Assembly (NCBI RefSeq): GCF_026571515.1 | Contig: NW_026860920.1 | Coordinates: 62,001 to 126,000 of the forward strand | Reading direction: 5' to 3' | DNA from: Ruditapes philippinarum | Taxonomy: Eukaryota | DNA: 64,000 nt | Shown: positions 1 to 64,000 of the stretch, in pieces | Position numbering within the stretch: position 1 is the stretch's first letter | How the letters are laid out: every line of letters starts with the position of its first letter | Made by a program: the position numbers and the translations under genes | Notes under the pieces: model-generated | Seen by the model: only the letters and a program-made list of their open reading frames with translations | Database searches by the model: none | What the model was told of the DNA's origin: nothing

Positions 1-1700
1 ACTTGTACAAAAGGGTATATATCCGTTGTTACTTACAAATAAGACTCACATTTTTGCTCACTGTTTTTTCTTTCTTATTTTTGTTAACGTTGTACTGTAT
101 TTGTAATTTGGATATTATGTTTTTCTCTTCATTTTGGGGGGAATAAAAAAAATTTATTTTTATTTTTATATTTCTTTTCCTATTTTTCCCGTTTTTTTAA
201 AAAAGGGGTCAAACAAACCCAGACTGGGAAAGGGTTTTAATTGTACCGTTTAAAGTGTTCTTTAGGCCCTCTGCTCTTCTCTATTTTACAAAGTAAAGAT
301 GTATGATATGTAATGCCTAATTAATCTACCGCTTTGTTTCTGATGTTATGAAATTGGCAGACCGTAAGACGGACGCATGTTTTATTTCCAAAAACGTGTT
401 AAAAAAGATTAGGAAAGAAACGAGCAAACCAAATCGCACACAACGTCTCAGGAAATTCCCGAAGCTTAACATGCCTGCCTAATAAAAAAGAAAAACTTAG
501 TGCTTTGCGGCTTTGTTGTATGCATCTTTTGTTATACCTATGAAATAAGATTTAATGCATAACACTCGTTTATTCATGGCACAGTTATATCTTTATTAAC
601 CAACTTACAGCTTTTTAAGGACATTTTGACTTTTCATTCATGGATTTACTTCTTAAAGTAAAATAAAAAAAACACAAGTTTTGAAAATTAAGTACAAATT
701 AAGAGCATTATTTTGTCTCTAAATTAATGAACGTGATTTTTATAGGTTATCCAATGGGTTACACTTACAATATACACTATTCTATTCCGTTCATCTTCAA
801 ACAATAGCAAAGTATTATAGAACAAATAATTTTCTCAATCACTATTGACGACAATTATAATTCTAACATTTTCCAAATTACATGTAGATATTGTTGAACA
901 CAAAATAAAAATATGGAGGTGAAGTGTTTCAATCAAATTTCTTAAAACGAGGGTGAACTGTCCGAGTGGTGAAGTGTCTGCAAAAAATTGGCCTTGTGTG
1001 AACTGACTGAGGGGTGAACAGCCTGTAAATCGTTCGAAATCGTGATGACTTCCTTCTCGATATTGACTTTCCAGAGTTTAAAAATAGAAACAGAATCAAA
1101 ATTATTAAAGCTCGCCGATAATTGGCTGTTTGAAAGGTATTAAGAATTTACTCCGTATTTGGTGATGGTCAGATCTAAATGCAGAACGTTATTTACAGCT
1201 GATTTAAATCAGATTGGGTGAATATATGGCCATTTAAACTGGAGATACGAAAAATTTCTTCTTAATAAAGCCTGGTTATCAAATTGATAAGGTAACAGAT
1301 GACAACACATTTGATTTTCCCTGTCATATCTACACAACTACAACTAGACTCCGTTTGGTCGAACTAGGATTGCTCGAATAACTTCATTTGCTCGGAGTAA
1401 TCTCCTGAAAAATCAAATCCCTTTATAATGTTCATTGTGTGTACGAATAAATCTAAAAATTAAAGACAATTAAAGATTGTGTCCAAAATTTAAATCTAGA
1501 GCATATATGGCAAGGTGAGTAGTCCAAACAGCCGAGGTAGATCTTTCAAATTTTATTGGTTGTTATTTAGACCTGCGTAAGTGTGAGATGTCCCTCCTCC
1601 TCCATGTTTAAGACTCTCATACTGTGATTGGCTGAAATCAGTGATATGAAAAATCAAAATAAGAATACTTTCGTGACAACTATGTATGTAAATTCCTTAT
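1..1700. repeat. Segmental duplication: 3' flank of copy A matches 3' flank of copy C (47088-48950)
   Basis: Long colinear near-identity starting at base 1 (ACTTGTACAAAA) and running through the last exon. Confidence 0.9.
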
Positions 1701-4700
1701 CTTAAACAGTACAAAAACAATATTGACAACATAATTTTCTTCAGTTTAAACTTAATTGATAGATCCCTACTCTAATCTTTCATTTGAATAACATTTAGAT
1801 TTAACCACAAACTTTGACATTGCTTTGTTAAAAAAACTTTGTGGTGAAAATTCTTGTTTTTTTTCGTAATTTTGTGATTAAAAAATTTGACAAGTCGGGG
1901 GATATAGGGGATTTATTTAGTTCATTACCTGTCTGGTACTGTGCTGGAATTTGCTGAAGCAGCTGAAGCATAATATAAAATTACATAAATATTGGACATT
2001 TGTTTATGAAATAAGTGACATGGGAAAATGCAATGTTAATTTGTATTCGTTAAATATATATACACGAGTAAATAAAGGTTTTCATATGGTAAATGTTGAA
2101 ATAAATTAAAATGGTTTTACTCCATTGACAGTCCATTCTTTTTAAATATATAGGCAATGCAGCTCACCTTGACAATTAAAATATGAGCATAATATCACTT
2201 TAAAGATTAAATCAAATATATCAGCAATATTTTTTTCCAATACAAACTAATTTTACTTACAATGAAACGTATATTTTTTATTATTTCTTCTGAGTTTCAA
2301 GTAATTGAAAGCAAAATGCGAGATAAAACAACTAACTATGAAATCCGGTAACTTAAACTTGAAAAGTAGCGAAAGGTGATGTCTCTTATTTGTCCTTCCG
2401 TTATAATGTTAGAATTGAAATGACATCGAACCGGTCTGTGCTCATCGATGAATTACTTTCTGTTGTTTTGATGCGGAGATATAAAGAACTCAAGCCTATA
2501 GTCTTCATGAGCCATTACTATGCATCAAACAGATTGGTAATACAAACCTAAACATATCGCTCTGATTTAATATTCCGATTATTGTCAAACTCCATAAAAC
2601 AAAGTTAGTTATGGAATAGTAAACTGTACAGTTTAAAGCCAAAGACTATATAACGATCATATTTATAGTTGGCAGTGTAAATTAAAAAAAACCAAATATG
2701 TTACCATTTAGAGAATCATAAGCCATCCTGCTTTCAGTTTCTGTTCTATTTTGAAATTGTTCGTAGGTATTTCTAAAAAATATTATTTTTCATTATTATC
2801 TATATAAATAATAATAAGATTACGTGATGTGGTCTTGCAAATAACAGTTAAAAATCTGGAAACAAAGTGGGAATAAGCGCACAAACGCAACAGTCATTTT
2901 GAGGTTCTAGTTTATTATCATAAAACTGACAATTTAATAATAGTAATGATACAATAACTCTTCAATAGCCATATGGAAAAGTCAGACAACCATCTCTCAC
3001 TCCCCTCGGAAGCATTAATCACAACAAAATAACATAAGAATTGCAGACTTGGTTTGATTGAGTCTGTACATGAGAGATAATGAATAAGTGCAACATCTCT
3101 CACGACCCCTAGCACCGGCTTGAGCGGTACTCAATTCTCAACACTTAATAGTGCTGGCATCAATGATCCCGAAGGACCAGAAAATATAACAACACTGAAG
3201 TGAAGTACGGGGCAACTTTTTACAGCTGCCATACGGCAATTGACACCTGCTGTTGTGAAGTATAAAAATCTGGAAACAAAGTGATCCCTCGAAAGCATTT
3301 ATTACAACAAAATTACATAAGAATTACAGACTCGGTTTGATTGAGCCTGTACATGAGGGATAATGTTTGATATTCATCTTTCAGCTGCTTTTTATTCCTC
3401 TCATTATTAAGAATTATTAATTAGCAATAATTTAAGTGTGAACTATTCCTGAAATCTATCTTTATTATCTTTAATCATCATGTATATTTAATCATTAAGT
3501 ATATCTAATCATTATGTATATTTTAGTTGGAAAGGAAATAGATGAAACCAATGTTATCAATATATAAAATAAAAAAAAACACTATTTGACGGTACTTACG
3601 GTGAAAGTGACGAACCATTTAATTCTGTGCCGCGTGACACTGATGTTGGCTGATGTTGATTTTGATTCTTCAGACCTATTTCATAAAATAAGATATTAGG
3701 TATGTTAAAGTTTTCAAAATACCGAGTTATTTTATGAGTATCAAGAACATAGATTTCGGTGTCATAAGTCTATCAGTTTTCACACTACTCCTATATATAT
3801 TTTTACTCTATTTTTCAAAGTAAATTTAGAAAATCGTAAACATGACGACATTTAACATTTTAATTGAAACACGGACTTGAATTACAAGGTTTTATTCTGT
3901 AAAAAAGGTATGCGGTATGAAGGGCAGAGTTTTTGATCCTTGTTATTGAAAGTACCTGTTACTGTCCGTTTTCTATTTAAAACAACCCATGTAAAAACCG
4001 CACCGATTAGAACACCAACAATGAGTGAGGCAATGACAATCGCGGCGATAGCTCCTGCTGTTATACTTATCTCGTTTCCATCTGCAATAACAATAGTGTT
4101 GATAGTGCTTGCTCTTAACAACATATCTCTATACAAGGACTTTATTTTAAGACATACCACATACGTGGTACGCCGACCGTTCATGATTCAGAAAACAAAC
4201 ATGTATTTAAAAAGATCTGTGACTAAACAAAATATAACTAATTTTCATGCAAATTTAATTTTTGATTTCACCATATTTAAGGTGAAGATACTTGTCTTGT
4301 CAAGGGAAGTCATCTCCTTTGTGATGTTGTTTGTAGAGGAATCTGTGAACGTTTCATTTAAATACTAGTATCGAAATCACTTTCATAATAAAAACAACAT
4401 CATTTTAAGTAGCAGGTTTTCCACAAATAACATGTAAACATATGAGGTCATACTATTTGCTGAGATGTATATCATTTTCAGAAAGCCCCTGAAAGAATAG
4501 GTCGTAGCCAAGTCCCATATTTCTCCATGATTTTTTTAGTTACCTGATAAGGGAGAGATAAAAAAGGGAAAAATACGGGAAACAGCACTTTCTATATAGA
4601 CTCTTTCATTTACGACCGGATTCAAGTTCTCGCCATTGGATGACGTCATAAGGGGGTACGGTGGACATTGCCGAGACGATTAAGTACATAAATAGAGGAA

Positions 4701-7700
4701 TATAAAGATCTTATTCCTTTCTCTGGTAAGATTTGCAGATTGAAATTGTCAAAATGTTGTGTAATTGAATAACATATTACATAAAAAGGATGCATTGGTC
4801 AAATAAATAAAATGTTTACTAAAATAAAGTAAACGATTTGTTTTAATACTAGACCAAATAGCTGGTTAACTGATCATGAAAACCATTTTCGTTTGATTCT
4901 AAATAATGAAAATTGTCGCACCGTGTTTTACCAGGCAGTTACATCGTACTAATTGCAGAGATGTAGATAGTATATGTCTCTGCTAATATACAGTACCCAA
5001 GAGATATTTTGAGTTTCAAAAAATGTTAGTATTCTGTAGTTTTAAAAAACGGCCGCATAATAATTAATTGCAGGATTCTGGTTGATAAAAAAATATTTTG
5101 ATTTAAGCATAACTAAGACAAAGAAAAACAATAATATAAATCTATGTAATTTCAAAAACATTTAGGCATAAAAAGTAAAAATCCCGTTGTATGGCCCCTA
5201 GGATGATCCATCCAAATTAGGATCATAAATATTTTGATAACTAACAAACGTGATGTAATATGATGTAATTTTATAACTATTTAATATGCACACTGGTGAG
5301 TTATGATATCACAGCCAACTGCCGCTAGTATATACAACATATGCACCCTGTTAATTAATATGTTACGGCCCAAGGGCGCTTTTATACACACCAATTAACT
5401 TAAAAGGTCTTTATTTTCATAGTCATAAGAATTCAATAGATTTGATATATCAAAATTATCTTATCTGCCTCTGTTACGAATCTTACGTTATACATGTCAA
5501 CATTGACAAATTTATTTTCATGTTTGTCACAAATACGCCGGAATTTTCTAAATGACAGAAAATCATACAGAAAACTAGAAAATGACCATTATATTGGGTA
5601 ATTTCACACTGTGTATGGGTGTTCATAAAATATTAAAATTTGATTTAGTAACTAGTTTTTTTCTCTGGCATTAGAGAAAATCTAATAGATGTATTCACTT
5701 TGTAATTCCGCTGTTTTACCTCGTAGCAAGAATTTATCTTAATCTTTGTTTTTATGTTTTTTTTTTATATTTTACTTTCTTGATATTAAATTTATATATG
5801 CATAAGTCAATTTTTTCAGGTTATAATCGTAATTGAACGGTCAGTATTAACGCATTCAACTTTTAATAAGCTATCATTCTATGCGGTTTGTATATTACAT
5901 CACATCCGGTAAGGAAAATCTTCCGTGATGCTTATCGCTTAAATAAAAGGGTCTATAGATGTGAAAAGCGATGGACTTGTCTTAAAGGTGAATAAAACAT
6001 TTTTCAAAAACTGTTACTCATAAACATACGTGTTATTCATTTTAATACCCAGAACAAATTCTTAACTGGTCTGAATTTTAAATCTTACTATAACAAACGA
6101 ACACACATTTACTTAAACTGTTATATACACTGATGAAGTTATAAAATTACTGTTGTGAACATATTGATATTTACCAATTATAAACAATAGGGCAATAATG
6201 GCCCTGAATCGCTCATCAGAAACAACTGGTTTTCCGTGTTAGAAATATTTTTTTCAAATGATCTTTCCGAAAGGCAAGTCCAACTCAACTTGCGCCTCTA
6301 GTTTTATAGTTTCACAATGTTGATTTTTCTCCATAATAAATCTGACCATCATTTCATTGTTCATTGCATTAAATATTTTGTCCTAATATTTTGGAAAGGC
6401 TTTGTTAAAAATAATGTTGCAAGTGTGTTCCTTTGAGACTATGTAGAATATATCACCACACGAGCACGGTAAATTTTGATGGGACAATTTTTGTGAATGA
6501 ATACATGCAAATGTCACATGCAAAATATGTAAGGTGTTGACGTTTGAAAATTATAGTTTAGGAAAAAAACGCTTTTTTATATGGTAACATAACTTACGTC
6601 AACAAGAAATGAAAATAGGTCAAACATAATCAAAAATATCAAAAATAGGCCAGCTGATGTTAGTTCAGTATCAGAAATTACACTTTTGATCCAAATTACA
6701 AGTCTGTATGTCAAAAAAAAGGTCAGATGATGTCAAAAATATCAAATTTAGGTCAGCTGATATCACGATTTACTTCAGCATTAGACATTTAACCCTCGGT
6801 CCAAATGTCATGTCTGTACATCAGAAAGTAAAATAAGTAGGTCAAATAATATCAAAAATATCAAAATTAGGTAAGTTGATATCAAAATTCAATTTGGCAT
6901 CAAAAATTACACATCAGGTCCACATTTGAAGTCTGTACGTCAAAGGGTATGTCAAGCGATATTAAAAATAGGTCAGCTACTATCAAAATTCGATTCGGCA
7001 TCAGAAAAAAACCCTGTTCTGGTCCAAATTCAAAATATGTATGTCAAAAAAACAAGAAAGTATGTGAAATTGTGTCAATAATATAAAGAGGTGAGCTTAT
7101 ATCAAAATTTAATTTGGCATCAGAAATTACATCCCTGGTCTGTACATAAAAACAGAAGGTCAAGTGATATCAAAACTATCAAAAGTAGGCCAGTTGTTAT
7201 TAAAATTCAATTAGGATCAGAAATTACAACCCTTGTCCAAATTTCAAATCTATACATCAAGAAGTGAGAAACTAAGTCAAACGATATCATAAATATCAAA
7301 AGTAGGTTTGCTAATATCAAAATTCAATTCGGCATCAGAGATAACATTCCTGGTCAAAATTTCAAGCCTGTACATCAAAAAACAAGTAAATGAAATGTTT
7401 CAAAAATATCAATAACAACTAACTGATACCAAAGTTCAATAACGAATAAGAAATAGATATAAGGTTCAAAAGTGTGTCCCAAAATTGATAGAATATGCTT
7501 TTTCTAAGTTTGAATCCAATTCAACAAAAAATGAAAAAAAAAAAACAACATTTTTAAACTAAATTAAATAAAAAATGAGCATACAAACTCATCTTTGTTA
7601 GTAAGATACAGGAAACAAATGTAATCTTTTTTAGACCTAATTCTATTTCCAGGAAAAAATCCTGACATACAACTGACCCAGCAGAAAGATTTAATCGTAT

Positions 7701-10700
7701 GATGTAATGGGCTTCAAGTTATTAACACAAACAGAATCTGATTTTATCTTATTGTTACCTAGCTAAACAAGATTGCATTTGTGAAAAAATGCGATGTCAC
7801 TACATCACTAAATAGTACCAGAAATATATGTTTTTTCTATACAATTGAACTTTGCCATAGTGCAGTAATGTCTAGTGAGATTTAGGGTCAATGTCATATT
7901 TGAGTTTGTCAAATGAATGACAATGTGCAGATATGTTTACTGTTCAGATACAAAGCACATAGTGTAAATAATTGATTCAGTATAAAGTATTCTTACTTGA
8001 CAAAAAAATAACTTTTTTACAAGGTAAACGATAACATAAACAAAAGCAAATACAAATTTACTTGTAGAAAATGAGGGATAACAATATTTTTCCCTAACTC
8101 AGACGACTCCCAGAAATAATCTTAATTTTAGGCAACATTTGAACACAATATCATACATAAATAATCTGTTTTTACACTTTACTTTTTCTGTTAGATGTAA
8201 GCTTGGAAATGTTAATATGATCGACCAAGTACATATAAAAGAGCATTGAACAAGTTTTTACCTGTTGTACTATCTGTATCTCCATAACTAGGGTTATCTG
8301 AAATAAAAAAGTAAGACAAAAATCAATAACTTACAAGAAAATAAAAGCAAGGTTATAAGTTTCAAATAAACAATTCATTTAATTCTGTGCATACTTATGC
8401 TTTTGTTTATGTTATCGTTTGCCTTGTTACAATTCTAGAGGTTTTAAAAAAGAGGTCAATGATGTGTTAATATATCTACGTTGATCCCTGGAGATTCCGT
8501 TCAACTTTCCTTTTTTTATCGAAAATTGCTTATAAATTTGTAAGTAGGTTTTCAATTAGTCTTCATTACATTATAAGTGACGGACCGTTGAAAGATTCAT
8601 AGGAAGGTTTTTATTCTCTCTCTAGTTTACATCCTTGTAGGCTCAAATGATGTTTCCAATCTGGTCTTTAAATCCTTTTGCTCATGAATATGTATTATAT
8701 TTCACGTTGTAGAGGGCTTAAAAGTGTCCTTACGATACTTGTTGACAACTAAATTAGGATGAAACAGATTTGCCTATGTGGTGCAAAATTCAAGAATATG
8801 ATCTACTTAGGATAAGGTTCAGAGGTGACTTCTTTAAGAGGCAAACAAAGTCCTTTTTCAAACTGTCTTTAAAAATACAGATATATAAATCTGCCATACA
8901 ATCATTAAAAGTTTATTTTATGTTCATGTATGTTTACATATACATATAGTTATGCTTAATATATTTTAAGAATAGCTGACTATAGAAAGTCAAAGATGTC
9001 ATAAATTGTACAAACATGATAGTTATTTGTAGGTTGATTAATAACAAGTAAAAGTTAAAACGACTTTCTTTTGATTAGCTCTGAAAATATTTCTTACGTG
9101 TCATGTTATAATATTTCCTGTTATACACAAACAAATGCTCAATGTTATAGAAAACTTACTGACGTCAGTATAAAATCTCGGATTGTTTTCAGAGATATAA
9201 GTGTTCCCCGGATACGGATCTCCGAAAACTAAAACGTAACATTCAAAAGCCAGATTGTTATCTCTATTAGCATCAGCTGCTGTTGTGTTGTATCTGATTG
9301 AAGCTTCTCGTGTATATCCACACTGGTTGTCACTATTAGCTGTGCCTTCATCCACAGAACCTTGTGGTGGTTGATAGCCAATAAAGTCATCATTTTAGGA
9401 AGTTTCTGATGTTCTATGCCATCGAATAAATGTTCCCGGTAAGCTTCCTATATTAGCAGTACATGTACATCCACATTAGCCATGTAAGATGGTGACATTC
9501 CTTCTACTATAAAACCATTCTTCCTTACAACTAATGATGTCACTTGAGGTTTTACTAGAATGTCAAAGCAAAAAAAAACAACATAATTGAAATATTTTCA
9601 TAAAAGTAACAGTAAAATTAAATTGCTTTTTCCTTTTTCATATTTAAATGATCAATTCTCAAAAGAGTGATACCATAGAATGTTTCTGTTAACACACGGA
9701 TATTGGACATTATGAGAATTGAATATTCCAGAGGAAAATATTGTTCTGTTATCTTAAGCACTGCTTTATGCGTTCAACAATGATTTTGTATGCCATTTAC
9801 TTTCTGACTAAAACTGTCACTGTAAAACTTAAATGGAAGAAAACATCAAATGGATACCATATCATAAAACAGCAAAATATCAAACTGTAATTTTCAGTCA
9901 CTTCCAGATTTTTTCAAGTCAGTTGTATTGATATATTGTATTACATAGTAAAGGTACAATATGATTCTTCTTTTTCCTTTTCTGCAAGCCATTTTTAATT
10001 ATTGAAATTATTGTTATTTATTTTTATCTAACCACTATTCAAACAAATTCTTATGTGAAAGATCTTCCAGGCATTCTTAAAATAAAACGTACCATAAGCT
10101 GAGAAAGTGGCTTTCCTTTTAACATCAGTACTTGTTTATTTGTGGAGCTTTTATATGTCAATTCACATCTATAATACCTGGCATCATCACAAACTAACTT
10201 CTCCATGCTCATAGACAATGTAAGAACTGTGTTAGCTGGTGTTGTAGAATCCCATGATCCTCCAGCAACATAATCTTTAGTATTTGATACTACATCACCA
10301 CCTAATGTAGGAGTTTCATTTATTCCTGCTTCCATTAATGCTAATGTCTGCCAATCATTAGGATCTGATCCAGAAAGCGTGGTTGATTTGAGTCTTCTTA
10401 TCTGTATAAGGTAAATATCTGTAACATCTGTTTCAGTGATATCGCATGTCATAGTTAATGTTCCTGTGCTGCCAAGTAAAACTCTCTCCCTGCTAAAAGT
10501 AAACTCCACACCAGAAACTGTAAATGTAATAATGGGTATAAACATTGTATTTTTCCAAATCGTTCACCAAACATGGTGCGAGGTTACTACGTTTCAAGTT
10601 CTGAGAAAATAAATCTTGATATTTTGTAAAGGGTACTTTTGTTTGCATTAAAAAATTTTATCAAAATTTTAAAAGAAAAACATTTTTTCAAGAATGGAAA

Positions 10701-10917
10701 TATCTTTTCAAAAAATGTTTATAAAAATATATTTTTAGAACAAAAGGTCTCTATACAACAAAAACAGCGTGACCATAAAAATGGTCAATGTATACCACTG
10801 CAAATAATTAGTGCTAAATCAGTATAAAATGTTAATTGTAATACGATTACAAAACTACATACCTTCAAAGAAAGTTAAAGCTGTAAATAAAACAAAACTT
10901 TTAAAAACGTCCGACAT
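1553..10917 (-). pseudogene. Copy A: disrupted Ig receptor paralogue (full two-Ig membrane form not encodable)
   Basis: Exons: 10863-10917 (MSDVFKSFVLFTALTFFE), 10093-10517 (425 nt, -1 frameshift near 10135), 9160-9554 (395 nt, 19-nt deletion versus B plus TAA at 9395-9397), 8262-8297, about 4291-4342 (putative), 3956-4081 (TM), 3600-3675, 2705-2772, 1929-1962, 1553-1631. TM and tail exons are still open. Confidence 0.82.
6183..7460. repeat. HINE/Helentron-like element carrying about 8 tandem units of 105-120 bp (6600-7460)
   Basis: Start motif AACAATAGGGC..GCCCTGAATCGCTCA. Units GGTCAAATAATATCAAAAATATCAAAATTAGGTCAGCTGATATCAAAATTCAATTCGGCATCAGAAATTAC..GGTCCAAATTTCAAGTCTGTAC. Confidence 0.65.
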
Positions 10918-11010
10918 TTTTCTTTGATTTAAATAATCTTCCTTCTTCTCTTTGTAAATCAAACTGTTTATATCCAAAATATAAATACATGTACTAATAA
11001 ATATTCATAT

Positions 11011-11125
11011 AGCTAACAGGAAGTAATGTTTGTGAAATATTTAAATTAGGACGAGCTTTTAATAGCCTATGTACAATCTATTTAATACATTTATCACCAC
11101 TAGGAAGTACATGAAATCTGTTGTT
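11011..11125. promoter_or_regulatory. Conserved proximal promoter block of copy A (ETS-like and GATA-like sites)
   Basis: GCTAACAGGAAGTAATG (core 11016-11024), TATGTACAATCTAT and TTTATCA.CACTAG are shared with the equivalent position upstream of copy B, about 100-190 bp from the ATG. Confidence 0.5.
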
Positions 11126-11871
11126 GAAAGAAACTCTAAGTGCTTATTTTAAATCATACATATTCAATATTCAATGAATCTTCAAAAAATAAATCATAAT
11201 GAGATTATTTTTTATTGTACAGTTTGACTGGTTTAGATGTGAATTTATGTCAAAAACTATTACATTATGGATATCATTTCTTTTACATATTAAAAGTGTT
11301 TGCCATGAGATACATACGGGTGTAATTAAATCAGTATTAAGGTACATTGTGTTTATATATGTTCTTACATTTGTATTTTTTTCGTTTGATTGGGTAATAT
11401 TTTTTTTCAAACTTTAACATTTTAAAGTACATTTATTTATTTATTTATTATGGGATATATATTATTTCAAACAATGAATTCATAAAATATCAAAAAAAAT
11501 TATATTACAGCAGCATGTATTTGTAGTTATGTACTAAAATAAACTTGAACAAGTGTCATTCTATAAAAAGATAATCAAAAACTCGGTTACAATACACGTT
11601 ACATGACCCACTGATAAGAGACAACTCTAAATTTGTATCAATAAGGCTGAATCTCATCAGTCTTTATCACAATAACGAGGTGTTAAAAAGCATGTGACGC
11701 CGACTGTCACTAATTCAAGACATGTCGATCCGTATCTTTCGTTGTTTTTTGTGTTCGGCCGAAAGGTGTGATTTTCACTTTATTTCTGCCGAGGGGATCA
11801 GATATCATGTTCGAAATTTCGAGCGATCGGTTTTCGAGCGATCCCAGATAAAATGATATATATATTGAATG

Positions 11872-12455
11872 TAGAAAAAAACCCACACGTCAAAATTTTA
11901 AAGAGCGGACAAAACACCACACATGAATTTTATAGGTCGAACAAATCCCCACTTTTTCTAATTATTTGTTACAATACAATTCATATAACTTTGATCATGC
12001 AAGTTTTTGTAAGACTAAATTTTTAAGTTTGATATAGGTACTTTAATTATTTTAACATCCTTCCTTTGATCATGATGATTAATTTTATCTTATATTTTAT
12101 TTCAATTAACAATACAATATGATTGAATAATAACAGACTTTACAAATATTACAAACTGTTAAACAAAACGCAAAGGGTAAACATTCAAATTTATAAACTG
12201 TTAAATAGATATCAAAGGGTAAATATTCATTAAATTAAAAAGTGTCAAAAATGTCGGTTATTTTATTGTCAATCAAAGGTCTATCCAAATTAGTAATAGA
12301 AAGTGTGGGGTTATGTCAACTGCATAAAATGATAAGTGTAGGGTTTTGTTCACCCTATAAAATTCAGGTATGGGGTTTTGTCTACTCTTTCAAATTTTGA
12401 TTAAAGGTGTTTTTTTTGTGTTAGGTTTTTACATGTGGGGTTTTGTCAGTCTTCC
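11872..12455. mobile_element. Probable MITE / foldback element with long imperfect inverted ends
   Basis: GACAAAACACCACAC..GAATTTTATAGG..ACAAATCCCCACTT on the left is mirrored by AAGTGTAGGGTTTTGT..CCTATAAAATTC..GGGGTTTTGTC on the right. Confidence 0.55.
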
Positions 12456-13182
12456 ATATATATTTGAATAAAGGGAGGTAATAGAGGTCGACATTTAACT
12501 GTTGTAGTTATATGACAATGCAGTTAGTTGAAACATTTTATATTTCATTTTTAAAACTTTTTCAACAAAACGTACAAATTGGTAATGTAACTTAAATATT
12601 TCCACTTTAAAGCTTGTTTAATTATCATTATAATTTTCTACCCCAATCAACAATTAAGACATTATAACATATTAGAATTTTTTTTTGTAATTATTCAGAT
12701 AACATTTGAATGATCATGAAATATACAACATAAAAATAAAAGATAAAATTTAGTGTCGACAAGTATAAGTTTATCTAATATTGTTTGTATATGATAGACA
12801 GCAAATAACATTGTGATTATATTGTGGATAAGTTATTAAGTAAATACTTGATATTGACATCATGAAATACAAGATATATTATAAACCGGATACATTTAGC
12901 ACAAACACAGTTATAAATTATAGGTTTTGTTAAGCAAAATAATCATTATAAAAAGGTATCTCAAAATAGATTCATTTTCTTTTGCATAATAAATAAACTT
13001 TAAATTTAATTTGATATAAGCTTAAAATAATGGAACAAAAACACATTTATAGAAATAATTGATCTTAACAAGCATTATAATTGCCATTCATATAATTGAC
13101 TTTTAAATTACATAGACAATTATGTATAGCAATTTCTACAGTTGACTCTACAAAGATAAATAGAAAGACGCGTGAACAGATA

Positions 13183-14560
13183 AACAAGAGGGCCCTTTTA
13201 TCGCTCACCTGATTATGAAGGATCAATCCAAATTTCCAGGATGTTTGAACTATATCTATATTTTGGCTGTGTGACCTAGTTGTTGATCCCCGGTGACCCA
13301 TATTAAAATCATCATAACAACCTTTCTGACCAATTTCTAGGACAGTTGGACTGAAAGAGTAGCCCCTAGTGTGTTTACAAGGTTTTTTTCATATCCGGGA
13401 TGTGTGACGTACATTTTGACCACAGATGACAAAACGTACAAACAAGGGGTGAAACACGTACACAGAAAGTTTTCTTAATTAGGAAGTATAATTATATATG
13501 TGACATTTATATGAATACAAGTTGGCAGTCATCCAAAGATATCAAATCAGTAAGGCATGGCCAATAATGCCCCTAGGATGATCCTTGACAAATTCGGATC
13601 ATAATTAAAACAACTAGAATAAGTGACGTAATCTGATGAATGTTATAACTGTTACATTTGCATAATTGTGAGGCCTAGTGCCGCTTGTATACACCGTATA
13701 CATCATGTTGATTAATTATATTACGGCCCTCGTCGCTGATACAAAGGTTGTCTTTTGTATAAAGTAAGTTCCGTGACGTCAAAAGACTCTCATTTAACTT
13801 TTAATTAGCTAACATTGGAAGTGGTCTGTATACAATAATTTCTCATCTGGTAAGAGGAGAAATTCTTCCTTGACGCTTATTGCTTAAATGAAAGGTTCTA
13901 TAACTGGGCTATGTGACCTAGTTTTTGACCACAAATGAACAAAATTTAAATTTAACCTAGAAATTATTAAAAAACCTTTCTGACACATTTCCAGGATATT
14001 TGGACTGGAATAGTAGCCTATTGAGTATTAACTAGATTTTCAATATTTTGACTGTGTGACCTAAGTTTTGAATGTAGATGACCCATATTGAAACCTGATC
14101 TGGAAATCATCATAACAACCATTCAATTTCCAGGATATTTTGACCTTTCTCACCAATTTCTTGGTTTTTTGGTTCAAAACAGTAAACCCTATAGTAATTA
14201 AACGCGTTTTCCATGTTTGTGCTATGTGACCTAGTTTTTGACCCATAATGACCCATATCCGAACTCTACCTAGAATTCATTATAACAATCTCTCTGACAG
14301 ATGTGTAGGATATTTGGCCTTGAACAGTAGCCCCTATAGTGTTTACAAGGTTTTTCAATATTTAGGCTGTGTGACCTTGTTTTTGACCCCAGGTACCACA
14401 TATTCAAATTTGATCTAGAAATCATTAAAACAACAATTCTGACCAATTTCCAGGATATTATGATGAATACAATAGCCATTAGAGTGTTGACAAGATTTTT
14501 TATTTTTTTAGCTCCCGTGACCTAGTTTTTCAGCTGAGATGATCCATGTTCGAATCATCC
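13183..14560. repeat. HINE/Helentron-like element with ~145-bp satellite-like units, interrupted at about 13430-13905
   Basis: Start AACAAGAGGGCCC..ATCGCTCACCTG. Unit marker TGTGTGACCTAGTTTTTGACC recurs at about 13268, 13401, 13910, 14053, 14223, 14368 and 14515. The interrupting segment resembles 5190-5960. Confidence 0.7.
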
Positions 14561-16445
14561 GAGCAATAATTTTTAATGCCTGTGTTTCTATGTTTCTTTA
14601 CATTTAACACACATTTGCCAAAAATATATGCTCAAGTTTTAAACAATGATACGATGTACGCAATTATCAAAAGCACACACTTTTAGATCATAGTTACTTA
14701 GGCTATGTACTAAGTACATTATTTTTAAATAAGTAATATATTTACTCTTCTGTTCACATAAATATATTGTTTTTAGTTAGTAACGTTTGCTTGTCAGTTA
14801 TAACACAAGTTATAATATTTTTGTCACATCTCAGCGGCCGATCAATCTTACCGTATTTTTTTTTGATAACTTAGTACCAGAAGTTTCCAAATTCTCCGCA
14901 ATTGATGGACTACTAAGCTCACATTATTTCCGAATCAGCACTAAAATACAAATGACTATAAGACTCGATGTGATGTAAGAGATCAATTTGAATGGCTTGA
15001 TGATGCAACAGTTTCAGGTTATTTAGCTTATTATTTATTGTCTGGTATATGAAACGGTGCGAATTGTCCATTGTGTTTGCATTCAAGATGGAGGAACCAT
15101 AAACAACATTGGACGAGGTAATAGCCGTGGCTGATATAAGTTTCGCAGCTCTGTATGAGTGAAATAGAATCTGTACTGTTTTCAACCGTATTTAATTACG
15201 TCTTTATGTCACACCAGCATTTTCGGACATTTTGACTGAACTTTTAAAATAACGATTTGATATGGATTTTGAACTCTCAAAAACAAATATGGACTAGATG
15301 GGGTGCATTATGGATTTGATATGAATCATTTAGAAATGAAAACGAGATAAAATTGTTAAGATTGGAACTAATAATGAGTTCTATTAGTACATCACATGTT
15401 GCAAATGCGAACGGGCATCGGTGTTATTCTATAAGGACTAGGTGTGAAATGAACTTGTATTTCAATGTATGTGTGACTGTCTTTTAGAAACATGAAATGA
15501 TTGATTGACCTTATAAAATGTTGTAATTGCCGATTGTAACAATAAGATTGAAAGGATCGTGCAGTTCATATGTAAATTACAAATAACACATTTTAAAATT
15601 TTGATTTATATCTTTTAGAAACAATGGATGTATAAAAGTGAGAGTTCTCTTCCTTGAAGCAAATGTATCAACATATTAATGAAAATGGGTCAGTTGAAAA
15701 TATGCCCTTTAAAACATTTTCTTTTTCACATTTCATAATCAGGTCTTTTTTTCAATAAACAATAAATAATATCCAAAGCCGTATTTCTTGTGTATTTTCA
15801 ACGATAATAAATAATGTCAAATTTGTTAGCTTCCGTCGGCATGATATTGGCAATTTGAAATTGCACAAGAGAAATTAAAAAATAATTACGAAGAATCACT
15901 CTTTCAAGCTATCCTATCTAATGGATTAGGTAATAGATGACGACACAATAGATTCTCCAAGTTACAGTTTAACTTCCTTCGCTCGACATAATCGCCTGGT
16001 CCCTGGAAAATCCCCTTGTAATATTTATCATATGTACGTCAAAGAAAGGTAATGATTGTATCAATAAAACATTTACAACTGGTACATACTCGTATGTGTC
16101 CCTTGAACTGGAAAATGAAAAATAATAAGAATCACCAATTAAAACTAACTTATTTAACGGAATAGATGACGACACAAATAGTTTTCCATTTCATATTAAC
16201 ACAACTACAATTAAACTTCGTCCGCCCGAACTCGGATTGCCCGAATAACTTCATTTGCTCAAAGTCATCGCTTGGTCACGGCAGAATCCACATTTAATAT
16301 TGTTTGTATTAATATTATGAATAGACCTCACTATCATATAGATAGTTCTAGTTTGTGCGAAAAAACATTTATAACTGGTGCATATATGGAAAGCTGATAG
16401 GAGCCCTAACAATCGAGATAGATCTTTCAAATCTGCCAATAAGTT

Positions 16446-19400
16446 TTATCGGTCTTGATTTAGACCTGCGTAAGTGTGAGATGTTCCTCCTCTCTGTTTA
16501 AGACTCTCATATTGTGATTCGCTGAAATAAGAAATATAAAAAAGAGAATAAATAACTGGAACACGTCAGTGTACTAATAAGCGAGAGGTTATTATAGCAT
16601 TATTATATTAAAAATTAAAAAGTTAAGATCAAATAATTTCATGATATCTATGTATGTAAATTCCTTTACAATTTAAACTTCATGATTTTAGTTCATTACC
16701 TGTGTGGTACTCCGCTTGAATTTGCTGAAGCTGAAGCAGGGTATAAAATAACATAAATATTGTTGAAAATAAATGATAAGGGAAAACGCAATGTTTATTT
16801 GTAAACATTACAAACCATACACAAGCAAAATTTATATAGGCTTTCGTATGGTAGATTTTGAAATAAATCAGAATGATTTTAGTCCATTGATGCATGAATA
16901 TGTTTATATTGCTAAATGATCTTCAAAAACAAATTACAATGAATGAAACCGAAAACTGATTTACCATTTAAACTTATGCATATATGATAACAATAATGAA
17001 TAGTTTTTGCAAACATTTTCCAATATCAGCTGTTAGTCAATCTTCATTGTTCAGCTTGACAACTTTACAATATAAATATGAGCATAATGTCACTTTGAAT
17101 AAAATTATTTACATTCCACCGATTAAAAATAAAACTTTACACACTATAATGCATTAGAGGAATACATTAGTATTAGTTAGTAAATAAAGTAAAAGTATAC
17201 GAGTATAACCACACATGACATTTTTCAAAATGTTTTATATTTAAAACATTGCAAATAACTTCATATGGGAGGTTGAAGACGGATTTATTAGGCTCCTTTA
17301 GCAATAAACAAGTTCCAATTTATGATTGATTTATTGATATAAAACAATACTGGAAGACTCAACAAACTTACTAAACTTAAAATGAAGCAGTTATTTCCTT
17401 ATCATTTTATTAAGAAAAACTAAGTAAGCGAATGTAAAATGCGGTATAAAGTAGCCTGATTTGAAAACAGACAACCTTAACTTGAAAGGTAGCGAAAGTT
17501 GATGTCCCTGATTTTTGTATTTTCTTATGGCAGATCAGTAAATACAATGCTGACATTCAATCTCTGGCACAGAGATTTCACGACAGGCCTAACAACAAGT
17601 AGTTCTCAAAACAGCTTGAAACTTGTGATGTTAAATAAAGAAATATTTTTATATTGTTACAAGTATCCAACAAATTACAACGTATTCAAAGTTTCAAAGT
17701 AGCGTTGGCTTATAAAATTGTCGATAAATGCACAATCACAAATTACGCGGATGAATATCAATTTAATCAATGAAAATGCTATTTTTAGCGATGTCGATTA
17801 CCGAATACTTCAGAGCGTAGTACACAAATAAATCTGACTGTCGAGTAGTGGAATATATACATGTCGGACTGTTTTGGCGAGAAGATTTTCGCTAAATCAT
17901 TTACATCAGTGTTAAACAACAGGTTTATCGTGAACAAAATACCTCGAAATTAATTAGGATTACAAACCCGAAATGGAAATTCAATTTAGAATTATGTGTT
18001 TTATGCAAGCTTTCTTCATATAACTTCCTGTGGTGCAGGGGTAACGCGCTCGTTTAGGGTGTGAGAGGTCTGGACTTTAAATCCCAGTTGAGGCAACTAT
18101 TCTTTTTTAAGTGTCTTTTTAAGGAAGTAGCCACGATATGCAAGGATAAAGTATAGCTGTCATAAAAATGAACATAGATGATTTTTGATCCAACTCTAGT
18201 CATGCAAAAATTCAGTATGTATCAAACTCATACTGTTATAGTAAAAAATCTTAATGCAGTCGCTGCATTTCAGTGCCCTATAAGTTGAATTTTAGTATAT
18301 AAAAATAAACTTATTCAGGAAAATACAAACGGATATACGGTACGATTTAGATTGCAAAGGTCAGAAAATACCACAGAGCTTGCAGCCCTTTGATTCCTTC
18401 CGTAATCATGTTAGAATTGAAATGACATCGATCTGGTCTTGTGTTCATGGATTAAAAACCTCCTGTCGTTTCGATACGGAAATGTTAAGACATCAAGCCT
18501 ACTGTCTTCGTGATCAAATACTACGCATCAAAACAACAGGTAATACAAACCTAAAGATACCGCTCAGACCGATATTGTTTCTTTAATATTCAGGTTAATG
18601 TCTAAATCTATTTGGCACTGTTTCGATAATGAATCAGTAAACTATATAAATAAATAAATAAATGCCAAATATATGTGACATGATATCAATAATGAACAAT
18701 TAAAATATGAAAAAATGATCATCAAGGAAGAGCGGCGTTCAATGAACGCAACCCCCACATGACCCAAAAACACAATACCACCGACAAGTAGCCCAGCAAG
18801 ACACTTACCAAAGCAAGACAGGGCACAAGACAAAATACGGACAGTTTGATTACTTTATTAAGTAAAATGTACAGATAAATGAAAAAAAAACTTGCCATAA
18901 AATAGCAATAACGATCTGTTAAATAGTTTGCAATGCAAATTAGAAACAAAAGTGTTATACCGTCTAGGGAATCATAAATCATTCTGCTTTCAGTATCTGT
19001 TCTATTTTGAAGTTGTTCGTAGGTATTTCTAGAAAAATATATATTAAGATAAAAAGATTTTATGATGTGGTCTTGGAAATAAGTTTTAGTTTTATAATAA
19101 TCTTTTTTCCTTTATTTTTTCACACTTATGAGAACAATTAATATATAATTATTATTCATGTGTGAAATTTTCATGTTATTCATCATTATTATTTTAATCA
19201 TTCAGTATATTTTATCATTTAGTATATTTAATAGTAAGTGATGAAAACCATTGAACAAAACCAATATTATGTTTTTTAAGCAGTATAAAAATGAAAATTA
19301 ATGGCTACTTACAGTGAGAGTGACGAAACATTTATATCTATTTCTCGTGACACTGATGTTGGCTGGTGTTGATTATTTCGGCCTATTTCATAAATACACG

Positions 19401-22400
19401 GTATTTTACAAGTTTTAAATACGGAACTGTTTCACGAGTATCAAAATCAATCACATATTTAAGTGTCACAAGCTTATAAATTTATCGAACATTTACTTCA
19501 AATCACGTTTTTTTTCTATACATTTTAACATTTGTTTTTAAGGTAAATTAAGAAAATCATAAAATGACATTAAACTCGTTAATTAAACGTACCTGTCACA
19601 GCCCGTTTTCTTTTTAAAACAGCCAATATAACCGCACCAACAATTAGTGAGCCAATGACAATCCCGGCGATAACTCCTGCTGTTATACTTATCCCGTTTC
19701 CATCTGCAATAACAATAGCTTCACATAAACCTTGATCGTACTTGTCCTTAACAACATATCTCTCTAAAAGGACTTCATTCGCAGACAATTGATGAGAAAG
19801 GTTGTTTTTATATATTTATACTCTCACTCATTTACACAAAAGATACCTAAAGAATATAAAGCTGCACCTAATGACATGTTTTTATATCATTTATAAATGG
19901 TAAAATTATTTTGTTTTCGGGAATTTATTATTTATTATCAGAACAGTTTTAACATATAATTTACATATGACAAGCATGAAAACTGTACGTAAATTCTGGA
20001 ACAAAATACATGCCTCTATTTTAAGTAAGAAATTAATTGTGAAGTAATGATTTCATGCATGCGTCATAAGAAAGTAATATAAGCAACTTATTTCTTTCAT
20101 ACCGATTTTCTTTTGTATTTTTCTTCAAAATTTAAACAATAATTTTGTAAACTTTAGGTATCAGAGATATAGTTTTATACATTTCAATGTCGATTCAATA
20201 ACTTGTATTTCATATATGCTCAAATAACATAAGTAACATATTACCACATCAAAGGACAAATCAATGATTCAGAACACACATGTTCTAGTTTTTAAAAGAT
20301 ATGTGACTAAAAATATAAAACGAGTTTCCATGTAGATTTAATTTTTGACTTCACCATAGATATTTGTCTTGTCAAGGGGAGTCTTCTTTGTTGTTATGTT
20401 GGTTGTAGATGAATCTGTAATCTGTAATCGTATCATTTTAATATCAAAATCCCGTTCATAATAAAAACATCATTTTAAGTAGCAAGTTGTCCACACATAA
20501 CATGTGAACATATGTCGATTGAGGATATACTATCTGTTGAGATGTATATCACTGTCAGAAAGCCCTTGAAAGAATAGGTCGTAGCCAAGTCCCATATTTC
20601 TCCATGCATTTTCTTTAGCTACCCGATACTTGATAAGGGAGAGATAAAAATTGGGGTCACAAGGCTCACAGAAATAATTGTATAGATGCGAAAAGAGATG
20701 GAACTTTTTTAAAGATGAATATAACTTTTCTCACAAACTGTTATTCGGAAACCTACTTACCAAGAACAAATACTGAAATGGTCTTAAATTTAAATCTTAC
20801 AACAACAAAAAAAAAACAAAAAAAACGAGCACGCATTTTCTCAAATTCTTATCTACCACTGTTGTTGGAGTTACTGTGTACATATTAATATGTACCAAAA
20901 TTAAAGAAAAATAAAAGAGCTGACTTTTATCAAAAATAAAAACACAAAACCAAAAATACCGGTCATTATCCAGTTATTCTGAATTATAGTATTCATTTTT
21001 TCATGTGCATATTTATTCGATATCTTACTACTTAAAAGCCTATCATAACAACACATATAGCGTTTCACTGATACAATTCTTTGTGGATACTACTTTGTCT
21101 ACTATTTGCCTGGCGAATATTCCACTCCGGCGTGAACACATTATTATTTTGCAGTTTTGTCACCGGATGATAGGCAGCATGTTTATATTCACTATTCATC
21201 CAAAGGATGTTTTAGACGCAGAAAGCTGTATATGTTATAAGAACTGAATCTTAGCTATACATTGTCATTCAGGGCATCGTCTACCTACGCAACTTGGGAA
21301 AATGGGAAGAATCGAAAAGGTATAACTCTGATTGGCCTTTAGAAATTGACGTTAGAAAAATGAGGGGTGAAATATCTTTTTCCCCAACCCTCACGAATCC
21401 CAAAAATGATCTCAATTTGAAGCAACTTTATAAACAAAATATCATACATAAAGGTGTAAGCGTGTAAAGTAAATATGCTCAACCAATCTACACAGAAAAG
21501 AGTTTTTACCTGTTGTACTCATAACACTGTCGGTCACACCATTACTAGGGTTATCTGCAATAAAAAAGAAAGACAAAACTCAATTACTTACATTCAGGGC
21601 AGATATAATGAGTTTTAAACAAATACCTTATTTCTTTTGTGCATTCTCGTATTTCCTAAATGATATCATTTGCCTTGTAATAATTCTAGGGGTTGTTAAA
21701 TAAAGAGATTCATGGTGGATTTATATATCTGCTGCTTTGATCCCTCGAAACGCGGTTCAACTTTCCATTTTGTATCAAAACTGGCATATAAATTCTTGAG
21801 TAGGTATTAAAAATAGTCTTGATTACATATTAAATGACGGACCTCTAATAGATTCATCGGCAGATAGTTGTTTTTCTCTATTTTACATCCTTGTAGGATA
21901 AAAAAGAATACAATGTATATAAAAGGATGTTTCCTATCTTGTCTTTTAATCCTTTTGTTCATTGATAACCGTCAGGGATATGTGTTATATTTCATGTTAT
22001 AGAGGGCCTAAAAAGTGTCCATGAGAATCTTTGTTGAATGTAAAAAATATCCACAGATTTAATCTATTTTACACTGCAGTGATTTCTTGAAAGGGCAAAC
22101 CAGGTCCTTGAACTGTCTTTAAAATACAGATATTAAACTCCCACATACAATTGTAAAGTTTTTGTTACGTTCATGTATGTTTACATATTGAGTTTATGTT
22201 AAAAAAATATTTTCAGAATAGCCGACTATGTAATCTTTTATACACAAACAAATGCTCAATGTAATAGATAACTTACTGACATCAGTGTAGAACCTCGGGT
22301 TGTTTTCAGAGGTATAAGAGTTCCCCGGATAAGGATCTCCACTAACTGTAACGTAACATTCAAATGCCAGATTGTTATCCCTATTAGCATCAGCCGCTGT

Positions 22401-25400
22401 TACGTTGTATCTGATTGAAGCTACTCGTTTATATCCACACTGATTGTCACTGATTGCAGTACCCTCATCATATGTTCCTTGTGGTGGTTGATAGCCAATA
22501 AAGTCATTGGCGTGTGAAGTTGCAGATGTTCTATGCCATCGAATAATAGTTCCTGGTAAGCTTCCTATATTACCAGTACAAGTAAGTTCCAACTCATCTC
22601 CTACCTCAGCAGTGGCCATGTCAGATGATGACATTCCTTCTACTATAAAACCATTCTTCCTTGTTATTAATGATGTCACTTGAGGTTTTACTGTAATGTT
22701 ACATGACATATTACAATTTTTGAAAAGCAAATTGTAGTTAGGCCTTTAGCTTATATACAGCATTTGTACAACACATTACAAATGACATGCAATCATGATG
22801 CCTTTTTAAGTTTTATATTTTTTTGTCAGGAACTAACACGGCTGCACTTTCATCCCCTTATAAATGCCCATGTTGGATTTGAAAAATGACATAGATCGCA
22901 AACCGTAATGCAATTAGATTTCTGATATATTCATTGTTTAACACTCATCTTGTAAATATTTACCTCATTCATAATTACCAGAAGCGCGGGCTTTTTTATG
23001 TTAAACAGAAAATATTTAGATATAAAAAATCAAGCCTTAATTAGAATCCTTCTTATGTAAGTCGATGAGACTTTCAAATCTTATATTTTCAAAATTTATT
23101 TCAAACGGTCCAATTAAAATTAAGTTTGAAAAATTTTAATCATCCCACTTTTAGAGCTAACTTCCAGAGTAATTTTGAAGGCTAACAGTGTTAAGAAATT
23201 GCAGTGTCAAAATCCATAAACGAGAATGGCTAATTTGACTATGAAACCTTTTAGAGACAAGGAACAGATACATTTCATAACTATGAATGAAAAGCAGGCA
23301 TTCGGTCAAATTCTAGGTGAACTGATTCTGCATGGTGCACATGTATAAAAAAATCACTGGTTGCTTTGGTTAAGAAATGGAAATAACTATCTGCATAGAA
23401 AGTATTTTGCTGCTATCGAAATGATTGGTTGCTTAGGAAAGTCAATGGTTGTTATGGAATTAATTAGATTGCCAGGAAAGTCAAAGGTTGCTATAGAAGT
23501 CACTTGGTACTTCGAAAGTCAGTGGTTGCTATGGAATGCATTGGTTGTTATGGAAGTCAGTGGCTATGTAAGTCAGTGATTTTTATGAAAATCAAGCAAT
23601 TGCAAGATATAAAATCTTACCAAGCGCATAATTGCTTAACCGCGCCAACGTATCTGCTTACAACTAGTTAACGGGCGTCTTTATAATTCAAGTCAATATT
23701 TACAAAATATAACGTTGCGACTTTTGAAAGTTACAGCATGATAAACATTGCAAATACTTTTAAGTATGTTTAGATATTGTTTCGTTGTACAAGACATGTA
23801 TTTTTCACCTAGTGCCATATAATTTAATAAGCCTGTGATAAAATTTTATCTTTTGTTGACATTTTATTTAAAAAAAAAACAAACAAACAAGAAAACGCTC
23901 AAACTACATTGCGTGGGATATCAGCTTTAATGCATTAATACACGTGCCAGATTTAATAACTCTGTATAATGTTATCAATTTTTACTCACCATATATCACT
24001 TTTCAAATAAAACAAAGGCCAACAAGAAAGGACATCTGAAACTGCATGAACAAGTGCTATCTCTTATTATTTATTGGCCATACTTAATATAAAAAATAAT
24101 TGTGTAAGGCAAAAATGATGCGTTGAACTAAAATTTGCAAATTACTTATTTATTATACATTTACACGCATTTTTGTCACATTAAAGTACGCTATACAACA
24201 TGAATCAAGCGTGAAATCTTGCAATAAGAAAATGAGCCATATTTTAAGACATTCAGAATTATCTGATAGTTTTTTATCTTCAATTTTCATATGTGTTTTA
24301 TGTTTAATATATGAAATTAGGTACTTACCTTGACGCGGAAAGCCCTTATGATTTAAAACAAGTACACAATTTTAAATATATAAACCAAATCTGTCTTGGA
24401 CTTTGTAAATAATAAGTAAATGCACGTTTTTTGTACCGTTAATTAGATACGAATGAATTGGTGGTGTTAACCTATCAACGAAATATTCCGAGTGTTTCCG
24501 AATATCTTTCCGCCATAATTGTTACTCTCTAATCGGATTTGTTTTTACGTTATTTAAACCTGATGTTTTATTAAAAAAAATGGATATTTAAAAGTAACTT
24601 TTCACAAAAATCATCGTTACTTCATTTCTTATAAATGATTATCGTAATAATTCATTGAATTCAACATCATACTTCGAAAGGAAATATAATTTAGGGCAAA
24701 ATCTACCAACAGTCTAAATTCTACAGGCACTTTTCTTACATATAGCGTCCGGAAATCTAATTATAGCTCAAACATAGAACCAGTCCAATATTTTTAAATG
24801 GCCCTACTAACTAAAGATTTTTCTCAAACATGTTAGAATTAGATATTTTTAATGATATTATTGTAATTTTAATTTAACTTTTACACGTCATACATGTCAT
24901 CTAAGAGCGCTACATACTTTCTGCGTATATATAAGCATACTTGCTAAGATACACTTTCTCTTTAAATGATCACTGTAACTGAGGCGCCACTGACACAAGA
25001 CATCATACGATAAATATTCAAAAAATTACATTGGTCCTTTTCATATCGTTTTTGAAAGCATACATTTAGTTGTTTGAATTTCTGCTCAAATTTGTATGAG
25101 TTGAACGTGAAATGTATATCATTCGAAACCTATCATATCGTATACCCGAACCGGACATACGAAAAGGAGGTCCCAGTTGCGATAAATGCAATCGTCAATG
25201 AATAACGCAGACGCAATCGTTAATATAGAAAGTCAGCCTAAACTGGCTTCATCTTAATATCGTAAGGGGTCGAGAAGTCAAAGGGTCTAAATGTCTTACT
25301 TGCGCTTCTTCGATGCCTTCTATTGTCCTGTTGGTGAACGTCGTTTTCTATTTGTCTTGTCGATCTTTGTTCTCATTTTATTCTGAAAACGTTGACTTGC

Positions 25401-26944
25401 TTTGTTGGTTTTTATTGTGACAAATGAGAATAAAGATCAACAAATTGTCAGAATAAAAAATCAACAAGTTGTCAGAATAAAGATCAACAAGTTGTCAGAA
25501 TAAAGATCAACAAGTTGTCAGAATAAAGATTAACAAGTACTCAGACATCTGGACCAAAACCTTCCGGTTTTTATCGGACCGAGACAAAATGTGTCTGTCA
25601 TATCCGTCGGCTATCACAAAGTATGCAGTCTCCTTCCTGGTAACTAGACACATTCATGCTAAGTGCCATTACATTTAAACTTACTACCTATTTAGTATTG
25701 CTCAAAATAATTAAGTTCAATCTAAAATGATTTAAGTAACTGATAAGCATCATTTTCTTATTATGATCAGTGTTTGTGCCAAATTTCACCACAGACATGT
25801 CATTCGAAATTACAAAATATTCATCAAATGTTTTAATTTCTGTGTTGAAAAATAAACCATTGTATAAAAAACATTGTATAAATGGCTTTAACTCTCGGGA
25901 TGGATTTTGATGAAACTTGCTGATTCTGGTCATTTCCCTATTATAGATTTATAATTATGTTCATTTAAGAATACTCATTCATTAAGAATACAAACTTTGA
26001 ATATGTATGCGTCTGTAATTAAATTAAATAACCTTGCCATTTGCAATGAAAGTGGTATTTTTGAGAAGTGTTTTTGTAGATAATAAATTTTAATATTTTA
26101 AATCACATTTAAATGACCTAGCATAATCACAAATTAAATGAAATAACCTTACCATATGCTGTGAAAGTGCTATTTTTGGAAACCTCTTTGTTAGCTTGTG
26201 AATTTGAATAGTATGATAAATCACATTTAAATGTCCTGGCATCATCACAAACTAACTTTTCCATGTTCATAGACAATGTAAGTTCTGTGTTAGCAGGTGT
26301 TGTAGAATCCCATGATCCTCCAGCAACATAATCTTTGTCACCTGGTGTAATAGCTGAATCTAATGTAGGGTTGTCATTCGTGGATATTTTCATAAATGCT
26401 AACCTTTGCCAATCATCATCATTATTTCTAGACAGTGTGGAAGATCTTAATTGTTTTATTTGGATGTTGTATATAGTTTCAACATCTGTTTCAGTGATAT
26501 CACATCTTAATGTTAATATACCTGTACTTCCAAGTAAAACATTCTCCCTGTTTATGGTGAAATCTATACCAGTGACTGAAGAAAGGTGGATAAAAGAAAT
26601 AACAGAAATAAAATATGTGTTTTGAGTAACATTCCCAATCTTACATCAAATATCGAAAGATTAACACGCTTTTAATTATTGAAATTTTGTATAAGGTTCA
26701 CTTGATTGCATTAAAATATCATCCAAAAATATATTATTTTAATATAGTTGATAAAAACATAGTATAGAACATACAAGTATCAAACAAAATCAGTCTAATC
26801 GCAGTAATAACCCAAATATCCAATAGCAATGACTAAGGAATAGACCATTATAAAAATGTTGGTTGTAATTCGATAACACAACTACTTACCTTCAAAGACA
26901 GTTAAAACGATATAGAAAACAAAACATTTAAAAATGTCCGACAT
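16446..26944 (-). CDS. Copy B: intact type-I membrane Ig-superfamily receptor (SP, V-like Ig, C-like Ig, stalk, TM, tail with 4 YxxL), about 450 aa, 10 exons
   Basis: Exons: 26890-26944 (MSDIFKCFVFYIVLTVFE), 26153-26575 (Ig1), 22277-22690 (Ig2), 21510-21554, 20355-20414 (putative stalk), 19593-19703 (TM), 19313-19382, 18961-19028 (YEQL..YDSL), 16700-16730, 16446-16521 (YESL..YAGL, TAA). All GT-AG with compatible phases, total 1353 nt, no internal stop. Same structure in paralogues A and C. Confidence 0.85.
18022..18094 (+). pseudogene. Degenerate tRNA-Pro-like sequence (pseudogene or SINE head)
   Basis: TGGTGCAGGGGTAACGCGCTCGTTTAGGGTGTGAGAGGTCTGGACTTTAAATCCCAG resembles eukaryotic tRNA-Pro(AGG); T-loop GTTC is lost. 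Confidence 0.5.
19593..19703 (-). CDS. Copy B transmembrane exon
   Basis: DGNGISITAGVIAGIVIGSLIVGAVILAVLKRKRAVT: uncharged hydrophobic run with GxxxGxxxG followed by basic stop-transfer residues. Bounded by TTGCAG acceptor and GTACGT donor. Confidence 0.88.
22277..22690 (-). CDS. Copy B exon 3: second (C-like) Ig domain
   Basis: 414-nt phase1-1 exon inside ORF 22194..22730: VKPQV...GDELELTCTGNIG...IRWHR...QCGY...LAFECYVTV (Cys, Trp, Cys core). Confidence 0.9.
23357..23590. repeat. Degenerate ~19-20-bp minisatellite
   Basis: Repeated TGGTTGCTATGGAA(A)GTCA. Confidence 0.7.
25425..25540. repeat. ~23-bp tandem repeat, about 5 units
   Basis: AGAATAAAGATCAACAAGTTGTC repeated. Confidence 0.85.
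26153..26575 (-). CDS. Copy B exon 2: V-set-like Ig domain
   Basis: 423-nt phase1-1 exon: VTGIDFTINRENVLLGSTGILTLRCD...DWQRLAFM...LTLSMNMEKLVCDDARTFKCDLSY...TFTAY. Has the B-strand Cys and a D-x-x-x-F/Y-x-C F-strand motif. Overlaps ORF 26127..26393. Confidence 0.88.
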
Positions 26945-27027
26945 TTTGCCTACGATTTAAATAATCTCCTTTCCTCTCTTAATTAATTCAACTTTTAAAT
27001 CCGAAATATAAAACATAGATTGATTTT

Positions 27028-27145
27028 GCTAACAGGAAGTAATGTAAGTGTACCATCTAAATAAGTTAAATAAGTATAAGCTATATATAGCGTATGTACA
27101 ATCTATGTGATAATATATTTATCAGCACTAGTGCATGAAATCTAG
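27028..27145. promoter_or_regulatory. Conserved proximal promoter block of copy B (ETS-like and GATA-like sites)
   Basis: ACAGGAAGT at 27032-27040 and TTATCA near 27119, in the same order and with similar spacing as in copy A. Confidence 0.5.
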
Positions 27146-29629
27146 TTTTAAAGTTTTATTAGTAGTTTGAAAGAAATCCATTTAGATTTAGATTTTTATT
27201 TGTCTTGTGAATGTGATAATCAAATTACTGACAAAAAATATTATTGCATTTTCATAACGTATCAATTGGTTATTTAAGTTAATTGTCCAAATGTAAAGTT
27301 TGTTAAATTATTAACATTTTCAACTAGCTGTTCAACAAGGTAGACATGAATATATCATAAACATGAAGTATCTCGGTCAAAGTAAAACCGGTTAACTTGA
27401 ATAATTTCATTATTATGCTATTTCCAAATTTTCGATACATATAGAAATGTTAGTAATGCTTGCATAACAATGACATAATCATTTCTTAAATAGAAATTTT
27501 CTAATGAAATAAACTTAATTAAAAGCAAATTGATATTTATGTCTCTTCAACTTCAAAGTATGATTACAGTATTTATTTAGGAATCCCTATTACGTTTGAC
27601 CATATATTTCTTAATAATGTGTAATATTGGCAGGATTATTTAATGAATCACATATGCAAAATTACATATAATAAAACAAACAGATAATGGATAGTATGAA
27701 ATAAAAATATACTTATAAAAAAGCACCCCACGGTACACGTTTAAACGTATTCGTTTCGATTTTCATTCGTAAATGTTTATGATATTATTTTATCGTTTAA
27801 ACGAAGTGATCAAAATAAAAAACGGTATCCTAATTATTACATGTAAGCATGCATTTTATCAATTCTAATTTATTTATTCCCAGTAAAAACAGAATAATGT
27901 AACTCTTCACGCAGCATCACTGTTCAATAATCGCTCGTTTGGTAAAAATGATTCTCCTTTTGATTTTCAAAACAGTGAAAAGGGCATACAGTGCAGAAAA
28001 TTTGTGCCGACTCCCTCGCGCTGAGCCATGAACATGATTAATTTGTACTTGTATTAAAAATAGAAAGTAAGTTATCATTTTGTAACTTGCAATGCAGGGT
28101 TAAAGTATAATACATAGAAGTATCAACGGTTAAACGGTATCGTTCTGGTATTTAATAATCGTGTAAACGTTTGCAAAAATATAAATGTAGGAGCCTTACT
28201 TATAAACGTTATATCTGTCATTCAATGCAAACAGCTTTTATTCTCAACCATAACATTAATTGTCTGAAAGTTTGGGGGTCTGAAGCAAAATCTAAACTCC
28301 ACATATATATATAGAACAATAGATTTTGCACTTTAAAATTTCATTACTCCAAAATGTAAATTATTTATATAGTTATAGGCATTTAAGATTTAAAAAAGTA
28401 TTACATAAACAATTAACGCGCAATCAAAATGAAAATTGAAAAGAAAGTTTATAAATAAGAACGTTTTGAAAATAAATCTACGGATTTGTAGCACGTACAT
28501 AAGAAAATACTAAAATCTAAAAAACACCGAAAATCCGAAAAAGATGTTTTATTAAAGATGTTACTTTTTGACATATTGTTCAATGGTATGATTTAACAAT
28601 GGTTATTAATCTTGAAAAAGTGGGACACTGTAAGATGTGTTCCTTAATGAACTTGTCGTGTATCGGTAAGGGATTTCATTTTTAAACAACAACAACAACA
28701 ACAACATATTCGCAGTCGGTAGGCAATTATATTTAAATACTTGATTAATATACACAAAATATATGAGAATTGATTGATATGGAAATATATATATAAAAAT
28801 ATTAAAATTTGAACACATCAATGAGCATACAATTTATTGGACACTTATAGACTGTTCTACCTGATAAATTCGGACTTTTGTGTCTATTTGTCGATATTTT
28901 CATTGGTATGAGTAAAATAACACGACTGTTTACGTTAAGAGTAGTCTCATTATTTTAATAAAAATATAATTCGTAAGTTCCAACGTAAAATTATCTCAGT
29001 AAGTTTTTTATGTAAATTAAAGTGTTCAGTAGAAAATGCAATGAAATCTAAACGCATTGTTAAATGGTTTGTGGGAGTTTAAACAAAACTAAACTATCTT
29101 AGCAATTTAACTGGAAAGTGTAAGAACTATACTGTACATTTGTTTCATTTGAACTACCCTTTACATGTTTTAGAATGGCAAAACTTATTTTTTATATTTT
29201 GCTTTAGAATTATTTTCATATTTGCTTATCCCACAGACTTACATTATGAGAAATGGTCCCTGATCCTACCTTAAAATTGAGATTTTGTGCTCAAGAGGTG
29301 ATTCTTCTATGAGAATGAAATGCCTGACACATAAAAATGATCTTGTTATATAGGGTAATGACTTCAATGAGGTTCACCCCCTTTTTCTTAGAAATAAATT
29401 GCTGATATGCCTATCATACCCTTTTATCAATACAAATATGCAAGTCACACATTATCTTATAGACTTATGAAATATTTCATTTTCTTGAAAAATAATGTAA
29501 TGTTAGTTTCTATTAGTTTCCATACTTTAAAGCTTACATCACATATCACATTGAATTTCACGGTTTCCCTACACTGTTTTCAGCCAATCACTGGCTATGG
29601 AGTAATCTGATAGGCTGATTTAAAAACTT

Positions 29630-32600
29630 TACTTTTGTATGGTAACAACTATCCTTTATTGAATGACATAAATGTGCCAGATCGTGCAAATGTAGACACT
29701 TATAGGAACAGATTTGGGAATCTGTTAGTTGACTTTTGTATTATAAACTCATTACTTATCGTGAATGGCAGACTTGGTGCAGATAAAGGAATAGGTGACT
29801 GAACACATGTTTTATCAAATGGTTGTAGTACTATCGATTATTTTATTGTTTCAAGAGCATTATTTGACAATGTAAAATATTTTAGAATTGATAATAATGG
29901 TTTATATGATCATTTGCCAATTATATTGTTTTTTGAAAACTGTATAAATAAATAATGCATATAATGAACAATGTAAGGAGTTTGTTTATAAATGTGACTT
30001 AAGTGGTCAAAATTCAGAATTGTATTTAAGTATTGTCACTGAAAATATATTAAATGGTCATTTTGATGCTGTAAGTGAATGCATAGAAACCACAGGTAAT
30101 GTTGACACTGTACTGGAGATTTTTGAAAACATTTTACTCCAATCAAGTAGACCTTTTACAAAGCGTATGCTGACTAAAAATTATTTTAATAAAAGTAAAT
30201 CTAAATGGTTTGACCATGAATGTTAACGTCTTAAACAATGTAAAAATAGAAAATTAAGACTGTTTAGAAATAGTAGAAAACAGGATGACCTTAAAGCTTA
30301 TTTAGATGTTAAACAGGAATTTGTTAAAGTATGCAAAAGTAAACAAATCTCATATAATAGAAGTACATTAAAATCAATTGAGGATTCAATTCATAACCAT
30401 AGAAATTTTTGGTCTAAAGTAAAGTGTCAAAACCGTAAGAATGTTAAACACTCAATAACAACAAATGTCTGGTTTGATCATTTTAAGTCTTTGTTTGCTA
30501 CAGAAGTTAATTCAGTAGAAACTGATGTTAGGACAGATGTAATGCCAATTCAAGGATATATTCAGTTATCTATTTTTGACTCATTAATAACAGATGAAGA
30601 GGTATCAGATGCCATTAAATCCCTTAATGTAAATAAGGCTTGTTCTGGTAATCTAACCCCAAGACAGTTTACAACATGCTTAGAAATTCTTCTCCCTTAT
30701 ATAAGGAAATTCTTTAATTTTATGTTTACATCAGGTAATTTTCCATTAAAATGGACGCAGATTGAACTTGTCCCAATACATAAAAAAAGTCAAATTAACA
30801 TACCTGATAACTATAGGGGTATAGCATTATTGGATGTTTTCAGTAAATTATATATTCACATTCTGAATAAACGTCTTACTTTTTATGTTAATGCATTTGA
30901 TAGGATTTCTGAATCACAGGCAGGTTTTCGCTCTGGTTATTCCACAATTGACAATGCTTTTGTTTTGTTTGCATAAATAAATAGATATCTCTCTATGAAA
31001 GGAAGAAAATTATATGTAGTCTTTGTAGACTTCCGTAAAGCTTTCGACTCGGTTAAGAGATCACTTTTGTAAAAATCCTTGGTAAATATAGGTGTTATAG
31101 GTAGATTATTTCATGCCATACAAAGCATATATCATACAGTTAATGCAAAGGTCCGAAATGGTAACAATTTAAGTTCAAGTTTCGTGTGCCCAATAGGTTT
31201 ACGTCAGGGGTGTAGTTTAAGCCCTATCTTATTTTCAATATTTATTAACCAGTTAGAAATGTTTCTCAAAGAAAAAGGTGTACGTGGTATCCAGTTAACT
31301 CCAGATATAGTTGAAATTATAATATTAATGTTTGCTGATGATATAGCCTTAATTGCAGATACAGTTCAGGGTCTACAAAGTAAACTTAATTTTTCTGCAT
31401 GAATTTTGCAATATTTGGGGACTAAATGTCAATATTAATAAAACTCAAGTAATGGTGTTTAAAAATGGTGGAGCGATTGCAGGAGCTGAAAGATGGTTCT
31501 ACAATGATTGCCCCCTTGCTGTCGTAGATGGTTTTAGTTATGTTGGATTATACTTTTCATGTAGGTTGTCGCTGCATAAAATGGCAGAGAGTACATCTGT
31601 TAAAGCAAAGCGAGTACTAATATCTCTATTAAAGTCATTATATCACCTGTTTCCTTGTTCTGGATCAATGTTTTTTAAATTATTTGATAGTAAGATAGCA
31701 CCAATATTATTGTATGGGGCTGAAATTTGGGGACTTGAAAAACAGGATTCAGTTGAGCGGGTACATTTATACGCATGTAAGCGTTTTATGAATGCTCCAA
31801 TCAAGGCATGTAATGCAGCAGTCCTTGGTGACTGTGGACGACATAGCATGTACTGTGTTACTGCCAAAAAGGCTGTAAAATATTGGTTCAGAATATTACT
31901 TATGCCAAATTATCGTTTTGTCAAAAAATCTTACCAGATGCTTGTATTATTTGATTCTAATGGATACAAAAACTGGGCTACGAAGATTAGATTACATCTA
32001 TACCAACTGGGGTTTGGTTACGTTTGGGATGCCCAAGGTGTTGGTAATATTAATCTTTTTTTGTTTGTTTATTCTCAACGCTTAACGGATATGGATCGTC
32101 AAAACTGGTCGAGTAAATGCAAGGATTCAAGTAAACTTTATTTTTATCATACATTTAAACAAAATTTTGGCTTTGAACCATATTTAGATTGCATTAATAA
32201 ATATAAATTCAGAAAGACCTAAGTTGCTTTTAGAACATCTTCACATGAACTTATGATTGAAAAGGGGCGGCATCTGAAATTATCACGAGAAGAGAGAACT
32301 TGTATATATTGTCAAAATTTAGTAGAAACGGAGTACCATTTCCTTCTTATTTGCCCACTATATACTAGTTTACGTTTAAAGTATTTAAATAAAAAGTTCT
32401 ATGTAGCTCCTACTTTACATAAATTTAATATTTTAATGTCAAGCAATAATATGTCAGTTGTAAGAAATCTAGCTATGTTTATATATTATGCTCTTGAAAA
32501 ACAAAAACATTGTATTAATACATTTACTTTTTAACAATTTGAACATGACATGATATATTGTTAACGCAAAATGTTGATTGAACTATAGAAATTGTCTTGT

Positions 32601-32690
32601 TATTCACAATTTGTATAATTTGAATGAATATTATGTATATGTGTATTGGCTGGTGGCCATATATCGCAAATAAAAGTATAAGAAGTATTT
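29630..32690 (+). mobile_element. Decayed 5'-truncated non-LTR retrotransposon (APE endonuclease, RT, C-terminal Cys/His motif; RTE-X-like, tentative)
   Basis: APE remnants (LLIVNGRLG..STIDYF..DHLP, about 29750-29925). RT motifs NYRGIALL, SQAGFR, GLRQGCSLSPILF, MFADD. C-terminal CIYC..EYHFLLICPLY. Several stops and frameshifts. AATAAA near 32669. Confidence 0.92.
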
Positions 32691-35600
32691 TTCATTCTAG
32701 AATGACCAATATGATTCCCAAATTCCATTTGTAATTTTAAATTGAACAATGAGTATTTTTGTTTTTCCAAGTCCAGGCATTTAATTTGAATATAAGAATG
32801 ATCTTACATAGATGTTTAATTGTAAATTCTATAAATTACCTTGCATTATTCGAAATTACCAATATTATAATTCGAAATGGTGGGAGGAACATTCATTCCA
32901 CATCTTATACATGTAAGATCATATATGATTTATATCAAGTAGATCTAAAAAAATAAACAAAAAATAATTTCTTCCTTTAAGCCAAGAGTGCGATCGATCT
33001 ATTGCAAAAACACTTAAAGGCTCTAAATATTCTATAGCACATCATGTTCTTTATCCCGTTTCATCCGAAATGAAAATTTGACAATCCATGTAAATACATC
33101 GCCAAAATGGCCTCTCATGATATATGTAAGCGTGACAAGTTAAGTGAATTAAATCTTGAAGAAAAATCACTTAAACCTGGAGTAGCCCATGTACGAGAGT
33201 TAGATGTTAGTGTTTCTACGGGTATGCTATTACAATGATAAATGCGAAAATCACTAAAAAGGTATCAAAAAGTGTCAGGGTTTTATCAAGAAACATTTAT
33301 TACTATTTGTTATATATAGTGCGTTTTTATTTTTACCCTAAATGTTAGGCGACATGGTCCCAACTCTCAAATCTGCGATCAAGTGCTTAAGATACAGATA
33401 ATTGTGGGATGCCTCTGCTCCCTGATCCAGACTCTGATAATGTGATTTGTTAAAAATATAAAAATAGAAAGATGCTTGAACAGGTTTAAACTTCACGATG
33501 AGTAGATCGTTTAGAAGATCAAAATACAATATAATTTTATGTTCGTGTGTTTATGTCCGTTATCGTTTTACACACATTTGCCAACAATATATGCTCATGT
33601 CAATGCATGTATAAATTTATTTTTCAACAGTCATATAAAAAAGCAAAACCTTAATTTTAGGTCATACATGAGCTATGCAATAAGTACTTTATTTTTAGAT
33701 CTAGATAAGTAATATATTTACTCTTCTGTTCACATAACAATGGTTTGTTAGTTTGTCAATTATTATTCCAATTTTGGCATTCTTTTGTCATATCTTGGCG
33801 GCCGATCAACCTTACCGTTTTATGTTCTGGATAACTTTCCAGAAGTTTCCAAATTCTCCGCAAGTGATGGACTACTAAGCTCACATTATTTCCGAATAAG
33901 CACTAAAAGACAGATGACCATAAGACTCGATGTGATGTAAGAGATCAATTTCCACATAGCAATCTTGCATCGCCCGTTGGTCGAATAGGCATCCATGCAT
34001 TTGAAATTCGATGTCTTCGTATCATGTGTTTCTTAGATATAAATCACTTATTTGATTTTAAACATTCAGAGAAAAAATCAAAGACTATCAGTGACTTAAT
34101 TTCTCATAACTTTTTTTATACTTTTAAAAAATGTATTGCCTATTTTGTATGGGTTTGCTGTTTGCTGAAACATAATTTTGACAAAGATATTGAAATTCGT
34201 TATTGTATACACAGTAATTATGTTTATCATCACTGTGGTATACAGTACTCCGGATATTGCTAGATATTATTAGGACTTTCATTCCATTTTGCGACTTTGA
34301 ACAGGGAACAAAGGTTAGTTCAGCGACGATATTAAGTCATTATGAATCTGTTTGATTTAAATTTTATAGACAGACATGTACTTCGATAATTTCTCTAGTC
34401 ACTGAAAACCCATACATGTTGAGAAATAGCTTTGAAATGTAATAAGGAGGTAAAATTCGTCTCTCTGCTCACGTTATAAATGAGCTCTGGTCAGTCAAAT
34501 TGGATGTTTTTGTGCATATACTTCCTAAAAAGAAAATTTTTAATTGAATGAAATGTGATAATGATGATAATGTTTATGTTGTAAATGTTCAACAGCGCAT
34601 GTTTAGAAAAAATACACATGTCAGTTTACCGAGTATTGCTTTCGAGTTTGGACTTTGTGTATAGTTGACACTATATGTGCAGAATAGGCAGAGTGCGGAG
34701 GTACTTTACTGGAAACAGTCGTGAATAATACATAGGGAGTGAAATTTTCAATCCTGCTCATGATAAAAGTCGAATAAAGTCAGCAATTTTCTGTGTTTCA
34801 AAGTTCTTGTTGCTATCGAATGATCAACCTTTTCAGAATTTATTTATAACTATTTCATATCGTACTATAAGTAGTAGTGGCAAAATTGCATGGAAAGTGT
34901 ATGATGATGCCTCAAGATTGTCAATATTAGAATATTAGCCGGTATTGAACAAGTGTGCTAATATCTGATATCAACCTACATTTCTATATATGCCAAAAAT
35001 CATATAAAGGTAACTTTCGGTCAATTTGAACCTTCATTCTAGCAACGGCAGACCGTCTGCTCGTGAAATTTGTTACGTCATTAGCAATGAGTTATGACTT
35101 TTGAGCGGGTACTACAGGCTCAAATCGAATAATGGATTTTTTTATATGATTATATGATACTGGGCTGTAAATGCAATAAAAAGGCTCCTTAAGCCGATAT
35201 CTTTCTTAAGACACACTTTCCCTTGTAAAAAACCTATAATTAATGTCATCTAAATATTTTTTGCTTTCTTTTAAGAGATTGATCTCCCTGATCAAAGTTT
35301 CTTGATATATGTTTTTAAATATTTTGATCGTCAATGTTATTAGTTCTACCCTGCTCTCGACAAAGTAAACACTTAAACTCTATCCTCATTAACACGCTTA
35401 AACTTTATTTCATCCATAGTGTAATTTTCAATTAAATTGGAAATTAAATCTCTGTACTTGTTCGTAGAATAATACTGAAACTGCATTTTTGAATCTAAAA
35501 TATTTGAATAAATATCATGAACAGTAAATTATCAGCAAAATAAAATGTTATAATCGATAAACAGATGTAAAAATTAGACAAAAATATCGATTTTCCATTC

Positions 35601-38600
35601 TAATTTGCTCATTAAGTTTTGTAATACTCTGTACACTAAAATTGAGCTTATGTGCAATACTAGTTACACTAAATACTCGGTACACCTTCTTGTATCTTTT
35701 TAGGCCTATATCTTTTTGTACTTTCACACTTTTGTCTGAAATTTTGACTACGCACACTTGGATTATGAATTAAGAAATTGCTCAATTAATAGTGTTTGTG
35801 TCTTAGTAATATAATCATTTCTAAAGATTCTACAGTATCCATTCAATACTTTCTAGTGAGCAGACGATCGATTAGGGGTAGCTTAATCAATCTTACAAAT
35901 ACCTGTTACACTTTGATGTCTTTTAGAGCTACACAAAATACCTCTAGATGTTTAAAACCCGTTGAGATAAATAAAATAGTTATTTGTTTGGAAAAGATCG
36001 TCGCTGAACTTACGAGGTCAATTGCGTTTCAGTTAGTTCTATTTCTTAAGACAATGTTTGCTGAGGTTGATTTATCAAACAGTATTGAATAGTTAGAGAA
36101 TCCTGATCTGTTGTTCTCATTAGCAATGAGAAAATCTTTCATACATTTCAAATATGTGTTACACTAGTCAAAATCAACTTTGAATAATGGTATAAGTTAA
36201 TACCTAATAGAATAATGAAAATAAGAATCCCTAAAGAAATTCCAAAACTTCAAATTTGAAAATGTTGCAGACTAGGTTTGATTGTGCCTTTTCGTGGACG
36301 ATACTGTCAAGTGCAAACTACCGTCCACACCCCCTAGCACCGGCTTAAGCAGAATTCAACATTGAAATATGAAATAGCCAAATTTTGAATTAAGAAACAT
36401 CCATAGATGTGTCCATACGGCTGTTATCATGGAACCTTAATGTGACACTTCCGTGCCGTTCCATTAAAGCAGCTTATGGTCCCGAAGTAATAGAAATCGT
36501 GTGCCCTAAAGAAGAAAACAATGGATGAAACTAAACAAAATGGAATTTTGAAAGGGGATCAAATGTTATGTAGCCTGCATATCTCAGATAAGGCGTTAAA
36601 AGACAAAGTAAAAAAGTAGGCAGCATATCCTAAGGGTGATCCAACATTATTCAAGTAGGAATATTGGAATTTCAAATACTTGAAATTAAAAAGTACTAAA
36701 AACACAACAATGAAGTCGTGTTGGACGATCTTATTTAACATCTCGGGCGACTTTTTACAGCCTCATCACGACAACAAACAACGCTGATGTGGCGATAAAA
36801 TAGAGAAAATATGAATCCCTAAAAATGTCCATATAGGCAAAATTGAAAATGTTAACTATCGCACTTATTAAGTTAACTTTGATGACTGTCAAAAATAACA
36901 GACGAAACAGACGAATATAATTCCCCAAAATAAAAATTAAATACATTATTATATATATTCAGAATATAATACCAGTCTAATGGTGAGAGAAAGAGAGCAT
37001 TAGTTTTAGGCATTCACTTTTCAAGGTAGCAACTATATCAAATAAAATTGTGAAAACAATTGCTGTATTTTAGATTTTTTTGGATGAAAATGTTCAACAA
37101 AAAACAATGAACTAATTATATATTAATAATTTATTAAATTTATTCATTCATTCATTCACACTATTATGCGAAAAACCATATATGTGAAACAACATTATTT
37201 AATATCAAAATAATACTACATATTCTTTCTTCTATTGTAAGTTATTTAATTGCACTGACTTATTCACACAAACAAGAAAAAATTACTTTAAAAGTAGCAT
37301 CAATCTCTTTTTCTGTAAGTATTTAAACTAATTCATCAGTATTTCAAAGAAGGATTTAAGATGTTATAGGTTTTAATGTTATATTAATTATAAAGCATGC
37401 TCTTATCAATAACATCTTTTGGCTTAAAAAGTCTTTTTATGAAACCGCACTAACGTGTCACTTTGAATGCTCCATGGTAACGCCATATGGCCATATCTGC
37501 TGATGTTTCAAAATTAAAGTTTTTACCAGTTCATGTTAAATGTGGAATCTTAAGTCGGTGCTAGGGGGCTTGGACTGTAGCTTGCAATTACCTCTACTGT
37601 CCACGAACAAAGCCTGCAACATTTTAAATTTTGCAGTGCTGGGCTTTCGTTAGGGATTATGTATCTCTCTATTCTATTGTCTTCTAACGACGGCAACAAA
37701 TAAAATGATGATACCCTTTGCTATTCCTTTTCTGCTTGGAATAAACCAGGTACAAGTCATACCGATAAGAAACCCGGGCAGCTAATGCAGCAATATCAGA
37801 ACTAATTATAGCTCCCAACCCTTAAAACCTTTTTTCGCTTTTTGCCTGTTGTCACATAATTGTCAGTGCCCGTCTTTATTTAACTTGAACTTAAGAACTC
37901 TTTTTCAGACATTAATGCTAAACAACCACATGCATGCCTTGCAGTAAATTCCTGTGTTGATTGTTGTTTCATTGTTTTTTTTTGTTTTTTTAAACATTAT
38001 ACACATAATCTTATATATTTAACAATGTATGCCTCAATATTCATAATTAGCTCACACAGACAAACAAACAATCTCTAAACCTAAGTTGTTCGTGAAAGGT
38101 AGTATGTTCGGGTAATGAATTTTGCAGATGTTAACAATTCTTCTTGGCAATTCATAACATCATTTTAAGTTACATTAGTATATATGACATAATGAATCTA
38201 ATGATATAATCAGGGCGTATCTTTATCGTTTATTCTAAAATATATTTAGGCAGAATTAAATATTGTTTTTTGCTCATTATTTATCAAAATACATGCTGAA
38301 TACGAACAAACTACAATACAACTCATATTTGTTTTGTCGGACTTGCACTGTCTTATTCTATCACCTCAGTTACGATTAATAAAAACTAATCAGGAACGCA
38401 TGCGCACATACATACAAAAATGTATGTAGCTCTAGCTATACTATAAAGGGCTTAAGGTAGGTCAATATAGGTATGTGGTTCATAATATATATAAAAAAGA
38501 AAAATATCGAATCGGATTCGGACAACAAAAGAGATATTGATTGATCGTCCATAGTTTCTTTGCATCTCTTGTTACTGATTGATTAATATATTCCTTGTAA

Positions 38601-41494
38601 TTACGTCATATGTACCGTTGATATAAATTATTCAGTGATCTATCTAATTCAGAAGGAAATCATACGGATCTTAAAGCTGCATGCCAAACGTAAAAAAATG
38701 TATTACGATTCTTAGAAAAGTAAATATAATTACAACTACCTGTTATTTGCAATGAATGACTGATTTTGTAGTATTTATAACCATACTTTGACAACATTAC
38801 TGACATAGTAAGGGGTAAGTTTTGTGTATTATGACTTTTATTTGGCAATTTATTGGATTGAAAAATCCGTGTGCAATGTGTAAATTACTTTTGTTGTTCG
38901 CTTGACACGATTTTTCTAAATAATACAGTTTCAGACTTTTGATGAAAATAAGCAGGAATCTTGAGGCATGTTGTTTTCATATATGACAATAACGTACATG
39001 TATTTCTTTTAATTTGTAACATATATCATTGTCTAACAAGTCTCGATGACAAGTTACTAGACACATCACGTATTGAAGTTTGTTAGTTAGAGCCTTGCTG
39101 AATCATTAATTTGTTTTTTCTTAATTTGTTTTTATATTTTCCGAACCTTACCACTAAGTATTTTTTGTCCATCACCCACAGACTTCAAACCTTGAACTTA
39201 ATAATATAACATACATATATGTATTTATCAAAATTATAAAAATAAGAAAAAAGACCCAGTAGGTAAACAAACAATCTATTAATTCATGCTACATTTGCCA
39301 TAAAAAGAAATTAAAATCTATTAAAAGAAATAGTTTATCGAAGATTCAAACAATGCGGATACTGATTCACAATGCCAACAACTAGGCCATTCGGCCGCTA
39401 CGTGTTAAGGATCAGAAACTATACCTTTGATTAAAAATCCTAAATATGTAAATCGTAATAATGTACTGAAACTCAAAAGCTAATCAGTTTTATGTGAATA
39501 TTGCCAAACAGTTATGGTGAAAATGTATTATAAGGTAAGACTTGTGTTTACATTTGAAAAGCTAAATGATGTAGGGGTTTCAGGTTATTTAGCTTATTAC
39601 TCACTGTCTGGTACATGAAACGGTGCGAATTTTCCGTTGTGTTTCCATCCAGGATGGAGGAAACACAAACAACATTGGACGAGGTGTTCGCCGAGCCTGA
39701 TAAAGGTTTTGCGGCTGGGTATGAGTCCAATAGAATCAGTATTTTTCTTACACATGTTTGATTAATTCTTTATGTCACATCAACATTTTTGGACATTTTG
39801 ACCGAACTTTGTAACTTTAATTACAATAAAGATTTGATACGGAATTGAGACTCTCATTCAATAAATAAAAGGCAAGATGGGGTGCGATATGGACCTAATA
39901 AGAACTTGGCAACATTGTTAAGTTTGGACCTTATATTGGTACCTCAAGAGGTGAAAATGCGAAAGTGCATCGGTTATATTCTAGAAGATGTAGGTGTGAA
40001 ATGAACTCGTATACCAATGTATGTGTAATTGGCTGTTAGAAACTTAAAATGATTGATTGACTTTACAAAGATTTGTAATTGCCATTTTGACACTAATAGT
40101 GGAAGAAGAACCGTGTTGTACATATGTTAAATACAAATATAACATTTTTCAAATTTTAATCTATATATTTAGTAGAAAATCTGTATATATGTAGGTGAGA
40201 GTTCTCTTCCTGAAAGCTGATTAAAGAAAACGGTTCATTTGAAAATGTTGCCTGTAAAACATTGAAGTTTGTCCGGGACATAACTCTAAAACTATAAGAA
40301 ATAACAACTTAAACCTTTGAAGGTAGATAGATCTCATCAGGTAGAAATGCAGTACAAAAAGAACAATAATTATGTCTTGCCTAATTTTGGAGTTATTGCC
40401 CTTTGTTCATTTTTACAATTTGAACTTTATCTGAGGAATAACTCTGAAACCATGAAAGGTATTTACAAAAAACCTTGTAGGTAGATAGTTCTCATTAAGT
40501 AGATTTGCAGTGTAAAAGAACCATAACTCTGCCTTGCCTTATTTTGGATTTATTGTCGTTTGTTAATTTTTACACTTTGAACTTGATATTGGTAGCTTCC
40601 GTCGGCACCTTAAAACTAGAGAAAATGAAAAATTATTACGAAGAATCATCCTTTAAAGCCGAATTATCTTTTGGATGAAGTAATTATTGACTGCCAGTCA
40701 TACCTACAAATCTATAGTTAAACTTGGTTCGCTCGAACTCGGATTGCTCGAATAAGATCCTTCGCTCGAAGTAATTGCCTGGTCCCGGCAAATTCCCAAT
40801 ATAATTTGTATATACAAATAAATCTCAAAATAATAGACAAGTAAGATTGTGTCAAATACATTTATAACTAGTGCATATAGATAGAAATGAAAGATAATTA
40901 AAAAATCACTCTTTAAGGTAAAAGATGACAACACATTTGATTTTCCCTGTTACATCTATAAAACTTTAGTTAAAATTTGTTCGCTCGAACTCAGATTACT
41001 CGAATAACTTCCTTCGTTCAAAGTAATCGTCTGGTCCCAGCAAAATCACTATATAATATTAATTGTATTTGTGAATAAACCAGTTATAGATTGTGTACAA
41101 AAACATTTATAACTCGAGTGTGGTAACCGAAAGGAACCCAAGCCGGCGAGATAGATAATAAGATTTATTCGACCAAGCTGTAGATCTGCATACTTGTGAG
41201 ATGCCCTTGCTTCAAGACTCTCATACTGTGATTGGCTGAAATTATAGATATGAATACACGTTAAAAACGTCAGGTTATTATGAAATGAATGGTATATTCA
41301 AAATATTGGAATAAAATCATTTCATGACCAACTATGTATGTAAATTCCTCATCATAATCATTTAATAAAACATTATTGACAACAGTGTTTCTTCAGTTTG
41401 AACTTCATAATTTTAGTTCCTTACCTGTTTGGTACTGCGCTGGAATTGCTGAAGCTGAAGCATAATGTAAAATCAAAGCACTGAATGTACTGAT

Positions 41495-42977
41495 GGGGAG
41501 GCTATGAGAGAATGTTTCAGACTTATAGTTTCTTTTCTTTTTGCTTAAAATATGCTACCAAAATAAAAAGATATGCACATTGCGCTATTTATCCTTACTG
41601 TTGTGTTCAACCATTCATATATATGGTTAATGTGGTTGACTATTCATTTTGTTAATATTCCAGAACATTTCATTGAGGTCTACATTCGGACTGTTTATCA
41701 TGCAAATTTTGAAAAACCTAAACTGTCAATAATAAATGACATACCAGCAAGTATGGACGACTGTTCATTATCAGATAACAATAACATTTTTACAACTGAT
41801 GACGGGTTCCTTATCAAAATATTCTAGGACTGTTCATCATAAAATACTTTAATGTCATTTTAATATTATTGAATGATAATAACAACTGCAAGTGATGCAA
41901 CATTTTTATTGAACATAAAAATTATACACGTTTAGATGTACCATAATTGAGATCAATAAGATACTGTCTTGTGATGAGTATTAATATTCATGCTCTACGG
42001 ACAGAAGGTTGTCTTCTCCAGAAGCAAATCTCGAATAAAATCACGTTTCAGAAAATTATTCCCATTTCATTACTGACGGCGTCGGATAATATTAAAGCTA
42101 AATATTTCTTGAAAAAATACACATCTGCAAAAGCTTATTCAAAACTGAATCAACCTAAGTGAAAATTGATCAGGAAGTTATATCTTCTTTTTTTACGGCC
42201 AACACTCAACCAACTTATGGTAGTTAATCGATTGTTTTAAACCTCACTAGCTTGAAATATATACTGCGGAAAATCTGTTGTTAACAGGGTGTGCGGTTAT
42301 TACGTAGGGTTTCCCTGTCGACCATTTCCCGCAAATAGATGAGAACACCGAAGCCGTCAGTGCTATGAATGGTGTTATAAATGGCGTGTTTTTGGAAGTT
42401 TTTGTTGAAACTTCTCCAAATCCCTCCAGAGGCGTGCACGTCGCGGAGAAGGCACACGGAAGGTCATAGTCAAGTCATCATAAGTACCAGAGGTGATTGG
42501 TTGACCTGTCGTGACTTACTCTGGAGGTTTGGCGCTAATAGATGCTGTTTTTGTTGTCGTCAGTCAAAAGTTGATGCCTTGACGGTATTGTCGTCTCCTT
42601 TACCACCAAAGAACGAAGAATGGGCTTCCAGGAAGAATCTGCTTGAAAAAGACGTCCAAGATGCCATAATCTCGGACATATGGTTATTCCGGCGCCGAGT
42701 ATAAATAAACTTAAAACACACACACTTTTGTTGAAAACAAAACAAAGAAACAACATCACATTTTCTGTAGTAATTTTTCAAGTGTTGTAAAATGAATAAG
42801 AAATTCCTCTTATGCCGCCGATTATTTTTAGAACACAAACATAAAAGTTCGTTTTTTTATTTTTCAAATAAACATTAATCACTTCAGCGCGCGCAAATAT
42901 CGTTTTCAAATTAAAGTTTCGTAAGATATGTTAATGACTTCCCGATGCTCGACTGTAAGTAATTTGTATATGTATGC

Positions 42978-43017
<40 letters not shown>

Positions 43018-44495
43018 TAAAGTTTCTTATTCTTTAATATTTTTTTATGTATCTCATAATCTGTATTGAAAATTTGAATTTTATTACACTTGGACTATCA
43101 AATTATGATGTATGCCCTAGAATTGAATAAACTTTCTAATTACACAATACGGGGTCATACTGATCTTTGCGTCTTTCTCTGAAATAATTATTTCCTTGTT
43201 AAAACATATTTGACCACATATTTCTGTCAATTAACTGTTCACTTTACTTCCGATTTTTGTTGTACGGAAACACATGTTTCTATTTGTGTTTTCTAATCAA
43301 TTCGAATCTATAATCAGTTTAATGGGATCACCACCGGGTAAACGACTACTAGGTACTTTGGTCATGTTTTTTACCCAAATATTTGAATGTTTCAAATGGA
43401 TTAAAATGAGCATAGTTAACTAAACAACTGGTTGTATAAATCCCTGACCTGTCTAATTCTAATTATGAGATTAGTGAATATATATGACTTTCACTACAAA
43501 ATATTCCTAAACAAAAGAGCACATGTTTAAATTTATTCCTATACAAATAAATGATCAGAGTAGGGATCTGTCAATTGCCAAAGATACTTTTATGTTAAAA
43601 GTTTGATTAATGAATTATGTAAGATGAAAATATAAGTATTGCTTTTTTTTATTTTGCTAATGTAAAATGTAATATTGTGCTGGAATTTTGTCGGAGGGTC
43701 CTTAGGGGTTTTGTAGTTAAATAGTTTTTTTTCGGCGATAATGGTTTCAAGAATATAATGTTTTTCAAACTATATGTTCATCACCCATCAGTGAATTTTT
43801 TAGTTAAATGTATGCAAAATATTTACTAACAGCTATATGATATAGCGGTTTATGAGCGTTCTCCGCGTACAGCCTATGGGGTGTACTAATAAGTTAGTTT
43901 TCCCTTAGTTATCACGCAAGCATGATCCATGTCTCTGATGTAAGCGACAGTTTACAATTATTTGTCTTTAAAAATATTAAGGACTATTAATGGTTTATAA
44001 CAACAAAAGAACATGCATGATATTGAGAATACGGTGTTTGCAACGTTCTAGTTAATGACCCGTCATAAACAGTTGGTCGCTGCGTAGTAATTGGAAAATT
44101 GTTATCAAAAATAATAAAGAATATTTGCCACTAGATTAAAGCATTTACTTATAAATTTTCATTTATGCTTTTTGTTAAAAGAATATTGATAAAGTTATTA
44201 TTTTGAAGGGTTTTCATACCAGAACTATTTATTACAGACATACGTATGCCTAAACATGATTACCGCGGCAGTATGACGTCACGGAGTAGTGATTTAAACA
44301 AAAATCAAGAATTTTTCAGAGAATTATTATCTTTACAAATTGCAGATATGAAATAAAAGAATGAAAATATTTTCATATTGTAAATGTCTGTGATGAGTCA
44401 GCTTAGAAAAAATCAAGGTACTATTTTTTGACCTGATTACCGCGGCAGTAAGATTTGACGGATGGTTATTAACATTGGGTCGGCATAGCCTCCCC
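41495..44495. mobile_element. 3.0-kb TIR element in copy D intron 8 (superfamily unresolved)
   Basis: Perfect 12-bp TIRs GGGGAGGCTATG and CATAGCCTCCCC. Subterminal direct repeat TGATTACCGCGGCAGTA (about 44257 and 44434). Absent from the homologous intron of A, B and C. Confidence 0.72.
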
Positions 44496-45539
44496 AATAA
44501 CATAAATATTGTTGAACATTCGTTAATGAAAAAAGTGACTTGGGAAAATGCAATGTTAATTTGTACACATACAATATACATACACGACAATATACATACA
44601 CGAGGTAAATATTTATATAAATCAAAATGGACATAGTCCATTTACAAATGATGCATGAATATAACTATATTGCAGACTGACCTTCAAAAACAAATAACAT
44701 TGATCGAGATTTATACGATCACACAAAAGAATTCCGATTTGCCATACATTTATGCATATGATATAACAATAATTAAAAATTTATGCAAACATTTTCCAAC
44801 ATCAACTGCTGGCCAATCATCATTGTAACAGTCAATCTTTTGACAAATATAGTCAATTCAGTCAACTTGACAATGAAAATATGAGCATAATGTCACTTAA
44901 ATAAAAATAAAATAAAACGATTAAATCGACTAAACATTGAACTTTACATATTTGAATATATCAATAAAAATTACTTAATACAGTCAAATTATACGAGTAT
45001 GTGATATAATAAGCACGTATGACATTAATTAAAATGTGTTAGATTTTAAAGTTTGCAATTCATCTCATATGGAAGGTTGAAACTCTGGTTTATGAACCTC
45101 CTCCAGTAAATATACAATTTTAATTGTTGATTAATTGATAAAAACAATTAAGAATAAAAAATACTGGAAGACTGAACAAACTTACTATACTCTGAATGAA
45201 ACAGCTATTTTATTATTATATCTACTAAGTTTTAATTAAGCGTAAGTAAAATTCTAAATAAAACAACATAATATTAAACCCAGCAACTTTAGCTTGATAA
45301 TTAGCGAAATGTGACGTCTCTTATTTGTCTTTTCATTATCATTTTATAATTGAAATGACAACAAACTTGTTTGTGTTTATCTATATATAACTTTCTGTCG
45401 CTTTATTGCCGAGATATTAAGAACCCCAGCCAACAGTTGTCGTGATCAATTGATACGCATCAATACGACAGATAGGTCGTAAAAACCCCTCAAGATATCG
45501 CTCAGACCGATATTGTTTCTTTAAGATACATATTAATGT

Positions 45540-46200
45540 CAAACTCCATGTGGCATGATAATAGTCCAGTAAAATATACAGAATTATGCCACAATCCATG
45601 TGACATGATATCAGTAAATAGACCCGTAATTAAATATAAAAAAATGCCAAAATCCATGTGACATGATACCAATGCTGGACCAGTAAAACATAAAGAATAA
45701 TGCCACAATTAATGTGACATGATATCAGTAATATAGCAGATATATATACAGAATTATTCAAAAATTCATGTGACAAGATATAAATAATGGACTAGTAGAA
45801 TACACAGATTTATGCCAAAATCCATGTGACTTTATGTCAATAATGCACCAGTGAAATATACAGAATTATGCCACAATCCAAGTGACATGGTATCAATAAT
45901 GTTCCAGTAAAAGATGCATAATTATGTCACGATTTATGTGACATGATATCAACAATGGTTCAGTAAAATATACAGAATTATGGCTCAATCCATGTAACAC
46001 GAAATCAATAATGGATCAGTAAAATGTACAAAATTATTGCCACAATCCATGTGACATGATACCAGTGCTGGACCAGTAAAATATAGAGAATTATGCCACA
46101 ATCCATAGAACATGATATCAATAATGGACAAGTAAAATTATAGATTAATGCCAAAATCCACGTGACATAATATCAATTATCGACGACTAAAATATACAGG
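45540..46200. repeat. 56-bp VNTR, about 12 units (copy D intron 8)
   Basis: TCCATGTGACATGATATCAATAATGGACCAGTAAAATATACAGAATTATGCCACAA at 56-nt period. Confidence 0.92.
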
Positions 46201-46499
46201 TAAGTGCAAAAAAGATATGCTATTAAATATAAATAACGATCAATTAAATTGTTCGCAATTTAAATTAGAAACAAAATTGTAATACCGTCAAGGGAATCAT
46301 AGGTTATCCTGATTTCAGTATCTGTTCTATTGTGAAGTTGTTCTTAGATATTCCTAAAAATAAATTATAAAAAGATTTTGTGATGTGGTCTTGCAAATAC
46401 GACTGTGTTTAATATTATTCATCTTTTTTATTATAAAACTAATAATTATTATTTTGTAACAATTTACAATTTATGTGAGAAATATTTCTGTAATTCATT

Positions 46500-46650
46500 T
46501 TTAGTGGTTAACGCGTCGGACTAGCAATCTAAGGGTTGCTGACTGCGAGGTTCCAACCTTGTCAGTGACAACCCGTTGTTTCCTTGAACAAGAAACTTTA
46601 CATTCATTGCTAAGTACTGGTTGGTTCCAGGAACGGACTCGAGAGTGTTT
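46500..46650 (+). mobile_element. tRNA-derived SINE remnant with CORE-like body
   Basis: A-box-like TAGTGGTTAACGCG, degenerate B-box GGTTCCAACC, then TCCTTGAACAAGAAACTTTAC..TAAGTACTGGTTGGTTCCAGGAACGG. Confidence 0.55.
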
Positions 46651-46676
46651 TAATTCTCAATTAACTCTCTTAAGTA

Positions 46677-46815
46677 GGGGCGTCCGTGGCCGAGTGGTAA
46701 AGGTCATTGACTTCAAACCAGTCGCCTCTCATCGCTGTAGGTCCAAACTGCGAAAGCGTTGCATGATTCTACATGTGAGAACGCTACCCAGCTTGCTAAT
46801 GTGTCGAAGTTTCAT
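46677..46815 (+). mobile_element. Second tRNA-derived SINE remnant
   Basis: Head GGGGCGTCCGTGGCCGAGTGGTAAAGG (A-box TGGCCGAGTGG) followed by GCCTCTCATCGCTG and a degenerate B-box. Confidence 0.55.
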
Positions 46816-48737
46816 CTACTAGTGTTGGTAATGCTATGATACAGTATTTACAAGTAAATGATAAAATTCGAATATCATCTTTATGATACTTTCATTTCGT
46901 TTCGCTAAGAATCTTAGGCCAGATGATAAAACCGAATACCATTTATAAATAAAGCCTCTAATTTTAACTTTAGCGATATACTTTATTGTATATATTATCT
47001 CTTTGTTTAAACATTATTTACTTCATCTCTATACCACATTTATAACTCTAACATACATTTTATACATGTATATATAAAAACACTGGTACTTGTACAAAAC
47101 TGGTATCAGGATATATATCTGTTGTTACTTACAACTAAGACTCACTAGATTTCTCACTGTTTCTTTTTTTTCTTACTTTTTCTTAGGGTTGTACTGTATT
47201 TGTCATTTGTATAACATGTATCTCTACATTCTTGGAGGAACTAAAGAAATCTTATCTTATATTATCTTACCTATATCCATGTTTATGAAAAGGCTCAATC
47301 AAACCGAGACTGCAAATATTTCAATTGTACCGTTTAAAGCGTTCTTTAGGCATTCTGTTCTGTTGTTCTCTATTTTACAAAGTATAGATGTGTGGTATGT
47401 AATATTTAATCAAGCTACCGCTTAGTTTGGGATGTTATCAAAATGACGGATCGTAAGACGGACGCATGTTTCATTTCCAGAAAACGTGTAAAAAGATAAG
47501 GAAAGGAACGAGCAAAAAAAGAAACATATTTCATATTCTCTTTGAGGGATGAAGTATTAAACATTTCTGTAAGCGAATATCTAAACAGTGATGAATATTT
47601 TCAGCACACAGACAACACAACCTTAAATCGCACACAACGTCTCAGGAAATGCCGGAAGCTTTACATGCATGCCTATTAAAAAAAGAAAAACTTAGTGGTT
47701 TGCGGCTTTGTTGTATGCATCTTTTGTTATACCTATGCAATTAGATTTAATGCATAACATTTGTTAATTCATGGTATACAGTTAATGGATTTCAATATCT
47801 TTATTAACCAACTTACAGCTTTTTAAGGACATTTTGACTTTTCATTCATGGATTAACTTCTTAAAGTAAAAAAGCACAAGTTATGAATATCAAGTACAAA
47901 TTTAAAGCATTATTTTGTCACTAAATTAATGAACGTGATTTTAATAAGTTATCCAATGGTTTATGCTTACAATATACACTATCTTCAAACAATAGCAAAG
48001 TATGATGCAACAAATAATTTTCTCAATCACTATTGAATACAATTATACTTCTAACATTTTCCAAATTACATGTAGTTATTGTTGAACACAAAATAAAAAG
48101 TGGGGATGAAGTGTTTCAATCAAATTTCTTAAAATGAGGGTGAACTATCTAAGTGGTTAAGTGTCTGCAAAAAAATGGCCTAGGGTGAACTGTCTGAGGG
48201 GTGAACAGCCTGTAAATCGTTCGAATTCGTGATGATTTCCTTCTCCATATTGGCTTTCCGGCGTTTAAAAATAGAAACAGAATCAAAATTATGAAAGCTC
48301 GCCGGTAATTGGCTGTTTGAAAGATCTCGAGAATTGACTCCGTATTTGGTGATGGTCAGATCTAAATAAATAACGTTATTTACAGCTGATTTAAATCAGA
48401 TTGGGTGCATATATGACCATTTAAACTGGAGATACGAAAAATTACTCTTTAATAAAGCCTGGTTATATCAAATTGATAAGGTAACAGATGACAACACATT
48501 TGATTTTCACTGTCATATCTACACAAATACAAGTAAACTCCATATGGTCGAACTCGGATTGCTCGAATAACTTCATTTGCGCGGAGTAGTCTCCTGCAAA
48601 ATCATATCCTTTTATAATGTTCATGGTGTGTACGAATAAATTTCAAAATTATAGACAATTTAAGATTGTGTCCAAAATTTATATCTAGAGCATATATGGT
48701 GAAGTAGTCCAAACAGCCAAGGTAGATCTTTCAAATT

Positions 48738-51700
48738 TTATTGGTTGTTATTTAGACCTGCGTAAGTGTGAGATGTCCCTCCTTCTCCACGTGTAAGACT
48801 CTCATACTGTGATTGGCTGAAATCAGTGATATGAATAAATAATTTAAAAACGCCAGGGTTCTAACATAAGACGCGAAATGTTATAAATGTTTTAATTATT
48901 AAAGAAATTAAGATAAAAATAATTTCGTGACAAATATGTTATTTGTATGTAAATTCCTTATTCTAATTATTTACTAAAACATTATTGACAACAGTGTTTA
49001 CTATAGTTTGAAATTCATGATTTAGTTCATTACCTGTCTTGTACTGCGCTTGAATTCGCTGAAGCTGAAGCAGAATACAAAATAACATAAATATGGGACA
49101 CTTGTTTATTAAATATGTGACAAGGGAAAATGCAATGCTAATTTGTATACATTAAAAATATTGGATTTCACATGGTTTATGTTGAAATAAATCAAATTAC
49201 CTTTAATGAATTTAGAAATGATGCATGCATATAACTACGAGGTATGTTCAAAAAGTTCGTGAATTTTTGCTGTCATTTAATTAATTTAATTAAAATAATA
49301 TTTTATTTCATTTATCAGGATATATGCGTATTTACAATTAATAATTTTTATTTGTATTACGTGTATTTACCCTGGTCTGTTTTATAATTAATGCTAGCCG
49401 GTGTTCAGTAGATTTACCGTATAAAATAATTGTCAGTTGATAAAATATTTTTCTTTATCATTGATAATTATATTATTAAAAGATCGGACGAGGGCGGTTT
49501 CAAATTGATACTATAAATCAACAATTGAATTAACTTAATAACACTGTCTGTTAAGTGTCGAAATTACTCAAAAATATCGATAAAGAGCGGAAAGTATGCG
49601 GCACTCGGACCTTAATACGGAGAAAGGAGCAAAAAGGTTACCACTTTATATCTCGGGTCATCATCACAAACAGAAAAATGGTTTTGGTATATGATCCGCA
49701 GATATTAAACACTGAAAAGAGTACATTCAGAAACAATGACGCTGGTAAAATGTTTCATTTATATTGCGACGTCACGAACGTCATTTTGTTTCATCATCAG
49801 CGTGCGCCGGATTTAGCACCCTTTGTGAATTGTAACTGTCACAGAATTATTATTTGTAAACATATTGTATTGATTTTTTCACTGTTTATTAAGGACATAT
49901 TTTCATATATGTCTCTTGTAAAATCATATACGCAAATTAAAAGATGTGAACAGTAGAACCGGAGTCCACGAACTTTTTGAACAGCCCTCGTATATTGCTA
50001 GATGACTTTCAGGAACAAATAACAATGACCAAGTTTAATATTCCAGAATTTTACCGATATGATAACAATAAATAATAGCAAAGAATTCCCCAGGCGCTTT
50101 TAGCGCATCGGCGCCGATGCGCTAAAATTTCAGAACAAGAAATCCCGATGCGCTTAAAATTATCATAGCGCTTTAAAAAATGACCGATATCCCTTTCTTC
50201 TGTGTCTATAAGTAACCCCAATTAGCCAAATAAACAAGCCAATATACATGTCCTGTGTAGATAATTACCCGAGGCGTATACACAACCCGATACACTGATT
50301 GCCTTTATACTGTGTGACGTCACATACACCTGTCATCGATGTCTGCAGACGACTGTTCGTGCACTTTTATGTGTTGTCAATTACCGTGTATTGAGATGGG
50401 TGCAATTTAACCGCGGCATGTGTGATATTTACATGTTTCAGGTAGGTGTAATAACTTTTATTGCTTTGATAATATAATTGGCATTAATTGACATGCGATA
50501 TAACAGTTTGATATTTAGGGGTGAATGGGTTAATTGTCTTGATAGAAGCGTAATGTTCAATTTCATCTTTCACTTTCTTATGATCGTTACGTCTAAACAG
50601 TAGTATACTGTAGTATTAAGATTTCAAAAAATAATATGTCTAACAATAAGGGAAGCCTAGTTCACTATCAATTTTAAGAGGTTTTTTTGTGAGCAATGTC
50701 GTTGAAACTGTCTCAGGATCATTTTGCTTTTTTTTTTCTTTTTTTACTCTTGGATTAAACTGCATAGATATTCAGAAATAAATTTGGTTGATGGCTACGT
50801 TAACATTGAAAACATTTACGACTGTTCATTATCAACTTGCAAATGAGTGAAAACAACAACAAAAACTTTACATCAACAATCCCACTTAGTGACAGCCAAT
50901 TGGTCATTTTCTTTTTTAATTAAACATATCTTGTAATCTGTGTCTGTTCAGTGAATCCCCAAAATGAAAAAAATATTAACTTTGCAGGCCCTCTTTAATC
51001 GAGCTTTGTGAAGTGCAATCTACTGTCCTACCCCTTAGCATTGGTTTGTCAGAACATACAGGAGCTGGCCAGGCACTTTGGTGTAGATATGGAGCAGTGC
51101 CGCAGCCATTGGCACCAGGTACGTGCCAGTCTAGAGGGGACTGATCAGTCAGCCGACCAGACCATGACCTGGATTACTGGCAATCTTTCTACCAGTCATC
51201 CAGTTCTTTACAGAATTGCTGCTGTGAGTCTCCTCCTCCCAACCTCTACTGCAGGTAAGCATTATTAAATTCATTCATTCTTGAACATTAATGAAATTCC
51301 AATGACAGTTGCAGATGTGTAACACTTTGCTAGAAGTTTTCAACATTTCAAATATAATTTTTTTTTACTTAGTTAAGTTTAAATAGGCTTGAAGTTTTAA
51401 ATTTTCAAATATTCACATCAAAACAACAATATAAATAAAAGACATGAGGTTAACATAAATGATTACTTTCATTTATTCATTTCAGATTTTGAGCGAGGAT
51501 TCAGCTGCCTGAAGAGAGAGTTAAGACTGAAAATAGGAATTGTTCTCTGTTAAAGTTCTGAACTATCTTCTTGCCGTCTCCCTTTAAGGACCCCCATTAG
51601 AATCTTTCAACTTTGAGAAGGCAGTCAAGGCATGGAAGGACAACAAACCTAGAAGACAGGCCCACTTTTAATGATGTTAATGAAGAAAAAACAACTGAAA

Positions 51701-54700
51701 TATACTCATTTAAATGGGACACACACATACATATAAATGTTGATCACATGTTGTGAACTTGTGTTTATATATAATTGTTTATTTATTTGAATTGTTGGAA
51801 ATGGAAAAAGTAAATAATAAAAATTAAGAAAATGTTTATCAAGTGAAAAGCTTTCATTATTTGTTTTAAAACAGCCCACAGCAGTATCTTGACACCTTAA
51901 ATGGCAAAAATTTTCGACACGCGGTATGGGGTCAAGACCCCCTCCCGCACCCACCCCCGTCTTATTAAAAAATGTAGCGCTTAAAAAAAATCCTGGGGAA
52001 TTCCCTGTAATAGTTTATGCAAAAGTATTCCAATATCAACTGTTGACCCATTATCATTATGACAGTCAATTGATTGAAATATATAGGCAATTAAGCTAAT
52101 GTTGACAATGAAAATATGAAAAAATGTCACTTTAGATAAATTGTTCACGTTTAAATTGATTAAACATTCAACTATACACATTGGAATACATATTAAGTAT
52201 CATTTGTCTAAATAAAGTCATAATATACAAGTATGTGATATTATAAACAGGCATGACATTTATTAAATGTGTTAAATATTAAAGTTTGCAATTCATCTCA
52301 TATGGAAGGTTGAAGACTGGTTTATGAACCTTCTCAAGTAAATAAACAATTTTAATTTTTTGTTTAGGAAATAGATATCAATTCTGAGTGCATTGTTGTA
52401 GAATAATGCACGGTTTGAGTTCAAATGCGTAGTAATATTATCACGAAGGCCGATAGGCCTGAGTGATTAATTACAAAGCATTTGAACGAAAAACGTGCAT
52501 TATTATACAATAATGCACGAAGAATTAATATCTATTTCCATTGTAACACGTCAAGAAAAAATATAATTATTATTATAAAGTTGGACTTTATGTTTGGCGG
52601 TTAAATTTGTTTTCGCCTCAGAGTTGCCAATAGAAACATTCTTTAAAGGCCGTTCCAGTGGGTTGAAAAAAACTGTCGTTAAATCTACCGTGTGTAGAAA
52701 CATTTTGGGAATAACGAATTTTGAAAACGTTGATAAAACTTTATTTGTTTTTTTTTATTTCAGTCTATAATTTTCCAAGCGAAATACAAATTATTAAAAG
52801 TGAAATAAATGTAAAACTTAACTCGTCTGCGACGTTAAAATAGCGTACTTGATTTTGATTGTTTTGCACGTGCTGTTTGGCGCTACATTGTGACGTCACG
52901 TAAACAACACTTTAAACGTCTGTACAGCGTTAACGACTGAATTAAAGATATTGGTGTTCGGATTTATTTTCTTAGTTAGACCATTTTCTTTCATTCTAGA
53001 TAGTTTTCACAACAAAATTCGACAAAAAATTGTTTTTATTTACCAGATTTTTCAAACAAAATGGCGCCCTCAATTTGAAAATATACAGGGAGATAATAAG
53101 AATGGCGAGTGCATTGTTGCAGAATAATGCACGCTTCGGGCCTTCTTTGTTTAAATAGAAAAAATTCCGATAGTGTTAGAATGATTAATCGATAAAAAAT
53201 AATAAAGAATAAAAGAATTCTGGAAGACTGAACAGACTTACTATACTTAGAATGAAACAGCTATTTTATTATTATATCTACTAAGCAACCCTGGTCAGAA
53301 GTAGTATCTGTAGAAAATCAAGATAACTCTATAGATTTGTTCACTGATAAATGTTTGTCTGTCCTTGAAAAACATGCAGCAACCAGGGAAAAAACGAGTA
53401 AAGAAGGTCACCCAACCAAATTGGATCAATAAAAACATCATCGATGCTATTAAAACAAAACACCAGTTTCATAGAGTTAATGACACATATAATTACAACA
53501 TATGGAAACAACACGTTAAGTCGCTCATATATGATTCTAAGCGACAATATTATAATGATACTATCAATCAAAACAAACACAACCCAAAGAAATTATGGAC
53601 TGGTAATGAATAATATGGTTACAAATCCAAGGTTCAAACACATTTTATTGATGATGATGATGGCAACCCTGTTACTGACCCTTTTATCACTGCAAATTTA
53701 TTCAACAGACAATTTGCGAATCTCCACCAATCCCATCAGATCATTAATCAGACTGGTTATGAAAATCCTGAGCTTGTTGAACTAAATGCATCTAAACTTT
53801 AGCATATACCCCCTTTCAAAATACCTAAAATAGTGCTCACTTATTTGTTGAACCAATTAAAATCGATTGATATTACAAAGTCTTGTGGGTCAGATGGTAT
53901 CAGTGCAAGGTTTCTAAAGTTATCGACCCACATTATTGCTCCTATATTTACCACTATATTCAGTAATAGCATTCTAAACACTACAATTCCTAAATCATTC
54001 AAAAATGCCAAAGTCATTCTTATACATAAAAAAGGTTCTAAAAATGATAAAAGAAATTATAGGCCAATTTCCATACTTCCCTTGATATCACTTATTCTTG
54101 AACGTCATGTCATATTTAAAGCAATACCTTGAGAAATATCAACTTCTTTACCAACGTCAGTCTGGACTCAGGTCAAATCATTCATGTCAAACTGTATTGA
54201 TTAGAATTATTGATGATTGGCTATTGACAAAAATGAAATAGTTGGTTCAATTGTCCTTGATCTCTCTAAAGCTTTTGACTATGTGGATCACTCTATTATT
54301 ATTGAAAAGCTTTTAATGTATAACCTAGATTTGGTTTTCCTCCTATATAGATTGCAAAACTCAACAAACTACATATCCGGTTTATATTCAGAGTCAAGTT
54401 CAGTAACTACTGGTGTTCCTCAGGGCTCAGTGCTAGGTCCTATACTGTTTTTAATCTATACCAATGACCTGCCTTTGTCTATGGAACAAACAGAAACTGA
54501 TAATTTTGCTGATGACACCGCCCTTTCAACCTCTGATGTATCGCTTAACAGAGTAGTTGAATCTCTTACTCATGATCTTTTAAATGCCAACCAATGAGGT
54601 GATTTGAATCGCATGTCTATCAATGTTAACAAAACTAAGGTTATGTTTATTTCCTCAAAACACAAGCAAAATTATATTCATGAAAGTAATGATCCTTGTA

Positions 54701-57700
54701 TTTCATATAAAACAGAACAAATTTTTTTGTAGCTCTGAAGAAAAATTATTGGGTATTACAATTAACAGCACCTTGTCTTGGCAAAGCCATATTGATAATG
54801 CTATTAAAAATGTAACTAATTGTTACATTTTTATCACGTATAAAATTATTCATATCTATACCTGTACGTGCAATGTTTTACCATATCTTACCACATCTTG
54901 ATTATTGTTGCATAATTTACGGTTACTGTACGTCTTTTCTAGAAGATAAACTCATTAAGTTCCAAAAGAGAGCTGCAAGACTAATTCAAGACAAAGATTA
55001 TGACACTCCATCTGCTGAACATTTTTCGGAACTCCGCTGGATGACATTTTTACAGAGGGTTGTTTTTCAAAAAGCTATTATGATGTTTAAAATAATGAAT
55101 AATCAGGCGCCTTCCTATTAATTGAATAATTTCATTTTATCGTCAGATGTTCATACTCGCTTTTTGCGTTCAATGTCTGATTTTCAACTTAATACGCCTA
55201 GTCCAAATACTGAACAATTTCGTAAGTCTTTTGTTTATTCTGGATCTTGTATTTGGAAGGCCTTCCTGATTTTATTAAGTCTGCTACATCTGTGAACAAT
55301 TTTAAAACTTTATACTTGAGGTATTATCACACATTGATGTATACAAATTAATAATCTCCTGTATGTTTTAACATTTATGTCTTTTAATAGTTAATAATAT
55401 GTTAAATTTATATTGTTCCTTGTTGAGGGCCTCATGGAAGATTGATATGTTTGTTCAAATGAGTTCTCTCGTTAAATAAAGTCTTTATAATAATTATTAT
55501 TATTTATTTAGCGAAAGTAAAATGCTAAATAAAATAACATAATATAAAACCCGGCAACTTAAGCTTGATAAGTAGCGAAAAGTGAGGTCTCTTATTTGTC
55601 TTTTCATTATCATGTTAGAATTGAAATGACAACGAACTTGTTTGTGCTTATCTGTATATGACTTTCTGTCGCTTTGATGCGGACATTTTAAGACCTCCAG
55701 TTAACTGTCTTCGTGATCAATTACGACGCATCAAAACGACAGATAGGTCGTAAAAAACCTAAAGATACCTCTCAGACCGATATTGTTTCTTAAATATATA
55801 TATAAATGTCAAATTCCATGTGGCATGATAACAATAATGGACCAGTAAAATATACAGATTAATTCAAAACTTCATGTGACATGATATCAATAACGGACCC
55901 GTAAAATACACAACTTAATGCCAAAATCCAGGTGACATGATATCAACAATGGACCAGTAAAATATATAGAATTATGCCACAATCCATGTGACATGATATC
56001 AGTAATAGACCAGTAAAATATAGAGAATAATGCCACAATCCTTATGACATGATATCAATAATTGACAAGTAAAATAACAGATTAATGCCAAAGTCCACGT
56101 GACATGATATCAATAATGGACCACTAAAATATTCAGTTAAGTGCAAAAATCCATGCTATTAATTTAGCAATAACTATCAATGAAATAGTTCGCAATGTAA
56201 ATAAGAAAACAATTGTAATACCGTCAAGGGAATCATAGGTTATCCTGCTTTCAGTATCTATTCTATTTTGAAGTTGTTCGTAGGTATTCCTAAAAAAATA
56301 TTAGAAGATTTTGTAATGTGGTATTGCAAATTCGGCTAGGTTTAATATTATTCATCTTTTTATTACACTAATAATAATTATCATTTTGTAACAATTTGTT
56401 TATGTGTGAAATATGTATGTAATTCATCTTAATTATCTTTCATCATTAAGTGTATTTAATAATTAAGTATATTTAGATGTAAGTGGAAAAAAAACATTGA
56501 AAAAAAACAACAACAAAAAACAAAAAAGAAACAAACAATATCAAAAAAGAAACAAACATTATCATCTATCTTAAAAAAAATAAAATCGATAAATGATGGC
56601 TACTCACGGTGAAAGTGACGGAACATTTAATTCTGTTTCTCGTGTTGGCTGATGTTGATTTTGACTCTTCGGACCTGTTTTTAAAAAAATGGGTTATCAG
56701 TTTTTCTCATTTCTAAAACAAAATCTGGACTGTTTTATGAGCGTCAAAAACACAGATTTCGGTGTCATTAGTCTATTATTTTATCGAATATCTAGTTCAC
56801 ATCACGACCTTTCAAATACATTTTAACTTTTTAAAGTAAAATTCGAAAATCATAAATTGATATTTAACAAGTTAATTAAAAGTACCTGTTAATGTTCGTT
56901 TTCTATTTAAAATAACCAATGTGAAAACCACGCCAATAAGAACACCAACAATTAGTGAGGTAATGACAATCGCGGCGATAACTGCTGCTGATATACTTAT
57001 CTCGTTCCCATCTGCAATAACAATTGTATACACTTATTTCATGGGTGTTTGTGGAACGGTTGCCCCGAGGTATCAGGGATCACATTTTGAATGTTGCAAA
57101 TGGCATCCCTGATACCGAGGACACCAAACAACCATGCAATAATTATTTTATTTACTAAAACTTTGCAATCAAAAAAAAACAATTTATACTGTAACAACAT
57201 ACTAATAGCATTTTTACAACTGTTGTAATTTCCTACAGACGAACAACTACCGTACATTAAGCTGAGCGACGTTTGATAACAGAAATACCCTAAGACGTCG
57301 ACAGGGGTGAAGCAGTAAAATAATATTGGCAGGTCAACAGTTCATTCATCATTGCGCATGTACAGAATTTCAGCGTTCATTTAAACAGTTGTAAATTTAT
57401 AGAAGGGCATAAGGTCATAACACTATATAAGTCTCTTAACATACGTAGTACGCAGAGAGTTTATGAGGTAGATATTATTCTTACTTATTTACTAAGAAAT
57501 GATACCTAAACTATGTTAAGCTATACCTAATTTAATGCTATTATAACAGCTATAATTGGTAAAATGTTGTTTTCTTAATTTTATGATTGACTAACAAAAG
57601 AGTAATGTTTCTGTTTTTAAACTCACATGATTTATACGCTAACAGTATAAAATGTTCTTGAAGAAAATATTATGTTCCTATTTTAAGCAATGATTTTGTA

Positions 57701-59528
57701 CACGTGACATAAGCCAGTAAGGAAATATACTTACATATTTTCTTTTATACATGTATTTTGTTATTGTTCTTTTCATATTTTTTTTAACAGCAGGTAGCAT
57801 ATATAGCAAAGAGAAACGCATGCATTGAGAATTTATACAATGAGGATTCAAAGTCCTTTATTCGTGATAATTATTGTTGGTTGTTAAGATATATGGGGTC
57901 ATTTTAACTGCTGAGATACATATCAGAAAGTTCCTGAAAGAATTTGCAGCTGCAAATCTACAATAGGAGAGCATTGAAGTTATTGTTTTACCTGTTGTAA
58001 TCATAGTATTACCTGAATCTTCACTACATGGGTTATCTGTAAAAGAAAAGGTAGACTTAAATCTATGAATTATATATAAAACAGATGTACTGATTTTCAA
58101 ATAAAAACCTTATTTGTTTTTGTGCATACTTATACTTTTATTAATGCTATCCTTTGGCTTGTAATTATTCTAAAGGTTGTTAGATAAGAGGTCTGTGATT
58201 GGTTAATATATCTGTTATATTGAATCCTGAAGATGCTGTTCAACTTCAATTTTTATCGAAACTTACATATAAAAATTTGAAGGTATTCAAAATAGTCTTC
58301 ATTACGTAATGAGTAACGGACCTTTGATAGAGTCATAGGAGCTTTTTGGTCTATTTTCACATCTTTGTAGAATCCAACTAATCATACAAAAGGATGTTTC
58401 ATATCTGCGGATGTTTCTAAATTCAAATTTTCACTATTTCATGTTTAAATGTTGAATTCTGCTTAAGCCGGTGTTAGGGGGTGTGGACGGTAAATTGCAC
58501 TTTCCAGTACCGTCCATGAACAGGCTCAATCAAACCGAGCCTGCAACATTTTCAATTTTGTCGAGTTGGGCTTTCTTTATGGATTCTGTATTTATCTATC
58601 TTTTAATCCTTTTGTGCATGGGTAACAGCAAGTGATGTGCGTTATACGTCACGTTATAGAGTACTTAAAACTTGTTAACAACTGAAAAAGGGTAAAAGAG
58701 ATTTACCAATGTGGTGCAAAAACAAATGATACGATTTACTTAAGATTTCATAGTAGTTGAATGTGGATAAAATGTCAAGACGTTTAATATCTTTTACGCT
58801 TCTTAAAGTGACCTTTCCAAACCGCTTTAAAAACACAGATATATAAATCCTATAAACAATTTTAAAATTTAATTTATATTCATGTACATTGTATGTTTTC
58901 ATATTGAATTCATTCCGAAAATATTTTCAGAAAAGCTGACTATTTTGAATGTCAATGATCACATAAATTGTACAAATATGACAATTATTCATAGGTTTAT
59001 AAATGACAAGTTAAAATTAAAACGACTTTCTTTTGTTTAGCACTGACAATATATCTTACGTATCAGGTCATAATATTATCTTTTATACACAATTTATCTA
59101 TGTGATAGATAACTTACACACTTCAGTATAAAATCTCGGATTGTTTTCTGAGATATACGAGTTTCCATATGGATCTCCGCTAACTGTAACATAACACTCA
59201 AATGCCAGATTGTTATCCCTATTTGCATCAGCTGATGTTGTGTTGTATCTAATTGAAGCTACTCGTATATATCCACACTGATTGTCACTGATTGCAGAGC
59301 CCTCATCAAATGTACCTTGTGATGGTTGATATCCAATAAATTCATCATTTTGGGAAGTTTCAGATGTTCTATGCCATCGAATCATTGTTTGTGAAGAGCT
59401 TCCTATATTAGCAGTACATGTGAATTCCAACTCATCTCCTACGTAAGCAGTGGCCATGTCAGACGGTGACATTCCTTGTACAATGCAACCATTCTTCCTT
59501 GCAACTAATGATGTAACTTGTGGTTTAA
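48738..59528 (-). CDS. Copy C: paralogous Ig receptor, 5'-partial (exons 1-2 lie beyond the window end)
   Basis: Exons: 59118-59528 (Ig2), 57992-58036, 56886-57011 (TM: [35 protein letters not shown]), 56608-56674, 56222-56289 (NTYEQL..ITYDSL), 49034-49064, 48738-48816 (SQYESL..HTYAGL*). In frame, GT-AG. Sequence at 61830-64000 is colinear with copy B intron 2 (23590-25633). Confidence 0.82.
49238..49990. mobile_element. Tc1/mariner-type non-autonomous element (MITE)
   Basis: TIRs CGAGGTATGTTCAAAAAGTTCGTG and CACGAACTTTTTGAACAGCCCTCG, TA TSD. Empty site ATAACTA|TATTGC in copy D near 44667. Confidence 0.88.
50079..52007 (+). mobile_element. Internally deleted hAT DNA transposon
   Basis: TIRs CAAAGAATTCCCCAGG and CCTGGGGAATTCCCTG; TAATAG duplicated on both sides. 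Spliced hAT dimerisation-domain remnant [19 protein letters not shown]|[17 protein letters not shown] (51196-51540, GT-AG intron about 51255-51485). Confidence 0.85.
52362..53180. mobile_element. Non-autonomous insertion with internal inverted and direct repeats
   Basis: GAGTGCATTGTTG(T/C)AGAATAATGCACG at about 52386 and 53107, with an inverted copy near 52494. Absent at the paralogous site in copy D (about 45125). Confidence 0.6.
53286..55502 (+). mobile_element. Decayed 5'-truncated CR1/L2-group LINE in copy C intron 8
   Basis: [63 protein letters not shown]; AATAAA plus TAA/TTA-rich tail. Empty site visible in copy D near 45229. Confidence 0.92.
55812..56155. repeat. 56-bp VNTR, about 6 units (copy C intron 8)
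   Basis: Same unit as 45540-46200, at 55817, 55873, 55929, 55985, 56041 and 56097. Confidence 0.92.
58407..58597. repeat. Dispersed ~190-bp repeat family member (related copies at about 3040-3150, 3320-3365, 36230-36400, 37530-37670, 47290)
   Basis: Shared GCTTAAGCCGGTG(C/T)TAGGGGG and CAGGCTCAATCAAACCGAG motifs. Absent from the homologous site of copy B (about 21935). Confidence 0.7.
59118..59528 (-). CDS. Copy C exon 3: C-like Ig domain
   Basis: 411-nt exon inside ORF 59098..59592. About 81% aa identity to copy B Ig2 by manual count (26 differences in 138). Confidence 0.9.
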
Positions 59529-59989
59529 CTGTAAGGATTAATGCACATATTACAAAGTTTAAAAGCATTTTATCCTTAGGCCTACATCCCATATACTACA
59601 TTTGTACATCACATTACAAACGACATTAAATCACGATCTATATTTTTAATTTATATTTTATGTTCTTATTTTTAGAAACTTATGTCAGAAACTCACAATA
59701 CTTACTTTGCACCCCGTAATTAAATCTCATGTTGGGGGACAAAGAATCACCAAGATTGCAAACCGTAATATAATTAGATTTCTGATATATTCATTGTTTA
59801 ACACTCATCTTGTAATCAGATTTTTAACATGTTTACTCCATCCATAATTACCTGTAGCGCGGGCTTCTTGGTGTTAAACAAAAATAATTATTTAAATCAA
59901 ATCTAAATTAGAATCCTCCTTATGTAAGTCCTTTGAAGTCATAGATTTAAAAATTTAACCCAAATGATCCAATTAGAATTAATGATTTT

Positions 59990-60555
59990 TATGATTATTA
60001 TATAATCTATAAATAGCTTTGAAATGCCTTTCCCTGATTGGCTAACAAGCAACTTTTTGTAAAAAATAACAGGTCAGTATCAGAGTATATTCACTTTTTT
60101 TTCCCTAAAAATAGATTTTCAGATTATATTCACCGGTTTTTCTTCTAAAAATAGATTTTCTGGAAATCCCTAAAAACGCGAGACTTTGACATGACGTCAC
60201 GCCAAGTTTGTTGTTATTATTCTGGAAAAAAAAAACGTTGAGTGGGGTGTACATAAGAGTCAAATTAGTCTATTTTAGTTACCTTTTTACATTTTTAAGA
60301 GCAATAGGGATCAGCATGCCAATGGAAATGACCAAATTATGAAAACAGAAGACAAGCTAAAAAATAATGATTTCCGTCGTATGCAATGGCAGATGTGATA
60401 AGCCATATAAAAGATATTTATAAATTATATAATAAAACAGATATGTACTTTTTAGCTGTTGAATATGATGTGGCTATCGCCTCGGTCAATATTAATTTTT
60501 TCAGTACATATCACATCATATTCAGCAGCTAAAAAGTCCATATTTGTATAATATT
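59990..60555. mobile_element. Probable non-autonomous element ending in a 36-bp hairpin
   Basis: Inverted repeat 60437-60472 versus 60512-60547 (3 mismatches). Region has no counterpart in copy B intron 2. Confidence 0.5.
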
Positions 60556-61947
60556 CAACGGCCGCTTTCAAATAGCTATCGGGGTAGCTAGTTGATTTGA
60601 AATGTAACATTCACATGTTACTATGCAATTCAGGATTGCAATGCAATTCACTGCTGCTGTGGAGACCAATGGTTGAGAAGGGAATATTACAAAATTACGA
60701 AACTAAGGTTTAGAAATTTGTTCAAGATAGTTTCAATATGTAAATTCCTTATTGATTATTCTATAGAATATATATTTGCTAGAGTTAAGTTTAAGGGAAT
60801 ACTGATCATTTAGAAAAAATATATTTAAGTTTCTGCCTTATTGCGAGTTTAAATATCTTATTCTCACTATAATTTTGTGTATACCATATATTTATAAGAC
60901 CTCATTTTATAAAAGAATGTCTTAGATGTGCAATCAAAGAATCTTGTTTTCACATAAGATATTCATTTTATTTGACAGATTATACATGTATAATAATATC
61001 GATAATATCGTATAGAAGAATTGACAGTTTATTTTGTTGATGACCAAAATCGTGATTTTTGAATAAGAACATTGCTATTGTTTCATTTAATCCAATAGAT
61101 AACGGCAGTTGGATTGTAATCCATTTTTTCAGCCCCGTTAAAATAAGAATTGGTTAAATTGTCTAAAAGATGTATTTACAAAGTCGCCATTTAATACATC
61201 AATCTTCATAAATGTAAAAACGTGGGGTTTTCAACCGATTCAAATAAAATAACTCTATAGTCAGTGTAGAGTAATATGGATATCTTTGCATTGAAAGGTA
61301 CTTTAATTTAGTAACTTCTGTAAAGTTACTGCGCAGTTTAATCAAAATGTACAGAGTAGTTGAAAAGGAAGGAGATTGCTTAAATTTTTAGCTCTGACCT
61401 TATCAGACCAAATAACATTTATAATAAGCAAATTTTGTAAAGAACCAAAGGATCTTTCCTGAATAGTAATCAATCGGTTTAGGAGGATACGTTGTTAACA
61501 TAAAGATGATAACGACGGACGCCAAACACAAGATGATCAAAAACGCTAACCTTGGAAGCTAAAAGTATATCATGATAATAAAACCGAGGTTACATTATAT
61601 CAATATACATATATATGGTATTCATTTAACCTTAATATAGTTGGCGCCTGTCAATAACTGATATTTAAGCTCAGTCACGAACTTTTTTGAAAGGCAAATA
61701 GATATATTAGACAAGCAGGCTAGAAAACTTTTGCCAGACCTAACATGAACCTGTCGACTGAAATAAAAAAGGTACATAATTCTGCAGAAGAAGTAGCTTT
61801 TTATCGACATTATTTACTATGATATATTGTGAATCAATCAGTTGCTAGATAAAAACTTTTTCCAAGCGTACAATAATTATTGTTAAACCGCAACCAACTC
61901 ATCTACGTGCAATCCGTAAGCGGGCGTGTTTATAAATTTAATCAATA

Positions 61948-62320
61948 TGTTACAGGGTGAGAAAATGTGCAGCCTGACCGGGACTCAAACCCCGACCCTT
62001 CCGAATACCGTACCGCGGCTCTGCCGACTGAGCTATCCGGCCGCTTACACATCTTCTCCCTAAATAGTGGACAGTTCTGAACCGTGACATACTCCCATGC
62101 TATATTTAAATTCGTCCTCGAATTTCGCAGAGTTAAAGAGCAATGTAAATTCTGAGCTACATTCAGTCAAGGCCCCACGTTGGGCGCCAAATGTCACAGG
62201 GTAAGTAAAATGTGCAGCCTGACCGGGACTCGAAACCGGATCCTCGGGCTCTTCCGACTGAGCTATCCGGCGGCTTACACATCTTCTCCCCTAAATAGTG
62301 AACAGTTCTGAACCGTGACA
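61948..62320 (-). mobile_element. TRIM (miniature LTR retrotransposon) with tRNA-derived LTRs, Helenus-like
   Basis: TG..CA direct repeats at 61948-62089 and 62192-62320; 102-bp internal part; PBS TGGCGCCCAACGTGGGGC (minus strand of 62172-62189); short purine tract GGGAGTA before the 3' LTR; AATA TSD at 61944-61947 and 62321-62324; empty site in copy B near 23695. Confidence 0.92.
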
Positions 62321-63225
62321 AATACTTACAAAATAAAACGTTGCAACGTTTTAAAATTACAGCATGATAAACATTTTAAATACTTTAAGTATAATTTGAT
62401 TTTTTACGTCGTACAAGACATGTATTCATCATCTAGTGCCATTTAAGCACAAGCCTCTGGTGAAATTTTATTTTTCGATTACATTTTATTTGAAAAACGC
62501 TCAAAATACATTGCGTGGAATAGTAGCTTTAATGCATTTAATTTAATACATATACCAGATTTAATAACTCTGTGTAATGTTATCTGTATTTACTCACCAT
62601 ATATCACATTTCAAAAACCAATAAATTATGAAAACAAAGATCAACAAGGGCATATAAAACTGCATATTCAAAAAATATCCCTTATTATTTATTGGTCATA
62701 GTTTATTATCAAAAAGAATTATGTAAGGCATATACATTGCGTTGAACTAAAATTTTCAAATTACTTATTCATTATACATTTAGACGCATTTTTTATATTA
62801 GGGTACGCGATTCAACATGAAACAAGCGTGAAACCTTGCAATAAGAAAATTTTGCATACTGTCAGACATTTAAAATTAAATGTATCTGATAGCTTTTTAT
62901 CCTCAAGCCTGCGTAAGGGCTTTATGTTTAAAATATAAAATTAGGTACTTCCCTTGACGCAGAAAGTCCTTATGATTTAATAATAAATACACAATTTTAA
63001 ATATATAAACCAAATATGTCTTTGACTTTGTAAATAATGAGTAAACGCAGGTATTTTGTACCGTTAATTAGATCCGAATGAATTGGTGGTGTAAAACCTA
63101 TCAACGAAATTTTCCGAGTTTTTCCGAATATCTTTCCGCTATGTTCATTAATCTCTATTCAGAGTTGCTGTTTTTACGTTATTTAAACGTGATGATTTAT
63201 TAAAATTGATTTTAAAAAGTAATCA

Positions 63226-63770
63226 CTTTATATAAATAATCGTTAGTCCATTCCTTATTAATGATTATCATAATTATTTTCTGAATTCAACATCATACTT
63301 CTAACGGAAATGTAATTTAGGACAACATATAGAATGTGTGGGCGCTTTTCTTACATATTTTCTTTTCAAAGGAACTCCACTGAGGTTTATAAGCATAAAA
63401 AATATTTTTTTAATTGTTCACATACATAAACATGAGCACTTAAAACAGAAATATAAATAAAATATAACCAAGAAATGTACAAGAAATACATTGAAAATCA
63501 TATATTTGTGCTATTCTCAGTCCGATTTGAGTGAAAAGCGTTTAAACGCTTTTCAATTTTGGGTCATTTTTCACTATTATAATAATTATTCTGGAAAAAC
63601 GGGGCGAGCTAATGATCTGAAATTTTAAATATCTTTATATAAATAATCGTTACTCCATTCCTTATTAATGATTATCATGATTATTTACTGAATTCAACAT
63701 CATACTTCCAACGGAAATGTAATTTAGGACAAAATATAGAATGTGTGGGCGCTTTTCTTACATATTTTCT
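63226..63770. repeat. Local direct duplication of about 140 bp (63226-63365 and 63630-63770)
   Basis: CTTTATATAAATAATCGTTA..TCAACATCATACTTC..GTGTGGGCGCTTTTCTTACATATTTTCTTT occurs twice. Confidence 0.85.
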
Positions 63771-64000
63771 TTCGGAAATCTAAATATAGCTCAAATATAA
63801 AACCAGTCCAAGTTTTTAAAAAATGCGGCCATTAGCTTACTCAAACATGTTAGAATTTCATTTAGATGTATTAATTAATTTTGATGTGATTTCAATTTAA
63901 CTTTTACAGGTCATCATACTTATAATCTAACAGGGCTACAGACTTACCGATGTGATATTTGCCTGTCATATCCGACGCCTATCACATAGTTTGCAGTCCC

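What the first reader, a model, noticed from the sequence alone, without database searches (positions are those of the whole stretch)
1553..59528. Tandem cluster of invertebrate V-C Ig receptors with a double ITAM-like / ITIM tail
Seen: three paralogues plus a fragment share SP-IgV-IgC-stalk-TM-tail. The tail sits in micro-exons invisible to the ORF track. In B it reads [21 protein letters not shown]...[19 protein letters not shown]: four conserved YxxL motifs in two pairs (spacers 11 and 9-10 aa), each pair in its own exon. SQYESL (all copies) and ITYDSL (C, D) also fit the ITIM consensus S/I/V/L-x-Y-x-x-L. Known: paired YxxL motifs recruit tandem-SH2 kinases (Syk, Shark) and ITIMs recruit SHP phosphatases. 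Inference: an expanding innate immune or allorecognition receptor family, evolving by birth and death, that carries its own signalling motifs. I cannot assign it to a named gene.
Basis: partly seen in the sequence, partly recalled or inferred. Interest (0 to 1): 0.88.

Follow-up and report, generated by a model that had tools for sequence, protein, structure and literature searches.

The report
Clam two-Ig receptors with paired-tyrosine tails
This stretch of the Manila clam genome holds a tandem cluster of cell-surface receptor genes with two antibody-like domains and a tail with four conserved tyrosine docking motifs; the genes are real and already annotated but unstudied, and they resemble known invertebrate immune-type receptors.

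Summary
All genes lie on the minus strand.

- **Copy B (16.4-26.9 kb)** is a complete nine-exon gene: signal peptide, V-like Ig, second Ig, stalk, TM and four small tail exons (70, 68, 31, 76 nt). All splice sites are canonical and all phases fit.
- **B is already annotated.** It matches, exon by exon at 100%, RefSeq XP_060552609.1, "uncharacterized protein LOC132713922" of Ruditapes philippinarum (430 aa). NCBI's gene model therefore makes the same TM-to-tail joins.
- **Copy D** is open in all seven exons inside the window. Its V exon lies about 2 kb past the window end.
- **Copy A** is a pseudogene, and the 41-46 kb piece is a dead tail-only fragment.
- **Family size:** about 21 open V exons and 21 open second-Ig exons in this genome. 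Relatives occur in Mercenaria mercenaria.
- **Tail conservation:** tails are only about 35% identical between the two genera, yet all four Yxx[L/I] and both spacers (11, and 9-10) are kept.

The fold model confirms a V plus C2/I-like pair. The genome also carries one SH2-SH2-kinase locus and one SH2-SH2-phosphatase locus. The ITAM-like reading is plausible but unproven. The ITIM reading is weak. No RNA reads could be obtained. The scan noted similar receptors elsewhere in this genome. Verdict: a new member of a known kind.

The parts
26890..26944 (-). Copy B exon 1: signal peptide (MSDIFK...FE, donor G|GTAAGT, phase 1)
   Evidence: 100% match to residues 1-18 of P0052
26153..26575 (-). Copy B exon 2: V-like Ig domain
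   Evidence: P0052 model residues 19-159 align to antibody V domains at Z 11-12, rmsd 2.5-3.4 A
22277..22690 (-). Copy B exon 3: second Ig domain (C2/I-like; Cys-Trp-Cys triad)
   Evidence: 100% match to P0052 residues 160-297; about 21 open full-length copies of this exon in the genome
21510..21554 (-). Copy B exon 4: 45-nt stalk exon (NPSNGVTDSVMSTT), phase 1 to 1
19593..19703 (-). Copy B exon 5: transmembrane helix plus KRKR stop-transfer
   Evidence: helix 321-344 in the model
19313..19382 (-). Copy B exon 6: 70-nt cytoplasmic exon, phase 1 to 2
   Evidence: 100% match to P0052 residues 350-373
18961..19028 (-). Copy B exon 7: tail exon 1, NTYEQL-x11-YDSL (first YxxL pair), phase 2 to 1
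16700..16730 (-). Copy B exon 8: 31-nt micro-exon (SANSSGVPH), phase 1 to 2
16446..16521 (-). Copy B exon 9: tail exon 2, SQYESL-x9-YAGL (second YxxL pair) and stop
48738..59528 (-). Copy D, the seven exons inside the window, all open with canonical sites. Second Ig 59528..59118; stalk 58036..57992; TM 57011..56886; 67-nt exon 56674..56608; tail 1 56289..56222 (ITYDSL); micro-exon 49064..49034; tail 2 48816..48741 plus stop. The V exon lies outside the window.
   Evidence: V exon at C9407:128050-128478
1553..10917 (-). Copy A, pseudogene. SP 10917..10863; V 10517..10093 (425 nt, wrong exit phase); second Ig 9554..9160 (395 nt, in-frame stops); stalk 8297..8262; TM 4081..3956; 76-nt exon 3675..3600; tail 1 2772..2705 (YEQF, YDSL); micro-exon 1962..1929; tail 2 1631..1556 plus stop.
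41166..46353 (-). Tail-only fragment. Tail 1 46353..46286 has TAA in place of the first Tyr codon. Micro-exon 41454..41425 has a 1-nt deletion. Tail 2 41238..41166 is of another subtype (SQYESL...KYADL). No SP, Ig or TM exons.
53444..54901 (+). Decayed reverse-transcriptase ORFs of a retroelement, antisense inside the 7-kb intron of copy D between tail 1 and the micro-exon
   Evidence: RVT_1, E 7e-13

Best explanation
The window holds part of a tandem cluster of a venerid-clam gene family. Each gene encodes a type I membrane receptor: signal peptide, a distal V-like Ig domain that varies among copies, a better conserved C2/I-like Ig domain, a short stalk, one TM helix, and a disordered tail of about 80 residues encoded by four small exons. 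The tail carries two ITAM-like modules, Yxx[L/I]-x11-YxxL and YxxL-x9/10-Yxx[L/I], about 20 residues apart.

Proposed mechanism (inferred): ligand binding by the V domain clusters the receptor. A Src-type kinase phosphorylates the paired tyrosines. Each doubly phosphorylated pair docks the tandem SH2 domains of a Syk/Shark-type kinase and activates the cell, for example phagocytosis by haemocytes. An SHP-type tandem-SH2 phosphatase is the likely counter-reader.

The family evolves by tandem duplication, decay and exchange of 3' cassettes.

Shown: gene structure, Ig folds, family size, conservation of tyrosines and spacers, and candidate reader genes in the genome. Inferred: expression site, phosphorylation, which SH2 protein binds, the ligand, and any immune role.
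For: - Gene B is identical exon by exon to RefSeq XP_060552609.1, with canonical splice sites and compatible phases.
- The AF2 model has pLDDT about 90 over residues 20-300, a TM helix at 321-344 and a tail below 50.
- Two-domain structural matches: CD166 D1D2, Lutheran, B7-H6, Rst and nectin-3/-4 D1D2, at Z 12-12.7 and rmsd 3.3-5 A over 205-223 residues. Domain 1 alone matches antibody V domains.
- Pfam: Ig_3 in 16 of 20 and V-set in 10 of 20 family members.
- Four Yxx[L/I] and both spacers are kept in Ruditapes and Mercenaria, although the tail is only 35% identical between genera. All four tyrosines of B's tail are in YxxL.
- Mean identity among Ruditapes copies is 61% for V and 77% for the second domain.
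- About 21 open V exons and 21 open second-Ig exons, plus broken ones.
- Colinear exon hits give SH2-SH2-Tyr kinase on C560 and SH2-SH2-PTP on C10217.
- Precedents: oyster CgIgR, an Ig receptor with its own ITAM, recruits CgSyk (PMC6994640). Hydractinia Alr genes carry ITAM/ITIM tails (PMC9546547).
- More distant bivalve proteins with the same V-C module carry other ITAM-like tails: Mactra YTNL-x7-YMDI and Saccostrea YEVL-x8-YDRV.
Against: - No RNA reads could be laid, so expression and junction usage rest on NCBI's gene models and on sequence logic.
- Neither spacer fits the strict ITAM rule (6-8). They fit only the relaxed 6-12 rule.
- Upstream acidic residues are poor at motifs 1 and 4.
- YxxL is also the generic YxxPhi sorting signal and a generic SH2 site.
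- The best structural matches are adhesion molecules as much as immune ligands.
- B's own Pfam scores are below the curated cut-offs.
- Some paralogues lack the tail or TM, or have a different tail.
- Copy counts may be inflated by uncollapsed haplotypes.
Confidence: 0.55

Rival explanations
1. Cell-adhesion molecules of the nectin / CD166 / IrreC-Roughest type. The two Ig domains mediate cell-cell contact, and the YxxL motifs act mainly as YxxPhi endocytic sorting signals or generic SH2 sites, not as ITAM-like units.
For: Top structural matches are CD166, Lutheran, nectins, Rst and SYG-1 D1D2. One RefSeq model (P0096, 'syg-2-like') joins a C2-set Ig ectodomain to the same TM-tail cassette. 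YxxL fits YxxPhi by rule.
Against: - Adhesion families of this type are usually few and conserved. Here there are about 20 or more copies with pseudogenes, restricted to one clam family, and the distal domain diverges fastest.
- Sorting signals need no fixed pairing, yet both spacers are conserved across genera.
- There is no nectin-type C-terminal motif; B ends NQDR.
Confidence: 0.2
2. Mainly inhibitory receptors. Phosphorylated SQYESL (ITIM-fit), alone or with a neighbouring motif about 20 residues away, recruits the tandem-SH2 phosphatase (SHP/Corkscrew type) and dampens activation.
For: SQYESL fits [S/I/V/L]xYxx[I/V/L] in all four window copies and most Ruditapes paralogues. An SH2-SH2-PTP locus exists. 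The Y2-Y3 distance of about 20 residues is in the range used by paired ITIM/ITSM receptors (my knowledge). Oyster ITIM-bearing Ig receptors are described (PMC11999971, PMC11841013).
Against: The -2 residue is not conserved: AQYEKL in Mercenaria, THYERL in one Ruditapes paralogue. Motif 2 is MIYDSL in the intact copy B. What is conserved is the pairing and spacing within each exon, which is the ITAM-like feature.
Confidence: 0.15
3. The tail exons are not used, or the genes are not expressed. In that case the motifs are relics carried along by recent duplication and the gene models are prediction artefacts.
For: The copies are recent duplicates, so some conservation is expected by descent.
Against: Exons are more conserved than flanking introns, and their indels are multiples of three. 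Tyrosines and spacers persist in another genus at 35% tail identity. Dead copies in the same window show what decay looks like: stops and frameshifts. RefSeq lists several isoforms for paralogous loci.
Confidence: 0.04

Closest known systems
CgIgR of the Pacific oyster ('BCR-like' Ig receptor; PMC6994640)
   Same: A bivalve type I membrane IgSF receptor that carries an ITAM in its own tail. It is reported to bind bacteria, dimerise, recruit CgSyk and drive ERK signalling and phagocytosis.
   Different: CgIgR has five Ig domains and one ITAM (YTEL-x8-YEKL). The clam family has two Ig domains (V plus C2/I-like) and two ITAM-like pairs with spacers 11 and 9-10, in a large tandem family.
Hydractinia Alr allorecognition family (PMC9546547)
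   Same: A clustered, fast-evolving family with many pseudogenes. It has a divergent V-set-like domain that Pfam barely detects, I-set-like domains, a TM helix and tails with ITAM or ITIM. Syk/Shark and SHP homologues are present in the genome.
   Different: It is a cnidarian family with different domain counts and an Fn3-like domain. Its tails are too diverse to align, whereas the clam tail is one conserved cassette. Clams are not colonial, and no allorecognition phenotype is known here.
Drosophila Draper and human FcgammaRIIA (my knowledge; Draper also cited in PMC9546547 and PMC4503800)
   Same: Receptors that carry their own ITAM with a long spacer (about 11-12 residues). They still use a tandem-SH2 kinase (Shark, Syk) for phagocytosis.
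   Different: Draper has EGF repeats, not Ig domains, and each has a single ITAM. Homology of the tails is not implied.
Nectin / CD166 / Lutheran / B7-H6 / Rst-SYG-1 D1-D2 pairs
   Same: They are the best structural matches to the modelled ectodomain, as a V domain followed by a C2/I-type domain.
   Different: Sequence identity is only 12-17%. Those proteins have other domain numbers and other tails. A shared fold shows no function.

Membership tests
IgSF V-set domain (domain 1) | Beta-sandwich with a B-F strand cysteine pair and the D-x-A/G-x-Y/F-x-C motif | tested here: met
   LTLRC ... DDARTFKC in B. C43 and C136 are nearly invariant in 20 members.
IgSF V-set domain (domain 1) | Structural match to V domains | tested here: met
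   Model residues 19-159 align to scFv/antibody V domains at Z 11.3-12.1, rmsd 2.5-3.4 A over 107-119 residues.
IgSF V-set domain (domain 1) | Pfam V-set score above the curated cut-off; invariant Trp in strand C | tested here: not met
   B's V exon has no Pfam hit, and A's scores 14.6 bits against a cut-off of 26. Ten of 20 members hit V-set at E<0.01, best 2.6e-6. The strand-C Trp is replaced by I/L (IYNIQI, by reading).
IgSF C2/I-type domain (domain 2) | Cys-Trp-Cys triad and an Ig profile match | tested here: met
   C197, W211 and C271 are nearly invariant. Ig_3 hits 16 of 20 members, best 7.6e-12. B itself scores only 16.6-17.9 bits, below the cut-offs. The assignment as C2, I or V-like is not resolved.
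ITAM | Yxx[L/I]-x(6-8)-Yxx[L/I] (strict spacing) | tested here: not met
   Spacers are 11 (pair 1) and 9-10 (pair 2) in all copies.
ITAM | Relaxed rule Yxx[L/I]-x(6-12)-Yxx[L/I], as used for oyster CgIgR (PMC6994640); x(6-9) in PMC9546547 | tested here: met
   Both pairs fit x6-12. Pair 2 of B (x9) also fits x6-9. The spacing is conserved in Ruditapes and Mercenaria.
ITAM | A tandem-SH2 kinase (Syk/Shark type) binds the doubly phosphorylated motif | not testable with these tools
   Only the presence of a candidate gene is shown: SH2, SH2 and Tyr-kinase exons are colinear on C560, 172-188 kb, plus strand.
ITIM | [S/I/V/L]-x-Y-x-x-[I/V/L], conserved in relatives | tested here: inconclusive
   SQYESL fits in A, B, D, the fragment and most Ruditapes paralogues, but Mercenaria has AQYEKL. 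ITYDSL occurs only in D, the fragment and P0047, and B has MIYDSL. An SHP-type SH2-SH2-PTP locus exists on C10217.
Nectin-type adhesion molecules | Three Ig domains and a C-terminal afadin-binding motif (my knowledge) | tested here: not met
   There are two Ig domains, and B ends ...GLNQDR.

The most novel reading that the evidence does not exclude
The TM-plus-tail unit is a portable signalling cassette. All its exon boundaries are in exchangeable phases, the [70-nt + tail 1] module is duplicated in one paralogue, and the whole cassette may be attached to an unrelated Ig ectodomain in another. On this reading the family forms a polymorphic paired-receptor system (signalling, tail-less and alternative-tail members) used for self/non-self discrimination in clams, for example against transmissible neoplasia or parasites.
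Probability: 0.1. Interest if true: 0.8.

Novelty: new member of a known kind. Interest (0 to 1): 0.45.

Why it matters
Bivalves lack antibodies, yet they resist dense microbial exposure, parasites and even contagious cancers. How their blood cells turn recognition into activation is known from only a few oyster receptors.

This family offers a second, independent case in a farmed clam. It is a large, fast-turning set of two-Ig receptors. The tail keeps two paired-tyrosine modules with fixed, non-canonical spacing across genera, and candidate Syk-type and SHP-type readers exist in the same genome.

It gives a concrete test of how much spacer variation tandem-SH2 signalling tolerates outside vertebrates. 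It also gives a set of candidate loci for disease-resistance studies. It is not a new principle: Ig receptors with their own ITAM or ITIM are already described in oysters and cnidarians, and the genes here are already annotated, although unnamed.

Tried and rejected
- **RNA evidence.** No spliced reads could be checked.
- **Fetching tail regions of the other ~20 genomic copies.** Tail conservation therefore rests on RefSeq proteins, not on all genomic copies.
- **Direct IgC-to-TM splice.** I first assumed this join, which is in frame. The 45-nt stalk exon in between was found only from the database protein.
- **Pfam on single exons.** It gave only sub-threshold Ig hits. The Ig assignment rests on the family-wide scan and the fold model.
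- **Joined exons.** Exons were searched one by one by reference. The full-length protein used for alignment and folding is the database entry P0052.
- **Literature.** A search for Syk in this clam found nothing.
- **ITSM, hemITAM, NPxY and nectin C-terminal motifs.** Considered by reading and not found in B.
Full report
**What is in the window.**
The window has 30-33% G+C and no N runs. A self-comparison shows repeated gene-sized units on the minus strand. Translated searches with the long ORFs locate the following:
- V-like exons at 10.5 and 26.6 kb
- a second Ig exon at 9.5, 22.7 and 59.5 kb
- TM exons at 4.1, 19.7 and 57.0 kb

**Gene B.**
Reading the DNA and aligning the copies gives nine exons. 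Every boundary is AG/GT, and the phases are 1,1,1,1,1,2,1,2.

| Exon | Coordinates |
|---|---|
| Signal peptide | 26944..26890 |
| V | 26575..26153 |
| Second Ig | 22690..22277 |
| Stalk | 21554..21510 |
| TM | 19703..19593 |
| 70-nt exon | 19382..19313 |
| Tail 1 | 19028..18961 |
| 31-nt micro-exon | 16730..16700 |
| Tail 2 plus stop | 16521..16446 |

The phase logic forces the two small exons. The TM exon leaves in phase 1 but tail 1 enters in phase 2. Tail 1 leaves in phase 1 but tail 2 enters in phase 2. Exons of the right length and phase sit exactly where the copies are best conserved.

**Independent confirmation and identity.**
A search of 1.84 billion representative proteins with B's second-Ig exon gave only 42 hits, all checked ones from bivalves. 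A follow-up search returned P0052. P0052 is RefSeq XP_060552609.1, [quoted passage not shown], 430 aa, on a 154,265-bp contig. All six exons that tblastn could match to it (signal peptide, V, second Ig, the 70-nt exon, tail 1 and tail 2) are 100% identical to the window; the V hit as a whole scores 92% only because it runs past the exon ends.

So the window is Manila clam DNA. NCBI's gene model makes the same TM-to-tail joins and adds the stalk exon I had missed.

Whether that model rests on transcripts could not be checked.

**The other copies.**
- **D** is open in all seven exons inside the window, with canonical sites. Its V exon lies at window-equivalent 66050-66478, is open, and is 82% identical to B's. 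A decayed reverse-transcriptase element sits antisense in its 7-kb intron.
- **A** keeps good splice sites and open TM and tail exons. However, its V exon is 425 nt and exits in the wrong phase. Its second-Ig exon is 395 nt with in-frame stops. It is a pseudogene, and its first motif reads YEQF.
- **The fragment** at 41-46 kb has only tail 1 (TAA replacing the first Tyr codon), a micro-exon with a 1-nt deletion, and a tail 2 of a different subtype.

**Family.**
The genome (1.41 Gb, 15,874 contigs) has 45 matches to the second-Ig exon and 42 to the V exon. About 21 of each are full length and open; the rest are broken or partial. They lie on about a dozen contigs, and there are five copies plus the fragment on this contig. 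Haplotype duplicates may inflate these numbers.

RefSeq lists at least 14 loci in R. philippinarum and about ten in Mercenaria mercenaria. All are "uncharacterized" apart from misleading automatic names.

More distant proteins with the same V-C module occur in Saccostrea, Potamilus and Mactra. There the module is repeated, or fused to EGF repeats or adhesion-GPCR bodies.

**Fold.**
An AlphaFold2 model of P0052, built with a 20-member alignment, has pLDDT about 90 over residues 20-300. It has a TM helix at 321-344 and a low-confidence tail. Foldseek and VIA-align give these matches:
- Two-domain matches to CD166, Lutheran, B7-H6, Rst and nectin-3/-4 D1D2, at Z 12-12.7.
- V-domain matches for residues 19-159, at Z 11-12.

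Pfam finds Ig_3 in 16 of 20 and V-set in 10 of 20 members, but B's own scores are below threshold.

**Tail.**
In the 20-protein alignment, every member with a full-length tail keeps four Yxx[L/I/V/M] motifs. Spacers are 11 and 9-10 in both genera, although tail identity between genera is 35%. In B, all four tail tyrosines are in YxxL.

Tail exons are 88-90% identical between B and D or A, against 67-85% for flanking introns. Length changes in the small exons are multiples of three.

The ITIM fit is uneven. SQYESL holds in Ruditapes, but Mercenaria has AQYEKL. ITYDSL is sporadic.

**Readers.**
Pfam-profile scans of the genome show two relevant loci:
- SH2, SH2 and Tyr-kinase exons colinear on C560 (172-188 kb), which is the Syk/Shark architecture.
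- SH2, SH2 and phosphatase exons on C10217 (57-72 kb), which is the SHP architecture.

These are exon hits, not gene models.

**Interpretation.**
The structure is that of an immune-type IgSF receptor that carries its own signalling motifs. The most likely mechanism is ITAM-like recruitment of a tandem-SH2 kinase. Precedents are oyster CgIgR-CgSyk (PMC6994640) and, from my own knowledge, the long-spacer ITAMs of Draper and FcgammaRIIA. An adhesion role with sorting signals, or an inhibitory role through SHP, remain open.

The mean identity among copies is 61% for V and 77% for the second domain. That fits a variable recognition domain on a conserved scaffold.

**Novelty.**
The genes are annotated but unstudied. 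The kind is known from oyster CgIgR and CgIgIT2 and from Hydractinia Alr (PMC11999971, PMC9546547). First-stage notes of this scan describe similar ITAM-like Ig receptors elsewhere in this genome; I did not check them.

Noticed in passing
P0096 (RefSeq 'synaptogenesis protein syg-2-like', R. philippinarum, contig of 263,843 bp; not in the window): A 704-aa model joins a different, C2-set-type multi-Ig ectodomain to a TM-plus-tail cassette 64% identical to B's, with three of the four motifs intact. It is either exon shuffling of the cassette or a chimeric gene prediction that uses a tail-only fragment like the one at 41-46 kb.
   Followed up: partly
P0058 (LOC132751732 isoform X2; not in the window): The [70-nt exon + tail 1] module appears twice in tandem, giving six YxxL motifs. 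The module enters and leaves in phase 1, so it can be duplicated or skipped without breaking the frame.
   Followed up: no
window 30491-32534 (+): Several adjacent ORFs have reverse-transcriptase matches (RVT_1, E 5e-11). This is a decayed retroelement in the 13-kb gap between copy B and the tail-only fragment.
   Followed up: partly
window 431-1653 vs 47625-48838: The 3' ends of A and D, including non-coding flank, are 89% identical, while A versus B is about 72%. Tail exon 2 comes in three subtypes within this one cluster (A/D type, B type, fragment type). This suggests exchange or separate duplication of 3' cassettes.
   Followed up: partly
P0052 residues 128 and 244 (window V exon and second-Ig exon of B): Each Ig domain has a third, nearly invariant cysteine (KLVCDD in domain 1, NQCGY in domain 2) besides the canonical pair. 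These could form an inter-domain or inter-chain disulfide.
   Followed up: no
P0054, P0055, P0056, P0064 (paralogues elsewhere in the genome): Family members exist with a different acidic Tyr-rich tail, with no TM or tail, or with the V domain only joined to stalk-TM-tail. This is the kind of mix seen in paired-receptor families.
   Followed up: no
window 61948-62320: Direct repeats at 61947-62089 and 62191-62320 (82% identical) lie in D's V-to-second-Ig intron. Another first-stage note calls this a small LTR-like element (TRIM).
   Followed up: no
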